Source: Spirochaetia bacterium (GTDB lineage Bacteria; Spirochaetota; Spirochaetia; CAKZLE01). Taken from it: 64,000 nt of DNA. The stretch is from the NCBI GenBank assembly GCA_963677595.1, contig OY782041.1, forward strand, positions 3,104,001 through 3,168,000, written 5' to 3'. The position numbers and the translations under genes are program-made. The notes beneath the pieces were generated by a model that saw only the letters and a program-made list of their open reading frames with translations, was not told the origin of the DNA and did no database searches. Every line of letters starts with the position of its first letter. Within the stretch, counting starts at the first letter, position 1. Of the stretch, positions 1 through 64,000 are shown piece by piece.

Positions 1-723
1 CTCATGGAGTACTTCCCCGAGGAAGCCATGAGGACCAACATCGTTGGTTCTTACAACCTCTTCACCTCAGCAGTGAAGTACGGGGTGGAGAAGTGTATCC
101 TCATTTCCACGGACAAGGCAGTCAACCCGACCAATGTCATGGGAGCCACCAAGAGGATGGCAGAGCTCTTAGCCTCTGCACTCTCCACCAAGAAGACGGA
201 GATGGTAGCCGTACGGTTCGGTAATGTCCTCGGTTCCCGTGGTTCCATGCTCCCGCTCTTCCAGGAGCAGATCAGACGTGGCTTGCCGATCACCGTAACC
301 CATAAGGATATCATCAGGTATTTCATGACGATCCCCGAGGCAGTCTCTCTGGTATTCTTAGCCGGTGCAGTAGCACGGGGAAGGGAAGTCATGGTCCTTG
401 ATATGGGCAAACCAGTCAGGATCTACGACTTCGCACAGAAGCTGGTGAAACGGTACGGCAACAACAAGTCCACGGTTATCGTGACGGGCCTCCGCCCCGG
501 AGAGAAGCTCTATGAAGAACTGCTCACCAGCGAGGACACCTCGATGCCTACTGAATACCCGAAGGTCTTCAAGGCGAAAGTCTCCAACGGACATGACATC
601 AAGTTCCTTGAGAAGTTCATCACGAACATTCAGGAGAACAAGAGTAATGCGGAACTGATACAGACCCTCTGCACTTATGTTCCCTGTTATGATGCGAAGA
701 CCAAGAAGAGAAAAGAAGCATAA
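1..723 (+). CDS. CapD/PglF-like nucleoside-diphosphate sugar 4,6-dehydratase, C-terminal part (truncated by window start)
   Basis: Motifs ISTDKAVNPTNVMGATKR, VRFGNVLGSRGS and GLRPGEKLYEELL typical of the Polysacc_synt_2 family. Confidence 0.92.
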   Translation, partial: LMEYFPEEAMRTNIVGSYNLFTSAVKYGVEKCILISTDKAVNPTNVMGATKRMAELLASALSTKKTEMVAVRFGNVLGSRGSMLPLFQEQIRRGLPITVTHKDIIRYFMTIPEAVSLVFLAGAVARGREVMVLDMGKPVRIYDFAQKLVKRYGNNKSTVIVTGLRPGEKLYEELLTSEDTSMPTEYPKVFKAKVSNGHDIKFLEKFITNIQENKSNAELIQTLCTYVPCYDAKTKKRKEA

Positions 724-757
724 GTAGCCAATTGCATAGGCAATAGATGGGAGAACT

Positions 758-2584
758 ATGAGATTTCGTAGACAGAAGATAGCATTACTGATCGTGATGC
801 TATCTTTTTTTATACCGGCCTGTATCTATGCAACAGAACATCTATCAGTACCTCTTACAGATCCGATATATCAGGTTCTTGAATCTGCCCAGATCAGGAG
901 TCTCATAGACCGACTCCCGACAGCTAAACCCTACAGTAATCATATCGTAGAACAATCACTGAAACAGCTATTAACAAAACGAGATAGGTTATCTGAGACA
1001 GAGATCCAGATAGTCAAGAACTATCTGGAAGCCCACAGCAGGGATTATAAGAAGCAACAAGATATACTCCAGTCAGGAGCTATATATACTGACAGTCAGA
1101 ATCTCAATACTGAGATGGGAGCATGGCTCAGCTCTAACAACGGTATCAGCTTCAATGCCTATGAGTTCCATTTCGGGACAGAAGACTTCCTCAACCTCTA
1201 CCTTAGGGGTGATATGGGAAATAACCTTGAAGAAGAGCTGCCATTACTATCCTATGGCTTTGATATGGGATTCGGGGAAGTAAGCATAGCAGGCCAGGAA
1301 TACTCTGGAGCTAAACTCACAACACTAAATCAGATTGCATTTGCCCCCTATACGTTTACCTCTGAATGGGAAGGGTACTCCTACAGCCTTCTTGATCCCT
1401 TCAATAATGTCATAGGTGATGAAGGAGTCTATATAGCCTTCACCATGGATCCTGAGATATCCACCAGCTTGTTCGATGATCACCTGCAGCTGAGCTTCTC
1501 TAGGATTCCGAGGAACTGGGGTCTAGGAGAAGACAGTCTCTTGCTCTCAGGACAGGCACCGCCATTCGTCTCATTTGCCCTTCAGGCAAAGATATTCCCC
1601 TGGATGGATTATTCATTCCTGGTAGGGGAGCTTGAGAACTATGGTGACAGCTCAGCAGCCAGTACCCTGCAGAATATGGTGACAATAAAGACAGTGGATG
1701 TGCGACCAACGGATTGGTTCTATCTTGGCGTTCATGAAGCAGTCGTATGGCCCAAGAGGATGGAACTTGGGTACCTGAACCCGCTTATCTTCTCATCTCT
1801 CTATCAGGGTCAGATAGGGGACTTCGATAACATCATTGGAGGCATCTCGGCAGGAATCTCGATACCGAAGTATGCTGACTTCTATGGGACATTCATGATC
1901 GATGAGTTCAGTCCAACTAGTCTTGCTGATATGTTCGAGAGAGTAAGAAATCTCTTTTCTTTCCAGGCCGGGGTAAAAGCCCTGATTCCGGGTACAAACT
2001 TTGGAACATTGACAGCCCAGTATACAAAGATCGAACCCTTTACTTATACACATCCCCCTACACAAGTCCCTTGGATTACTTCTGATGATACAACTATAAA
2101 TAATATGGTTTATGAATCGTTTGTAACAAATGGCTATGGAATCTCATCAAAGCTCGATCCAAATAGTGATGAGTTGTTAATCAAAGCTGAGACATATCTT
2201 ACTCCTGAAATCACACTTTTAGGGTCTTATCAAATGATTCGTCATGGAGATTGGGGGGGAGGGTATAATAGCCCTTTAACAAGTTATCATGAGAATAATC
2301 TAACTCCAGATGGAATGGTATATCCCTCATGGCTAGGCGGAAATGATGAAGACATTGAGGATATGAGGAAAAGTTTTTTATATGATGGTCTATATAAGTG
2401 GTATCATATGTTTTCGGTAGGGGCAGAGGTGGATGGAAACAGGATGATTGATTTGCCTGTTAAACTATCAATCAAAGATACCCTAGTAAATTACTATAAA
2501 ACAGACAATGATGTTGATTTGATTGATGGAACTCAGAAATTGTTGAATTATGTGACTATTTCGATGCAGATATGGGGAGAATAG
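758..2584 (+). CDS. Capsule assembly Wzi-family outer-membrane beta-barrel protein
   Basis: Signal peptide; N-terminal 'SVPL.DPIYQ.LE...KPYS' pattern; WGLG..SLLLS, YLNP and DNII motifs; located in a polysaccharide locus. Confidence 0.7.
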   Translation: MRFRRQKIALLIVMLSFFIPACIYATEHLSVPLTDPIYQVLESAQIRSLIDRLPTAKPYSNHIVEQSLKQLLTKRDRLSETEIQIVKNYLEAHSRDYKKQQDILQSGAIYTDSQNLNTEMGAWLSSNNGISFNAYEFHFGTEDFLNLYLRGDMGNNLEEELPLLSYGFDMGFGEVSIAGQEYSGAKLTTLNQIAFAPYTFTSEWEGYSYSLLDPFNNVIGDEGVYIAFTMDPEISTSLFDDHLQLSFSRIPRNWGLGEDSLLLSGQAPPFVSFALQAKIFPWMDYSFLVGELENYGDSSAASTLQNMVTIKTVDVRPTDWFYLGVHEAVVWPKRMELGYLNPLIFSSLYQGQIGDFDNIIGGISAGISIPKYADFYGTFMIDEFSPTSLADMFERVRNLFSFQAGVKALIPGTNFGTLTAQYTKIEPFTYTHPPTQVPWITSDDTTINNMVYESFVTNGYGISSKLDPNSDELLIKAETYLTPEITLLGSYQMIRHGDWGGGYNSPLTSYHENNLTPDGMVYPSWLGGNDEDIEDMRKSFLYDGLYKWYHMFSVGAEVDGNRMIDLPVKLSIKDTLVNYYKTDNDVDLIDGTQKLLNYVTISMQIWGE

Positions 2585-2588
2585 TAAT

Positions 2589-3173
2589 ATGTATATTCAT
2601 ATAAAGCGTATTGCGGATTTCATCCTCTCCTTTATTGGATTGATTGTTTTATCTCCAGTATTCCTGATACTTATAATAGCAATAAAACTAGACTCTAAAG
2701 GGCCAGTACTGTTCAAACAAAAAAGAGTAGGTATTCATAAGACATATTTCAATATCCTTAAATTCAGAACAATGAGGATTGATACACCAAAAGACACTCC
2801 AACGCATATGCTGGAAAATCCTGATCAATGGATAACAAAGGTTGGAAGCTTTTTAAGAAAGACTTCTCTCGATGAATTGCCTCAAATCATAAATATTCTC
2901 CGAGGTCAGATGAGTATTATCGGTCCTCGACCAGCTCTATGGAATCAAGATGATCTTGTTGCTGAAAGAGATAAATATAGGGTTAATGAGATACTTCCTG
3001 GTTTAACAGGATGGGCACAAGTGAATGGAAGAGATGAACTTCCCATAACGCTTAAAGCTGAACTAGATGGCTACTATACAGAGCATATATCATTTATCTT
3101 AGATCTGAAGTGTTTCTTCTTAACAATTTTAAGCGTTATAAAATCTGAGGGTTTTGTAGAGGGTAGTCGATAA
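2589..3173 (+). CDS. Priming (initiating) sugar phosphotransferase, Bac_transf family
   Basis: KRIADF, FKQKRVG, KFRTM, RKTSLDELPQ, IIGPRP and PGLTGWAQVNGR motifs. Confidence 0.95.
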   Translation: MYIHIKRIADFILSFIGLIVLSPVFLILIIAIKLDSKGPVLFKQKRVGIHKTYFNILKFRTMRIDTPKDTPTHMLENPDQWITKVGSFLRKTSLDELPQIINILRGQMSIIGPRPALWNQDDLVAERDKYRVNEILPGLTGWAQVNGRDELPITLKAELDGYYTEHISFILDLKCFFLTILSVIKSEGFVEGSR

Positions 3174-3203
3174 TTTTGATAAATTATATTAAAGGTAAAT
3201 GGT

Positions 3204-4124
3204 ATGGGAAAAGAATATTTTAAAGTTAGCGTAATTATTCCGACATTTAAACGGGATGTAAAATACTTATTTAGGGCAATTTCCTCCATATTAAATCAAA
3301 CATATGACAATTGTGAAATAGTTGTGGTTGATGACAATGACCCCACATCACCCTATAGAATAGCAAATAATCAAATTATGAAACAATTTTGTAATAATTC
3401 AAATATTATATATATAAAGAATAGTGCTAATATAGGCGGATCAGAGGCCAGGAATATTGGTATTTTACATGCTTCAGGAGATTATATTACATTCCTTGAT
3501 GATGATGATGAATATCTATCTAATAAAGTGAAAAATCAATTATTTTTTATGATTAAACACAATTGCGATATGTCATTTACTAATTTGAAATTATTTAATG
3601 AAATAGGGAATCTTATTGATTATCGAGAATATACTTCTATAAAAAGTTACGAAAAAACATATTTATTAAAGTATCATATTATGCACCATATAACTGGGAC
3701 TCCAACCTTTATGTTCAGAGCAGAGGCATTAAGACGAATAAATGGTTTTGAAAATGTTAGCATGGGTCAAGAATTTTATTTAATGCTTAAAGCAGTTGAA
3801 TCAAATTTAAAAATTTGCTATTTGAATGATTGCAATGTAATAGCTTATAGGCATAAATTAGGAGGTATATCACAAGGACTTAATAAAATACATGGTGAGA
3901 ATTCATTATTCAAATTTAAAGAAAAGTATTTCCATTTATTTAATAAGAAAGAAATAAAGTATATAAAATTTCGACATCAAGCAGTAATGCTTATCGCTTA
4001 TAAAAGAAATAAACAATATAAAAACTTTGCATATAGCTTTTTCCGAATGATTTTCTTATCTCCAATCAATGTTATTACTGAGGGATTAAAATACTTTAAA
4101 CACATTATTCTTTATAAACAATAA
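3204..4124 (+). CDS. Glycosyltransferase family 2
   Basis: VSVIIPT, EIVVVDD, ARNIG and YITFLDDDD motifs. Confidence 0.92.
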   Translation: MGKEYFKVSVIIPTFKRDVKYLFRAISSILNQTYDNCEIVVVDDNDPTSPYRIANNQIMKQFCNNSNIIYIKNSANIGGSEARNIGILHASGDYITFLDDDDEYLSNKVKNQLFFMIKHNCDMSFTNLKLFNEIGNLIDYREYTSIKSYEKTYLLKYHIMHHITGTPTFMFRAEALRRINGFENVSMGQEFYLMLKAVESNLKICYLNDCNVIAYRHKLGGISQGLNKIHGENSLFKFKEKYFHLFNKKEIKYIKFRHQAVMLIAYKRNKQYKNFAYSFFRMIFLSPINVITEGLKYFKHIILYKQ

Positions 4125-4139
4125 ACAAGTTTATTGAGC

Positions 4140-4700
4140 CTTGGAAAACCACCGCCTATGGCGGTGGTCATGGAATGAAGGCTACGCCGTAAGAAAAGTG
4201 TGATATGATAAGGCATGTCCAAGTGGAAGAAACAGTCGCATGTAGTATATCAGTGTAGTTACCATATCGTATGGTGTCCAAAGTACCGGTTTCGGGTACT
4301 GAAAGATGCTATAGGGAGTTATGTAGAACACCGGATACGAGAACTATGTGAATGGAAACAGATAGAGATATTGGAACTGAACGTGATGGAAGATCACGTA
4401 CATATGGTGGTAATCGTACCACCAAAACTATCGTTATCAGAAATGATGGGCATGCTGAAAGGGAAAACAGCAATCAGCTTGTTTAAGAGTTTTCCAAAGT
4501 TTAAAGAGAAGCCGTATTGGGGAAACCACTTCTGGAGTCGCGGGTATTGCGTTACGACGCTCGGGTTAGATGAAGATAAGATACGGCGATATGTAAAGTA
4601 TCAAGAAGAGAATGAGCGACTCGAAGAAGCTCAGCAGGAAGAATTCGGCCTCTTTTAGAGGCCTAATACAAGCCACCTCCTCTGGGGGTGGTTGTTGACT
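4140..4700 (+). mobile_element. IS200/IS605-family element (tnpA only, no tnpB); ends approximate
   Basis: Subterminal hairpins accaccgcc-tat-ggcggtggt (4148-4168) and agccacctcc-tct-gggggtggtt (4671-4693) flank a Y1 transposase. Confidence 0.85.
4215..4658 (+). CDS. tnpA: IS200/IS605 Y1 (HUH) transposase
   Basis: YHIVWCPKYR, DHVHM (HUH), FWSRGY and YVKYQ motifs. Confidence 0.95.
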   Translation: MSKWKKQSHVVYQCSYHIVWCPKYRFRVLKDAIGSYVEHRIRELCEWKQIEILELNVMEDHVHMVVIVPPKLSLSEMMGMLKGKTAISLFKSFPKFKEKPYWGNHFWSRGYCVTTLGLDEDKIRRYVKYQEENERLEEAQQEEFGLF

Positions 4701-5030
4701 CATTTAATTTCGGTCATGCTTGACCGACATATTTTAGTAGCGATACTTTCTAAGGGAAATGATTTGTGCTGCATAATATTCTTAAATATTTATTGAATTT
4801 TTTCTTAGAATGCAATGGATCTAGAAAATATATCAAGCATTATAATTAAGGTTATCTTTTTGTACTTGGATTTTGCAATATTGGGTCTGGAGAGTAAATC
4901 TGGCTGCTTGCAGGCATTAGCAATTACGTGCGGTTTATCATATATTTTTTTTCATGTAGATGAGCGGATTAGAAAAGTTATTGGTTGCTAAAATGCGAGG
5001 TTTAATAGATATTCGAAATATTATAAATAA

Positions 5031-6334
5031 CACTGCTGTCCGGTTAAGAATTCAGATAGATCTTGCAACTAGTTTTAATATAAAGAAATAGGAGGTGTTT
5101 TTACTTTTTTCGATATATAGCGATTTATAATGCATGTATTCAATCCTATGGGTTACCATCTGGAGGCGTGCATGGATATTTTCCCAGATAATGGACTTTG
5201 TACCGACCTATGAATTCAAGAAATGTGTAAAACGCTACAAAGGAGATTATCGGATACGGAACTTTACTTACTGGAACCAATTTCTTTGTTTGGCATTTGC
5301 TCAGCTGATCTATCGGGAAAGTCTTCGGGATATCGAATCCTGTTTGAATTCAATTCCTCAGAAACTCTATCATATGGGATTTCGGGGAAACATCACCCGC
5401 AGCACCCTGGCAGATGCGAATGAAAAAGAGACTGGCGAATCTATGCCGATTTTGCTCAGATCCTTATCAGCAAGGCCAGATCTCTTTACCGGAATGATGA
5501 ATTTGGCCTTGAGCTGGATAATACGGTATATGCCCTTGATTCAACGACAATAGATTTATGCTTATCGTTGTTTCTCTGGGCTAAGAACCCATAAAGGGGC
5601 AGTTAAGATGCATACGTTATTGGATTTGAGAGGAAACATACCGACATATATCGCTATTACTCCGGGAAATGTACATGATGTAAACATTCTGGATCAATTG
5701 ATTTCTGAACCAGGAGCCTTCTATATTATGGATCGAGGGTATGTGGATTTTAGTCGTTTATATCAACTGACCCTAGATCAGGTGTATTTTGTTGCTCGGG
5801 GCAAAAGCAATCTGAAATTCAGAAGGTTGTATTCGAACCCGGTAGATAAAGCAACTGGGTTACGAAGTGACCAAACCATAAAGCTTGAAGGATCCTACGC
5901 CCGACAGGAGTACCCCGACAAGCTGCGAAGGGTACGTTATTTTGATCAGGAAACAGGGAAATACTATACGTTCCTGACCAACAATTTTACCGTGAGTTCA
6001 ATCATGGTAACCGAACTGTATCGATCGAGATGGCAAATTGAGCTGTTTTTCAAATGGATAAAGTAGCATTTACGAATCAAGGCATTTTACGGCACGTCGT
6101 TCAATGTCGTGAAGACACAGATATGGATTGATATTTCGGTGTATGTAATGGTAGCAATAATTAATAAGGAGCTGAATTTAGGGATGAGTCTCTACAGTAT
6201 TTTACAGATTTTGAGCATCACGCCATTTGAACAATTATCTATAAAAGAAGTACTTAGCGATTCAGATTACAAGAATTTAGGCCCCGGTGATAATAAACAG
6301 TTACTGTTAATAGATTTATAACCGGACACTAGTG
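5031..6334 (+). mobile_element. IS4-family element, defective
   Basis: Terminal IRs cactgctgtccggtta (5031-5046) and taaccggacactagtg (6319-6334), 14/16 match; flanked by near-identical tataaataa / aataaataa. Confidence 0.85.
5134..6321 (+). pseudogene. IS4-family transposase pseudogene in three fragments
   Basis: Fragments carry SLRDIE..L, RSTLADAN, MDRGY, YRSRWQIELFFKWIK and KTQIW; frameshift near 5425; TAG at 6064-6066 where K-Q-HLRIK is expected. Confidence 0.9.
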
Positions 6335-6393
6335 AATAAATAAATTTACTTAATGGGGGCTTTTACCCTATAGAGTTTGTATTGGGAGACAAC

Positions 6394-7713
6394 ATGGAAA
6401 TTGCTAATAAAATTGTGAAAAAAAAAGGCAAAATTGCGATTATTGGATTAGGGTATGTTGGAATGCCTTTGGCCATAGCTTTTGCAAAAAAAATCAATGT
6501 AATTGGTTTTGATTTAAATAAAAAAAAAATAGCACAATATCAACATGGTATAGATCCTACAAATGAAGTAGGTGATGACGCCATAAAAAAATCTACAATC
6601 GAATTTACATCTGATGAAAAAAAATTAAGAGAAGCCAGCTTTATTATTGTCGCTGTACCTACACCTATTAATTTGGATAAAACACCTGATCTGTTTCCTG
6701 TTGAAAGTGCCAGTAGAATTGTTGGAAGAAATTTACGGAAAGATTCAATAGTTGTTTATGAATCTACTGTATATCCTGGAGTTACAGAAGATATTTGTAT
6801 TCCTATATTAGAAAAAGAATCGGATATGAAATGTGGTAAAGAATTTCATGTGGGTTATTCACCTGAACGAATTAATCCTGGCGATGAGGTACACACTCTG
6901 AAAAATATTGTTAAGATTATTTCAAGTGTGGGAACTGAAAGCTTAAATGATATTGAGAAAATTTATAAACTAGTTATTGAAGCAGGGGTGCACAAAGTAA
7001 GTTGTATTAAAGTAGCAGAAGCTGCAAAAGTTGTTGAGAATAGTCAGAGGGATATAAATATTGCATTTATGAACGAGATAGCAATAGTTTTTGATAAAAT
7101 GCAAATAGATACACATGAAGTACTTACGGCTATGAATACTAAATGGAACTCTCTTGGATTTTTTCCAGGATTGGTAGGTGGTCATTGTATTGGGGTTGAT
7201 CCATACTACTTCATTTATCAAGCTGAAAGATTGGGCTATCATAGTCAGATTGTTTTATCTGGTCGTAAAATTAATGATGGGATGAGTGATTATATTGTTA
7301 ATAAAATAATTAAGATGATGATATTAGCAAATAAAAAAATAAAGGAATCTAAGATTGCAATTCTTGGACTAACTTTTAAAGAAGATACACCTGATATAAG
7401 AAATTCTAAAATTATAGAAATAATTGAGAAGTTAGAAGTTTATGGGGTAAGAATCCAAATAGCCGATCCAGTAATAAATATTAATGAATTGAACGAATCA
7501 TTAAAATCTAAAATTGTTGATTTTTCGGCAATAAATAATATCGATTGTCTTATCGTGGCAGTCAGTCACAAGGATTTTAAAACTTTGAACTTTGATAAAA
7601 TAGAATCAATGTTTTTGAAATGTGATAATAAAGAAAAGGTTATAATTGATATAAGAAGTATTTTAGACAAAACTGTATTTAGAAATAAGGGATATTCTTA
7701 TTGGAATTTGTAA
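6394..7713 (+). CDS. Nucleotide-sugar dehydrogenase (UDP-GlcNAc/GalNAc 6-dehydrogenase, TviB/WbpO-like)
   Basis: GLGYVG, VVYESTVYPG, YSPERINPG, ENSQRDINIA and GGHCIGVDP motifs; RBS ggag before ATG 6394. Confidence 0.93.
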   Translation: MEIANKIVKKKGKIAIIGLGYVGMPLAIAFAKKINVIGFDLNKKKIAQYQHGIDPTNEVGDDAIKKSTIEFTSDEKKLREASFIIVAVPTPINLDKTPDLFPVESASRIVGRNLRKDSIVVYESTVYPGVTEDICIPILEKESDMKCGKEFHVGYSPERINPGDEVHTLKNIVKIISSVGTESLNDIEKIYKLVIEAGVHKVSCIKVAEAAKVVENSQRDINIAFMNEIAIVFDKMQIDTHEVLTAMNTKWNSLGFFPGLVGGHCIGVDPYYFIYQAERLGYHSQIVLSGRKINDGMSDYIVNKIIKMMILANKKIKESKIAILGLTFKEDTPDIRNSKIIEIIEKLEVYGVRIQIADPVININELNESLKSKIVDFSAINNIDCLIVAVSHKDFKTLNFDKIESMFLKCDNKEKVIIDIRSILDKTVFRNKGYSYWNL

Positions 7714-7730
7714 TTTAGAGAAGAGAAATA

Positions 7731-8249
7731 ATGGTTAAGATTTTAAAAACACTGCTAAATCCGGCACGTTTAATAGTTATTGTATATAAAATAAATAATT
7801 TTATTGCTTGTAGGTTTAGATTCCTAAAGCCCATTTGTCAGATAAATATGATCATAATGAAAATTTTATCTGGAATAGAAATTGAATTAGGTGCAAAAAT
7901 AGGGAAAAATCTACAGTTTATTCATGGCAATGGAGTAGTAATAGGGAACATGGTCGAAATTGGGGACAATGTGAAAATTTATCAAAATGTTACAATCGGA
8001 GGTAATTTTCAGAAAACAGAAATAATAAATGGGAAAGTGTGGCATCAACCACAAATAGGTAATAATGTGATCCTTTGTCCTGGGGCCAAAATTCTGGGGC
8101 CTATTAGTATTGACCCATATACTATAATAGGTGCAAACACCGTTATTACTGAGAATGTTGATTCTTATAAACTTGTTCTTCGGTCAGGAACTGTTATATA
8201 TAAAGATATAAAAAATACAAGATTTCATAAAATACTAGATGAAATTTAG
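7731..8249 (+). CDS. Hexapeptide-repeat O-acetyltransferase (serine acetyltransferase-like)
   Basis: AKIG..L...HG.GVVIG, IGDNVKIYQNVTIG and PQIGNNV..GAKILG repeats. Confidence 0.88.
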   Translation: MVKILKTLLNPARLIVIVYKINNFIACRFRFLKPICQINMIIMKILSGIEIELGAKIGKNLQFIHGNGVVIGNMVEIGDNVKIYQNVTIGGNFQKTEIINGKVWHQPQIGNNVILCPGAKILGPISIDPYTIIGANTVITENVDSYKLVLRSGTVIYKDIKNTRFHKILDEI

Positions 8250-8279
8250 ATTTGAAAAGAAGGTTTTTATAAAAAAAAT

Positions 8280-9290
8280 ATGAATATATTACATGTTGCT
8301 AAGCTTAATCATTCCAGACCAAATGGATATACTATTGCAATCAATGGTCATTACAGAGCACAAAATGAGTTTTCTAAGGATACAATTCAGCTATATGATA
8401 TTTCAAACAAAACTTCGATTAGCTTTAATCAAATTGATTTGATTGTTTTCCATGGGATATACAAATATGAATTTATTCCATTGCAAGTCAGATGTGTTTT
8501 AGCAAAAAAGCCTTTTATTATTGTTCCTCATGGTAGTTTAACAAAAACAGCCAGGAAAACGAAAAGAGTAAAAAAGAGTATTTATGAGATTTTCATAATG
8601 AATTATATTTTAAAAAAATCAAAAGCAATACAGTTCTTATGTGAACAAGAGCAGAATGAATCATCACCTTATAATATGTTGAACAATATAATTGTTCCAA
8701 ATGGTATAAAAATTCCAAAAGAAAAAACATACAAAAAAAAATTTTCAAAGAAAATTGGTTTTCTTGGGCGGTACGATATTTATCATAAAGGGTTAGATAT
8801 ACTGATTAATGCAATATATTCTGAGCGCGACTTTATTAGAGCAAATAATTTAACATTTGATTTTTATGGTTCAGATTTTGCTGGTGGAGAAAAAATATTA
8901 TCTGAATTTATTAACCAAAGAGAGCTATATGATATTGTCACAGTTCATGGACCAGTAATCCAACAAGAGAAATGGGAAGTATTAGAAAAATTTGACTTTT
9001 TTATTCATACATCTCGTTTTGAAGGACTTCCACTTGCTGTTTTAGAGGCTTTATCCAAATCAATACCATGTATTCTTTCTGTCGGTACCAATTTTTCACA
9101 ATTGGTTTTTGATAATAATGCTGGGTTCATTTTCGAAAATGATAACTTTCATTATATTTTAAATGAAATTGCAGAGATGAATATTGATAAATATAATGAA
9201 TTAGCAAAACAATCTTACTTATTGGCACAAGAATATAGTTGGGAAAAAATTGTTAAAAGAACAATTATAGAATATAGGAAGTTTGTATAA
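8280..9290 (+). CDS. Glycosyltransferase family 4
   Basis: VPHG, FLGR..HKGLD and SRFEGLPLAVLEAL motifs. Confidence 0.92.
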   Translation: MNILHVAKLNHSRPNGYTIAINGHYRAQNEFSKDTIQLYDISNKTSISFNQIDLIVFHGIYKYEFIPLQVRCVLAKKPFIIVPHGSLTKTARKTKRVKKSIYEIFIMNYILKKSKAIQFLCEQEQNESSPYNMLNNIIVPNGIKIPKEKTYKKKFSKKIGFLGRYDIYHKGLDILINAIYSERDFIRANNLTFDFYGSDFAGGEKILSEFINQRELYDIVTVHGPVIQQEKWEVLEKFDFFIHTSRFEGLPLAVLEALSKSIPCILSVGTNFSQLVFDNNAGFIFENDNFHYILNEIAEMNIDKYNELAKQSYLLAQEYSWEKIVKRTIIEYRKFV

Positions 9291-9304
9291 AAACATTTGG
9301 GAAT

Positions 9305-10591
9305 TTGATGAATACAGAAAGCAGAATTAAAAAGATATCAGCAATATTAGTTTTTTTGGCTATTGTATTTTTCATGGTATTTTTGAACCAGAAAAAAAGT
9401 GATTTAATACTATTTGTTTCCTTTGGGCTTTTAGTTTGTGTTGTTTTATATGAAACCAATACAAATAATATATATATAATTGTTTTCCTATTACCATTTT
9501 TAGTCAAATATAGGCTGTCTTTTTTTGATGTTTCATTAATTTCTATATTATCAATAGTAATTGCTATAAAATATTTCTTTTTATTTTTTAAAACAAATCT
9601 TACATTTCCCTTTCCCATTTTCATGTTTTTTATCAGTTTATTATCTGTTGAATTGGGTACCCTATTACTTGGGGATTGGTATGGACTTGGAACTCTGATC
9701 AAGAATTTCAGTTGGATATTGTTGTTGATATATTTTATTTCTTTATTGTTCAATGATTTAATTGATGCTTCATATCGAAAACTTGTGTTTTCACATGCTT
9801 CTGGTTTAGCTCTTAGTGTATTAATTACACTTCCAGAAGCTATTTCCTATTTTGGTATAAGTTATAGAGATAGATACACAGCCTGTTACAATGACCCAAA
9901 TGCTTTTTCTTTAGCGGTTTGTTTTAGTATAGCAAATTTGTTAACCTTGCATCTTACTACTCGTAAATCAATATATTTTGCTTCTTCTTTAATCTTTTCG
10001 TTAATCGGATTTTTAAGTCTTTCAAAAACATACTTGTTGGTATTACTTTTCTTATTTTTAATTTATTTCTTATTTGTTATTTTTTATAGAAGGATTGGCT
10101 TTGCAAAGATTTTTAGTATAGTTGGTATAATAATAATATTTTTTTTTATTTTTCAAGCAACAATAATTAATTACTATCAGCTTTATATTAATAGATTTGA
10201 GTATTCTTCAAATTTTTCATCAGGGCGTTTTGACCTCTGGATAAGTTACTGGTCTGTTATAACATCAAATGTTAAAATCTTTTTGTTTGGGTTAGGGAAA
10301 GGGGCGTATCAGGAAAATTATAATCTAAATGTTGCGCATAATTCCTACTTGCAATTATTAATTTCTTGGGGGATTTTTGGTGTATTATTGATATTACTAA
10401 TCATTAGTTGGTCCTACACCTCACTTAATAATTCAAAAAATTGCAAGAAAAAATTATTTAGTTATTTCCCCATAATAACATTTATCATATATATTAGTTC
10501 CTTAGATCTTTTTCAGAGTATAATTTTTTCAATATATTTTTATATATCAATAAATGCTATTTTTAATAATCAAGAGGCAAAAAACATATGA
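9305..10591 (+). CDS. wzy: O-antigen polymerase/ligase-family membrane protein (Wzy)
   Basis: Many TM segments; DPNAF, LSKT, SGR..LW, FGLG and AHNSYLQ motifs. Confidence 0.8.
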   Translation: MMNTESRIKKISAILVFLAIVFFMVFLNQKKSDLILFVSFGLLVCVVLYETNTNNIYIIVFLLPFLVKYRLSFFDVSLISILSIVIAIKYFFLFFKTNLTFPFPIFMFFISLLSVELGTLLLGDWYGLGTLIKNFSWILLLIYFISLLFNDLIDASYRKLVFSHASGLALSVLITLPEAISYFGISYRDRYTACYNDPNAFSLAVCFSIANLLTLHLTTRKSIYFASSLIFSLIGFLSLSKTYLLVLLFLFLIYFLFVIFYRRIGFAKIFSIVGIIIIFFFIFQATIINYYQLYINRFEYSSNFSSGRFDLWISYWSVITSNVKIFLFGLGKGAYQENYNLNVAHNSYLQLLISWGIFGVLLILLIISWSYTSLNNSKNCKKKLFSYFPIITFIIYISSLDLFQSIIFSIYFYISINAIFNNQEAKNI

Positions 10592-11502
10592 TATACATAT
10601 TATTGTCAACCTATAATGGTCAAACATATTTAAGACCATTACTTGATTCAATTTTAGCACAATCGGTACTTGCTTGGCGGCTTTTTATTCGAGATGATAA
10701 TTCTTCAGATCAAACATTAGCAATTATAAAAAAATATAAAAACAAATTAGGAGAAAAACTTCAAGTCTTGGAAGATGATCTTGGGAATATTGGTGCAACA
10801 AAAAGTTTTCTTGAATTAATAAAAAGCGTCCCAAAGGATGCTGAATATATAGCATTATGTGATCAGGATGATTTCTGGTTAGAGACTAAGCTTGAAAACG
10901 CTATTAATAAATTTGTTGATTCTCAGCCCACTCTGTATTGTAGTAGTACATATATTACCGATGAAAAACTAGAAGTCTTATATAAAAAGAATATAAATAT
11001 TGGGGGGAAAATAAATTACAAAACCGCTATTTTTCAAAATTATACATCAGGGTGTACATATGTTTTCAATAAACAATTATTAAAAATATTAAAATTGAAT
11101 GAATATGATTTTTGTAATATCATCATGCATGATTACTGGATTTACTTGATTGCATGTAATTTAGGTAAAATTTATTATGATACTAATGCATATATTTATT
11201 ATAGACAGCATTCTAATAATTATTGCGGGGTAGGATCTAGGGTGAATTTCCTAAATTATATTAATAATTTAAGCAATTTTAAGAAGCGTTGTAATGTTTT
11301 TATTGGTAATTATAAAATGGTCGATAAATTTCAAAAAATCTTTAAAAATTCGCTATCTGAGGAAAAAGACATTTATATAGAGCAATTCCTCGCTTCAAGA
11401 GAGACTATGCTAAAAAGAGTACAGTTCATATTAAAACATATATTATATAAACAAGTTGGGAGGAAGTTATTCACTTACTTAATGTGTAAGGATGAAGAGT
11501 GA
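10588..11502 (+). CDS. Glycosyltransferase family 2, probable rhamnosyltransferase
   Basis: LSTYNG..YL, IRDDNSSD, LCDQDDFW, MHDYW and YRQH motifs; rml genes in the same locus. Confidence 0.88.
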   Translation: MIYILLSTYNGQTYLRPLLDSILAQSVLAWRLFIRDDNSSDQTLAIIKKYKNKLGEKLQVLEDDLGNIGATKSFLELIKSVPKDAEYIALCDQDDFWLETKLENAINKFVDSQPTLYCSSTYITDEKLEVLYKKNINIGGKINYKTAIFQNYTSGCTYVFNKQLLKILKLNEYDFCNIIMHDYWIYLIACNLGKIYYDTNAYIYYRQHSNNYCGVGSRVNFLNYINNLSNFKKRCNVFIGNYKMVDKFQKIFKNSLSEEKDIYIEQFLASRETMLKRVQFILKHILYKQVGRKLFTYLMCKDEE

Positions 11503-11736
11503 ATTAATCAATTGAGAGATCCTAGACTGCAATATACTAATATAAGCTATAGTTATGATTCTTTTTTGTTGTATAAGCATATACGTGTTCGTTCTCATAT
11601 CTGAGAAAATTATATGGTGAATTCCATATTGTCTAATATTAAATATTACTATTAGAAGTCAAATATAAGAAAATACTATTTAGATATCAAATTGAGGAGT
11701 CTATTTTCCATCACTCAAATACCTGGGAGTTTATGT

Positions 11737-12894
11737 ATGCAAAATCTGATAAATAAGATTAACCTAGACAAAGTTCTGGGAATTGATTATTACTATAGTA
11801 AAGATATAAAAAATAATAAACTATTTGCTCTGTGTTTATTATGTTTTATTAAAAGCCTATTTTTGAAAGATAATATTAAAAATGGATCTAATTTCAATAA
11901 TAATTATTTATTTCTCAAAACGCAAAATAGACGTGATTATGATAATCTATTCAATATTATCTATAACTCATGTAATCAAAACAAAGGAGAAATAAATCTC
12001 AAATATAAATATTCAATGAATTTTTTGTATATTTACTATTTTGTAAAACTTAGTTATGTAAGAAAAACCTTACAAAGTACAAAAAGATTGCTAGTTGGAT
12101 TGTATTTGTATCTTAAATTTGTAAGATATTTTCAAGTTATTGTTAAGCTAGATAAGATTCAGTTTTGTAAATTAGTGGTCTTTTCGGATGTTCAACCTAT
12201 AGAGAACTTATTTGTACAAATATGTAATCTTAGGGAGAGGGATACAATAACACTTCAGCATGGTTTATTTATTGACTACAAAAATTTACCAAATATAAAC
12301 ATGTTAAATTATACTAATGTATCTTCTCAAACAATTTTAGTTTGGGGAGAAAACAGTAAGAATCTATTTTTAAAATATAATCCAAAAATTAATGTTGTAA
12401 TATGTGGGAATCCGGCAATACTTCCTATTCAACGATCTAATACATTAACGCAATATTTTGGAGTAGTTTTTGATCAGCCCTTATTTTTGTCATACAATAA
12501 ATTACTATTAGATATAGCACAAGAATTTGCAAAGAAGAAAGATCTAAAAATTAAACTTAGAATACACCCCCAAGATGACATAAATAACTATGATATTCAA
12601 AATGAAATTGTAAGTGTAAATAGAGATGTTTATGATGTAGACTTTGTTTTAGCCCATACAACAACAATGATATTTGAATTGTTAACGCAAGGGATACCAG
12701 TGTATAAGCTTGATACAGATATACCTTCTCATAAAATGAACCAGCAAATTACTTTTAGAACATATCAAGAATTAGAGAATAAATTTAATAGCAACTTTTC
12801 TTTTAAAAAAGAAGCTGATGAATATATAAAATTTATAAATAAAGAATCATATAATAGGTATACTGACTTTTTTAATAAATTGATGAAATTATAA
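11737..12894 (+). CDS. Hypothetical GT-B-like protein, possible ulosonic-acid (Kdo-like) transferase
   Basis: TLQHG, LVWGE, CGNP and RIHPQD motifs; RBS gggag before ATG 11737; function inferred from the kdsB-like gene in the locus. Confidence 0.5.
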   Translation: MQNLINKINLDKVLGIDYYYSKDIKNNKLFALCLLCFIKSLFLKDNIKNGSNFNNNYLFLKTQNRRDYDNLFNIIYNSCNQNKGEINLKYKYSMNFLYIYYFVKLSYVRKTLQSTKRLLVGLYLYLKFVRYFQVIVKLDKIQFCKLVVFSDVQPIENLFVQICNLRERDTITLQHGLFIDYKNLPNINMLNYTNVSSQTILVWGENSKNLFLKYNPKINVVICGNPAILPIQRSNTLTQYFGVVFDQPLFLSYNKLLLDIAQEFAKKKDLKIKLRIHPQDDINNYDIQNEIVSVNRDVYDVDFVLAHTTTMIFELLTQGIPVYKLDTDIPSHKMNQQITFRTYQELENKFNSNFSFKKEADEYIKFINKESYNRYTDFFNKLMKL

Positions 12895-12904
12895 GGGCAT
12901 TATT

Positions 12905-14296
12905 TTGCAAAAAAAACTAATTAATGCAGGATCCTTTTATTTAGTTAGCAATCTATTTAATAAAGGAATAGTTTTCTTAACAATTCCCATTTACACAAGA
13001 GTTCTATCTTCCTACGATTATGGTATTATAAATACATTTACTGCTTGGGTGGGGATAATAACAATTCTAATAGGTTTTGCATTCCATATGGGAGTCCGAG
13101 CTGCTTTCAAAGACTATATTAGTAAAATAAATAATTTTTTTAAATCGATAATCATATTAAATACAATAATTTTTATTTCTATATTTTTAATATTTACATT
13201 AGTTTACAATTTTTGCTCATTTAATAAGTACTATATATTAATTTCTCTTTGCTTATTTCAAGGATTTTCTCTAGGAATAATTCAGGATTATAGTATGTAT
13301 TTAATGATGAAATTAAGATATAAGGAAAGATCATTATTAATGGTTTTCCCTAATATTATAATCACTTTATTATCCATATTTTTCATTATTTTTATTTTAA
13401 ACTCTAATAAATATCTTGGTAAAATAGTTACAGGGACAATAATTAATTTTATAGTTGCAATAGTAATAATTATCAAAGTACTGAAATTTGATGGCCCAAT
13501 TATTAATAAGGAGTATTGGAAGTATGTATTGAGGGTTTCCACCCCATTAATATTTCATGGATTATCTTTAACTATTCTTAGTCAATCAGATAGGATAATG
13601 CTTACATATTTTAGAGGTCCATCCGAAACCGGTATTTATAGCTTATCTTATAATTTTGGTATGATTGCTAATTTGCTAATCACCTCTATTGATGGAGTAT
13701 GGGTCCCATGGTTCTATAAAAATATGGAATCAGAATCTATTGAATTACTTAATGAGAAGGTTAGATTATATATAGAAATAATTGTAATTCCTATCATCTG
13801 TATTTTGTTGGTTTCACCAGATTTATTAAAACTTCTGGCTCCTCGAGATTATTGGGATGGGATCAGTTTATTACCTTTAATTATAAGCGCAAGTATAATA
13901 ATTTTTTATTATACTTTATATGTTAATATTGAACATTATCATAAAAAAACAAAAGTAATTGCTTTAAATACACTTATATCTGCTTTGTTAAATATTGTAT
14001 TAAATATAGTTTTTATACCGAAATATGGAATGTTAGCAGCGGCTGGCACTACAACCGTTTCATATGCTATTTCATTCTTACTTCATTACAAATATTCAAA
14101 AACGATAGAACCGGAACTTTTCCCAGTACAAAAATATTTAATTATGCCTTTTTGGGTTTTGATAGCTATAGTTTTGTTCTATTTGTTTGAAGGAAACATG
14201 TTTGTTCGTTGGATTTTGGCAAGTATGTATTTACTTAGTTATGTTTTGTTTAGAAGGCGTCTTTTAATAAGTATAGTAGGAAAAAGAATTAATTGA
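12905..14296 (+). CDS. wzx: Oligosaccharide flippase (Wzx)
   Basis: About 12 TM segments; PIYTRVLS..DYG, SQSDRIML, GIYS and LN..FIPKYG..AA motifs. Confidence 0.9.
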   Translation: MQKKLINAGSFYLVSNLFNKGIVFLTIPIYTRVLSSYDYGIINTFTAWVGIITILIGFAFHMGVRAAFKDYISKINNFFKSIIILNTIIFISIFLIFTLVYNFCSFNKYYILISLCLFQGFSLGIIQDYSMYLMMKLRYKERSLLMVFPNIIITLLSIFFIIFILNSNKYLGKIVTGTIINFIVAIVIIIKVLKFDGPIINKEYWKYVLRVSTPLIFHGLSLTILSQSDRIMLTYFRGPSETGIYSLSYNFGMIANLLITSIDGVWVPWFYKNMESESIELLNEKVRLYIEIIVIPIICILLVSPDLLKLLAPRDYWDGISLLPLIISASIIIFYYTLYVNIEHYHKKTKVIALNTLISALLNIVLNIVFIPKYGMLAAAGTTTVSYAISFLLHYKYSKTIEPELFPVQKYLIMPFWVLIAIVLFYLFEGNMFVRWILASMYLLSYVLFRRRLLISIVGKRIN

Positions 14297-14335
14297 TAGT
14301 CAGTATGAATATACTAAATCAAGACCCTATATTAT

Positions 14336-16262
14336 CATGAATTTTAATTAATTTTGTACTAGAAATAGCACAAATCGTTCCTGGTTAACAACATAAACCT
14401 TTACAAGCCTCCTTTTAAATAGTACAATTAGCTATTAATAGGAGGGATGCAAACATGGCCAGACCGCCCAGGAACGATGACAAGATCTACCTTAACCTCC
14501 ATATCAATCAAGGGTACCGATACGCTCGTGCTCAGGTTCCGTACAAAACTGAATCAGGGGTGAAGCGGTACAAATCTGTCCATTTTGGTACAGTCACCGA
14601 TGAGCTTGTATTCAACCCGAATCACAAGTTTCTCTATGCATCTGAAGAGGTACGGAAGGCCCTCGTGTTTCCTCCTGAGTGGAATGTGAGTGCCGCCTTC
14701 AAGGAGATTCACCCTCCGCCGGGGAGACCGGAATCATCAGATGAGGATACGAACCGTCTGTATGGCCATATCTGGCTTCTCGAGAAGATTGCAGAATCTA
14801 CCGGAATCCGCAAGGACCTCCTGCAGGTCTTCCATGGCAACAAGGCCCTGGTGAACGATATCCTTACCCTTGCCATGTTTCCCTATGTTACCGGGTACAC
14901 CTATAACCGAGTTGAACGCTGGCAGCGGATTGTAAAAGCTCCGTCAGACAGACCGCTGAACCCGCCAGCCATTACGCATCTGACGCAGAGCATCACCGAG
15001 CAGCATCGCATGGATCTGTTGCGACTACGGTTGAACCGGCTCGAAAAGGGGGAAGTCTGCGCTGTTGATTCCACGTCCCGGACTGCGTATGGCAGCGCTC
15101 TTGCAGACATCCGCTGGGGCAAGAACAAGGAAGGGCTGAAACTTCCCCAGACCAATGAAGTAGTAGTCTACTCGCTCAGCAGCCATGTACCGGTATACTA
15201 CCGGACATTCCCGGGGAACATGATTGACAGCAGATCCCTGCGGACCATCTTCAAGGATCTTGATGATGCGGGATTCCCGGACACCATCTTGGTGACCGAC
15301 CGTGGATATGAAAAGATAGAGACGCTTGAGGCCTATATCCTGAAAGGGAAGGCCATGATCATGTGCACCAAGGTTCAGCAAACCTTGGTGAAGAACGTGA
15401 TCAAGTCGCTTGCTCCATTTACTGATAGACCCGAAGAGATGTCATATGACCGGGAATCCGGCATCTATTATCTGCAGCAGCGAGTTGACTATGCGGTACA
15501 GAGTGTCCAGAAGGACAAGATAACGCATGCGAAGAACCTCTGTGTAAACCTCTATTTTGATCCCATGCGGAGAACGCTGGAACTGAAGAAGCTTGCCGAT
15601 GATCTTTATGATATGCAGGAGGAGTTGGATGAACTCATCGGGAAAGATGCTCCCTACACTGCTGCTGAGATAAAGAAACAGTTCAAATACTATAGCGTGA
15701 GCTATGATTCAGAGGCGAACCGTATTACTGGATACACGCGAGATGCCAAGAAGATCAGTAAAGCCAAAGAGTTGTCAGGCTTCTTCTCCATTACCAGTCA
15801 CAATCTGACTATGGGCGGCATGGAAGTGCTTGAGACCTACAATCTTCGTGATGAGCAGGAGAAGTACTTCCAGCAGATGAAGAGTCAGATGGTCAGTGAC
15901 CGACAGCGAAACTGGTCGGAAGAAGGAAAGACAGGAAGGCTCTTCATCCTGTATGTCTCGCTGGTGTTGGCCTCTCAGGTACGGTATACGTGGAAACAAT
16001 CGTTGACAAAGCAATTCTCTACATCACTTGAAATGCTTGATGAGATGAAGCCGATTCGGTGTATTGAGCATGCAGGAACAGCGAAACATATAACAGCCTT
16101 TGTAGGCAAACAGCGTGAGATCTGCAATGCGTTTGGCTTTGAGATCCCGCCGGGTTGTGATGTCGGGTATGAGATCAGGAAAGTTGAGCCAAAGAAGAAG
16201 AGAGGTCGACCACGGAAGCCGCGTGTCGAGAATTAATAGTACAAAATATATCAAAATTCATG
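14336..16262 (+). mobile_element. IS1634-family-like element, apparently intact
   Basis: IRs catgaattttaattaattttgtacta and tagtacaaaatatatcaaaattcatg; direct repeat atattat at 14329-14335 and 16263-16269; GC-rich against AT-rich flanks. Confidence 0.88.
14455..16236 (+). CDS. IS1634-family DDE transposase
   Basis: VDSTS, GN..D, VTDRGY and Y..R..QEKYF..MKS motifs; C-terminal KKKRGRPRK. Confidence 0.88.
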   Translation: MARPPRNDDKIYLNLHINQGYRYARAQVPYKTESGVKRYKSVHFGTVTDELVFNPNHKFLYASEEVRKALVFPPEWNVSAAFKEIHPPPGRPESSDEDTNRLYGHIWLLEKIAESTGIRKDLLQVFHGNKALVNDILTLAMFPYVTGYTYNRVERWQRIVKAPSDRPLNPPAITHLTQSITEQHRMDLLRLRLNRLEKGEVCAVDSTSRTAYGSALADIRWGKNKEGLKLPQTNEVVVYSLSSHVPVYYRTFPGNMIDSRSLRTIFKDLDDAGFPDTILVTDRGYEKIETLEAYILKGKAMIMCTKVQQTLVKNVIKSLAPFTDRPEEMSYDRESGIYYLQQRVDYAVQSVQKDKITHAKNLCVNLYFDPMRRTLELKKLADDLYDMQEELDELIGKDAPYTAAEIKKQFKYYSVSYDSEANRITGYTRDAKKISKAKELSGFFSITSHNLTMGGMEVLETYNLRDEQEKYFQQMKSQMVSDRQRNWSEEGKTGRLFILYVSLVLASQVRYTWKQSLTKQFSTSLEMLDEMKPIRCIEHAGTAKHITAFVGKQREICNAFGFEIPPGCDVGYEIRKVEPKKKRGRPRKPRVEN

Positions 16263-16456
16263 ATATTATAGAAAGAATGAAATATACAAAAACTGGAAAT
16301 GAATAATTCAATATAATAATATAATTGAAAAAAAGATATTAAAGAGACAGAAAAGAACGTAAAAAAAATAAATTCAACATGTTTGCTTTTAAAGTTATTA
16401 GCAATGCAACTATATATGAGATAGAAGTATTAATATTACATATTAAATATATTAGA

Positions 16457-18035
16457 GAGCCAATTTCAAAATAGGGCTCAACGCCATACAAATGTATAAA
16501 TATGCATAAGAAGTACTTCGAGAGGTTCGTATATGTGCTTGATATAAGGAGAGAGACGCTTGCACTCTGCTTGATGACCCAGTGATGAGTATATGAAAAA
16601 GGATTCCTTTCTGTTATAGTTTAATTACGACAAAAAAACAAAAACAAAAAAAGGAATCCTGTATGGCTTATACTATCCCAAGTACGTTCGGACTTCAATC
16701 CCTTCTCTTCACATCTGAGGACCTATCATCCTGTTTGTTCCGAAAACCCACAGCACGGGAGCGGGAATTCCTGCAGTTCCTGCAGGCAGTTCAGGGATTG
16801 TTAACACCAGAAGAGCAGCAGGCTCTCAGCAGAAATCACACACGAGGCAGGCTCGGATATGAACTGAAGAGTATCCTTGGCATACAGCTGCTGAAACTCG
16901 TTTATCGACAACCGACGATGAAAGAGACTCTCCTGCTGCTGCAGGAGAATGGTAATCTCAAAGACATGCTTGCTCTTGATGCCATTCCCAGTCAAGCTAC
17001 GGTCAGTCGGCTCTCGAGTCAGGTGATGGCGATCGTCTCACCTACAGCACTCCATGAGCGTGTGATCTCTGAGTATGTGCAAGCGACCGATAGAGTCATC
17101 GGACATCTATGCATAGACAGCACGACGATCGAGGCACGTGAGAAGCCGATACACCGGACCAGAAAGACAGAAGAGAGAAAGAAACCAGCTAAGAAGCCGG
17201 GGAGAAAGAAGAACGGATCTCCTGAACAGCAGGAATATCTTAAACGGAAGGCTCAGGAAGAACAGGAGCGGATTGCCTATCTGCACGAATCCTGGGAGCA
17301 TACCGTCTCAAAGCTGGAGATGCGCTGTTCTCTGACAGCGAAGCAGAACTCAAAAGGGAAGAGACAATGGTTCATCGGGTACAAGGCTCATCTTGCCACT
17401 GATGACTTCGGAGTCCCGATGAGCTATGTAGTGACCGGGGCATCGGTCCATGATAGCAAGGTTGCAGTCCCCTTGATGAAGATGACCCGGGAACGCTCTG
17501 ACTTCTTCTATATTCTGCTCGACAAGGGCTACATCAGTCCCCTCATCAATGACTATGCGGATCATATCGAACGGAAGGTGATCATCGACAGGAAGGCCTA
17601 TCAGGGAGTAGCCCCGATCCCGCTGGAACCAGCGGCTGCTGCACGGTATACGGCCCGGACTACGGTCGAGCGGACCAACAGCGAACTCAAGGACGGGTTC
17701 TTGCCGGACAAGATCTACAAGCAGGCTGCCAGGGCACGGTATGAAATAGCATTGGCCATTCTTCTCACCACCATGAAGAAAGTGAGGAATGTGCTGAAGC
17801 TCTACGACGAGAAGAGCTTCGATTCAGCTGCGTAAAGCCAAAGCTGCAGCATTCTACACAAGCCCACCAGCATAGGATGGGCGCTTCAGTGTGCATAAAC
17901 TACCATGAACGGATGTCTCATCTCCAGATTTCAGCACAGACTCTGGCCGAATGCTGGGTCTCCAGCAGGTTCTGTATGTTTATGCAGCTCTTTGTGCATA
18001 TTTATACGGGGAGATCTGCTTTTTGAAATCGGCTC
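16457..18035 (+). mobile_element. IS element (IS5/IS1182-like DDE group), apparently intact
   Basis: IRs gagccaatttcaaaa and ttttgaaatcggctc; 4-bp target duplication taga (16453-16456, 18036-18039); second inverted pair gtataaatatgca (16494-16506) / tgcatatttatac (17995-18007). Confidence 0.88.
16663..17835 (+). CDS. DDE transposase
   Basis: IDST, WFIGYKAHL, ASVHDS, LDKGY and Y..RTTVERTNSELK motifs. Confidence 0.9.
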   Translation: MAYTIPSTFGLQSLLFTSEDLSSCLFRKPTAREREFLQFLQAVQGLLTPEEQQALSRNHTRGRLGYELKSILGIQLLKLVYRQPTMKETLLLLQENGNLKDMLALDAIPSQATVSRLSSQVMAIVSPTALHERVISEYVQATDRVIGHLCIDSTTIEAREKPIHRTRKTEERKKPAKKPGRKKNGSPEQQEYLKRKAQEEQERIAYLHESWEHTVSKLEMRCSLTAKQNSKGKRQWFIGYKAHLATDDFGVPMSYVVTGASVHDSKVAVPLMKMTRERSDFFYILLDKGYISPLINDYADHIERKVIIDRKAYQGVAPIPLEPAAAARYTARTTVERTNSELKDGFLPDKIYKQAARARYEIALAILLTTMKKVRNVLKLYDEKSFDSAA

Positions 18036-18081
18036 TAGAATTGTTTTTTACATATATATAATAATTGATTTACTGTAAGGA

Positions 18082-18951
18082 GTGAATATGAAAGCAGTTA
18101 TTTTATCTGGAGGTACAGGATCTCGGCTTTATCCTGCCACAATTGTTATTAGCAAACAATTATTACCAATTTATGATAAACCAATGATTTATTATCCACT
18201 AGCAGTACATATGCTTGCGGGGATTCGTGATATCCTTCTTATTTCTTCACCAGAAGCATTACCAATATATCAAGTGTTATTTGGTGATGGAAGCCAATTG
18301 GGAATCAATATTTCTTACTGTGAGCAGAAAGCTCCAAATGGACTTGCAGAAGCTTTTATTCTTGGAGAAGACTTTATTGGTGGTGATTCGGTATCATTAA
18401 TTCTTGGTGATAATATTTTTTATGGTGCAAATTTAGCTTCTCTTGTTCAAGAAGCTGCTCAGATAAAGAGTGGAGCAAGAGTTTTTGGATATCATGTTAG
18501 CGATCCAAAAAGATACGGTGTAGTTGAGTTTGATGATCATAATAATGCAATCTCAATAGAAGAGAAACCAACAAATCCAAAATCAAATTATGCTGTTGTA
18601 GGATTATATTTCTATGATAATTCAGTAGTAGATATTGCCAAGAATCTAAAACCTTCATGGAGGGGAGAGCTAGAAGTTACGGATGTGAACCGTGTGTATC
18701 TTGAACGAGGAGATTTAAAGGTCAGTCTAATGGGTAGGGGCTATACCTGGTTAGATACAGGTACCCATAATTCTTTAGCAGATGCCACGAATTTTGTCAG
18801 AACAATTGAAGAACGTCAAGGTTATAAAATTGCATGTCTTGAAGAGATTGCATTTAGAATGGGATTTATTGATGCCGAACAGCTTGAAAAATTAGCTCAA
18901 CCACTCATGGCGTCAGGTTATGGTGAGTATATAATGGATTTGATTAAATAA
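18082..18951 (+). CDS. rmlA: Glucose-1-phosphate thymidylyltransferase
   Basis: GG.GSRLYP.T...[30 protein letters not shown] and WLDTGT motifs. Confidence 0.97.
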
Positions 18952-18967
18952 GGAAGATAGCAGAAAA

Positions 18968-19525
18968 ATGCCTTTTACCGTAAAAGAGACTCCAATCAAA
19001 GATCTGATAATTATCGAACCGAAGGTGTTCAGTGATGAGAGAGGTTGGTTCATGGAGAGTTATAAGTATAGTGATTTCAAATCAATCGGGATAAATGTTG
19101 ATTTTATGCAAGATAATCACTCATACTCAAAGAAACATGTTTTACGCGGTTTACATTATCAGTTAGCACCTTATGCACAAGGAAAGCTTGTCAGGGTTGT
19201 CAGCGGAGTTGTCTGGGATGTTGCTGTAGATTTGAGAAAAGATTCTCCTACGTATAAAAAATGGGTAGGAGTAGTTTTATCAGACAATAACAATTATATG
19301 TTTTGGATACCTGAAGGTTTTGCGCACGGATTTGTTGCCTTAACTGATAAAGTACAATTCCTATATAAAACAACAAATGAATATATTAAAGAAGTAGAAC
19401 GTGCAATACGATGGGATGATCCCGATATTGCAGTTGAGTGGCCAGTAAAGAAACCTATTGTATCAGATAAAGATAAGGGTAATCCTTTGTTTTCAGAAAT
19501 ACCAGAGATTGACAGATTGTTATAG
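18968..19525 (+). CDS. rmlC: dTDP-4-dehydrorhamnose 3,5-epimerase
   Basis: DERGWFME, QDNHSYS, LRGLHYQ and PEGFAHGF motifs. Confidence 0.97.
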   Translation: MPFTVKETPIKDLIIIEPKVFSDERGWFMESYKYSDFKSIGINVDFMQDNHSYSKKHVLRGLHYQLAPYAQGKLVRVVSGVVWDVAVDLRKDSPTYKKWVGVVLSDNNNYMFWIPEGFAHGFVALTDKVQFLYKTTNEYIKEVERAIRWDDPDIAVEWPVKKPIVSDKDKGNPLFSEIPEIDRLL

Positions 19526-19534
19526 GAGAGTGAA

Positions 19535-20605
19535 ATGAAAAGGAAATTACATAACATTCTTGTTACTGGTGGTGCCGGATTCATTGGTGTGAATTTTATT
19601 AAGTATCTTTTCAAGCAAGAAGATTTTATAGGCAGAGTAATTAACCTTGATGCTTTAACTTATGCAGGTAATGCATTCAGTTTGGATGATATCCAAATAT
19701 CATATCCTAATAGATATATGTTTGTGCATGGGAGTGTCTGCGATGAAGAGCTTGTGCGGACAACACTTACTGCCTATGAAATTGATACTATTGTTCATTT
19801 TGCTGCTGAATCACATGTAGATAGATCAATACTTGGTCCTAGAACGTTCATTGAAACAAATATTTGGGGAACCTTCACATTACTCGAAGAATCCAGGAAA
19901 TATTGGAATGGACGAGAGGATGTGCTGTTTCATCATATCAGTACAGATGAGGTTTTTGGGTCATTAGGTGAGGGAGGATTCTTTAGGGAAGATACATCCT
20001 ATGATCCGAGAAGCCCCTATTCTGCTTCAAAAGCATCGAGTGATCATCTGGTACGAGCATATTTCCATACCTATGGATTACCGGTGACTCTTTCAAACTG
20101 TACAAATAATTATGGTCCTTACCAATTCCCTGAGAAATTGCTTCCTGTGATGATTGAGAATATGCTTAACAAGAAAGCTCTTCCTGTGTATGGTGACGGG
20201 AAGAATATCAGGGACTGGCTATATGTAGAGGATCATGCTTCTGCGATCTGGTTGATTCTCAATCAAGGGGGGGGGGGTGAGTCATATAATGTCGGGGGGG
20301 AGAATGAGTGGCAGAATATCACTCTGTTAAAAGAGCTCTGTTCTATTGTGGCAGATAAGATTAATGAACCAGTTGAGGAGTATCTATCTCTTATTACTTA
20401 TGTAAAAGACCGCCCTGGGCATGATAGACGATATGCTATTGATTGTAAAAAGATTAAAAAAGAACTCAACTGGAGCCAATCAGTAACATTCAAAGAAGGT
20501 TTAGAAATGACAGTAGATTGGTATTTAGGAAATAGGGAATGGATTGAACAGATAAAGAGTGGCGAGTATTCGTCTTGGATAGTGAAGAATTATGAGAACA
20601 GATAA
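19535..20605 (+). CDS. rmlB: dTDP-glucose 4,6-dehydratase
   Basis: TGGAGFIG, HFAAESHVDRSI, STDEV, YSASKA and DRPGHDRRYAID motifs. Confidence 0.97.
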   Translation: MKRKLHNILVTGGAGFIGVNFIKYLFKQEDFIGRVINLDALTYAGNAFSLDDIQISYPNRYMFVHGSVCDEELVRTTLTAYEIDTIVHFAAESHVDRSILGPRTFIETNIWGTFTLLEESRKYWNGREDVLFHHISTDEVFGSLGEGGFFREDTSYDPRSPYSASKASSDHLVRAYFHTYGLPVTLSNCTNNYGPYQFPEKLLPVMIENMLNKKALPVYGDGKNIRDWLYVEDHASAIWLILNQGGGGESYNVGGENEWQNITLLKELCSIVADKINEPVEEYLSLITYVKDRPGHDRRYAIDCKKIKKELNWSQSVTFKEGLEMTVDWYLGNREWIEQIKSGEYSSWIVKNYENR

Positions 20606-21446
20606 TCCAAACATATGGGTCGTTGGTGCCAAAGGTATGCTTGGCCATGAAGTGACTGACATCCTTGATGAAAAACGGATTCAATATCTTGCTACAGACA
20701 TTGATTGTGATATAACAGATTTATCAGTATTAGAATCATATATAAGTGGTAAAGAATTCACCCATATTATTAACTGTGCGGCTTATACTGCAGTTGATCA
20801 AGCCGAAGATGATGAAGATCAAGCATTTTTATTAAATGCAGTAGGACCGAAAAATCTTGCCTTAGCAGCAAAAAAAAATAATATAATTCTTATTCATGTA
20901 TCAACTGATTATGTTTTTGATGGAAAAAACCCCAAGGGTTATAACCCAAATGACCCAGTCAACCCTATATCGGCATATGGTCGGACAAAGGCTTCTGGGG
21001 AGAAATTCATTCAAGAGATTTTGGATAAATTCTATATTGTTAGAACATCATGGTTGTATGGGAAATATGGTAAGAATTTTGTTGTTACAATGTTAAATTT
21101 GATGAATGAAAGAGACACCATCTCTGTAGTTAATGATCAACATGGTGCGCCAACCTATGCTGTAGATCTTGCTAAATACCTTATTTCCTTAGTTTTTTTA
21201 GATATTAATTTTGGGATATATCATTTTACTAATATTGGGGAAATAACATGGTATGACTTTGCATGTAGTATTTATGATTTAGGAGAAGCAATTGGATTAA
21301 TTCATAATAAATGTTCAATTATACCTATTAGTTCAAGTGACTTTAACAGTAAAGCGAGTAGGCCAATCTATTCATATTTGTTAAACGAAAAGAATAATGG
21401 AAAGAAATGGAGCTATAGTTTAAAAAAAATGTTACAATCTTTATAA
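20592..21446 (+). CDS. rmlD: dTDP-4-dehydrorhamnose reductase
   Basis: GAKGMLG, NCAAYTAVD.AE, STDYVFDG and YGRTK motifs. Confidence 0.96.
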   Translation: MRTDNPNIWVVGAKGMLGHEVTDILDEKRIQYLATDIDCDITDLSVLESYISGKEFTHIINCAAYTAVDQAEDDEDQAFLLNAVGPKNLALAAKKNNIILIHVSTDYVFDGKNPKGYNPNDPVNPISAYGRTKASGEKFIQEILDKFYIVRTSWLYGKYGKNFVVTMLNLMNERDTISVVNDQHGAPTYAVDLAKYLISLVFLDINFGIYHFTNIGEITWYDFACSIYDLGEAIGLIHNKCSIIPISSSDFNSKASRPIYSYLLNEKNNGKKWSYSLKKMLQSL

Positions 21447-21467
21447 AATTAGGAAAGGAGTTAAAGC

Positions 21468-22193
21468 ATGAAGATAATTGGAGTTATACCTGCACGATAT
21501 CAATCGTCAAGATTTGAAGGGAAACCTTTAGCGGATATTTGTGGCAAACCAATGATTTGGTGGGTTTATAACCAAGCTAAAAAAGTTGATGATTTTAGTG
21601 AAGTTTATATTGCTACTGATGATGATCGGATAAAAAACACTTGTGAGCAATATAAAATGAATGTCATAATGACTTCTAGTGAACATCCAACGGGGACGGA
21701 TAGAGTTGGTGAAGTTGCTAGAAAAATTCCTGCTGATTTATATGTAAACATTCAAGGGGATGAACCATTAATTGAGCCAGAGACTATAAAGAAGGCAATA
21801 GAACCTTTCTATACAAATTCAGATCTTAAAATATCAAATCTTATGACTGAAATAAAAGACCCTGTTGATGTTATAAATTTTACTGTTCCAAAGGTGATAA
21901 CAAATAGAGATGGGATTGGTATCTTCTTAACTCGAAGTGCAGCTCCATATCCTAAGGGTAAAATAGATTATCGGTTTTTTAAACAGGTATGTATTTATGG
22001 ATTTACACCTGACACTTTAGAATTTTATTGTAAATCTCCAAGAGGTGCTGTAGAAAGTATAGAGGACATAGAAATTTTACGGTTTATTGAAAATGGTTAT
22101 AAGGTACAATTTATTGAAGTACTTTCTGATACCGTGGCAGTAGATACAAAAAAGGATTTAGAAAAAGTAATCAATATAATAAGAAGTCGATAA
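21468..22193 (+). CDS. kdsB: CMP-Kdo synthetase-like cytidylyltransferase
   Basis: IPARYQSSRFEGKPLA, GTDR, NIQGDEP and E..RFIENG motifs. Confidence 0.88.
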   Translation: MKIIGVIPARYQSSRFEGKPLADICGKPMIWWVYNQAKKVDDFSEVYIATDDDRIKNTCEQYKMNVIMTSSEHPTGTDRVGEVARKIPADLYVNIQGDEPLIEPETIKKAIEPFYTNSDLKISNLMTEIKDPVDVINFTVPKVITNRDGIGIFLTRSAAPYPKGKIDYRFFKQVCIYGFTPDTLEFYCKSPRGAVESIEDIEILRFIENGYKVQFIEVLSDTVAVDTKKDLEKVINIIRSR

Positions 22194-22224
22194 TAAATAA
22201 TTTTGTTATTTTTGGAGATATTTC

Positions 22225-23820
22225 GTGAATAAAATCAAGATATTAGATTGTACACTTCGAGATGGCGGTTATATTAACAATTGGGAATTCGGGGAACTGA
22301 ATATTCAAAAATTAATTACAAATTTAATCAAATCAGATATAGATATCATCGAGTGTGGATTTATCACAAATAAAGATACGAATAAGCATCAATCTCTATA
22401 TAATCATATTGAAGACGTTAAAGAGTACTATAAGCAAAACCATATCAGAAAATCATTATTGGTTTGTATGATTAATTATGGGGATTATGATATAGAAAAT
22501 TTACCCGAATATAATAAATCTTTGATAGATGGGATTAGAGTGGCTTTTCATAAAAGAGATAAAGCTGATGCTTTGCAATTATGTAAAGCAATTAAAAAGA
22601 AAGGCTATAAACTTTTCATGCAGCCAATGGTTTCTGTGTCATATACGGATGAAGAATTTGTTTCTTTAATTAAGGAAGCTAATGATATTAATCCTTATGC
22701 TTTTTATATTGTTGATAGTTTTGGTGTTATGAAAAGAAATGATTTGCTTAGATTTTTCTATTTGGTAGATCATAATTTATTAAAAAATATTCTTATTGGT
22801 TATCATTCACACAATAATATTCAAATGGCATATGCAAACGCTCAAACTTTAGTAGATATTAAGACCAAACGCAAAATAATAATTGATTCAAGTATTTTTG
22901 GAATGGGTAGGGGTGCTGGTAATTTAAATACAGAACTTTTTCTTGAATATTTAAACGAAAATAATGTAGCAAATTATGATATAATACCGATTTTAAAAGT
23001 AATTGACGATATAATAAACCCAATATATTTTTCAAATTATTGGGGGTATTCATTACCACATTATATCTCAGCAAAATATAATTGTCATCCCAATTATGCA
23101 ACCTATCTTAACGGAAAAAACACGTTAACGATTGAAAATATTAATGATATTTTAAGTAATATTAATGAAAATATGAGGAATACTTTTAATCAAGTATATA
23201 TAGAGGAACTATATGAACAGTTTCAGATTTCCTCAAATGATATGTTATTTACAACTAAGAAAATTGAAAACATTTTTAAAAGTAAATCAGTATTGATAAT
23301 TGCTCCAGGTAGTAGTATTAACTCTGAAAGACAAACTATTAAAGATTTCCAAGAGAGGAATAATAATAACTTAATAACAATTGCAATTAATTTCCACCCA
23401 GAATTGATATCCTGTGATTATATTTTTTATAGTAATAATAAGAGATTCGAGAATAGAAATATTACAGATGATTCTGAAATAAAATTGATTGTAGCATCAA
23501 ATATTAAGAATGTATTTGGTGAAGAATTTATTGTAGATTATTCCAAACTTACAAATGAAATTGCTTGTGTAGAAGATAATGCAGGTTTAATGCTAATAAA
23601 ATTACTTATGGATTTAAAAGTAAAAAGTATTTACTTAGCAGGTTTGGATGGTTATAGCGATGATATTTTTAAAGATTATGCAAACCCAAATTTGGCATTT
23701 GTTAAGATGAAAGCTGATGCGTTAGCCATGAATGAAGGACTACAGAAAAAATTAAAGGAATATTCAAACACAATCACTATAAAAATGGTAACTAAACCCA
23801 GAAAAATAGAAATTTCATAA
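22225..23820 (+). CDS. DRE-TIM aldolase (4-hydroxy-2-oxovalerate aldolase-like) fused to a C-terminal Rossmann-like domain
   Basis: LDCTLRDGGY, VDSFG, GYHSHNN and GMGRGAGNLNTE motifs; C-terminal IIAPGSS...IYLAGLDGY. Confidence 0.82.
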   Translation: MNKIKILDCTLRDGGYINNWEFGELNIQKLITNLIKSDIDIIECGFITNKDTNKHQSLYNHIEDVKEYYKQNHIRKSLLVCMINYGDYDIENLPEYNKSLIDGIRVAFHKRDKADALQLCKAIKKKGYKLFMQPMVSVSYTDEEFVSLIKEANDINPYAFYIVDSFGVMKRNDLLRFFYLVDHNLLKNILIGYHSHNNIQMAYANAQTLVDIKTKRKIIIDSSIFGMGRGAGNLNTELFLEYLNENNVANYDIIPILKVIDDIINPIYFSNYWGYSLPHYISAKYNCHPNYATYLNGKNTLTIENINDILSNINENMRNTFNQVYIEELYEQFQISSNDMLFTTKKIENIFKSKSVLIIAPGSSINSERQTIKDFQERNNNNLITIAINFHPELISCDYIFYSNNKRFENRNITDDSEIKLIVASNIKNVFGEEFIVDYSKLTNEIACVEDNAGLMLIKLLMDLKVKSIYLAGLDGYSDDIFKDYANPNLAFVKMKADALAMNEGLQKKLKEYSNTITIKMVTKPRKIEIS

Positions 23821-23832
23821 TAAAGTAAAATT

Positions 23833-24870
23833 ATGAGGAGTCTGCAATTGATAAAAACTTTATGTTTTGGTGAGATAATGGGAAGATTTTCCCCCATTGG
23901 CTACAAAAAAATAATTCAATCTAATAGTTTTGAGTTATCTTTTGCCGGTAGTGAAGCTAATGTTGCTGTTTCATTAGCAAACTATGGTGTTGACTCTGGA
24001 TTTGTTACAAAAATCCCTGACAATGATCTTGGTTTGATGATCAAAAGAAGCCTAAGAAGTTATAATGTTAATATTGAGCATATTGTAACTGGTGGTTCTC
24101 GGTTAGGTATGTATTATGTCGAAAAAGGAGTATCCCAAAGACCGTCAAAAGTAATTTATGATAGGGGGGATAGTGCAATATCTTTGGCAAATACATCGGA
24201 CTTCAATTGGGAAAAAATATTAGATAATATTAATTTATTCCATACAACAGGAATTACATTAGCTCTTTCTGATAATTGTGCAGAAATTGTAGAGTCCGCA
24301 TTTAGAGTTTGTAAAAATAAGGGGATAAGAATTTCTTGTGACCTAAATTATCGTTATAAATTATGGACACCCGAAAAGGCTTATAAGATTATGTCTAAAC
24401 TGATGAAATATGTAGATATATGCATTTGTAATGAAGAGGATGCAGAGAAGGTGCTAGACATCAAAGCAGAATCGTCAGAGATTTCTAAGGGGAAGATTAA
24501 TAGAGATGACTATATACAAGTAGCAAAAACAATTCAACAAAAGTATGGATGTGAAACAGTTGCAATCACATTAAGAGAAAGTTTTTCTGCAAGTATTAAT
24601 GGGTGGTCTGCATTACTTTATAAAGATGGGAAAAGTTTTTTTTCAAAGGAATATAGGATTCATATAGTTGATCGTGTTGGAGGTGGGGATAGTTTTGTTG
24701 GGGGCTTGTTATATGCCTTAGAAATGATCCCAGATTCTCAGCAACAAATTGAGTTTGCAACGGCTGCAAGTTGTCTCAAGCAAACAATAGAAGGAGACTT
24801 TAATCAAGTAAATATTGTAGACGTGCAGCACTTAATGAATGGTGATGGGTCAGGTAGAGTTAATAGATAA
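23833..24870 (+). CDS. PfkB-family sugar kinase (2-keto-3-deoxygluconate kinase-like)
   Basis: FGEIM, GSEANVA, DLNYR.KLW and DRVGGGDSF motifs. Confidence 0.88.
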   Translation: MRSLQLIKTLCFGEIMGRFSPIGYKKIIQSNSFELSFAGSEANVAVSLANYGVDSGFVTKIPDNDLGLMIKRSLRSYNVNIEHIVTGGSRLGMYYVEKGVSQRPSKVIYDRGDSAISLANTSDFNWEKILDNINLFHTTGITLALSDNCAEIVESAFRVCKNKGIRISCDLNYRYKLWTPEKAYKIMSKLMKYVDICICNEEDAEKVLDIKAESSEISKGKINRDDYIQVAKTIQQKYGCETVAITLRESFSASINGWSALLYKDGKSFFSKEYRIHIVDRVGGGDSFVGGLLYALEMIPDSQQQIEFATAASCLKQTIEGDFNQVNIVDVQHLMNGDGSGRVNR

Positions 24871-24906
24871 CAGTATTTAAATAATCTGTATTCTGTGCAG
24901 ATGTGA

Positions 24907-24936
24907 GGGGGGGCGGATTCGCCCTCCTTTTCTTTT
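24907..24936 (+). terminator. Rho-independent terminator ending the polysaccharide operon
   Basis: GC-rich hairpin gggggcg-gatt-cgccctcc followed by ttttctttt. Confidence 0.75.
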
Positions 24937-25166
24937 GGAGTTAAATAGTAATATTGTTAACAATAACAATAAGAAGAAAGAGAAAGTCCCATTTTCTTTC
25001 AAGTTTCTTGGTATGACGAGTCATGTGTGGTGACTAACCACACATGTTTGATGAGTGGGACCCTTCACACACCTGCCCGGGATGTGGATAGCCTAACTTG
25101 ATATTTTTTTGATAGTACCGCATTAAGAAGAGTACTCGTGATATGATAGTCAGGAAAGAACCTTCC

Positions 25167-25355
25167 ATAGCTGATGCGAACATCTTATTGGAAACTGCCG
25201 TCGGTAAACCCGTAAGCTTTTCATAAGGGGAGTGTTGCCTGGTGAAAGACCCGTTGGGAAGTCCTTGTATTATCGACTTCCTGAAAAGGTGACAGGTTCA
25301 TAATCGGGTTCATAACCTTCGTTTTGTCGGGAAGTATGAGTGCAAGGAATCGGTG
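25167..25355 (+). pseudogene. Degenerate DUF1413 gene copy 1
   Basis: Clear nucleotide similarity to 36161-36350 (e.g. tcttattggaaactgccgtc); ATG replaced by ATA; stops and frameshifts. Confidence 0.8.
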
Positions 25356-25701
25356 CCCCCGTAACAATCACTGATGAAGCTGCTCATACCATTTACCTGC
25401 TTCCTGTATCAACCAATGGGACAGCCTTTCGAATGCCCCTAACCGACTCAAACGTTCTCAAATCTGTAATTCTCCTATCGTGCGTTCGTTCTGAAAAGTG
25501 AGTTATGTTGATGAAGGCTATTTCATAATATGTTATAATTTGGGGTAGAATTCGAATTATACATAACCTGATAGAGATTCTAAAAGAAATCCGTTACTAT
25601 AGATTAGATAAAAGGGAAGCTTTACCGTGAGTAACCCAGTTGGTTTCAAAGTGAATGGATGAATCAGACCTGTAAGAGATAGAATAGGAGGGAGTGCCAT
25701 A

Positions 25702-28497
25702 GTGGATCAATGGAATATCTTGGGGAGTCGATGGTGGAAGTTCGATTTTCATACGCATACTCCTAAGTCCGATGATTATGGAAGAGGCAATGGGTCCTTG
25801 AAGGGAATCTCTCCTGAGACATGGCTCCAAAATGCTATGGAATCAGGACTAGACTGTGTTGTTATCAGTGACCATAACTCGGGAGACTGGATTGATGAAT
25901 TGAAAAGCGCGAATAGTACATTGCATGATTCTGATAAGAAACCCGAATGGTACAGGGATCTCACAATTTTCCCGGGTGTCGAGATCACTATAGCCGATAG
26001 CAGTCGTCGAGTTCATCTTCTGGCTGTCTTCGATCCTGCCTGCGATAGGAATAAGGTGTCAGGGGTTCTGGGGGCCTGTGGAATCACATCGAGGTTTGGT
26101 GATGATAAGAGTATAGCCACAACCACAAGTTTTGGCGATACTATCAAGATAATAATTCAAGAAGGAGGTTTGCCCATCCCTGCTCATATCGATGGGAAAA
26201 AGGGACTGCTTGAAGGAATATCTACACTCTCACCTGAAACGAAGAATAGCATTGATGCTGTTTCGGCAGCGGAATTCTGCAATCTCAATGCATACGATAA
26301 AGCTGATGCCTCTTTGCGAAAGAAAGTAGACAAACTCGCAAAATTGGCAGGTTCCGATGCCCATACTCCCGATGAGATAGGGCGCTACTTCAGTTGGGTT
26401 AAGATGAGTTCTCCTACCCTTGAGGGGTTGAGACTGGCGCTTCAGGATTACGAGTTCTGCGTTTACAATGGGTCAGAATCTCCTGAGCAACTCCCCGGTA
26501 CATACCTGATGAGTCTCATGATCAGGAATATGAAATATTGTGGACGAGTTTCTGGTAAACCCTTCCATATCTCATTTCATCCTCATTTCAATGCTCTTAT
26601 TGGCGGCCGAGGCACTGGGAAATCCACCATAATTGAATCTATACGGATAGCTTCACGGCAAGACCGTAACCTTGCTGTAGAATCCCCTAGGATCAAAGAT
26701 GAACTGGATAAGTTCATGAAGACATCACATAAAGAAGGGGTCATGCTGAATGACACTGAAATAATCTTGGAAATCCATCGTCGTGGAAAGAAGTATCGAC
26801 TCTTCTGGAGATTCACCGGACAAGGTAATGTGCTTGAAGAGGAGATCTCGGGCTTGTGGAAGACAGTAGACCCCGGCGATATTGTTGAACGATTCCCGCT
26901 CAGTATCTTTAGTCAGAAACAGATCAATGAGCTGGCGTCGAATTCGCGTGGACTCTTGGAGATAATCGACCGTTCTCAGAGGGTTAATCGATCCGAATGG
27001 GATGCCAAGTGGGAACAGGAGAAAAGCCGGTTCCTTCAACTGAGTGAGAGAAAGAGGGAATTGTCACGACAGCTGGCTGGAGAGAAAAATCTACGTATAA
27101 GACTTAAGGACGTCGAACATGATCTGAAGCAATATGAGGTTCATGGGCATGGTGAGATACTCAAGAAGTATCAGAAGTATAGTCAGCAGAAGAACTCATT
27201 GCCCGACGATCACATATTCAATTATCTTTCGTCAGGTATCCGGGACCTCGCTTCTGCTGCAGAATTCTCAGATTTCCCAACCCATCTTTTTGATGAGAAC
27301 GATGAGGCAACCGAGGAAATCCGATTGATTCACGAACAAGCATCCAAGGCACTGCAGAGCATCAGTACTGCACTGGGTAACCTTGCGGAAGATGTTGATG
27401 TTCTTAAAGCGAAAAGAGCCGAGAATATGTCTTCAAGTAGATGGTATCATGCAGGGCAGGATAGTATCAGTGCGTATGAAAGCCTTGTGAGGGAATATGA
27501 AGAGAAAAACAGTCGCATAAGTCTTTCTCTGTATGGGGAATGGGTCCAACAGCGTAATCAACTGCAGCAGCAGTTGAACCGGCTGGACTCTGTCCGTGAG
27601 GATGATACATCAACAGGGATTCAGATTGAGGAATCTTTGACAAGACTACAGAGCCTTCGTGGTGAACTGCTCGAAAGGAGGAGAAACTTTCTTAACGAGG
27701 TTATAGGAAGTAATCCATACGTGCGCATGGAACTGATTCAGTATGGAGATTTGAGCTCTTTAGAAGAGGAATACCGAGACCTCCTCTATCTTGAATCCGG
27801 GAAATTTGAGAGTTCGGTGTTTGACAGAGATAACCAACAGGGATTACTCTGGCCATTGAAGAACTGGGAGGACCTTGGGAAACCCGATACATCTCTCCCC
27901 CAGCTTATTTCCGAAATCAAGATCACTACCCTTAATATCGCCAACAGGGTCAGTACTGCAAACCATGGAGCCTTTGCCAATCGCCTGGAAAAGGTGCTTG
28001 AGACACAACCAGCAGTTTTTGATCAGCTTAAAGCTTGGTGGCCTGAGGATCTTCTCAGGGTCAGGTATTCAAAGGATACCTCTTCGGGAAAGTTCGAAGA
28101 TTTGGAGAAAGGTTCTGCCGGGCAGAAAGCAGCGGCAATTCTGGCATTTCTTCTCAGTTATGGTGATGAGCCGTTGATTATAGATCAACCAGAAGATGAC
28201 CTTGATAACGCATTGATCTATGACCTGATAGTTTCGCAGATTAAAGAAAACAAGAAAAGGCGGCAGCTAGTCATCGTAACCCATAACCCGAACATCGTTG
28301 TGAACGGAGATTCTGAACTGGTACATGTCTTGAAATATGATAGAGGCCAGGTGCAGATTGACTTGCAGGGTGGGCTGGAAGAAACTGGTGTCAGAGAGTC
28401 CATATGCAACATTATGGAGGGCGGACAAGAAGCCTTCGATAAGCGTTATGCACGAATAAGAACTGAGAGGTACAATGATGTTCGAAACAACAGCTGA
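25702..28497 (+). CDS. PHP-phosphoesterase + ABC/SMC-like ATPase (Ppl/TrlF-like defence protein)
   Basis: DFHTHTP, SDHN, PGVE, AHID and GSDAH (PHP); GGRGTGKST Walker A; coiled coil; SAGQK signature; IIDQPEDDLDN; VTHN. Confidence 0.88.
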   Translation: MDQWNILGSRWWKFDFHTHTPKSDDYGRGNGSLKGISPETWLQNAMESGLDCVVISDHNSGDWIDELKSANSTLHDSDKKPEWYRDLTIFPGVEITIADSSRRVHLLAVFDPACDRNKVSGVLGACGITSRFGDDKSIATTTSFGDTIKIIIQEGGLPIPAHIDGKKGLLEGISTLSPETKNSIDAVSAAEFCNLNAYDKADASLRKKVDKLAKLAGSDAHTPDEIGRYFSWVKMSSPTLEGLRLALQDYEFCVYNGSESPEQLPGTYLMSLMIRNMKYCGRVSGKPFHISFHPHFNALIGGRGTGKSTIIESIRIASRQDRNLAVESPRIKDELDKFMKTSHKEGVMLNDTEIILEIHRRGKKYRLFWRFTGQGNVLEEEISGLWKTVDPGDIVERFPLSIFSQKQINELASNSRGLLEIIDRSQRVNRSEWDAKWEQEKSRFLQLSERKRELSRQLAGEKNLRIRLKDVEHDLKQYEVHGHGEILKKYQKYSQQKNSLPDDHIFNYLSSGIRDLASAAEFSDFPTHLFDENDEATEEIRLIHEQASKALQSISTALGNLAEDVDVLKAKRAENMSSSRWYHAGQDSISAYESLVREYEEKNSRISLSLYGEWVQQRNQLQQQLNRLDSVREDDTSTGIQIEESLTRLQSLRGELLERRRNFLNEVIGSNPYVRMELIQYGDLSSLEEEYRDLLYLESGKFESSVFDRDNQQGLLWPLKNWEDLGKPDTSLPQLISEIKITTLNIANRVSTANHGAFANRLEKVLETQPAVFDQLKAWWPEDLLRVRYSKDTSSGKFEDLEKGSAGQKAAAILAFLLSYGDEPLIIDQPEDDLDNALIYDLIVSQIKENKKRRQLVIVTHNPNIVVNGDSELVHVLKYDRGQVQIDLQGGLEETGVRESICNIMEGGQEAFDKRYARIRTERYNDVRNNS

Positions 28498-29740
28498 GCT
28501 GCTGAGACAGATACGATTCGGTGAAGACTCCTCACTGGAGTTGAAGGATTTGAGATATAAAGGGCAGCAAGTCAATGAACCCCACCGAAACAGTATGGCA
28601 GATGAATTAGCCGCAATGGCAAATACTGCCAATGGGGTATTCGTGCTCGGGGTAGATGACAAGTCAAAAACGGTTGTTGGAATCCCCGTGGACAAATTAG
28701 ATATCGTGGAAACCTGGGTACGAGGCATATGCAACGATCTAATCACACCACAGCTGTTTTGCAGGATTCAGAAGATACCTGTTATAACTGAAGATAGTGT
28801 AGAGCGTGTTATTATCAGGATCGACGTACCCAGAAGTTTGTTTGTGCACCAGAGTCCTAGTGGGTATTTTCACCGAATAGGAAGCTCAAAACGGCAGATG
28901 ACCCCTGAGATCCTGGCCAGGCTCTTTCAGCAGCGTAGCCAGGCGAGGATCATTCGCTTTGATGAACAGTCGGTTACTACAGCTCCTCGGGAATCTCTTG
29001 ATAGCATACTATGGGAGAAATTCAGAACTCCGCTCTCTCCCAAGGAGGATGAAGAATTCCTCCTCAAGCTGAAGCTCCTTACTCATGATGAAGACAGCAA
29101 GATCTGTCCCAGTGTTGGAGGACTGCTGATGACCTGCCAGCACCCTGAAGAATATATAACCAATGCATTCATTCAGGTGGTTGCCTATAGGGGAAGAGAG
29201 AGGAATGCCTCGTATCAATTGGATGCGAAGAACGTGACAGGACCGCTGGATAAGCAGATTGCAGATGCCTATGCATTCGTTGAACGAAATATGAGGGTGT
29301 ATGCGGTGAAAGAACCCGCAAGAAGGGACATCCCGCAGTACGCGATGCAGGCCGTTTTCGAGGCATTAGTAAATGCCGTAGCACATAGGGATTATTCTAT
29401 TCAAGGATCAAAGATCCGGCTCCATATGTTTTCTGATCGCCTTGAAATCTTCTCCCCGGGGACTATTCCTAATACGATGACAATCGAAAGTCTTTCCCTG
29501 CGTCAAGCAAATCGGAACGAACTTCTTACTAGTCTGCTAGCCCGTTGTCCTTTACCCTCGGTAAGCATGTCTAGTGATCGTAGATTCCTCATGGACCGAA
29601 GGGGAGAAGGTGTTCCCATCATTCTGTCTGAGAGCGAGAAACTTTCGGGAAGTCTTCCGGAATATCGCCTGATCGATGATAGTGAACTTATGCTGACTAT
29701 ATATGCCGCGAATTCCCCAGCACTCGAAGAGATATCTTGA
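28475..29740 (+). CDS. Schlafen/AlbA_2-domain protein with RecG-C-terminal-like (HATPase_c_4) domain
   Basis: GEDSSLELK, AMANTANG.FVLGVDD, EALVNAVAHRDYS, DRLEIFSPG and RN..L motifs. Confidence 0.88.
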   Translation: MMFETTAELLRQIRFGEDSSLELKDLRYKGQQVNEPHRNSMADELAAMANTANGVFVLGVDDKSKTVVGIPVDKLDIVETWVRGICNDLITPQLFCRIQKIPVITEDSVERVIIRIDVPRSLFVHQSPSGYFHRIGSSKRQMTPEILARLFQQRSQARIIRFDEQSVTTAPRESLDSILWEKFRTPLSPKEDEEFLLKLKLLTHDEDSKICPSVGGLLMTCQHPEEYITNAFIQVVAYRGRERNASYQLDAKNVTGPLDKQIADAYAFVERNMRVYAVKEPARRDIPQYAMQAVFEALVNAVAHRDYSIQGSKIRLHMFSDRLEIFSPGTIPNTMTIESLSLRQANRNELLTSLLARCPLPSVSMSSDRRFLMDRRGEGVPIILSESEKLSGSLPEYRLIDDSELMLTIYAANSPALEEIS

Positions 29741-29823
29741 CACAGAGGGGGCTACGTCCCTCGTTCGTTCTGAAGGTATAATATCAATATGGTTGCCCAT
29801 AAAAAACCAGCTGGATACCGAAT

Positions 29824-29988
29824 ATAGTGGGAGTGAACGTCTTCTTGGGAACTGCCGTCAATAAGACGGGGGACCTGCAGGAAGGTGAGGGATGCCTGGT
29901 GAACGAATTGTTTAGGGATCCCGGTGGAATCGGCCTCCTGACAGGAGACCGGCTTCACAGGGAATACTTCATGCTGAACTACATCAGA
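29824..29988 (+). pseudogene. Degenerate DUF1413 gene copy 2
   Basis: Translates GVNVFLGTAVNKTGDLQEGEGCLVNELF versus DVNVLLETAVKETGNLREGESFLVKDLF in the intact copy; 3' end lost. Confidence 0.8.
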
Positions 29989-31526
29989 CCTCTCCTCATT
30001 CCTTTCGAATCTAGGTCATATTCTTCGGATTCACATTCCTTCCCGTCCAGCCCTGACCTCGTGCCCAATCCTTCATAAAAGCTGCTTCGTCTCTATCATC
30101 TCCATGGATCGTTTGGAGCATTCTCATATAGCCAGACATGCCCCCACAGTCATCAAGCACATTCAGGCCATCTTTTGCGATACAGATCGGTTTGCGATCG
30201 GCAATCACTCGAGCTGCAGTCTCATCTTCCACGGCCTGGGTATCGTTCCCAAACTCCCTAATGAGTGAGATCTCAACCTCCCATCCATCACCATAGTCAT
30301 AACTATAGGTAAGTTCAGTTGAGATCGGCATGATTCTCTTCGGTTCAGCCTGTTTCTGAAGACGCTCCATCTGCACCAAAGCACGATTGCATGCAGCCCT
30401 ATCATAATTCGCTGCCGTGAGTGCTTGGTCGCGATACTGCCGGTATTGTTGGATCAAGCCCGTATCAACAGCCAGGGCGTCAGCCTTTGCCGACTCGATA
30501 GCCTTGGGCTGCAATGAGAGGATCTCATGCATGCGAAGGCTCTCTTTGAGCACATCAGGCATCCCCTCATCGAACGTGACGGCATCCAGTAACTCCTGCA
30601 GCGTTGCCTCCTCGAATCGGACATCCCGGGGTTCTACTTCAGTCACCGGCCATAACGGCTGCACATGCAGGATCGGAAAACGCTCTGCAAATTGATGAAT
30701 CTCGACCTGGTTCTCTATCCAATACTCACTATACCCACCATATGCGTACGGTCTCAGATACTTCGATCGCATCCAGGTCCTTGGACTCTTTGATTCGTCA
30801 TAGTCGTCATCCCAGAAAGCATCAGCGAATGTAATGTTCGGGAACTGCAGGTAATACCCGAATACCGGTGCGATATCGAGAAGCTTTCCCTCCGTCAGTA
30901 CCTGATACAAAGGAAGCGGCAGTTGGAAGCTGTGCAGGTGGCTGTTCGTCCAACCGAAGACCATGTTGATCAGGTAATGAAGCTGATGCAGGACTAATGA
31001 AGAGGGGACCATGATGTCCCGGGAGATGGACTTCTTGACACCCCCGTATGTAGTAAGGACCTTTGCTTCCTCAGCCGACATGGAGTTAAGTTGGCTCCCA
31101 CGCAGTTCCAGATGGAGGTGCATCGCATACGGGGAGCTCTTCTCTTTCTGGGTTGGTATCCCTTCCGAAATACCGGAAGCATCTCGTACCGGCTGCTCCC
31201 GATTACGACTTCGCTTCGCATGCCTGCGATTTCGCTCGCGATACTTCTCGCTTCTTACTGCCGTGTCTGTCTTCCCCGGTTCATCATACAACCCCCTCTC
31301 ATACGGCCGATAGTTCTGAACCATCGTTGTGCTGATCTGCAGGGCCTCCGCGATCTCTGATGTCGTCATTCCCTGAACAGCCAGTTCCTGGATTTGCAGG
31401 GATCGCGGACTTGACCACAATCCTATGGTGATGAGTATCTTTCTCACCTTCGTCGTAGATATCTCCGTCTGCAGTGAAGTCTCACTGATAGACTCGGTTC
31501 TTGTATACACACTCACTACCTTCTCA

Positions 31527-33436
31527 CCTGAGTTTTGCAACCAATTTTGGTACAAACCCTGAATCAGGATTTTCTCTTCTTCTTTGGACGTGATACCGGT
31601 CGGCAATGGGGAGGTATTTCGAAACCGAAGGCGTCGAATATATCAACCTGCATGCCAACGAATTCGGTAATGATCTTCGCTCTCTTTGGGTGTCGGATAA
31701 GACGAATACCCCGCATCTCCTCAACCATATGCTTCCTTGTCGGGAAGCGTTTATTCAGTTGCGGGTTGTTGACATAAACGCGATGTATGGCTGCATTGAT
31801 CGTGAGGGTAATGAACTGGATCAGCATTCTCCCATCTGTACTTGGTTCGGTGCTGGTACGTAATCGCCTTCCATTCTGTTCGCTTTTCACAAACATGAAG
31901 GACTTCTCCTGTTCATCCCTCATTCTGTAGCGATCAAGGACATAGGTAAGAGGATACTCCTTCTTCTTCACGCGTGAACACAGAATGGCAAAGTATCCGG
32001 AGAGTGCCCAATACGAATGCATGGCTTTCTCATTTGGTTCGTAGGAAACGATGATCTGCTTCTTTGTATCGAGGGTGAGGTTGAAATACTCACGCAGTTT
32101 CTTCAAGGTCTTATCGTCAAGAACCACTCGGTCGTTCATCAGGGTATCAAGACTGGCAGCAGTTTCATGGATATGTTGCGCCAGCACCTTCCTGTCGGCC
32201 CCCTGCTGTTCGGGATCGAAAAATATACAGAGTCTGAAAGGCGCAGCTTCCCGCTGTTCTCCATTCACCGTCACGGTGAATGGATAGGTTGATTCTACTC
32301 CATACACCCCATGATCAGGTATCCAGTGTGCCGGTTGGGTAATCTCATCAGGATTCAGGGAGAAGATAACCTCTTTTACATCATGTGCGCTTGTTTTTGA
32401 CATCAGCAGGAAACTGATCCGCTTCTTTACCAGGAGTTCTATTCCCTCCTTCGAGAGATACCCGCGATCCAGTATGAGCTGGGCATTCTTGAATCCTGCG
32501 AATTCCAGTTCCTTGAGTGTGGTCCTCAGTGTCCGTGCATCTGGCATATTCCCCGGCATCCGCCGGTAATAGACCGGCATGCTCTGAGAAATATCGTAGA
32601 TGAACAGCTGGTTCAACTGTGGCAGGCGATCATGTTCCTTATTGCGGCCCCAACGGGTCTCAGCAAGAGAATGGCCGTAATAGGAGTAGGTGGTTGAATC
32701 TATTCCACACCATGCATCTGTGGTCATTCTCCTTCTTCTGAGAGCGAATAGCGATTGCTTGTCATCCTCACTGAGGCTCTGCGTGATTCGGGTAATACAG
32801 GAGGGAGTAAGAACTTTCGGTGAAGGATACCATTCGATCTTCTGCCAAGACTCAAGATGATTGTAACAGTCATCATGCAGGATATTGTAATAGGCAAGAG
32901 TTCTCATCTCTGCAGCTTTCTCTTCACCGAAGATATGAATCAGATCTTCAGTAAGCCCGCAGGACCTGGAGACTTCTTCGAACAGCATCACAGCTCCATA
33001 GAGCTGGCTAACCGACTCTCCAGTGTAGGATGGCCGGCCTGGCTTCTTGTGCACAGAAGGAGGCAACGACTGCACGTCCCAGCCCTCAGGGAAAAGCAGT
33101 GCCGTACGATCCTTCTCATCAAGGGTGAGATACCGTGCATTGGGAGTGAAGACCAGGTTGTGATCGACTGATCCCCAAATTGTCTTGGGATGCGTGTACC
33201 GCCCGGTCTTGGGGCTTTTCACCGTTTCCTGAGTAACAGCGTACCGGTAGTTTCCTGTCTTGAACAATGTAACCGGCTTTCTTCCGTCAGATCGTTTTGG
33301 TCTTGGCATAACACCTTCCTATATGTACTAAAATATTACTACATATAGGAGGATTTGTCAAATGATATGTGTTTATATCTACAGGAAATAACTGCATTTT
33401 AGGCTATTTGTACTAAAATTCTGTGCAAAACTCAGA
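31527..33436 (-). mobile_element. IS1634-family-like element, apparently intact
   Basis: IRs ctgagttttgcaaccaattttggtacaaa (31528-31556) and tttgtactaaaattctgtgcaaaactcag (33407-33435); 6-bp target duplication ttctca (31521-31526, 33437-33442). Confidence 0.92.
31564..33309 (-). CDS. IS1634-family DDE transposase
   Basis: IDSTT, PGNMPD, ILDRGY and YRMRDEQEKSF motifs; distant paralogue of 14455-16236. Confidence 0.88.
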   Translation of the reverse strand: MPRPKRSDGRKPVTLFKTGNYRYAVTQETVKSPKTGRYTHPKTIWGSVDHNLVFTPNARYLTLDEKDRTALLFPEGWDVQSLPPSVHKKPGRPSYTGESVSQLYGAVMLFEEVSRSCGLTEDLIHIFGEEKAAEMRTLAYYNILHDDCYNHLESWQKIEWYPSPKVLTPSCITRITQSLSEDDKQSLFALRRRRMTTDAWCGIDSTTYSYYGHSLAETRWGRNKEHDRLPQLNQLFIYDISQSMPVYYRRMPGNMPDARTLRTTLKELEFAGFKNAQLILDRGYLSKEGIELLVKKRISFLLMSKTSAHDVKEVIFSLNPDEITQPAHWIPDHGVYGVESTYPFTVTVNGEQREAAPFRLCIFFDPEQQGADRKVLAQHIHETAASLDTLMNDRVVLDDKTLKKLREYFNLTLDTKKQIIVSYEPNEKAMHSYWALSGYFAILCSRVKKKEYPLTYVLDRYRMRDEQEKSFMFVKSEQNGRRLRTSTEPSTDGRMLIQFITLTINAAIHRVYVNNPQLNKRFPTRKHMVEEMRGIRLIRHPKRAKIITEFVGMQVDIFDAFGFEIPPHCRPVSRPKKKRKS

Positions 33437-33927
33437 TTCTCAATAGTCTCTGCTCTCAGAGCTTCGGCCTGCTTTGCCATACCCATTTCCTCCTGTCTCT
33501 CTACAACAGGTTTATCACAGGTATAATGTCGTGTCAACAAAAACAATAACGTTTCAATAATACTATATACAGAACGCTTTCACTAAATACGATACTTTCA
33601 CCACCGTGGTGAGACCGGTATATACAGTGAAACCTTGAGGAGGAAATAAACGTAACCACTGCATAATCGGTACTTGCTTGCTGAAATGAGCGTTCCGCTA
33701 TTTCTTTATGGTTATTCCCAACACGCAGCCTTTACCTGTATCATTTTTCTCTCTGTCCAACATTATTATCTTCATACTACTCCCAACTGTAGGGAATCCG
33801 TACATCCTAACGGTAAACCCTATCTTAGAGTATCCAAAAAGTGAAATAATCACATAAAAAAGTATAAACTATAGAAAAAACGTAAAAAATATTGTATAAG
33901 GAAAGAAAAAGTGATAAAATAACGCCT

Positions 33928-35292
33928 ATGTTTATCAGATTCGTGCTGCACAATATTTATTCATTTGGGAATGAGAAAGAATTCAATATGATTCCCGCTC
34001 CTCGGTTCTCGCGGCTGAAGAGTCATAAATACCATACACAGGGAATAGACCTGCTTAAGCTGGCCTCGTTCTATGGTGCGAATGGCGCTGGGAAGTCGAA
34101 CTTCATCCGGGCCCTCATGTTTCTGCAGGATATAGTCGTTTCTGGAGACCTCCCCAGCCCGATAAAACTACGAAGGATGAAACATTTCCATTCCGGAACT
34201 GAACCCATGGTATTGGCTGTTGAGTTCATCAATCAGGATGTCCCCTATTTGTATGCTTTAGAGATTGGTGAGCAATCGGTCCTTAAGGAAGAGCTGTATA
34301 TCTCTGGATTGGGGAAGCAGGATGATACGCTTGTCTTCGAACGTGTCTCCCTGGAAAAGGGAAAGACTGCGCTGCAGGTATCCGAAGAGTTCCTTGAGAG
34401 TGAAGAAGGCCGTGTGCTGAAAGGGATCCTTGAGAACAATCTCATAAAGCAGAATAAGACCTGTCTGAAGATCATATCCGAATTGGAGAATGAGCAGCTC
34501 TCAGATGCAGGGCGGGCGTATGAGTGGTTTCAGCAGAAACTCGTGATCATCACCCCAAACGTACGTTCTGGCGGACTTGCCCATAGACTGGATAGTGATG
34601 AGGAGTTCAGGCGATATGCACAGGAGATCATGTGCTCTTTCAGTGTTGGGATCCATACACTGAGGACTGTGACGAAACCGATTGAAGAATACTTCGGGAA
34701 TGATAATAAGACAGTCATGGAAAACCTTATGGATAGATTGAGCGAATCCACACATACGGCCCTTGGTATGATGAATGACGAGGGTGAGGAGTTGGTAGTT
34801 GTCGAAGAAAATGGCGAGGTAGTCGTTAAACAGTTGAAGACCGAGCACATCACGAAGCACGGAAATCCTGTCATGTTTGACCTTTCGGAGGAATCCGATG
34901 GGTCGAGACGGTTGATGGACTATCTTCCTGCGTTCAGCGACCTGTTGAAAAGGGATGTGACCTATTTTATTGATGAGATCGAGAGAAGTATCCACCCCCT
35001 TTTAATAAAGGAACTCATTGGTAAATTCTCAGCCGACGATAAGACCGTTGGCCAGCTCATATGCACAACACATGAATCAAATCTGCTTGACCAGGCGATT
35101 TTCCGTCAGGATGAAATCTGGTTCATCGAGAAAGATAATTCAGGTAGTACCGATCTCTATGCTCTCTGTGACTTCAAGGAACACAACACGAAAGATATCA
35201 GGAAGGGATACCTTTCTGGACGGTACGGATCCATACCATTTCTCGCGAATCTGAAAGATCTGAATTGGGATGCATATGATTTTAAGAAGTAG
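33928..35292 (+). CDS. RloA/AbiLi-like AAA_21 ATPase
   Basis: N.YSF, YGANGAGKSN, ESDGSRR, IDEIERSIHP, TTHE, RQDEIWFIEK and YLSGRYGSIP motifs. Confidence 0.9.
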   Translation: MFIRFVLHNIYSFGNEKEFNMIPAPRFSRLKSHKYHTQGIDLLKLASFYGANGAGKSNFIRALMFLQDIVVSGDLPSPIKLRRMKHFHSGTEPMVLAVEFINQDVPYLYALEIGEQSVLKEELYISGLGKQDDTLVFERVSLEKGKTALQVSEEFLESEEGRVLKGILENNLIKQNKTCLKIISELENEQLSDAGRAYEWFQQKLVIITPNVRSGGLAHRLDSDEEFRRYAQEIMCSFSVGIHTLRTVTKPIEEYFGNDNKTVMENLMDRLSESTHTALGMMNDEGEELVVVEENGEVVVKQLKTEHITKHGNPVMFDLSEESDGSRRLMDYLPAFSDLLKRDVTYFIDEIERSIHPLLIKELIGKFSADDKTVGQLICTTHESNLLDQAIFRQDEIWFIEKDNSGSTDLYALCDFKEHNTKDIRKGYLSGRYGSIPFLANLKDLNWDAYDFKK

Positions 35293-35920
35293 GTCGTATG
35301 CTCGCAAAGAACCCGATAGAGATGCGACCCTGTATGTGATCTATTGCGAAGGGAGTAAGAGAGAACCAGGGTACTTTCATTATTTCGAAGGACTCAGTTC
35401 CAGGATCAAGCTTGAAGTGGTGAAAGCTGACTCGCAGGGGAACAATTCTCCATCAGGATTGTATCAGCAAGCATGTGAAGATATTGAAGGCTCTGGAAAG
35501 GACTCACTTTCAACATATGAGATCGGGGTGGGAGACCATGTCTGGTTCGTCATTGATACGGATGAGTGGGACGCTCATATCGACGGATTGCGGAAGGGGT
35601 GTGAAACACATATGAATTGGCATGTTGCGCAAAGCAATCCCTGTTTTGAAGTATGGCTATACTACCATATGGCATCTGAAGATGCTGGGAATATCATCCT
35701 GGATGGCTGTACAGCCTGGAAGAATTATGTGAATGCAGAAATCCCCGGCGGCTTTGACAGCAGAAAACACCCGATTCATATTGCTGATGCTATTCTCAAT
35801 GCTGAAACATATTTCAAGACAGACGAGCACGGTGTTGCTTATGGATCTACAGAAGTCTTCAAACTTGGTAAAGAACTATATCCGCTGGTCTCATCAGCTC
35901 TAGAGGAAATGAGACGCTGA
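35270..35920 (+). CDS. RloB-family (TOPRIM-like) protein, partner of RloA
   Basis: IYCEG.KRE..YF, VWFVIDTD, SNPCFEVWLYYH and STEV..L motifs; overlaps the upstream ATPase. Confidence 0.9.
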   Translation: MHMILRSRSYARKEPDRDATLYVIYCEGSKREPGYFHYFEGLSSRIKLEVVKADSQGNNSPSGLYQQACEDIEGSGKDSLSTYEIGVGDHVWFVIDTDEWDAHIDGLRKGCETHMNWHVAQSNPCFEVWLYYHMASEDAGNIILDGCTAWKNYVNAEIPGGFDSRKHPIHIADAILNAETYFKTDEHGVAYGSTEVFKLGKELYPLVSSALEEMRR

Positions 35921-36160
35921 ACAGGTAAGTCCTTGATAACTTCCATCCTCTGTTAGGCATATCTGGAGACAAATGCATAAATAAGATCTAACAGTATGGC
36001 AATTTACTTGTGTTGACTTAACACACTTGTCCGATGAGTATACTCCCTTCACATGCTACCTCTTGCAGGTACAGGAACATGGATTGCCCATCTCTCCTTT
36101 ATAGGCTATTATATCAATAAGAAGAACAATATTGATATAGCAGCCAGGAGGATACCGTAC

Positions 36161-36394
36161 ATGGTTGATGTGAACGTCTTATTGGAAACTGCCGTCAAGG
36201 AGACCGGGAACCTGAGAGAAGGGGAGAGCTTCCTGGTGAAGGACCTGTTCAAAGGGTACCTGTGGAACCGGCTTCCTAAAGGTGACCGGCTCATGCTCGG
36301 TTCCATGTTCCTGCGCTATGTCGGCATGCATGACTGCGGGGTCTCGGTGGTAGAGAAGGGGGCATCCGGGCAGCAGCGGTATCTGAAGAATTGA
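36161..36394 (+). CDS. DUF1413 small protein (family of the SCC-encoded ssDNA-binding protein LP1413)
   Basis: GE.FLVKDLFKGY.WNRL..GDR..LG..F...K..SGQQRY.K pattern; RBS aggagg before ATG 36161. Confidence 0.8.
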   Translation: MVDVNVLLETAVKETGNLREGESFLVKDLFKGYLWNRLPKGDRLMLGSMFLRYVGMHDCGVSVVEKGASGQQRYLKN

Positions 36395-36460
36395 TAGGAT
36401 GTAAGAAGTCCCGGTTTATAAAAACCACAATATACGGTATGGTAGAAGCGAGGTTAGACT

Positions 36461-36685
36461 ATGTTTGATAGAATAACAAGAAACCCTGATGTGCTGAACG
36501 GGCAGCCCTGTATCAGGAATCTACGCATTTCCGTGAAACGGGTCCTTGAGATCCTTGCTGTATATGAGGATAGAGCTGAACTCTTCAAAGATTACCCTGA
36601 ATTAGAGAAGCAGGACCTGAAACAGGCATTGGAATATGCTGCAGCCAGCATGGACGACAAGATAATAGATATTTTGACTGCATGA
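36461..36685 (+). CDS. DUF433 antitoxin
   Basis: RIT.NPDVLNGQPCIR.LRI.V...DYPELE..D..QALEYAA pattern. Confidence 0.92.
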   Translation: MFDRITRNPDVLNGQPCIRNLRISVKRVLEILAVYEDRAELFKDYPELEKQDLKQALEYAAASMDDKIIDILTA

Positions 36686-37047
36686 AATTATTATGAGATC
36701 AGGGACTGCCGCGTTCTGCTGTCGCAAGATTGAAAGATAGACACATTGAATCCATCCATGTCGGTGATATTGGTATGGCTGCCGCAACTGATCTGGAGAT
36801 CATTCAAAAAGCACTTCTCGAATCTCTCGTAGTTGTCACACTTGATTCCGATTTCCATGCGATACTTGCATCCTCAGCAGGCAATAAACCATCAGTGATC
36901 CGTATCCGGATCGAGGGGTTGAGATCAGAAAGACTAGGCGAACTGATAAGTACGGTGATGAAGTCTGCTTATGATGACCTGCAAAGCGGAGCAGCTATCA
37001 GTGTAACGGAACAAGGCATCCGGGTCAGGAGACTCCCCTTAGTATAG
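36682..37047 (+). pseudogene. DUF5615/PIN-like toxin with a nonsense codon at position 5
   Basis: ATGA-coupled start reads MKLL*DQGLPRS...HVGDIG..ATD..I...VVVTLDSDF; TGA at 36694-36696. Confidence 0.85.
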
Positions 37048-37073
37048 TTGTATCCAGTGAGATAACATGCCTC

Positions 37074-37289
37074 CTAATTCCACGTTACTTCCAGCTTCTT
37101 TTTATTCCGTGCACAATCTTCCAGGTAGAGACCTATGAGGGTCTGATAAGGTATTCCTGATTCTTCAGCCAACCCTTCGAAGTATGCAACAGTCTCATCA
37201 GCCAGTCGTATCGTGATCTGTTTCTTGAGTCTCTTCGCATATGGGTTCTTTCGGGATCGCAGGGTCGAGAAATCATATTCATCTTTCAT
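37074..37289 (-). CDS. BrnA-family antitoxin
   Basis: MKDEYDFS...KNPYAKRLKKQITIRL....YF...A...GIPYQTLI..YL pattern; RBS ggaggg. Confidence 0.9.
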   Translation of the reverse strand: MKDEYDFSTLRSRKNPYAKRLKKQITIRLADETVAYFEGLAEESGIPYQTLIGLYLEDCARNKKKLEVTWN

Positions 37290-37293
37290 TTTA

Positions 37294-37338
37294 TCACCCT
37301 CCATAGGACCGTGACTCATGCAATTCGAATGGTAGCAT
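37294..37338 (-). pseudogene. Probable BrnT toxin remnant (internal deletion)
   Basis: 14-aa ORF MLPFELHESRSYGG at the toxin position upstream of brnA; resembles a BrnT start (M..FE) fused to a BrnT end (E.R.Y). Confidence 0.55.
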
Positions 37339-37573
37339 ACTTGTTGTATCATGATACCATACATTTGAAACAAGGGCCGTGTACGTGTACTTCGGAACGT
37401 ATAGCAGATGATTATCACAGGGAATATCCTGGGCAGTTTCGCATGTCGTTTTTTACCTTGGGGTCCAGCATGCATACCTATCAGATTGTTCCGCATTATG
37501 GGATATCCCGGATAGCAGTATGGGCCCTTCATCCCCCGTAATGTTCCTATTCCTTATGCCTGGTACGAGCAGA

Positions 37574-38926
37574 TCACAGCAATGGAGTCATATACAGGGG
37601 AAGGAAGGTGATACCCTCTTCCTGCTTCACATCTCCTGTATGCAGGACATAGGGAATATGCAGTTGCTGTGCATATTTGGTCCTGAACTTTTTCAGAGAA
37701 CTCAGTTCATAATACTTGCTTGACTTTACCTCGATTGGAGAGATGGTATGCCTGTTGCTGATCCTGCTCTTCGCAATCAGGAAATCTATCTCCATACGAG
37801 AGGAGGCATCATCACGGGATGGGTTAGCATAGAAATACAGCTTATGGCCGCTGGCTGCCAGCATCTGCGCTACGATATTCTCTATGATCATGCCCAGATT
37901 GGTCTCCAGCTTGTTGAAGAGGATTCTTTTATAGATCTCTTCACTCACTATGTCGTTCTCATCAAATGCATGACTGATGAGAAGCCCTGTGTCTGCCATA
38001 TAACATTTGAGCCTAATACGATCCATGTTGAGCCTCAAGCAGATATCAGGGGAACTGGAGTTATAACACATATTCGTGATCATAGCATCGCCAAGCCAGA
38101 ATAATGCATCTTCATAGTCCCGCATGCGAGCTTCTTTTCTCAACGATGACAGTTTGAACTTCCTGTTCTGCTTCTGAAGCTGTGCAGGGATAGCATCAAA
38201 GATCTGTAAGACCTTCATCTCATAGCCTTCAGCATGCTTCACGATGTCAGATCGGTAGAGTGCAAGAATATCCCGCTTCACCCGGTCTAGCCTGGTAAAG
38301 TCACGGGTTATCACATATGTCTCCACTGCCTGGGGCAACCCTCCCACGATAAGATACTGCCTGAAATAGTCCATGACTTTTCGATGAAGGGCTTGCCCCA
38401 GGGGTTTCACGTCTTTGAAGCATTTCCTGATGAAGTCCATCATGGTGTCATGTCCAAGAGCCCAGAGGAATTCCTCAAAGTCCATGGGAAACATGGAAAG
38501 ATGATGTTCTTCCGAAGGAATAACAATATCTTGTACATGTTTCTTTATGCTCATGAGGGAGCCGGTCTCTATATAATCATACCGACCGTCAGCCACCAGG
38601 TATTTTATCGCTGCCCGTGCTCTTGGACAGAGCTGTACCTCATCAAGGATAATCAGCGTATCTCGATCATACAGCTTTACATTGTAGTAATTTGAAAGGT
38701 ACAAGAAGAACGTCTCCAGATCGTCGGCATAGTTCCTGAAGAGATCTGTGATCTCTGTGCTGACCCGGTTGAAATCGATCATAATATAGGCTTTGTATTC
38801 AGCCTTCGCGAACTCTTCTACGATATAGCTCTTCCCTACACGCCGGGCACCCTCGATCAGCAATGCTGTTCGCCCATCTTCCTCCTGTTTCCATGCCACC
38901 ATATCTGCATATATCTTTCTTCTCAT
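37574..38926 (-). CDS. AAA_14 + DUF4143 ATPase (COG1373-type)
   Basis: WK..., EGARRVGKS, ILDEVQ, TGS, PMDFEEFL, GGLP, DTGLL, EN, EIDFL and IEVKS motifs. Confidence 0.92.
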   Translation of the reverse strand: MRRKIYADMVAWKQEEDGRTALLIEGARRVGKSYIVEEFAKAEYKAYIMIDFNRVSTEITDLFRNYADDLETFFLYLSNYYNVKLYDRDTLIILDEVQLCPRARAAIKYLVADGRYDYIETGSLMSIKKHVQDIVIPSEEHHLSMFPMDFEEFLWALGHDTMMDFIRKCFKDVKPLGQALHRKVMDYFRQYLIVGGLPQAVETYVITRDFTRLDRVKRDILALYRSDIVKHAEGYEMKVLQIFDAIPAQLQKQNRKFKLSSLRKEARMRDYEDALFWLGDAMITNMCYNSSSPDICLRLNMDRIRLKCYMADTGLLISHAFDENDIVSEEIYKRILFNKLETNLGMIIENIVAQMLAASGHKLYFYANPSRDDASSRMEIDFLIAKSRISNRHTISPIEVKSSKYYELSSLKKFRTKYAQQLHIPYVLHTGDVKQEEGITFLPLYMTPLL

Positions 38927-38950
38927 TGCGTATGGTCGACTCCTTTAATT

Positions 38951-39071
38951 CACGTTTTCAATGATTTCAAATCCAGTATACCACACGTAATCAAGAAATT
39001 CAAATTCGATAATTTACACATAATCAAAAAATACAAATTGCATTTGATACACATAATCAAGATATTCAGAT
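38951..39071. repeat. Four 22-bp imperfect direct repeats at an exact 33-bp period, containing the promoter of 37574-38926
   Basis: Units start 38951, 38984, 39017, 39050 (cac.taatcaa....t.caaat); minus-strand TTGAAT-17-TATACT at 39003-38975. Confidence 0.85.
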
Positions 39072-39074
39072 GGA

Positions 39075-40289
39075 CTACGAGCACCCCTCGATACCGTGAA
39101 CGAGTCGATCAAGCAGGAAATCTATGAGGTTCCTGTGGATGATCCCATTCCTCGAGCGATTGACCCTGTCAAGAGAGAGTACCAGTTTCGGGTAGTTGTC
39201 ATCGATTTGCTCCAGTACAGAGAACTCCCGCTCGATGGTCGCGGGTTCTGCAAGAAGATAGGCTACCTGGATGTACTGCTTCTCATTCGCCCTGACGGTA
39301 ATGAAATCGACCTCTTTCTCCTGGTATTTCCCGATATAGATCTCATAGCCCTTTCCCCTCAGGTGAAGGTAGACCAGATTCTCCAGGACCTGGCTGATGT
39401 CCTGCTCATTATCGAAGAAGAGGCTGCGTAACCCGAGATCATTGATGAAATACTTCTCATTAGTCTTCAGCAGTTCCTTGCCCTTGATGTCGTATCGTGG
39501 TACCCCGTGAATAAGGTACGCCTGCTTTGCTGCATCGATATACTGGTAGATCGTCTCCTTGGAGAATCTGCGGCCCTCACTCTTCAGGTATTTCGTTATC
39601 GTCCCTGCTGAAAAGGTCTGCCCGATATTATGCATGATACACCTCATGAAACGCTGCAGCAGGTCAACATTCCTGATATGATAGCGTCCGATGATATCCT
39701 TCAGGAGGATTGACTGGTACATATCAAGCAGGTGGTTCCTCCTGATGGCCTCTATCTCGAAGTGCAGGATGCCGGGAAGCCCCCCAGTCCTGAGATACCG
39801 TAAAAGTGCCTGTTCTCTCTCGTCCTTCGGATCCAGGGACAGGATCTCCATAAAGGAGAGTGGAAGTATCTCGATAGCGTAATACCTTCCTGTCAGGTAG
39901 GTCGCCAGCTCCCCAGACAGCAGACGGGAATTGGACCCGGTTATGAAGAGTTCCGCATTACCTTCCGCGTTCAGCGAATTCACGACCTTCTCGAACCCAG
40001 AGACCTCCTGGATCTCATCAAGGAACACGTAGTACCTCTCTGTATTCACCATGCGTTCCCGAATATACCGATCGAGTTCGTGGTATTCATTGATGGGTTC
40101 GTATTCCATCAACTCGAAATTCACGCTGATGATCTGGTCGACCGCGACTCCGGATGCGATCAAGGCTTCCTGAATCTGCTGCAGGAGGGTGGATTTCCCA
40201 ACCCGGCGCATGCCGGTCAGGACCTTGATGATCTGTTTCCCGGTTACTGCACGAATCTCTTTAAGATACCGTTCTCTCTGAATGATCAT
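39075..40289 (-). CDS. AAA_14 + DUF4143 ATPase
   Basis: IKVLTGMRRVGKS, FLDEIQ, TGSNS, GGLP, KY...DLGLR, EN.VY, EVDF and YIQV motifs. Confidence 0.92.
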   Translation of the reverse strand: MIIQRERYLKEIRAVTGKQIIKVLTGMRRVGKSTLLQQIQEALIASGVAVDQIISVNFELMEYEPINEYHELDRYIRERMVNTERYYVFLDEIQEVSGFEKVVNSLNAEGNAELFITGSNSRLLSGELATYLTGRYYAIEILPLSFMEILSLDPKDEREQALLRYLRTGGLPGILHFEIEAIRRNHLLDMYQSILLKDIIGRYHIRNVDLLQRFMRCIMHNIGQTFSAGTITKYLKSEGRRFSKETIYQYIDAAKQAYLIHGVPRYDIKGKELLKTNEKYFINDLGLRSLFFDNEQDISQVLENLVYLHLRGKGYEIYIGKYQEKEVDFITVRANEKQYIQVAYLLAEPATIEREFSVLEQIDDNYPKLVLSLDRVNRSRNGIIHRNLIDFLLDRLVHGIEGCS

Positions 40290-40348
40290 GGCGATGCTCC
40301 TAGAGCCATTTCATTGGCTTGAGAAGGTTGTGGTAACTCCTCTTGATA

Positions 40349-40426
40349 ATTATATGGCATACATGTCCCGTAAACAAGACAAAAATCTAATAATTCAATA
40401 AAAAGTCTAACATACAAGACAAATAT
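40349..40426 (-). promoter_or_regulatory. Promoter with two repeated sites at a 40-bp period
   Basis: TTGTTT-17-TATAAT (40377-40349); gtc......acaagacaaa.at at 40365 and 40405. Confidence 0.65.
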
Positions 40427-40478
40427 GCATGTTTGGTATGGTGAAGATACCCTATCGAACTACTGATTACAATGTTAT

Positions 40479-40513
40479 CTCCAGAAAGTATGATTACATC
40501 ATACTTTCTGGAG
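40479..40513. repeat. Perfect 16-bp inverted repeat
   Basis: ctccagaaagtatgat-tac-atcatactttctggag. Confidence 0.85.
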
Positions 40514-40637
40514 GTATTATTGATGGAGACAGCAGAGCTGACCAGACTGAGTTAGAAGGAAATGCGTACTATCAATCGAAGATTATGCACATGATCACAG
40601 GATCATAGTATCATTATCTGAAGCAGCTACCCAAACC

Positions 40638-40895
40638 GTGGGACCGTATCGTGTGCCAAAGTCCACTGGTGCTATGCTGCATGATACGTTGGGTGATACT
40701 TTGGGTGATACTTTGGAGTCCCGGATACTGGCACTGATCAGGAAGGATCCAGCTGTCCTCCAGCAGGAGCTCTCAGAAGAGCTTGCTGTCTCCATCCCGA
40801 CTGTCAAGCGTACCATGAAGCGGATGACCGAAAAGCATATCATCGAACGGAAAGGGGGCAGGAGGTACGGCCGCTGGGAGATACCCAGTCCCTAG
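40638..40895 (+). pseudogene. Orphan C-terminal winged-helix fragment of a Schlafen/RecG-like or Fic-like regulator
   Basis: DTLG x3 linker (12-bp repeats 40683-40718) followed by ILALIRKDP....ELSEEL.VS..TVKR....IERKGGRRYGRWEI. Confidence 0.65.
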
Positions 40896-41207
40896 CACAG
40901 CTCTTCCATCTTGAAGGCTCCAGCTTTTCATCTGTTCTCTATGACTGCAGGAACTCTTGAGGAGGTAAGCAGGAGGCTATCGTCCCCATCCCCAGACAGG
41001 ACAGGGAATGTCCCTGATGTGGTTCTCACAGCATCCTTACGTGCACATGAGTTCCTCTAAAAAGACGGCAGATCTAACATCTGATGTTACTTCTGCCGAT
41101 AGTCACCTGGAAGTCAATACTATGGGATCTCTTATCCCGTCAAAACTGATTGGTGATCAGGATCCAATAAAAAATCGACAGCTGGATGCTGTGTTATACT
41201 TTCATAC

Positions 41208-43571
41208 ATGATAGATACCAATACGAGAGTAGAATACATACGAAAGAAACTCGAGGAGTTGGAGCAGGAGAGCATACTCCTGAAAGAGGAACTTGCAGGG
41301 CTCCTGCCCAGCAGCCCTGCAGGCGTGATCACCAAGCGCAGCTCTTCCAAGGAGAAGATCGATCTGTTCCTTGCCCTGTTTCGCTGCCGGGAAGACAGAT
41401 ACCCCTATTATTACGAAAGGAAGAGTGATGGAAGAGCCGGTTACAATCCAGCATGCAAGAACGAGTGGCTTGAAGGAATCTGCGGAAAGATCATGAAGCC
41501 GCGTGTATCCTGCTCATCCTGCAGGAACTTCATACCAGTCCCATTCACAGCTGATACAGCGAGAAGCCACCTGACAGGGCCTGGTGCAATAGGGTCCTAT
41601 TCAATTGACCAGCAGGATCGATGCATCTTCCTGGCTGCTGACTTTGACAAACAGGACTGGCAGGCGGATGCGTTCGCCTATCGTTCTACAGCGAAGGGGA
41701 TGGGTATCGAGGCTGCAGTCGAGATATCCAAATCAGGTGATGGAGCCCATGTCTGGATATTCTTCTCTGAACTCGTGCCTGCACGTTCTGCGAGACGGCT
41801 GGGAGAGCTGATCCTTACACGGACTCTTGATTCCTCTGATACCCTGCAGTTTGACAGCTATGATCGATTCTTCCCTAACCAGGATTACTGCCCGAAAGCC
41901 GGCTTCGGCAACCTCATCTTCCTCCCGCTGCAGAAAGATTTTCGAGACAAGGGATGTACCGTATTCATCGATGAAGCCGGTATCGCCTATCCCGATCAAT
42001 GGGCGTACCTCTCATCACTCCACAGGATGTCATTGACTGAACTTGAGGAACACCTTGCAGAGGAGATCCTATCGGCAGATGATGAGATTGGCTCAAGTGA
42101 ATCTATCATACAGCAGTATCGACTGCCGATCCCCGCCGGGAATTCAGGGACGGTCGATCTGGTCTTAAGGGGACAGATCGCCATCCCAAGGAACCAGCTG
42201 CCGAAGAAACTCCTCAAAGCGCTCATGAGAAGAGCCACGATCGCAAACCCGAAGTTCTTCCAGATGCAGAAGATGCGGTTCTCGACCTGGAATATACCGA
42301 AGTATATCTTCTGCGGGACCAGTGATGAGTACTACCTCTATCTGCCTCGCGGCCTGATGGGACCAGTCCTGGAGTTCCTGTCCGATCAGGGGATGCAGGT
42401 GAGTATCACCGATGAGAGGAATACTGGACCGAAGATAGCCACCCGTTTCACCGGGGATCTGTATGATCACCAGGCACGGATCGTAGAGCAGTTGTTGAAG
42501 TCAGAGAAAGGGGTCCTGGTGGCTCCTACCGGTACAGGAAAGACAATCATGGCAGCAGCACTCATCGCGTTGAGGTCCTGCAGTACCTTGATCCTGGTCC
42601 ATAGGGGTACCCTGATCCAGCAATGGATAGAGACGCTCACAACGTATTTGGAAGGAATAGAGAAGAAGCATATCGGGGTGCTTGGTGCTGGACGAAAGAA
42701 ATTGAAAGGGAAGCTGGATATCGCGATGCTGCAGTCCCTGGCCAGGAAAGAGAACCTGGAAGAATTGACCAAGGCTTACGAATTCGTCATTGTCGATGAG
42801 TGTCACCGGGTCCCTACCGTGACCTTCGAGCCGATTCTACAGTCGATCGCTGCGCGGTTCGTCCTCGGCCTGACAGCTACGCCAAAACGAAAAGATCAGT
42901 TCCAATCCATCATCTTCATGCAGTGCGGTGAGATCACCGCACGATTAGAAGATATCAACAGGATGCACCAGGTCAGGACCGTATACTTCCTGGAGTCATC
43001 ATTACCGGCACTTCCCGAGCCCCATACCGTTACTGAGATCTGGGACTATATCTGCAGATCCGAAGACAGGAATCGGATGATCGTCGATACGATCATGCTG
43101 GTCTTGAAGGAGAAGAATCCTCTCGTCATTTCTGACAGGGTTGAACACCTTCAACGATTGCAGGAGTTGATGGATGAGAACAATAGGTTCATGCACACTC
43201 TCCTGCTTACCGGCAGTGTGGGGAAGAAGGAGCGGAAGCGTATACTCGAACAGTTCACCTGCAGCTTGAGAGACAAGACGCCCTGCTGCCTCTTTGCCAC
43301 CGGGTCGCTCATCGGAGAGGGGTTCGATCTCCCTGAACTCGATACGATGGTCCTGACTATGCCGATCTCGTTCTCAGAACGCCTGACCCAGTATGTAGGG
43401 AGGCTCCATCGGCAATCCGGGGAGGAGAAGAAAGTGATCACAGTCTACGATATAGTTGACACCGTATCGGGCATGACTGTCTCCATGTTCAAGAAGAGAC
43501 TCTCCGCCTATAAGAGACTCGGGTATCGGATGGAAACAGCTGTTGACAGCAGATTACTGAAGTTCCTGTGA
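41208..43571 (+). CDS. Archaeo-eukaryotic primase-like (TOTE-type) domain + SF2 DEAD/DEAH helicase
   Basis: FL.LF..RED.Y, FLAADFD, EISKSGDGAHVWIFF, DRFFPNQD and GNLI.LPLQ; APTGTGKT, DECH, GLTATP, EGFD and QYVGR. Confidence 0.88.
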   Translation: MIDTNTRVEYIRKKLEELEQESILLKEELAGLLPSSPAGVITKRSSSKEKIDLFLALFRCREDRYPYYYERKSDGRAGYNPACKNEWLEGICGKIMKPRVSCSSCRNFIPVPFTADTARSHLTGPGAIGSYSIDQQDRCIFLAADFDKQDWQADAFAYRSTAKGMGIEAAVEISKSGDGAHVWIFFSELVPARSARRLGELILTRTLDSSDTLQFDSYDRFFPNQDYCPKAGFGNLIFLPLQKDFRDKGCTVFIDEAGIAYPDQWAYLSSLHRMSLTELEEHLAEEILSADDEIGSSESIIQQYRLPIPAGNSGTVDLVLRGQIAIPRNQLPKKLLKALMRRATIANPKFFQMQKMRFSTWNIPKYIFCGTSDEYYLYLPRGLMGPVLEFLSDQGMQVSITDERNTGPKIATRFTGDLYDHQARIVEQLLKSEKGVLVAPTGTGKTIMAAALIALRSCSTLILVHRGTLIQQWIETLTTYLEGIEKKHIGVLGAGRKKLKGKLDIAMLQSLARKENLEELTKAYEFVIVDECHRVPTVTFEPILQSIAARFVLGLTATPKRKDQFQSIIFMQCGEITARLEDINRMHQVRTVYFLESSLPALPEPHTVTEIWDYICRSEDRNRMIVDTIMLVLKEKNPLVISDRVEHLQRLQELMDENNRFMHTLLLTGSVGKKERKRILEQFTCSLRDKTPCCLFATGSLIGEGFDLPELDTMVLTMPISFSERLTQYVGRLHRQSGEEKKVITVYDIVDTVSGMTVSMFKKRLSAYKRLGYRMETAVDSRLLKFL

Positions 43572-43668
43572 GCCAGACTCAAAGAGAGGGCTTTAAGATC
43601 GTACCGCATGAAAGGCTGCGTAACTCTTCAACCTGTGGTAGTCAGGGGGCAAAGATGATTCCCTGTCA

Positions 43669-45075
43669 TCACCCATCGGCGACCCTGTAGAGATCCTCAA
43701 GGCTTATAAGCACCACCCCATCCTGCTGTGCCAGTTCCTGGACAGCCTCCGTGAACCCTGATTTGCTGAAGAGATAATACCAGCGATTGACCGGTTTCCT
43801 GATGATCGCAGCGGCATCGAGGAACGCCTGGTACTCATCGGTGGCAAACACCCTGGTATGGAACTTGCATTCACAGAAGATCGCAGACTCCCGGCTTAAG
43901 TCAAAGGCAAGGATATCGATAGCATCTTGTTTCCTGGTCCTGGGGTTGCCTCCCCACCATCGTCCCATGGAGTGGGGAACGAACGGCAGCTTCCCCAGCC
44001 TTGCCTGTCGGATCAGGTATTCGGTACAGACTTTCTCGAACACGTGTCCCATATATTCCGGAAGGTGCCCGACTATCTCACGTGCGGCGTCCTGCTCACC
44101 CAATAGGTCAAAGTAGCTCTTATTGGCGAATATGAAGTGGAACCAGAATAGGAAGAAATTATCTGCGATCTGGTATATGGTCTTCCTGCTGGAGTCCTTC
44201 TCTCCTGAAGGCGTCACTTTATCTATGAGTTTCATCTCCTTCAGGACCCGAATGTATTTGGCACATTTCGTCTGCGGCTCGTGGACCTTCATGGCTATAT
44301 CATTGAGCCTGCTTGAGCCTGTGGCTATAGCCTCGAAGATACTGTTATAGACTGAAGGTTCTCTCAATTCCATCTTCAGCAGGTTCTGCGTCTCATACTG
44401 CAGGAAGGAACCTATGCGAAGGATGGATCCCGCTATGTTCTGCTCGATGGATACCTTGTCACTGAAAGCTGCAAGGTAGCAGGGGATCCCGCCAAGGATC
44501 CCGTAACTGAGCAGCTTATCCTCATAGGTGTAATCGGGAAAGAAGGACGAACTCTCCAGGTAGTCAAACCCTGTCAGCTCCAGATTGCTCGTGGAACGTC
44601 CATACAGGGGGCTCCTTGCTCCCATGACTTCAGAAGCCATGAAGCTAACGCTCGAGCCGCATAGTATCAGGAAGATATTCTTGTGTTTCCAGTCATGGTC
44701 TATGGTGTGCTGCAGGATGGATTTGATCGACTCATTGGACTCCGCGATGAACGGGAACTCATCTATGATCAACGTGATCCGCTGCTCCGATGGCTGGCTG
44801 CTGATGAACTTCAGGGCAGTTTGCCAATCTGAGAAGGTGCTGAAGGATGAGCCGGAGAAATACTGCTGAACAGCCTTGGAGAAGTCGGAGAGATTCAGGC
44901 TGTCGTTCTTTGCCTGGGCAGCATAGAAGATCACCGGATGATTCCTGGAGAACTCCAACAGGAGCGACGTCTTCCCGACCCGTCTCCTCCCATAAAGAAC
45001 AAGGTATTCGAACGTATCCGAGGCATACAGGGACTCAAGCAGCGCCAATTCCTTCTCTCTTCCAATGAACATCAC
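43669..45075 (-). CDS. Archaeal-type ATPase (ATPase_2) + DUF234 nuclease domain
   Basis: FIGREKEL, YGRRRVGKT, IIDEFP, CGSS, PLYGR, GGIP.YL, D.F..FWF.F, GRWW and IDI...ECK motifs. Confidence 0.92.
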   Translation of the reverse strand: MMFIGREKELALLESLYASDTFEYLVLYGRRRVGKTSLLLEFSRNHPVIFYAAQAKNDSLNLSDFSKAVQQYFSGSSFSTFSDWQTALKFISSQPSEQRITLIIDEFPFIAESNESIKSILQHTIDHDWKHKNIFLILCGSSVSFMASEVMGARSPLYGRSTSNLELTGFDYLESSSFFPDYTYEDKLLSYGILGGIPCYLAAFSDKVSIEQNIAGSILRIGSFLQYETQNLLKMELREPSVYNSIFEAIATGSSRLNDIAMKVHEPQTKCAKYIRVLKEMKLIDKVTPSGEKDSSRKTIYQIADNFFLFWFHFIFANKSYFDLLGEQDAAREIVGHLPEYMGHVFEKVCTEYLIRQARLGKLPFVPHSMGRWWGGNPRTRKQDAIDILAFDLSRESAIFCECKFHTRVFATDEYQAFLDAAAIIRKPVNRWYYLFSKSGFTEAVQELAQQDGVVLISLEDLYRVADG

Positions 45076-45093
45076 GTTTCCTCTTGTGTATTA

Positions 45094-45135
45094 TATACTC
45101 ATAAGTATTATACTCGTGAATCATATATATGTCAA
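45094..45135 (-). promoter_or_regulatory. Consensus promoter overlapped by two 15-bp-period repeats
   Basis: TTGACA-17-TATAAT (45135-45107); tatactcataagtat (45094) and tatactcgtgaatcat (45109). Confidence 0.75.
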
Positions 45136-45182
45136 ATTTGGATCATCTCTTTTCCATACATGAACATAAGCTGCAGAGCGCT

Positions 45183-48083
45183 CTATTCCCCCTCTGGATC
45201 TTCGGGGATCCTGTCATCCGCATAGATGGACCAGAGGTCGGTATTCGATTCCCCCGGACCGGTATTCCCTGAGATCGTATTCGCATCCTTGATCTTCGGG
45301 GAGGGCTGAGGATCGTCGGTGTCCCTGGTCGAGGGAATGTAGGCGCCACCATTTTGGTTGCTCGTGATCGTATTCCCGGAGATACTGCCCCCCCTGAAAT
45401 AGGTGACACTCATCCCTGTCCCCGCATTCCCTGAGATGGTGTTGTTGGTGATCGTCCCCCCCGTCTCGAAGATCCCTGCACCTCCGGAATTACTCATGAC
45501 CTTGTTGTCATTGAGGACTCCGGTCTCTTCTAGGGTGTAGACCCAGAGAGAGGTTATCGCTGTGTTATCCTGTATCTCATTCCCTGATACCTCGCCTGCG
45601 AGGGTGGACACGGTAAACGCAGTATCACTCATGCCGGTCACCGTATGGTCCGTGACAGACGAGCCGTCAGCCAGTGTCCCGATATAGAGCCCCTTGGAAT
45701 AGTTCGTCCCTCCCGTGATGGTATTAGCGGTGCATGAGGAATTCCCAGACAGGCTGTAGATCGCCAGTGCGGTGTTCTTCGTGTTCTTGAAGACATTGTC
45801 GGATATCTTCGAGTTCTCGGAACTATAGATTTTCATGCCTTCACTGTTCTCGAAGGAATTTCCCGAGACAGTCGAATCCCGTACCAGTGAGACCTCCATG
45901 CCGATCCCGTCGGTGTCCTTGACGGTATTGCTGCTGATGATGCCGGTATACTTACCTATCAGGAGGAAATGAGACAACCCAGTCGTGCAGGTGTTACCGC
46001 TGATCTCCCCTGAATAGAAGATCTCCTCCCCGCCCTCTGGAGTGAGGCCGGTCATCCAGATCGCTGTCTGGTAATCTGGGGCATCGAAGGTGTTCCCTAT
46101 GATATCAACATCATAGGTGTCTCCTTCCCGCCAGGTAGACAGGTTTATATCACTTGCATTCTTGATGATGCCGTATTTGCCCCCGCGGAGGGTGAAACCC
46201 TCGATTGCTGAGTCCGGGTACATCTCTATGGTGGCCTCAATGATAGAGGAGTCCTTCGAGCCCCAGAGGGTGATCCCCTCCCAGACCTTGAGGACATGGC
46301 CGGATAAATACCAGCCTGTATAGGTGCCGCCCGGGACGTGGATGATTGCCTCCTTTCCCTTATAACTGTCAATGACTTCCTGGAGGCTCGAACCTGCCGT
46401 GATCTCGATCTCACTTTCGGCCGTGTAGCCCCGAATATCCTCTGCCTCCAGCGATACCGTGTAGGTTCCCGCTTCGCTGTAGGAGTGTTCCACCTCGGGG
46501 ATGAAGTCCTCATCCCCGACGATCTGGGTCTTCGTCGACCCGTCACCGAAATCCCAGCTGAGCTTCAGCCGCTCTCGCAGGAAGGAGCTGTTTGGCTGTG
46601 CGGTGAATGTGAGGTCGAACGGAAGGAACCCCACAGAACCAGTAGAATGGATCCCGACCTCGAAGGAATCAGGATCGGGTGTGATGACAAAACCCTCATG
46701 GTCAGCGTACTCGTCATCTTCATCCGGTAGGTCGAAGAAGGCAGGGAGGTCCTCATCATCGGGGCGATCGACCACGGCAGGCTCCGTGGGGTTCGGCCCG
46801 TGGGTCTCTCGCCAGTCCAGGGCGAACTGTGCATACGCAGCCTCTATCTCATCATAGGCTGACCCCGTGATATCCTCCAGCCCTTCATAGATCTCTTCCC
46901 AGTAGTCCTCTCCGTTCAGATCCCAGTCGAAATCGGGGAGTTCCCAATCCTCCCAGTCACCTGCCGGGACGAGGTAGTCCCCGTTCGGCAGGATCCCGCC
47001 GTATATATTGGTCTCAAGGTCTACCGGTGTCGTGGTATCGAGCTGGGGAGTCGTGCTCGAGGTGATCCCATCATCATCCACATTGAAGTAGGTAGTGTAC
47101 CCGTCACTCGTAGTCCCTATGATCGCCAGCGCCTTCTCCGTTCTGTTCGATCCGGTGAACCCCCCGGCACCCCCGAACAGGAGCCCGATATATCCATTGT
47201 ATTCCGTGACGGTCTTCACGGTAGTGGAGATGTTCTCCTCAGGTACGGCGATGTTCACCATGTTCCCTGCGAACGTTACGGCAGCACTGGTGTTCTCGAA
47301 GACCGTATAGGCATACTTGGCTTTCGCCAGGCAGCCTGTCCCGAATGAGCCGAGGGTAGCGGCCCCTGCAGTCCCGAAGGCCCCGAACGGGGTGGCGAGG
47401 GCCAATGTCGAGTTCACCGCACCCGCGGTATCGCGGACGGTCTCGTAGAACTCAACATTCTTCGTGGCGAAATCGACTTCAAGGTTATCTACTGCATCTC
47501 CCATCGCATTGCTCACCTGCTGCATGAGGAAGCGTATCTTCGTCATCTCGACCCCGGTATGCTTCGAGATATCTTCCGGGGAGAAGGATGCTTCATAATC
47601 GGGATCCAGCATCATCTCCACAAGCCGCCGGGCATACGCAGTGTCGGACAGGCCTTCAACACGCGACTTCGAGAAGGTCTTATCATCCAACAGGGCCTTT
47701 GCATCCTCGATCGCCGGTCCGAGCGTCTCCTTACTCCAGCTCTCCATCTCCCGGCAGAAGGAGATGAAATCATCGACTTCGGTCAGAGCTGAGTCTGAAA
47801 GGCTCTGCAGGGTCCGCAGGTCCGTCTTCGACGGGTCTGCGAAGAGGGCCCCGTTCACCAGGGAGTTCACCCGGTTGAACCTGACGGCATACTCATAGAA
47901 GAAGTCATGTACCGGCTCATCGAACTCCTCGATGAAATCAGAGATCTCCTCCGGACTTTCCAGGATAGGGACATCTTCAGTCACCCCGCTGTCATCATCA
48001 TGAGCATCTGCACCGCCAAGTGAGCAGGAGAGCAGTACCAGGATCAGTAAGCCTGCGATCAATGGGGCTACGTTCTTATTCAT
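45183..48083 (-). CDS. Large lipoprotein with a PKD domain and a right-handed beta-helix (NosD/pectin-lyase-like) C-terminus
   Basis: Lipobox LLSC; WDFGDG...H.Y..AGTY.VSL; repeated I.GN.I..N motifs. Confidence 0.8.
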   Translation of the reverse strand: MNKNVAPLIAGLLILVLLSCSLGGADAHDDDSGVTEDVPILESPEEISDFIEEFDEPVHDFFYEYAVRFNRVNSLVNGALFADPSKTDLRTLQSLSDSALTEVDDFISFCREMESWSKETLGPAIEDAKALLDDKTFSKSRVEGLSDTAYARRLVEMMLDPDYEASFSPEDISKHTGVEMTKIRFLMQQVSNAMGDAVDNLEVDFATKNVEFYETVRDTAGAVNSTLALATPFGAFGTAGAATLGSFGTGCLAKAKYAYTVFENTSAAVTFAGNMVNIAVPEENISTTVKTVTEYNGYIGLLFGGAGGFTGSNRTEKALAIIGTTSDGYTTYFNVDDDGITSSTTPQLDTTTPVDLETNIYGGILPNGDYLVPAGDWEDWELPDFDWDLNGEDYWEEIYEGLEDITGSAYDEIEAAYAQFALDWRETHGPNPTEPAVVDRPDDEDLPAFFDLPDEDDEYADHEGFVITPDPDSFEVGIHSTGSVGFLPFDLTFTAQPNSSFLRERLKLSWDFGDGSTKTQIVGDEDFIPEVEHSYSEAGTYTVSLEAEDIRGYTAESEIEITAGSSLQEVIDSYKGKEAIIHVPGGTYTGWYLSGHVLKVWEGITLWGSKDSSIIEATIEMYPDSAIEGFTLRGGKYGIIKNASDINLSTWREGDTYDVDIIGNTFDAPDYQTAIWMTGLTPEGGEEIFYSGEISGNTCTTGLSHFLLIGKYTGIISSNTVKDTDGIGMEVSLVRDSTVSGNSFENSEGMKIYSSENSKISDNVFKNTKNTALAIYSLSGNSSCTANTITGGTNYSKGLYIGTLADGSSVTDHTVTGMSDTAFTVSTLAGEVSGNEIQDNTAITSLWVYTLEETGVLNDNKVMSNSGGAGIFETGGTITNNTISGNAGTGMSVTYFRGGSISGNTITSNQNGGAYIPSTRDTDDPQPSPKIKDANTISGNTGPGESNTDLWSIYADDRIPEDPEGE

Positions 48084-48150
48084 GCCATACCTCTTCTCTT
48101 TGACGATCTCTCAGGGGGGCGAGTACATGCTTTTCATCAGTATTGCATAT

Positions 48151-49326
48151 CTATCGGATACGCTGCACATGTGTTGCTTCAAGCTTATCTATCATGCCCT
48201 GCAGGCTGATCACCTCGATGCGCTCGTGCACGGGATACTGTTCTTTACCCGGGTAGAGTATATAGAGCCTGTCCAGGCTGAGGTCTTCGAGGGCACTGTA
48301 CATGGACCTGGTGGGCTTCGGCGACTCAGAGAGTTTACACTCGATCCCGATTCTCTTCCCCTCATAGATGAAGAAGAGATCCAGTTCTGCACCGCTGTGG
48401 GTAGACCAGAAATAGGGTATGATCCCCGGGTTTGTGCGCAGGATCTGTTCGATCACGAACCCCTCCCAGGAGGCGCCGGCAGCCGGGTGGCTGAGCAGCT
48501 CGTCAAGATTCCTTAGCTGCAGCAGGTGGTTGAGTATCCCGGTATCAGTGAAGTAGATCTTCGGGGATCTCACCTGACGTTTCTTGAGATTCTCATACCA
48601 GGGCGGCAGGATACGGAGCATATAGGTACTGCTGAGCATATCGATATAGGACCTGATGGTGTTATGACTCAACCCCATGGCTTTCCCCAACTGGGAACTG
48701 TTGAGTACCTGTCCGTGCACGTGGGCAAGCATCGTCCAGAACCTGCGCATCGTTTCAGCTGGGACCTTGATGCCAAGCTGCGGGATATCGCGCTCTAGGA
48801 AGGTCCTGATGAACCCTCCTCTCCAGGCGAAGCTGGCAGCAGGATCAGGGGCAAGGTACGATAACGGGAATCCTCCTCGGACCCAGAGGTCCCGCCAGGG
48901 GAGCTCGGAAGTCCCGGCAGGTATCTCCGTGATGTTAAACCCCTGAAGGTCGATGAACTCGACCCTGCCTGCCAGCGACTGGGAAGCATGGCTGATGAGG
49001 TCCGGTGAAGCGCTGCCCAGGATGAGGAAACGCCCGTTTGCTGCCCAACGGTCTGCAAGGACCCTGAGTACCCCAAAGAGTTCAGGCATCATCTGGATCT
49101 CATCTATGATGATCAGTCCGGGAACCTGGGAAAGAAAAAGTTCGGGGTTCTGCAGTTTTGCCCTGTCTGAAGGGAGTTCCAGGTCCAGCAAAGAGGATTG
49201 CAGGTTTTCCTGGACCTCCATGGCTAATGTGGTCTTGCCGCATTGCCGGGGGCCAAGGATCGCAGTGATCTTCGAACGGCTGAGCGCTGTCCGTACGGAT
49301 CTCAGGTATGCCTCTCGTTTGATCAT
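48151..49326 (-). CDS. AAA_14 + DUF4143 ATPase
   Basis: GPRQCGKTT, IDEIQ, LGSAS, LAGR, RGGFP, K.Y..DTG, WEGF, ELDL and IECK motifs. Confidence 0.93.
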   Translation of the reverse strand: MIKREAYLRSVRTALSRSKITAILGPRQCGKTTLAMEVQENLQSSLLDLELPSDRAKLQNPELFLSQVPGLIIIDEIQMMPELFGVLRVLADRWAANGRFLILGSASPDLISHASQSLAGRVEFIDLQGFNITEIPAGTSELPWRDLWVRGGFPLSYLAPDPAASFAWRGGFIRTFLERDIPQLGIKVPAETMRRFWTMLAHVHGQVLNSSQLGKAMGLSHNTIRSYIDMLSSTYMLRILPPWYENLKKRQVRSPKIYFTDTGILNHLLQLRNLDELLSHPAAGASWEGFVIEQILRTNPGIIPYFWSTHSGAELDLFFIYEGKRIGIECKLSESPKPTRSMYSALEDLSLDRLYILYPGKEQYPVHERIEVISLQGMIDKLEATHVQRIR

Positions 49327-49334
49327 ACAACTAT

Positions 49335-49381
49335 ATTAACATTGAAAATTGTAAATATCAATTACAATTTTCAATGTTAAT
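49335..49381. promoter_or_regulatory. Perfect 20-bp inverted repeat covering a leaderless promoter
   Basis: attaacattgaaaattgtaa-atatcaa-ttacaattttcaatgttaat; minus-strand TTGATA-17-TAATAT-6-ATG with the -35 in the loop. Confidence 0.85.
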
Positions 49382-49465
49382 TAGCTATTCCCCATATCTC
49401 ATGTGCCGTGCATACCCGGTTGCGCCTGCGTCTCTTGGCCTCATAGGTGGCTTTGTCCGCCAGGT

Positions 49466-49993
49466 CTATGACCGTCTCGCAGTCCAGTGTACCCTCAGTA
49501 CAGCAGGCTGCACCGATGCTGACTGTGATACGGAAGCCATCAAGGTTTCGGTCTCTATCGCAGCCCGCAGGGATTCTGCCATGACATAGAGCTCGCTCTC
49601 GCTGTAGCGGTAGGCCAGGACCGTGAACTCCTCACCGCCGTAGCGGTAGCTCTGCAGCCTCAGGGCCTCAGAGGACCCCAGCAGCATCGCCCCGAACCGG
49701 TCAGGCGCCTGTCGGCAGCAGGGTGCCCGTAGGTGTCGTTGAACTGCTTGAAATGGTCGATATCTTTTCATGAGGATACATGAGGGTTTCACTGCCCCTG
49801 GCTGTCTCAAGCCTTCCAGCGTCTCGAAGAGCTTCGGGCGGTTGTACAGCCCTGTCAGGACATCGGTCTCCTTCTCGATGATGAGCAGTCGGTGTGCCTC
49901 ATAGCTCTCGAGACGTATCCCCCCCCATGATATTCCCCAGGTAGCCGCCCAAGATGAGGAAACAGAGGCTGTTGATCGTGTAGTCAAGAGCAT
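49466..49993 (-). pseudogene. GGDEF diguanylate cyclase remnant
   Basis: DVLTGLYNR and YRYGGEEF present; the DIDHFK..ND..G segment is in another frame. Confidence 0.8.
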
Positions 49994-50414
49994 ACCGGGG
50001 CTTGAAGTGGAAGGACCGAGAGGATCTTCCCGTTATACTCCTCTATAGCCCCGCGGCTGGCGGAGGCGAGGGCAGGGTAACTCCTTTCGGTACTCAAGAA
50101 CCACTTGGGCCATCCCCTCATCAATGTCTCCTCATACAGTGTATAAGAACTATAGCAGAAGATGGGGTGCCGAACAATAGCGCCGGATACCAAGGCCGGG
50201 CACCTTCAGCTCCTCTTGCGGAAGAAGACCGTCTTCAGATCCGGGTAGAAAGCCGATGGATCTCTACCTGCGCCGATCGTACATCCTGCATGATTTCACA
50301 TCCGGTACTGCGGAATCGGCACTCCTGTGGTATAGTAGTAGTGACTGCACAGCCTGGTCCTCCTTTGACAGTCCCCTGCCGGCAGTACATCGATCTAAGG
50401 AAAACGAACATACC

Positions 50415-51887
50415 ATGGAATATAAGTATCAGGTACAGCATGAGAAGGGTAAATACCATGCCGTGGAGCGGATCGGGAAGCTCCTCGATCCCGATTCCTT
50501 CTTCGAGATCGGCTCGGGAATCGAGCATGACTGCCATGAGTTCGGCATGGATAAGAAACACTCCCCCTACGATGGGGTGATCACCGGCTTCGGGACGATC
50601 GCCTCCAGACAGGTCGCGATCTATTCCCAGGATTTCACCGTCCTCGGCGGGACACTCGGGGAGATGCACGGGAAGAAGATCGAGCGGATCATCGAGCTGG
50701 CCATCAAGAACCGGTGCCCCCTGATAGGTATCAATGATTCCGGCGGGGCTCGGATCCAGGAGGGGATCAAGGCACTCGGCGGCTACGGTGACATCTTCAG
50801 GCTCAATACCATGGCCTCAGGGTACATCCCGCAGATCTCGCTGATCCTTGGCCCCTGTGCCGGGGGTGCGGTCTACTCTCCCGGCATCACCGACTTCGTC
50901 TTCGTCGTGGACAATATCAGTAAGATGTTCGTGACAGGGCCGGCCGTGGTGAAGAAGGTGCTCTACGAGCATGTCGACAGCCAGACCCTCGGCGGGGCGA
51001 GGATGCACGCCGAGACCAGCGGGGTAGCCCATTTCTTCTCGAAGAGTGAGGATGATTGCTTCACCTCGGTCAAGGAGCTGCTTACCTTCCTGCCGCAGAG
51101 CAACAGGAAAGAACCCTGGAAGGTACAGGTGAAGCCCAATCACCGCTATGACATCTCTTCGCTGGTACCGCAGAACCCCAAGCAGACCTATGACATGCAC
51201 AAGGTCATCGAGAAGCTCTTCGATAGCTTCCTCGAGGTCTCGCGGGACTTCGCAAAGAACATCATCGTGGGGTTCGCGGCCCTGAACGGGATCAGCGTAG
51301 GCGTGATCGCCAACCAGCCGAGCCACCTCGCTGGCGTGATCGACTGCGATACCAGCGATAAGGCCGCCCGGTTCGTCCGGTTCTGCGATGCCTTCAATAT
51401 CCCTTTGGTGACCCTTGTTGATGTACCGGGGTTCATGCCGGGGAAGGAGCAGGAGAACCGGGGCATCATCAGGCATGGGTCCAAGCTCCTCTACGCCTAT
51501 TCGGAGGCCACCGTCCCGAAGATCACCGTCATCCTCAGGAAGGCTTACGGCGGGGCCTATATCGCGATGTGCTCCAAGCAGCTTGGGGCAGACTTCGTCT
51601 ACTGCTGGCCGAAAGCCGAGATCGCCGTGATGGGGGCCGAAGGAGCCGTGGAGGTGATCTTCAAGCGGGAGATCAAGCAGGAGGAACATCCTGAGGAGTT
51701 CATGGAGCGGAAGATCGCCGAGTACAAGGCCGGCTTCCTGAACCCCGATACCGCCGTACGGAGGGGGATCGTCGATGAGCTCATCGAGCCGGGGGATACC
51801 CGGGATTATATCTTCAAGAGCCTGCAGTTCTGTTCCGGCAAGGAGGCACAGCTCCCGCAGAAGAAGCACGGGAACATCCCGCTGTAG
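50415..51887 (+). CDS. Acyl-CoA carboxylase carboxyltransferase (beta) subunit, PccB/MmdA-like
   Basis: DFTVLGG.LG, DSGGARIQEG, GPCAGGAVYSP, DVPGF, RKAYGGAY and KKHGNIPL motifs. Confidence 0.93.
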   Translation: MEYKYQVQHEKGKYHAVERIGKLLDPDSFFEIGSGIEHDCHEFGMDKKHSPYDGVITGFGTIASRQVAIYSQDFTVLGGTLGEMHGKKIERIIELAIKNRCPLIGINDSGGARIQEGIKALGGYGDIFRLNTMASGYIPQISLILGPCAGGAVYSPGITDFVFVVDNISKMFVTGPAVVKKVLYEHVDSQTLGGARMHAETSGVAHFFSKSEDDCFTSVKELLTFLPQSNRKEPWKVQVKPNHRYDISSLVPQNPKQTYDMHKVIEKLFDSFLEVSRDFAKNIIVGFAALNGISVGVIANQPSHLAGVIDCDTSDKAARFVRFCDAFNIPLVTLVDVPGFMPGKEQENRGIIRHGSKLLYAYSEATVPKITVILRKAYGGAYIAMCSKQLGADFVYCWPKAEIAVMGAEGAVEVIFKREIKQEEHPEEFMERKIAEYKAGFLNPDTAVRRGIVDELIEPGDTRDYIFKSLQFCSGKEAQLPQKKHGNIPL

Positions 51888-51933
51888 GTGAGGGCGGCGG
51901 TATGCTGGTAGATTCATAATTATGATCATCTCT

Positions 51934-52013
51934 ATGTAACAAACTCTTTAAAATAAAAAGTTTTTGGACATTGATGTCATAAACTTTCCTATCTTACATT
52001 TTTATGGTATTGT
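51934..52013 (+). repeat. Two degenerate ~40-bp tandem units upstream of an ATPase gene
   Basis: atgt.a.aaact...ttt.tgg at 51934 and 51974; unit 1 has the internal dyad aaact...agttt. Confidence 0.5.
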
Positions 52014-52029
52014 TGTTGTGGAGGCGTGT

Positions 52030-53352
52030 ATGCGGAAACCGAGCACATTGATCATGCGTGAACAGTATCTCAGCAGGCTTATTGCATTCTCAGATACAGA
52101 TTCCATAAAAGTCATTACTGGTATCAGGCGATGCGGAAAATCAAGCATGTTGAAACTCATGGTCCGGTACCTGATTGAAGAACGGGGGATCGATCTTGAA
52201 CAGATCGTCGAGATGAATTTTGAATCTCTCGAGTTCTCGCAGATGGATGTCATGGCATTATATGAGTTCATACGGTCGAAGATAATCCCCGGCAAGCGTA
52301 TGTACCTGTTCTTTGACGAGATCCAACGAATTCCCCGCTGGCAGGATGCGGTGAACTCGTTCAGGGTCGACTTCGACTGTGACCAGTATATCACAGGTTC
52401 CAATGCCTATCTGCTCTCCTCCGAGTTCTCGACCTACCTTTCCGGCAGGTATGTGGAGATACAGATGCTGCCCTTATCTTTCAAGGAATTTCTCACGTTC
52501 CAAGGGTATCGTGTGACGATCTCTAACGCTCCCGACGGGACGGAGTCACGTCGGATCGTAGATGATGAGGGGAGACCGTTCTCGATAGCCGATATCTTGC
52601 GGGTGTATATCCGGTATGGAGGGCTTCCTGTTCTGGGGGATATAGCATTGGAGCAGGAGCATGCTCTGATACTGCTCGACGGGGTATTCTCGACAGTCGT
52701 CCTCCGTGATATCCTCCTCCGTGAGAGGAGGAGAGGCCAGCGTCAAATATCCGATACTTTCCTGCTGAAGAAGATCAGCCTCTTCCTGGCCGACAATATC
52801 GGGAACCCTACCTCCCTAACCTCGATAGGGAAGATGCTCGTCAGTCAGAGGGATCTGGATGAGGGGCACAGGAAGAGCAATCCAGCGGTACGCACCGTTA
52901 TCGCCTATGTGACTGCACTCCTGGAATCCTATGTATTCTATGAGATAAAGCGATTTGACATCAAGGGTCGTGAATACCTGAAGACCCTTGGCAAGTACTA
53001 TATCGTGGATCCAGGCTTGAGGAACTATCTTCTTGGCTTCAATGGACTGGATACCGGTCGTATGCTTGAGAACATCGTCTATCTTGAACTCCTTCGCCGC
53101 GGGTACGATCCCGCCGTAGGGAAGATCGGTGAAATGGAAATAGACTTTGTTGCCATTCGGGGAGATGAGATCCTCTATATCCAGGTAGCCTCGTCATTAG
53201 CTGATGAGGCTGCCCTGGAACGTGAAGTGAGACCATTCAGACAGGTTGTGAACGGGTATGCGAAGATACTCATTACCGGAGAACGCTATCTTGCGGCATC
53301 GGTGGATGGGTATCCTGTGATCTATCTTGGGGACTGGCTGCTGGAGCCGTGA
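52030..53352 (+). CDS. AAA_14 + DUF4143 ATPase
   Basis: IKVITGIRRCGKS, FFDEIQ, TGSNA, GGLP, KYYIVDPGLR, EN.VY, EIDF and YIQV motifs; RBS ggagg. Confidence 0.92.
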   Translation: MRKPSTLIMREQYLSRLIAFSDTDSIKVITGIRRCGKSSMLKLMVRYLIEERGIDLEQIVEMNFESLEFSQMDVMALYEFIRSKIIPGKRMYLFFDEIQRIPRWQDAVNSFRVDFDCDQYITGSNAYLLSSEFSTYLSGRYVEIQMLPLSFKEFLTFQGYRVTISNAPDGTESRRIVDDEGRPFSIADILRVYIRYGGLPVLGDIALEQEHALILLDGVFSTVVLRDILLRERRRGQRQISDTFLLKKISLFLADNIGNPTSLTSIGKMLVSQRDLDEGHRKSNPAVRTVIAYVTALLESYVFYEIKRFDIKGREYLKTLGKYYIVDPGLRNYLLGFNGLDTGRMLENIVYLELLRRGYDPAVGKIGEMEIDFVAIRGDEILYIQVASSLADEAALEREVRPFRQVVNGYAKILITGERYLAASVDGYPVIYLGDWLLEP

Positions 53353-53390
53353 CCTGTAGATACCCTCTACGAGGCCGCAGCGCTAGCCCC

Positions 53391-54509
53391 CTACTGCAGG
53401 AATTCTACGCAGTTCTCCGGTGTGACGGAGCTCTCTGCTGCGAGGTCGTAGATTTTCCGGAACGTGGTGTGACACGTCCTGTACCTGGATGGGGCCCACC
53501 TGAACTCGAAGGCGTGGAACTTCCCGTCATGCTCCTCGAGGTAGGGGACCCTCTCCTGTCTCTTGGTCCACCAGAACCTTGCCTTCGGAGATACCCCCTT
53601 GTGCATGTTGCGCTTCATCCGCTCACTGGCACAGAAGTTCTCCCATAACGCCTCACGGTCAGCACGGGAACACATCGGGGAGAAATCAGAGGCCAGGGCA
53701 TTCCTCAAGCCGGTATCATAGAAGTAGACCTTCCTGCCCCGCTGGTACTCCCAGTCAGGGGAGGTGCAGAGGATATCAAGATAAAAGATGATGAATGCCT
53801 CCTCCAGCATCTGTAAATATATCCTGGTCGTACTGGTGCTGAGCCCGGCGGCGTCTGCCAGTCCTTTCATGATGAGCACCTGCCCGTTCTGCAGTGCCAG
53901 GGTGTGCAGCAGCCTGATGAACCCGTCGGGATATCTGATCGTCTTAAGGCTGCACAGCTCTCGCTTTATGTTCTCCGAGATGGCCTGCAGCAGGTATTGT
54001 TCTTTCCCTGGGGATGTGACCACTTCCGGGTAATACCCGTAGAGCACCCGCTCTTCGAGCATCCGGTGTTCGGTGGCGGTATCGGTATGGGCAGCCATCT
54101 CACCAAAGGAGAGGGGATGCAGGTAGAGACTTGTGAGCTTCTTGTGATACGGCTCCTTGAGCCTGTTGGCAAGCTTGAGGGACCACGACCCGGTCGCCAG
54201 CACCTGCAGCCCCGGCATGACGGACGTGATCCGATGAAGGATCAGCCCGATATGCTCGATCCTCTGCGCTTCCTCGATGATCAGTGATGCATAGCCTGAG
54301 AGCTGTGTCATCAGCCTGCTGCCTGCGATCCTGCGGAGGAGTTTCCCCGTCCCCGGGTGGGTGCCATCGAGCCAGAGGACATCATCTGCATGCTTGAACA
54401 GGTCCCGAAGCAGGGACCTCTTCCCTGCATGCTGCGGCCCGCAGACCAGTAAGGCTTTTCCCGGGCGGCAGCCCGCCAGGATGCCAGCTTCAATGTTTCG
54501 TGTAATCAC
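53391..54509 (-). CDS. Motif-degenerate AAA_14 + DUF4143 paralogue
   Basis: Walker A GPQHAGKR, Walker B IIEEAQ, nuclease region ERVPYL...FEFRW; K.YFYDTGLRNAL and LWENF retained; GTG start after RBS ggagg. Confidence 0.8.
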   Translation of the reverse strand: MITRNIEAGILAGCRPGKALLVCGPQHAGKRSLLRDLFKHADDVLWLDGTHPGTGKLLRRIAGSRLMTQLSGYASLIIEEAQRIEHIGLILHRITSVMPGLQVLATGSWSLKLANRLKEPYHKKLTSLYLHPLSFGEMAAHTDTATEHRMLEERVLYGYYPEVVTSPGKEQYLLQAISENIKRELCSLKTIRYPDGFIRLLHTLALQNGQVLIMKGLADAAGLSTSTTRIYLQMLEEAFIIFYLDILCTSPDWEYQRGRKVYFYDTGLRNALASDFSPMCSRADREALWENFCASERMKRNMHKGVSPKARFWWTKRQERVPYLEEHDGKFHAFEFRWAPSRYRTCHTTFRKIYDLAAESSVTPENCVEFLQ

Positions 54510-54561
54510 TTCCAGCCTCCGGCCACAGTATAGGCCAGGATAGGATAAAGTCAACCATTTC

Positions 54562-55857
54562 CTATGGAAAAGAGTTAGCTTTTCCTATGGAAAAGAGTTC
54601 GCTGGGGTTGCGGTAGAAGATCCGCTCGGCGATGAACTCCGCCTGGCTGATATCCAGTTTGCCCCTTGATACCATCTCCGACAGGGCTGAAGCGATGTTC
54701 TCCTTCGCTATCCGCAGGTGGCCGGCAACCAGATCGATGCGTGATACGTCGCCTCCGAAAGCCATGACCTTGTTGACCGGGACAGTGTCGATCAGCTCCT
54801 TCAGGAACCTCCTGCTTGCCTCAGGCGCGATGATATGAGCCCAGCACATGTCGATGTAGACGTTGGGGAAGGTCTTTGCCAGGACTGCTGTATATCCCTG
54901 GTAGGGGTACCCTATATGGAAGAGGTCGAACGAGAGGTCGGGGTACTCGCAGAAGAGATTTGTCAGCAGCCTCGGGTCCGCGTTCCTGACCTCATTGCTG
55001 TTCCCTGCCTGCAGCCCGGTATGGATCTGGAAGACGAGCCCCCGCCTGTTTGCCAGACCCATGATGTGATGGAGCATGTGGTCCTGTGCCGCTTCCCCGA
55101 ACATGATGTATTTCGGGTTCCAGTCAGGATATCGCTTGGCAGCGAAGACGGGGTTGAAGGCTGCCTCCGCTTCATGCAGGGAAGCCCGTTCGAAACAGAG
55201 GCTCCGCCTGTAGGCGAGTCCCAGCTTGAACGCCTTCGCACCCTCCCTGACTGCCCGGTCAAGGAGGATGCTGCAGGCCTCCTTCCAGTCCCCGAAGCTG
55301 CAGATACGGATGCCCGATGCGCTCTCGATCCTGCGGATCTCCTCCCAGCTCTGCGGGGAGATGAAGGTGTCAACCCGGCACACCCCGGTGAAGCATGCAG
55401 GGTCACAGTCGATGAGGTAGTCCCCGGTGTCGAGGAGGCAGGTCTCGATATGATACCGGTCGAGGAGCTCCCTCGTATACCCCTCACGGTCGAGCTGTCG
55501 CTTGAACCGGGCATCGAGCTCCTCGATCGTTGAGGAATCGATCCGGTCGATGGAGTAGAGGGCCTGCACGGTCACATCGAGATGTCTCCCGTAGCCGGTG
55601 AGCCTGCAGAGCTCCCAGTAAGGTTCGACGGCCTTCCAGCGGTCAAGGATCGGGAGCGAGCTGTCCTGGAGCAGCAGGTAATCCTGGTCTGACAGCCCTG
55701 CGGATGCCAGGTCATACCTGAAGTACTGGCTGGTATACTCAGCAAGGAGGTCAGTCTCCCTGCTGCGGAGCTGCTCGAACCCCGGCAGGTGCTCATGCGT
55801 GTCTATGACCCGCACGCCTTCCAGGTATTCACGCAGCTGATCGTGGAACTTGTTCAT
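54562..55857 (-). CDS. Amidohydrolase-superfamily protein (possible uronate isomerase-like)
   Basis: VIDTHEHL, FQIHTG, FDLFH.GYP and FGGD motifs; next to the uxu cluster. Confidence 0.75.
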   Translation of the reverse strand: MNKFHDQLREYLEGVRVIDTHEHLPGFEQLRSRETDLLAEYTSQYFRYDLASAGLSDQDYLLLQDSSLPILDRWKAVEPYWELCRLTGYGRHLDVTVQALYSIDRIDSSTIEELDARFKRQLDREGYTRELLDRYHIETCLLDTGDYLIDCDPACFTGVCRVDTFISPQSWEEIRRIESASGIRICSFGDWKEACSILLDRAVREGAKAFKLGLAYRRSLCFERASLHEAEAAFNPVFAAKRYPDWNPKYIMFGEAAQDHMLHHIMGLANRRGLVFQIHTGLQAGNSNEVRNADPRLLTNLFCEYPDLSFDLFHIGYPYQGYTAVLAKTFPNVYIDMCWAHIIAPEASRRFLKELIDTVPVNKVMAFGGDVSRIDLVAGHLRIAKENIASALSEMVSRGKLDISQAEFIAERIFYRNPSELFSIGKANSFP

Positions 55858-55963
55858 GACTTTCCCCCTGCAGTCTCAGATCATACCATATCGGAGATGA
55901 GAAGACAGCCCGTATTGCGGCATGATGCAGAAATACTGCAAATGCAGTATTCCTGCAACGAGG

Positions 55964-56716
55964 TCAGGTATCGGAAGAGAACAGCTTCCCGAACTCAGGA
56001 TGGTTCCCGAAGATGTCTGCATCGCTGAGGAAGCGCTCCTCGGAGAGGAAGTAGTCAGGATACTGTTCGCAGATACTGTCCTTCTCCGTGATCAGCCTCC
56101 TGACATGGGTCCTCATGATCGCGCTGGCCTCAGCTGCGTCATGCTGCTCCACAGCCTCTACGATGGAGACGTGGTGCTGCATGTTGACCCCAGAGAGACC
56201 TGCCATAAGGACCGAGAGGTACCGTATCCGGCGGTAATGGCCGGAGAAGCTGGTCAGGAGGTTATAACAGAGCTGCTTCTTCGTCTCGTCGAACATGATG
56301 CCGTGGAACTGGTCGTCATAATCGAGGAACTTCGCGTAATCCTTCTGCTCGATGGCAGCCTGCTGTTTCTTCAGGTTGAGCCTGAGCCGGTCGATGCTCT
56401 CCTCGCTGTGGTAATCGGCAAAGAGTTCCACCACCGCACATTCGAGGGATTCGCGCAGGAACCGCTCCTCCTGTACCCGGGCTAAGTCGATCTTGGAGAC
56501 GAAGGTCCCCTTCTGGGGGATGATCGTCACCAGCCCTTCCTGGGAGAGGCGTATGAACGCCTCTCTGACGGGCGTCCTGCTGACATTCAGCTTCTCCGAT
56601 ATATCCTTCTCGCTGATCATGGTCCCGGGCTTGAGATTGAAGTTGACGATGTTCTTATAGATCAGTGCATAGATGGACTCACTGAAGTTCGAGCCGCTTC
56701 TCCTCTGTTTCTGCAT
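55964..56716 (-). CDS. GntR/FadR-family transcriptional regulator (FCD domain)
   Basis: LKPG..ISE...VSRTPVREA...PQKGTFV and D.QFH...H..I motifs; start codon uncertain (56716 or 56728). Confidence 0.92.
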   Translation of the reverse strand: MQKQRRSGSNFSESIYALIYKNIVNFNLKPGTMISEKDISEKLNVSRTPVREAFIRLSQEGLVTIIPQKGTFVSKIDLARVQEERFLRESLECAVVELFADYHSEESIDRLRLNLKKQQAAIEQKDYAKFLDYDDQFHGIMFDETKKQLCYNLLTSFSGHYRRIRYLSVLMAGLSGVNMQHHVSIVEAVEQHDAAEASAIMRTHVRRLITEKDSICEQYPDYFLSEERFLSDADIFGNHPEFGKLFSSDT

Positions 56717-56748
56717 AGGCCTCTCCATATGGGATTCTGTTGACATTT

Positions 56749-56985
56749 TAGTATACAAGATGGTAAATAACAAGAGCATTTATGATTAACAAGTACAAGT
56801 ATACAAGTATACTAATCTTTCTGAATGTAGGAGATTTCGGTACAAAACTGGTAAATGATCAGAAAATACGTGAAATTAACGAATTTAGAATGATTGTACA
56901 CAAATAGAGACTGTTTTCAACGACCCGTAAAAGCGTGAAAATAATCCTTGCGCAATCAAAACACATATGCTAGTATACAAGTATA
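56749..56985. promoter_or_regulatory. Putative GntR operator sites agtatacaag
   Basis: Copies at 56749-56759, 56797-56814 and 56971-56985 between the divergent regulator and the TRAP operon. Confidence 0.7.
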
Positions 56986-57006
56986 AAAGACTGATTAAGG
57001 AGTTGC

Positions 57007-58014
57007 ATGATGAAAATGAGCAAACGATTACTCATCGCAGCAGTGATGATCGCCATGGTTCTCGGTAGTGTTACCGCACAGGGACAGAAGGACGCAGCAG
57101 AGGACAAGACCTATGTCCTGAAGATGTCGACACAGTTGAACGAGTCGAGCCCGATGGTCCAGGGTTTCAAGGAGTGGGCCAAGAGTGTATCAGAGAAAAC
57201 AGATGGGAAGGTGGAGATCCAGATATACCCCTCAGCCCAGCTCGGCAGTGACGAGGACGTCATCGAGCAGGCTATCCAGGGTGTGAACGTCGCGGTCCTG
57301 ACTGACGGCGGGAGGATGAGCAACTATGTGAAGGACATCGGTATCATCGGTATGCCGTACATCGCGCAGAACTATGACGACGTCCTTGCGATCACCAAGA
57401 CTGCGACCTTCGACGGCTGGGTCGATGAGCTCGCAAGCCAGAACGGCATCCAGGTGCTGAGCTTCAACTGGTATGACGGTGCACGACACTTCCTCACCAA
57501 CAAGCCGATCAAGGAACCTGCTGACCTCAACGGTGTGCGGGTACGTACTCCCGGTGCCCCGGTATGGTCAGAGTCCGTAGCGGCAATGGGGGCTACCCCG
57601 ATCGCCATGAACTGGCCTGATACCTACAACGGTGTCCAGTCCAAGGCTATCGACGGCTGTGAGGCGCAGCATACCGCTTCCTACGGACTGCGGATCTATG
57701 AAGTACTGAAATATATCAACAAGACTGCGCATTTCCAGCTGGTCAATGGTATCATCGTAGGGGAGAAGTGGTTCAACACCCTTCCCGAAGCGTACCAGAC
57801 GATCCTGGTCGATGAGTGCAAGGCTGCAGCGACCGTGAACGCACGGCTCGTGGAGCAGCTCTCGGATGAGTTCGAGCAGAAGATGGTCGATGAGGGCATG
57901 ATCGTCAACGACGATGTCGACGTGGCAAGCTTCAAGGCTGCCTCGGAAGCTGCCTATGAGAAGCTCGGTTTCAACGACCTGCGCAAGCAGATCTTCGCAG
58001 AGATCGGGAAATAA
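57007..58014 (+). CDS. dctP: TRAP transporter substrate-binding protein
   Basis: Signal peptide; IYPSAQLG, G.RH, DLNGVRVR and GA.P motifs. Confidence 0.93.
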   Translation: MMKMSKRLLIAAVMIAMVLGSVTAQGQKDAAEDKTYVLKMSTQLNESSPMVQGFKEWAKSVSEKTDGKVEIQIYPSAQLGSDEDVIEQAIQGVNVAVLTDGGRMSNYVKDIGIIGMPYIAQNYDDVLAITKTATFDGWVDELASQNGIQVLSFNWYDGARHFLTNKPIKEPADLNGVRVRTPGAPVWSESVAAMGATPIAMNWPDTYNGVQSKAIDGCEAQHTASYGLRIYEVLKYINKTAHFQLVNGIIVGEKWFNTLPEAYQTILVDECKAAATVNARLVEQLSDEFEQKMVDEGMIVNDDVDVASFKAASEAAYEKLGFNDLRKQIFAEIGK

Positions 58015-58038
58015 GAGCGGGTACGAGGGAGCAAGAGT

Positions 58039-58512
58039 ATGAGAAGAGTATATGGTGCATTCTGCAGGATCGAGGAGTTCGTCGTCGGTACCTTCATCGT
58101 TACCGTGACGGCCCTGGTGTTCCTCTCCGCAGTGGCAAGGACTATCAAGCATCCCATCAACTGGGCGCAGGATGTATCATTGCTCCTCTTCGCCTGGACC
58201 GTGTTCCTCGGTGCCGATGTGGCACTCCGGGAGAAGGACTTCGTCAATGTCGACATGCTCGTCTCCCGGTTCCCGGAGCGGATCCGGACCGTCCTCTACT
58301 ACCTGTGGAACACGGTCATCATCGGGTTTTTGTTCCTGCTGATCCGGTTCGGGATACCCTTGAGTATCGATAACTCGAAGCGGTTGTTCCAGACGCTCGG
58401 GATCAGTTATTCCTGGGCCTCGATCAGTGTCCCCATCGGGGCGCTGTTCATGATGGTGACGGTCATCCTGAAACTGATCGTTCATATTCGAAACAACAGG
58501 GCAGGGAGGTAA
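58039..58512 (+). CDS. dctQ: TRAP transporter small permease
   Basis: 4 TM segments; W...S..LFAW.VFLGA motif. Confidence 0.9.
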   Translation: MRRVYGAFCRIEEFVVGTFIVTVTALVFLSAVARTIKHPINWAQDVSLLLFAWTVFLGADVALREKDFVNVDMLVSRFPERIRTVLYYLWNTVIIGFLFLLIRFGIPLSIDNSKRLFQTLGISYSWASISVPIGALFMMVTVILKLIVHIRNNRAGR

Positions 58513-58516
58513 GGCT

Positions 58517-59797
58517 ATGGGTATCGTTGTCATACTGTTTCTGGTCTTCCTGCTGCTCGGCATGCCCGTAGCTTTTGCCATCGGGATATCGGGGGCCGCG
58601 TTCTTCTTCGTGACAGACGGGCTGCCGTTCACGATCATCGCACAGAAGGTGCTGAGCTCGACCCAGAGTTTCACCCTGCTGGCCTTGCCGCTGTTCATCT
58701 TCGCCGGTAACCTGATGAACAACACCGGCATCACGAAGCGCCTGCTCAAGCTGGCGAACCTCCTGACCGGCCATATGTACGGTCATCTCGCGCAGGTCTC
58801 CTGCGTCCTCTCCACCCTCATGGGCGGGGTCTCCGGTTCGGCGAATGCCGATGCGGCGATGGAATGCCGTATCCTGGGACCGGAGATGACCAAGCGAGGC
58901 TATAAGAAGGGGTATTCTTCCGCGATCAACGGCTGTTCAGCCCTGATCACCGCAACGATCCCGCCGAGTATGGGGCTCATCATCTACGGGTCCATCGGCG
59001 AAGTGTCGATTGGGCGGCTGTTTGCCGCGGGAATCGTCCCCGGACTCCTCATGATGATCGCCCTCATGATCGCCGTCCGCTTCACGTCGAAGCGATACGG
59101 GTACCGGGGTGAGAACACCCGGAAGCCCACCGCCGGTGAGATCGTTCGGGCCTTCATCGACAGTATCTGGGCGATCCTGTTCCCGGTCATCCTGCTCGTC
59201 GGTATCAGGTTCGGTATCCTGACCCCGTCGGAGTCAGGGGCCTTCGCTGCGGTCTATGCCATCGTCATCGGGGCCTTCATCTATAAGGAACTGACCTGGA
59301 AGACCTTCCTCGAGACGGTGAAGCACAGCATCAGGGATATCGGGATCATCATGATCATCGTCGCGCTCTCAGGCATATTCGGCTACGGGATCGTCTATGA
59401 CCGTATCCCCCAGGTGATGGCCGAGTTCCTGATCGGGGTGACGGGGAATCCCTACCTCCTGCTGTTCATCGTCATCATGCTGCTGGTGTTCAGCGGTATG
59501 TTCGTGGAGACGACGGTAGTCGCGCTCCTGCTGACACCGATCCTGCTGCCCGTCGTGACGAACGTCGGCATCGACCCGGTCCAGTTCGGGATCATCATGA
59601 TGACGATCGTCACCATGGGGATCATGACCCCGCCGGTCGGCATAGCGATCTATACGACGTCGAGCATCATGGGCTGCAAGCCCGAGGAGACGGCGAAGGA
59701 GGCAGTGCCCTTCATCCTGGCGATCATCGTCGTGGTCGGGATCTGCATCTTCTGGAAGGACCTGATCCTCTTCCTGCCGAACCTGATCTTCGGCTGA
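58517..59797 (+). CDS. dctM: TRAP transporter large permease
   Basis: GMPVAFA, SGSA.AD, IPPS, TPSES and TPPVG motifs. Confidence 0.94.
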   Translation: MGIVVILFLVFLLLGMPVAFAIGISGAAFFFVTDGLPFTIIAQKVLSSTQSFTLLALPLFIFAGNLMNNTGITKRLLKLANLLTGHMYGHLAQVSCVLSTLMGGVSGSANADAAMECRILGPEMTKRGYKKGYSSAINGCSALITATIPPSMGLIIYGSIGEVSIGRLFAAGIVPGLLMMIALMIAVRFTSKRYGYRGENTRKPTAGEIVRAFIDSIWAILFPVILLVGIRFGILTPSESGAFAAVYAIVIGAFIYKELTWKTFLETVKHSIRDIGIIMIIVALSGIFGYGIVYDRIPQVMAEFLIGVTGNPYLLLFIVIMLLVFSGMFVETTVVALLLTPILLPVVTNVGIDPVQFGIIMMTIVTMGIMTPPVGIAIYTTSSIMGCKPEETAKEAVPFILAIIVVVGICIFWKDLILFLPNLIFG

Positions 59798-59949
59798 CGA
59801 ATGCAGCCGCTTCCCCCGGCAAACAGGCTGGCTGACCGGGGGAGTTCTTCTTCCCGTAAGCCGGCGCTACGTAGAATGAAAAGAACCAAGGACACTGAGA
59901 TCGTATTCCCGTATCAGGCTTCGAGTGTGTCCGGATGGAGAGTATAAAC

Positions 59950-61023
59950 ATGATGAAAATGAGTTTCCGCTGGTACGGTCCCGGGTATGACTCGATCAGC
60001 CTCGAGAATATCCGGCAGATCCCAGGTATGGCAGGTGTCATCACGACACTCTTCGGGAAACAGGCCGGGGAGCTCTGGGAGACAGCTGAGATACGCTCCC
60101 TGCGTGATACCGTAGAACAGTCAGGGATGAAGATCCTGGGTATCGAGAGCGTCAATGTCTGTGATGAGATCAAGGTAGGGCACCCGAAGAGGGACCTCTA
60201 CATCGAGCGGTATATCGAGACGCTGAAGAACCTCTCACAGGCCGGGATCGACATGGTCTGCTACAACTTCATGAGCGTGTTCGACTGGACGCGGTCTGAC
60301 CTTGCCAAGCTGCGGCCTGACGGCTCCACCGTGCTTGCCTATGACCAGCGTGTGATAGATGGGATCAAGCCTGAGGAGATGTTCGACCGTATGGAAGGCA
60401 GCTCCAACGGGTTCCTGCTCCCCGGCTGGGAGGCGGAACGCCTCGGGAAGATCCGCGAGCTCTTCGGTCTCTACCAGGAGATAGACGGCGAGAAGATGTT
60501 CAGCAACCTCGTCTATTTCCTCAAGGCGATCATGCCGACCTGTGAGACCTATGGGGTGAAGATGGCCATCCATATAGACGACCCCGTCTGGGATATCTTC
60601 GGGCTGCCGCGGATCGTCAAGAATAATGCGGACCTGGCCAGACTGACAACAGCTGTGCCGAGCGAGTACAATGGCGTGACGCTGTGTACGGGATCCTTGA
60701 GCAGTAATCCCCTCAACGATATACCGGCCATCATCCGGTCCCTCAAAGGCAGGATCCATTTCGCGCATGTGCGGAACACCAGGCATACCGCCCCCGGCGT
60801 GTTCGAGGAATCCGCACACCTCTCATCAGACGGTTCGCTCGATATGTATGAGATCATACGGGCCTTCAACGACATCGGCTATGAGGGACCGGTACGGCCC
60901 GACCATGGCCGGGCGATCTGGGGGGAGCAGTCCATGCCGGGCTACGGCCTCTATGACCGTGCCCTTGGCGCTTCCTACCTCATGGGCCTGATGGAAGCGG
61001 TCGAGAAACAGGGCAGAAGGTAA
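59950..61023 (+). CDS. uxuA: Mannonate dehydratase
   Basis: MSFRWYG, CYNFM..FDWTR, RPDHGR and PGYGLYDRALG motifs. Confidence 0.96.
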   Translation: MMKMSFRWYGPGYDSISLENIRQIPGMAGVITTLFGKQAGELWETAEIRSLRDTVEQSGMKILGIESVNVCDEIKVGHPKRDLYIERYIETLKNLSQAGIDMVCYNFMSVFDWTRSDLAKLRPDGSTVLAYDQRVIDGIKPEEMFDRMEGSSNGFLLPGWEAERLGKIRELFGLYQEIDGEKMFSNLVYFLKAIMPTCETYGVKMAIHIDDPVWDIFGLPRIVKNNADLARLTTAVPSEYNGVTLCTGSLSSNPLNDIPAIIRSLKGRIHFAHVRNTRHTAPGVFEESAHLSSDGSLDMYEIIRAFNDIGYEGPVRPDHGRAIWGEQSMPGYGLYDRALGASYLMGLMEAVEKQGRR

Positions 61024-61033
61024 GGAGCAGAGA

Positions 61034-62641
61034 ATGAGATTGCACAGAGAGAGCCTTGCTGATACGGGTTTCTGGGAAGAGAGAGGTTATACCCTGCCGG
61101 GATTCGATGTGGAGACGGTGCGGAAGAGGACCCTGGAGGCACCTTCCTGGCTGCATGTCGGGGCGGGAAACATCTTCAGGATCTTCCCTGCTGCCCTGCA
61201 GCAGAAGCTGCTCGGCAATAGGAGTGTCGATACCGGTATCATCGTCACCGAGATGTACGATGAGCAGATCATAGACAGTGCCTTCACTGCATTCGACAAC
61301 CTCACGATCGCCGTGACCCTCGAGGCATCAGGCGAGCTGAAGAAGGAGATCCTCGGGAGCATCGTGGAAGCATTGAAGCCACGGGAGTCCTATAACGAGC
61401 TGAAGCGGGTCTTCTGTGCCCCCTCACTGCAGATGGTGAGCTTCACCATCACGGAGAAGGGGTATGCCGTGAAGGATTCCGAAGGGAAGGTCTTCCCCTG
61501 GATAGCCGCGGACCTCGGGATCGGGGAGGGGGAGATCCCTTCCACCACCATCGGTCTGGTCACCTGGCTCTGCTACCGGCGCTACCAGGAGGGACGGCAT
61601 CCCCTTGCCCTGGTCAGCATGGACAACTGCAGCCATAACGGGACGGTGCTCGAGGAAGCGGTACGCTTCTTTGCTGAGAGCTGGGTCTCCTCAGGTCTCT
61701 GTGATGCAGGCTTCCTCTCCTACCTGGGAGACCCTGCCGAAGTGTCGTTCCCCTGGAGCATGATCGACAAGATCACGCCGCGTCCGGCTGAGAGCATCAT
61801 CGCGGAGCTCGAGGGGGACGGGTTGGAAGACATGGGTCTCAAGCAGACTGACAAGCATACCTTCGTGGCCCCCTTCGTGAATGCGGAGAGTTCCCAGTAC
61901 CTCGCGATCGAGGAGTTGTTCCCCAACGGGAGGCCCCCGCTCGAAGAGGCCGGGGTGATCTTCTCAGACCGGGAGACGATCGACCGGATCGAGAAGATGA
62001 AGGTCTGCACCTGCCTGAACCCCCTGCATACCGTCCTCGCGGTGTTCGGCTGTCTCCTCGGGTACACGAGCATCTCGGATGAGATGGGAGACCCCATGCT
62101 GAAAGCCCTGGTCGAGCGGGTAGGCTATGATGAGGGACTCCCCGTCGTGGTCGACCCTGGCATCATGTCTGCTGAGGATTTCATCAATGACGCGATCAAC
62201 CTGAGGTTCCCAAACCCCTTCGTTCCTGATACCCCGCAGCGGATCGCCTCAGACACCTCGCTGAAGATCCCCGTCCGTTTCGGGGAGACCCTCAAGGCTT
62301 ACATCGCACGAGGCGAGAGAGACCTCGGGTTCCTGAGGTTCATCCCGCTGTTCTTTGCCGGATGGCTCCGGTACCTGATGGCCGTCGATGACCGTGGGGC
62401 TGCATTCGAGCAGAGCCCGGACCCGAATCTGCCGGAACTGCACGCACTGCTCAGTAGCATCTTCCTAGGTGAAGACGGTCCCTTCCATGACAGGCTCCAG
62501 CCCCTGCTCAGCCGTGCGGACATCTTCGGGATCGACCTCTATGAGTTCGGCCTGGGGACGAAGGTGGAAGAGTATTTCGCCCAGATGAACAGCGGCCCCC
62601 ATGCGATCAGGGAGACCCTGCAAAGATACCTGGGCTTGTGA
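61034..62641 (+). CDS. uxuB: Mannitol dehydrogenase-family protein (fructuronate reductase)
   Basis: H.GAGNIFR, SFTITEKGY, SMDNCSHNG, MIDKITPRP and RFPNPF..DTPQRIA.D motifs. Confidence 0.88.
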   Translation: MRLHRESLADTGFWEERGYTLPGFDVETVRKRTLEAPSWLHVGAGNIFRIFPAALQQKLLGNRSVDTGIIVTEMYDEQIIDSAFTAFDNLTIAVTLEASGELKKEILGSIVEALKPRESYNELKRVFCAPSLQMVSFTITEKGYAVKDSEGKVFPWIAADLGIGEGEIPSTTIGLVTWLCYRRYQEGRHPLALVSMDNCSHNGTVLEEAVRFFAESWVSSGLCDAGFLSYLGDPAEVSFPWSMIDKITPRPAESIIAELEGDGLEDMGLKQTDKHTFVAPFVNAESSQYLAIEELFPNGRPPLEEAGVIFSDRETIDRIEKMKVCTCLNPLHTVLAVFGCLLGYTSISDEMGDPMLKALVERVGYDEGLPVVVDPGIMSAEDFINDAINLRFPNPFVPDTPQRIASDTSLKIPVRFGETLKAYIARGERDLGFLRFIPLFFAGWLRYLMAVDDRGAAFEQSPDPNLPELHALLSSIFLGEDGPFHDRLQPLLSRADIFGIDLYEFGLGTKVEEYFAQMNSGPHAIRETLQRYLGL

Positions 62642-63001
62642 TCAGCTCTCCAGCTCGGCGAGCCTCATCGTGACCATGTCATGAAGCAGTCCCTCATCGA
62701 TTTCCCAGTCCACAGGGACGGTGAAGAGGTTCGCCTTGACCGTATAGCTTGAGAGGCGGTCAGCGAAGGCTGCCATCACCTCCTGGCTCCAGGGAGCCAG
62801 GGAGAGGTGTCCCTTCGCAGCTGACATACCGAAGACATACTTCCCCTTGAGGTGGATCTGCGGCACGTTCCAGGCGAGCTTGACCTCAAGAAGAGGGAAC
62901 TCACTGAGGATGCAGTCGATCACTGCCTTGAGCGTTGCCCCCTTGGGCGGCTCGAGTGACCCCAGATACTCATCTACCGTCGTGAACTTTGGTGCAGCCA
63001 T
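62642..63001 (-). CDS. DUF1801/YdhG-family protein
   Basis: TVDEYL...AWNVP...SAAKGHL..AP pattern; RBS ggagg. Confidence 0.85.
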   Translation of the reverse strand: MAAPKFTTVDEYLGSLEPPKGATLKAVIDCILSEFPLLEVKLAWNVPQIHLKGKYVFGMSAAKGHLSLAPWSQEVMAAFADRLSSYTVKANLFTVPVDWEIDEGLLHDMVTMRLAELES

Positions 63002-63115
63002 GGTTAGGACCTCCTGTCGTATGAACAATATACTCATACTCCCGTAGTAGTAGCAAATGATTTCCCCTTCAGTGTTCCCAGGCTGTCCACCAGCCTGTTC
63101 TATTACGCGTTTCGT

Positions 63116-63253
63116 CATGAAACATGTAAACAATTACAAATATTCATAGGAATAACTGTAAGAACTTACAAAATTACATAGGAAAAATTGTAAAACTTTA
63201 CAAAAATCCATAGGAAAGTTGACGTGAGGTTATCGCCGTGTTAGGATATAAGC
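63116..63253 (+). repeat. Tandem array with a 32-bp period and palindromic cores, adjoining a leaderless promoter
   Basis: cataggaa at 63145, 63177, 63209; tgtaaN4ttaca at 63125, 63157, 63189; TTGACG-17-TAGGAT-6-ATG. Confidence 0.85.
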
Positions 63254-64000
63254 ATGAAGAGGACGTTATATACAGCACTGACAGCCTGGAAGGAACGTAA
63301 TGACAGGAAGCCCCTCATACTCCGGGGGACCAGGCAGACAGGGAAGACCTATCTTCTGACAGAGTTCGGGAACCGTGAATTCCGCAAGCTGCATTACCTG
63401 AACTTCCAGAAGGACAGGACGCTGAACCAGTTGTTCGAAGGGAACCTGTCCCCTGGGCATCTTCTCGAGCTGATCGAGTTCGCCTTGAAGGATGATGTGA
63501 ACATCGGAGAGGACCTTCTGTTCTTTGATGAGATCCAGGATTGCCCGCGGGCGCTGACCAGCCTGAAATATTTCTGTGAAGATATGCCGCAGCTGGCTGT
63601 GGTGAGTGCCGGATCCCTCCTTGGCGTGGTTGGGGCAGCATCATCCTTCCCGGTAGGGAAGGTGAACTTCCTCGACCTCTATCCCATGTCCTTCGTTGAG
63701 TTCCTGGAGGCAATGGGCGAAAGTCGATCGGTCAAGGTCCTGGAAGAAGCCAGCCTGGGGACGAAGATCCCGCCCTTCATCCATGATACCATCATGGGGA
63801 TCCTCAAGGAATATATGGTAGTAGGGGGGATGCCGGAGATCGTAGCACTCTACCGCACTGGCCGGGCCTCTAAACGGCAGGTATATGTAGAAGTCCGTGA
63901 ACGGCAGCAGGAGCTGCTGAGCACGTACCTGGGTGATTTCTCGAAATACGCAGGGACTGCTCGAGCCAAGGAGCTCGTGGCAGTCTTTGAATCGATACCC
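63254..64000 (+). CDS. AAA_14 (+DUF4143) ATPase, truncated by window end (absent from the ORF track)
   Basis: Read by hand: MKRTLYTALTAWKERNDRKPLILRGTRQTGKTY...FFDEIQ...PMSF.EFL...GGMP. Confidence 0.9.
   Translation, partial: MKRTLYTALTAWKERNDRKPLILRGTRQTGKTYLLTEFGNREFRKLHYLNFQKDRTLNQLFEGNLSPGHLLELIEFALKDDVNIGEDLLFFDEIQDCPRALTSLKYFCEDMPQLAVVSAGSLLGVVGAASSFPVGKVNFLDLYPMSFVEFLEAMGESRSVKVLEEASLGTKIPPFIHDTIMGILKEYMVVGGMPEIVALYRTGRASKRQVYVEVRERQQELLSTYLGDFSKYAGTARAKELVAVFESIP

Follow-up and report, generated by a model that had tools for sequence, protein, structure and literature searches.

The ATPase-nuclease genes analysed here are probably one-gene cassettes, in which each STAND-type ATPase-wHTH-nuclease protein would bind and repress its own promoter through a private repeat. 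Most of the promoters carry such repeats, whose geometry is set by the protein clade and whose sequence goes with the protein, and the ATPase motifs and most of the nuclease motifs of the encoded proteins are intact. Among the three roles proposed for the repeats in the preliminary description (autoregulation, self-marking and mobility), autoregulation appears to fit best. The same description presented the genes as an undescribed system; the proteins are in fact already catalogued, as PDC-S01 and PDC-S27, whereas the cis-element was not found described in the literature.

ATPase-nuclease genes of the window and of the genome

The seven genes attributed earlier to AAA_14/DUF4143 or ATPase_2/DUF234 were all recovered in the window (the whole stretch of DNA analysed, 64,000 nucleotides) as open reading frames with Pfam matches above the cut-off, six as AAA_14-DUF4143 and one as ATPase_2-DUF234. 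The six also match the PADLOC model PDC-S01 (best E-values from 4e-83 to 4e-150). On the minus strand lie 37574..38926 (clade W, 33-bp period, 450 aa, PDC-S01 at 1e-113, ATPase and nuclease motifs intact), 39075..40289 (clade I, 40-bp period, 404 aa, variant nuclease motif E..D..QVA), 48151..49326 (clade P2, palindromic site, 391 aa) and 53391..54509 (clade R), which motif inspection identified as a catalytically dead paralogue, with Walker A, Walker B and the nuclease D and K all lost. The plus strand carries 52030..53352 (clade I, about 440 aa) and 63254..64000 (clade W), the latter truncated by the window end (full open reading frame G000:C1 3167254-3168582). The ATPase_2-DUF234 gene, 43669..45072 on the minus strand, belongs to clade A and matches the PDC-S27 model (E 1e-60).

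The 27-kb cluster is not special because these seven genes are only a part of 57 paralogues, the rest of which are spread around the genome. Walker A and Walker B are intact in 56 of the 57. The nuclease motif E..(D/E)..ExK is present in 39; all 13 copies of clade I have E..D..Qx[ACST], without the K, and five paralogues depart from the motif in other ways. With the active-site residues present in most copies, on a restriction fold, the paralogues are predicted PD-(D/E)xK nucleases.

PDC-S01 (AAA_14 + DUF4143; COG1373) and PDC-S27 (ATPase_2 + DUF234; COG1672), the same proteins as those of the window, consist, according to the available text of PMC12988326, of an ATPase with a fused PD-(D/E)xK domain; among prokaryotic defence entries, PDC-S01 ranks fourth in frequency, and most PDCs await validation. 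The anti-phage role of both has the status of a PADLOC candidate only. In the accessible portions of the literature we found no cis-element, regulation or mechanism described for either, and neither a published account of the upstream arrays nor a substrate of PDC-S01 was found.

Repeats upstream of the window genes

A repeat had been reported ahead of each of the six genes with intact ATPase motifs; every one was recovered at its coordinates, but only three of the six are significant alone when scored against 1,676 control upstream regions. The first of these (38951..39071, minus strand, upstream of 37574..38926) consists of four boxes with a 33-bp period and a core consensus of about TCTTGAWWWCGTG (score 42.4, reached by 0.4% of controls); box 3 forms the spacer between the -35 (38998-39003) and the -10 (38975-38980), and box 4 lies downstream of the -10. 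The second (63116..63220, plus strand) has three full units with a 32-bp period, TGTAA-N4-TTACA plus CATAGGAA (score 43.2; 0.3% of controls), and abuts the -35 TTGACG (63219-63224) of a promoter with its -10 at 63242-63247 and a predicted leaderless start; a 67% orthologue ranks this upstream region first of 57. The third (49335..49381, or 49333..49381 with the -10; minus strand) is a perfect palindrome with 20-bp arms and a 7-bp loop (score 32.0; 0.1% of controls), with the -35 hexamer (49356-49361) at its centre, the -10 at 49333-49338 and a predicted leaderless start. The inverted-repeat threshold was passed by 7 of 18 loci examined, the 48151 locus counted, several of them with the -35 in the loop.

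Neither of the 40-bp pairs is significant alone. One (40349..40444, minus strand) comprises units at 40365 and 40405, each a loose GTC-N10-GAC palindrome, that cover the predicted -35, plus the -10 (40349-40354), and 8.8% of controls score as high; the other (51934..52013, plus strand; units at 51934 and 51974 with an internal inverted repeat) is equalled by 38% of controls. Both pairs are supported despite the low individual scores because orthologues rank the cognate region first of 57, namely a 73% identical homologue for the former and a 68% orthologue (z 14.6), whose own best period is also 40 bp, for the latter. The weakest of the six arrays is the 15-bp pair (45094/45109; 45094..45135 with the promoter; minus strand), which lies on the -10 (45107-45112) downstream of the -35 TTGACA (45130-45135), is not significant alone (20% of controls score as high) and is supported solely at the clade level, 15 bp being the best period at four other clade-A loci as well. 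For L177, a 74% homologue of the clade-A gene, the approximately 130 bp of upstream sequence at hand do not contain the repeat.

The dead gene has a near-consensus promoter (54527-54554), directly upstream of which lies a 2 x 23-bp tandem duplication (54558..54603), located at the 3' end of the adjacent amidohydrolase gene. In close strains (runs X1 and X2), the contigs that span this position lack the duplication, with 23 letters left out; the repeat is thus specific to the strain, or a feature of the assembly, and not a conserved site. Accordingly, the statement that the motif-dead paralogue has no repeat holds in substance, although this strain-specific one had been missed.

The possibility that the arrays work as RNA, either as type III antitoxin-like repeats or as guide arrays, is suggested by tandem units ahead of a toxic-looking gene and by the 63116 array, which folds better than shuffled sequences (z -2.4 and -3.3). 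That folding is explained by the palindromic boxes; the other three direct-repeat arrays folded no better than shuffles (z 1.7, 1.5, -0.6, 0.2), an Rfam search gave no match, and the predicted promoter of the gene lies within or downstream of the arrays. We rejected both RNA candidates and consider an RNA function extremely improbable.

Enrichment, clade-linked period and promoter geometry

Of the 57 paralogues, 40 (39 without the strain-specific duplication) have a direct or inverted repeat immediately ahead of the gene, compared with 154 of 1,676 controls and 79 of 846 AT-matched controls (p about 1e-25); the other 17 paralogues have no significant upstream repeat. In a Bacteroidales genome, the counts are 29 of 42 homologues and 13 of 103 controls, so that upstream arrays are commoner than at control genes, as expected from the preliminary description. 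The period matches the protein clade (23, 32-33 or 40 bp) in 29 of 33 genes, a value equalled by none of 100,000 permutations, with the expected clade periods taken from the same genome where they were first counted. In two other phyla, the rule held for clade K (23 bp) in 12 of 12 cases and for clade W (33 bp) in 15 of 16, but the 40-bp rule is weak outside spirochaetes (4/16). The earlier claim that period tracks subfamily is borne out with this exception: repeat geometry (23, 33, 40 bp or palindrome) is set by the protein subfamily.

A promoter could be called for 23 of the 40 arrays (not callable for 17), and 22 of these 23 lie on or beside it, as had been proposed, 16 overlapping the -35/-10 and six abutting it. 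Six of the 23 are entirely upstream of the -35, one being the strain-specific duplication; this placement also fits activation. Leaderless-type promoters were predicted for 21 of 57 paralogues and 86 of 1,676 controls, for which the starts are crude (first ATG) and promoters may be undercounted.

These data bear on two further readings. The repeats could be sites of a host regulator or neutral slippage products of AT-rich promoters, as illustrated by the neutral duplication ahead of the dead gene and by the three window arrays that fall inside the control range. Against this, the enrichment persists after AT matching, the clade periods are fixed, and the boxes, for which a matrix scan of the genome found neither another cluster of sites nor a regulon, accompany the protein across phyla and even into an archaeon; this reading is already disfavoured and appears very improbable. 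Alternatively, the array could be a DNA sink or sensor that keeps the nuclease in an inactive state on the chromosome (or that activates the promoter); the nuclease would be released once host DNA is broken or lost. Arrays often comprise five or more units and reach far upstream of the -35, and six of 23 abut the promoter without overlapping it; unit number differs between strains, the X2 contig having one 33-bp unit fewer in the 38951..39071 array; and haloarchaeal Cdc6 has a titrating, ORB-rich region, according to the available part of PMC3936714. Single palindromes centred on the -35, on the contrary, have the geometry of a repressor site and a small sink capacity, and we view the sink as quite unlikely.

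Box sequence and protein

The differences in repeat sequence noted in the preliminary description were confirmed: boxes are private to each paralogue, and box sequence goes with the protein across phyla, being retained in spirochaete, Bacillota, Bacteroidales and Methanobrevibacter copies. The upstream region of the cognate paralogue was chosen by 17 of 18 homologues at 65% identity or more, by 4 of 9 at 56-65% and by 7 of 23 at 50-56%; part of the upstream likeness among orthologues may reflect plain descent. Over 22 units, conservation is 0.71 in core columns and 0.50 in linkers. A matrix derived from other genomes only placed three of the four window boxes of the 38951-39071 array in the top 9 of 4.3 Mb, with that cognate array as the sole 32-34-bp pair.

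Covariation of the box with the wHTH, which had been suggested as a check, is weak, and the compared pairs are non-independent: in clade W, box similarity covaries most with the wHTH window (241-270; partial rho 0.20), but in clade K a window of the nuclease region scores highest (0.30), followed by the wHTH (0.20). Restriction-type self-marking is unsupported, isolated good boxes being present in coding DNA and not depleted.

Predicted fold

The best structural matches of the AF2 model of the 37574..38926 protein (pLDDT 93.7) are two archaeal STAND ATPases of about 350 aa, PAB2304 (2qen; Z 16.7, rmsd 4.8, 268 aligned) and SSO1545 (2fna; Z 15.8), which cover residues 1-321 and stop ahead of the nuclease domain; we know of no DNA site for either. 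NB-ARC and Avs5 match with Z 12-14, and the Orc1/Cdc6-DNA structure 2qby, likewise AAA+ plus wHTH, with Z 10.8. Residues 226-325 resemble wHTH regulators (Z about 5), and the C-terminus resembles restriction-type nucleases, including Can2/Card1 and McrC, with Z of 5-7 only. As modelled, with a P-loop, a helical domain and a winged helix, the protein is an AAA+ ATPase of the STAND / ORC-CDC6 clade. In Apaf-1/NB-ARC, the equivalent winged helix serves mainly for oligomerisation and not for DNA binding.

The likeness to Orc1/Cdc6 raises the possibility that the arrays serve as origins like those of Orc1/Cdc6-ORB or iteron systems, at which the neighbouring ATPase would fire replication. Orc1/Cdc6 paralogues each read repeats beside their own gene, and haloarchaeal origins are each read by the adjacent cdc6 (PMC3936714, text available in part). 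Here, in contrast, the protein has a C-terminal nuclease, matches the archaeal STAND ATPases better than Orc1/Cdc6 and is encoded in 57 chromosomal copies in one bacterium, with boxes on the promoter and no sign of an origin, which makes this scenario highly improbable.

Mobility

The array could also serve as an end or handle for a cassette that moves without a recombinase. The protein would assemble on the array and nick or cut nearby, and array plus gene, either copied or excised, would be reinserted and bordered by long direct repeats. Two paralogues outside the window carry a direct copy of their own array at most about 10 bp past the stop codon (75 bp, 91%; 52 bp, 98%), and 108 kb away, bordered by 22-bp repeats, there is a form of the 52-bp case that lacks the gene (flank, array, flank). 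In genome G042, direct repeats flank 7 of 41 genes and 2 of 103 controls (p 0.002); at L015, a 156-bp repeat stops about 8 bp ahead of box 1; an X2 deletion (51987 to 52994) begins inside the 51934..52013 array; and close homologues are found across phyla. However, the difference is not significant in the studied genome (2/57 vs 3/420; p 0.07-0.11), further sets give 1/17 and 0/8, and about four of 12 flanked cases in other genomes are, by inspection, dispersed elements or coding repeats. There are no recent copies (highest within-genome identity 64% in the studied genome, 67% in G042) and as a rule no second end, the own downstream region having a mean rank of 33 of 57. Long direct repeats are confined to a minority of loci, and the compared relatives, at about 70% DNA identity, are too diverged to provide an empty allele. 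Mobility, as proposed earlier, is supported by flanking repeats at other loci but not at any of the seven window genes, and this account as a whole seems rather unlikely. A Tn7- or Mu-like DNA transposon was rejected: the own box recurs downstream in just two of 40 cases, direct and not inverted, at the low paralogue identity given above.

Restriction-modification cassettes have long variable direct repeats and no mobility gene, and restriction systems without a dedicated end also show long target duplication, as reported in the accessible part of PMC2853133. The long direct repeats here are alike, but in at least three cases the duplication includes the cassette's own putative operator, at most about 10 bp past the stop codon.

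Proposed mode of action and relation to other systems

If each protein represses its own gene, the wHTH would read the box, and the period (23, 33 or 40 bp, or one palindrome) would reflect the oligomer footprint of each clade. Self-repression would cap a potentially lethal nuclease, also just after horizontal arrival, like C proteins in restriction systems. With private boxes, dozens of copies could share a genome and not repress one another, and this would favour divergence of the boxes. Upon a trigger, most likely infection, an ATP-dependent switch may free or activate the nuclease.

Phased direct repeats beside an autoregulated gene are familiar from plasmid iterons, whose Rep is an oligomerising winged-helix protein; the present loci, unlike iterons, are chromosomal, encode an ATPase-nuclease fusion and have no replicon, and the 37574 protein has matches in only 59 of 72,556 plasmid records. 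The C proteins of restriction systems offer a further parallel: they have upstream sites of their own, their motifs fall into classes that follow the protein tree, their transcripts are leaderless and they control a toxic nuclease (PMC2632904, available in part), all features with counterparts here, leaderless starts and nuclease control being predicted. No separate small HTH controller gene of this type was found at the window loci, where the arrays run directly into the ATPase gene; instead, reader, switch and nuclease would be one polypeptide of 400-470 aa, with no methyltransferase partner, periods of 23-40 bp and up to 57 copies per genome.

A far bolder proposal, which we regard as doubtful, is that PDC-S01/S27 genes are selfish elements of one gene each, together forming a vast family. 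One STAND ATPase-wHTH-nuclease would polymerise on a private array phased according to its clade; the complex would silence the gene, sheathe the nuclease and, once triggered, make cuts that either kill the infected cell or allow array and gene to be copied to a new site with long direct repeats. The genome would then contain a library of some 57 protein-DNA key pairs, orthogonal to one another, and the cassette would be a new kind of mobile element that needs no recombinase.

Under self-repression, the cognate site of each protein would be the first obvious, if putative, ligand for binding, ATPase, nuclease and cryo-EM work, and cloning without the native upstream region, or at high copy, is predicted to alter behaviour in phage assays. 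The genome has all geometry classes side by side and is therefore a natural panel for orthogonality and for change of AAA+-wHTH DNA specificity. The promoter repeats offer a direct route to the study of a very common candidate anti-phage ATPase-nuclease family.

Distribution and domain composition of the paralogues

All seven ATPase genes that the preliminary description placed in about 27 kb are present in the window. Six of them match AAA_14 and DUF4143 (Pfam) as well as the PADLOC candidate defence family PDC-S01; the gene starting at 43669 combines ATPase_2 with DUF234 (Pfam) and matches PDC-S27. Altogether, 57 paralogues were identified in the 4.33 Mb, single-contig genome by a profile search in six frames. 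Given that they are dispersed around the genome, the 27-kb cluster is one densely populated part of an expansion that involves the whole genome. The identity between paralogues within the genome is 64% at most, and the closest named homologues of this genome are spirochaetal. Intact Walker A and B motifs occur in 56 of the 57 paralogues, and by our own count 39 retain the nuclease motif E..(D/E)..ExK; all 13 copies of clade I carry a conserved variant of this motif that lacks the lysine, and five paralogues deviate in other ways. Both domains are dead in the 53391 gene, which has no close orthologue in the five nearest genomes (top match 34%). There are 14 matches in phage records, which are uninformative: 13 are labelled 'Bacteriophage sp.', and at least ten are unannotated gut contigs.

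Enrichment and promoter position of the upstream arrays

Direct (period 10-60) and inverted repeats were scored in the 150 bp 5' of each start, with correction for base composition, and the thresholds were set at the 95th percentiles of 1,676 control genes preceded by 80 or more non-coding bases. The threshold was exceeded by 40 of the 57 paralogues compared to 154 of the 1,676 controls and 79 out of an AT-matched control set of 846 (p ~1e-25); repeats, as proposed earlier for the window, are thus commoner upstream of the paralogues than upstream of control genes. In a Bacteroidales genome (G042), 29 of 42 paralogues passed versus 13 of 103 controls, the latter drawn from 17 stretches of 20 kb. 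It is very improbable that the arrays are host or neutral repeats. Among the six arrays originally described in the window, the 33-bp and 32-bp arrays and the palindrome are individually strong, whereas neither of the 40-bp pairs nor the 15-bp pair is strong when taken alone.

The dead 53391 gene is preceded by a 2 x 23-bp repeat that is missing in the covering contigs of close strains (sequencing runs X1 and X2) and is therefore a local duplication; retention of an operator by this paralogue was rejected on the same grounds, and the enrichment count without the duplication is 39/57. The duplicated 23-mer (54558-54603) and the array of the 63254 gene (63116-63220) both contain CATAGGAA just 5' of the -35, which could be chance or cross-talk.

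A sigma70-type promoter could be called for 23 of the 40 arrays, of which 16 overlap the promoter, six abut the -35 (one of these being the strain-specific duplication) and one lies downstream. At the 37574 locus (array at 38951-39071), one box occupies the -35/-10 spacer, and the palindrome at 49335, upstream of the 48151 gene, is centred on the -35. Loci of the type of clade P2, including the 49335 one, pass the inverted-repeat threshold in 7 of 18 cases, several with TTGAC in the loop. Promoter placement of the leaderless type was found for 21 of the 57 genes versus 86 of the 1,676 controls, the starts of which were crudely called.

Array period and protein clade

Clades were delineated in a protein-only tree (quick IQ-TREE search). 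The best period is 23 in 7/7 arrays of clade K, 31-34 in 12/13 of clade W and 39-41 in 10/13 of clade I, so that 29 of 33 arrays fit the period of their clade; none of 100,000 permutations yielded more than 18. Clades P, P2 and S mostly possess lone palindromes or palindromic units spaced 32 bp. Because these periods were derived from the same genome, they were tested in other genomes, with clades assigned via the best protein match and with the exclusion of duplicates and of loci that had less than 150 bp upstream or no recognizable Walker A or start. In G042 and an Anaerovoracaceae genome (G041), the respective periods were found in 12/12 loci of clade K, 15/16 of clade W and 4/16 of clade I; in two further spirochaete-side genomes, the counts were 1/2 (the other locus having a period of 46), 5/7 and 7/10. 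The suggestion that the period tracks the subfamily holds in general for the 33-bp arrays, whereas the 40-bp rule is mainly spirochaetal.

Box sequence and the cognate protein

When the upstream regions of homologues from other genomes were ranked against the 57 upstream regions of the window genome, the cognate region came first for 17 of 18 homologues with at least 65% identity, for 4 of 9 at 56-65% and for 7 of 23 at 50-56%. The box of the 37574 gene drifts stepwise across spirochaete, Bacillota, Bacteroidales and Methanobrevibacter copies, with conservation of 0.71 in the core columns versus 0.50 in the linkers (three mis-phased units of locus L020 lower the core figure). A matrix derived from six other loci (17 units, three independent types; the W genes of loci L026 and L027, left out of the period test, were included) placed three of the four window boxes among the top nine sites genome-wide, and the only 32-34-bp pair that it detected was the cognate array. 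Other high-scoring boxes of this type are isolated and mostly located within coding DNA, and the genome-wide scan with this matrix revealed no regulon. Restriction-type site avoidance was rejected for the same box, with 28 sites compared to 18 +/- 13 for shuffled matrices and hence no depletion. Among the 40 arrays compared, strong cross-similarity was detected solely between the closest clade-K paralogues.

In a sliding-window analysis of clade W (41 loci), the top partial correlation with box similarity (0.20) falls at residues 241-270, in the winged helix, whereas in clade K (22 loci) a nuclease-region window comes first (0.30) and the winged helix second (0.20). These correlations, which involve non-independent locus pairs, weakly suggest that the winged helix might be the reader of the box.

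Structural similarity and a possible mechanism

As modelled by AlphaFold (pLDDT 93.7), the 37574 protein is most similar to the archaeal STAND-type ATPases 2qen (Z 16.7) and 2fna (Z 15.8), followed by NB-ARC/Avs proteins and then by Orc1/Cdc6 on origin DNA (Z 10.8). Residues 226-325 resemble winged-helix regulators and the residues beyond resemble restriction-type nucleases, at a modest Z of 5-7; a Foldseek search with the C-terminal half yielded no matches at E <= 0.001. At the sequence level, the 37574 protein has no matches in the PDB, and the 43669 protein matches 2fna/2qen weakly. That the arrays are origins appears exceedingly improbable, and still less credence can be given to an RNA array, for which array folds and an Rfam scan lend little support.

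Self-binding is the simplest account of a private site that lies on the promoter, accompanies its protein from phylum to phylum and shows a clade-fixed period. An oligomerizing AAA+-winged-helix protein would bind its own upstream array, the likely outcome would be repression of its own gene, and repression would cap a nuclease with a conserved active site. We consider this scenario, including binding and repression, reasonably probable; a role of the array as a sink or activator is quite unlikely. A trigger and an anti-phage role can be surmised for the ATPase-wHTH-nucleases.

Possible traces of mobility

In two paralogues outside the window, the gene's own array recurs in direct orientation just 3' of the stop codon (75 bp, 91%; 52 bp, 98%). 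In the second case (G000:C1:1753050-1754780, genome coordinates), the full cassette with its duplicated array is located between 26-bp repeats, and a gene-less form consisting of the 5' flank, array and 3' flank (G000:C1:1646600-1646994) lies 108 kb off between 22-bp repeats. Such array copies, together with the flanking direct repeats in G042 (7/41 versus 2/103, p 0.002), favour the array being a mobility handle, but flanking repeats are not significantly enriched in the window genome (2/57 versus 3/420) and none were found at the seven window genes. We regard this reading as unlikely. In all other genomes, 12 of 91 loci are flanked, about four of them by what look like dispersed or coding repeats, and additional sets gave 1/17 and 0/8. 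A second transposon end is absent as a rule.

In L015, a locus with an 84% homologue of the 37574 protein, a 156-bp repeat stops about 8 bp 5' of box 1. Contigs of close strains (single contigs at low depth) lack one 33-bp unit and show a deletion that begins in the 51934 array, upstream of the 52030 gene; the five nearest genomes are too divergent for an empty-site comparison. A 2016 paper by Zhang and Aravind reportedly deals with STAND-REase transposases. Long duplications are known from restriction genes, according to the accessible part of PMC2853133. The traces fit movement of array and gene as a unit, with long duplications of this type, whether or not the protein is the driver.

Several further repeats and copies were observed. 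A REP-like element of about 150 bp separates the array from the start codon in L015 (2350-2500) and also flanks locus L116; a 37-49-bp dispersed element occurs on both sides of several paralogues in a cassette-like cluster of G042 (loci L036, L041 and L102); and G000:C1:933940-934194 duplicates, 20 kb away, the upstream sequence of the paralogue at 954373 along with its first 32 codons.

Neighbouring features of the window

A near-perfect palindrome with 25-bp arms (40470-40522) has no ATPase gene behind it and is followed by a broken ORF that ends in a wHTH-like stretch (about 40523-40895). Contig joints in run X1 attach a 43-bp piece similar to a clade-I gene to positions 40524 and 40598, so this palindrome may be an operator orphaned by the loss of its paralogue; it has no further match in the genome or the homologous loci compared.

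The window also encodes the defence systems Ppl (25702-28497), Schlafen-HATPase (28475-29740) and an AbiL-like pair (33892-35920), a DDE transposase (31564-33309), small toxin-antitoxin-type genes (DUF1413, DUF5615, BrnA-like; 36053-37532), an AEP-TOTE primase fused to a superfamily 2 helicase (41208-43571) and, behind the 49335 palindrome, a broken GGDEF gene (49466-49993). As one X1 contig bypasses 45146-48180, the PKD and beta-helix secreted-type protein located between two paralogues (45183-48083) is variable cargo. Contigs of both runs also bypass the DUF5615 gene. An X2 contig weakly indicates the absence of a 13.2-kb block holding four paralogues (37096-50265); its two sides, the short one of 29 letters, are separated by a 30-letter palindrome. 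The GC content is low (0.25-0.38) over most of 2000-25000. Identical genes at both contig ends (G000:C1:7971-11808 and 4321466-4325303) probably represent an untrimmed assembly overlap.

Relation to known systems

In the accessible portions of PMC12988326, PMC13356809, bioRxiv 2024.01.29.577857 and PMC3424549 (table rows), the proteins belong to catalogued candidate families, which receive one passing mention in the part available of bioRxiv 2026.10.19.760177. As far as the available text of the respective papers goes, the control logic is like that of C proteins with C-boxes (PMC2632904) and of cdc6-adjacent origins (PMC3936714), but the arrays are not a member of either system. No paper on the upstream arrays was found in a literature search that covered mostly journals without subscription, and the supplements of the PDC-defining preprint could bear on novelty. 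The system announced as undescribed is so with respect to its cis-element, the arrays, which are real, whereas its proteins represent the known candidate families PDC-S01 and PDC-S27. New here are the whole within-genome dictionary of 57 copies, the test of each period across phyla and the cases in which the operator itself is the duplicated stretch.
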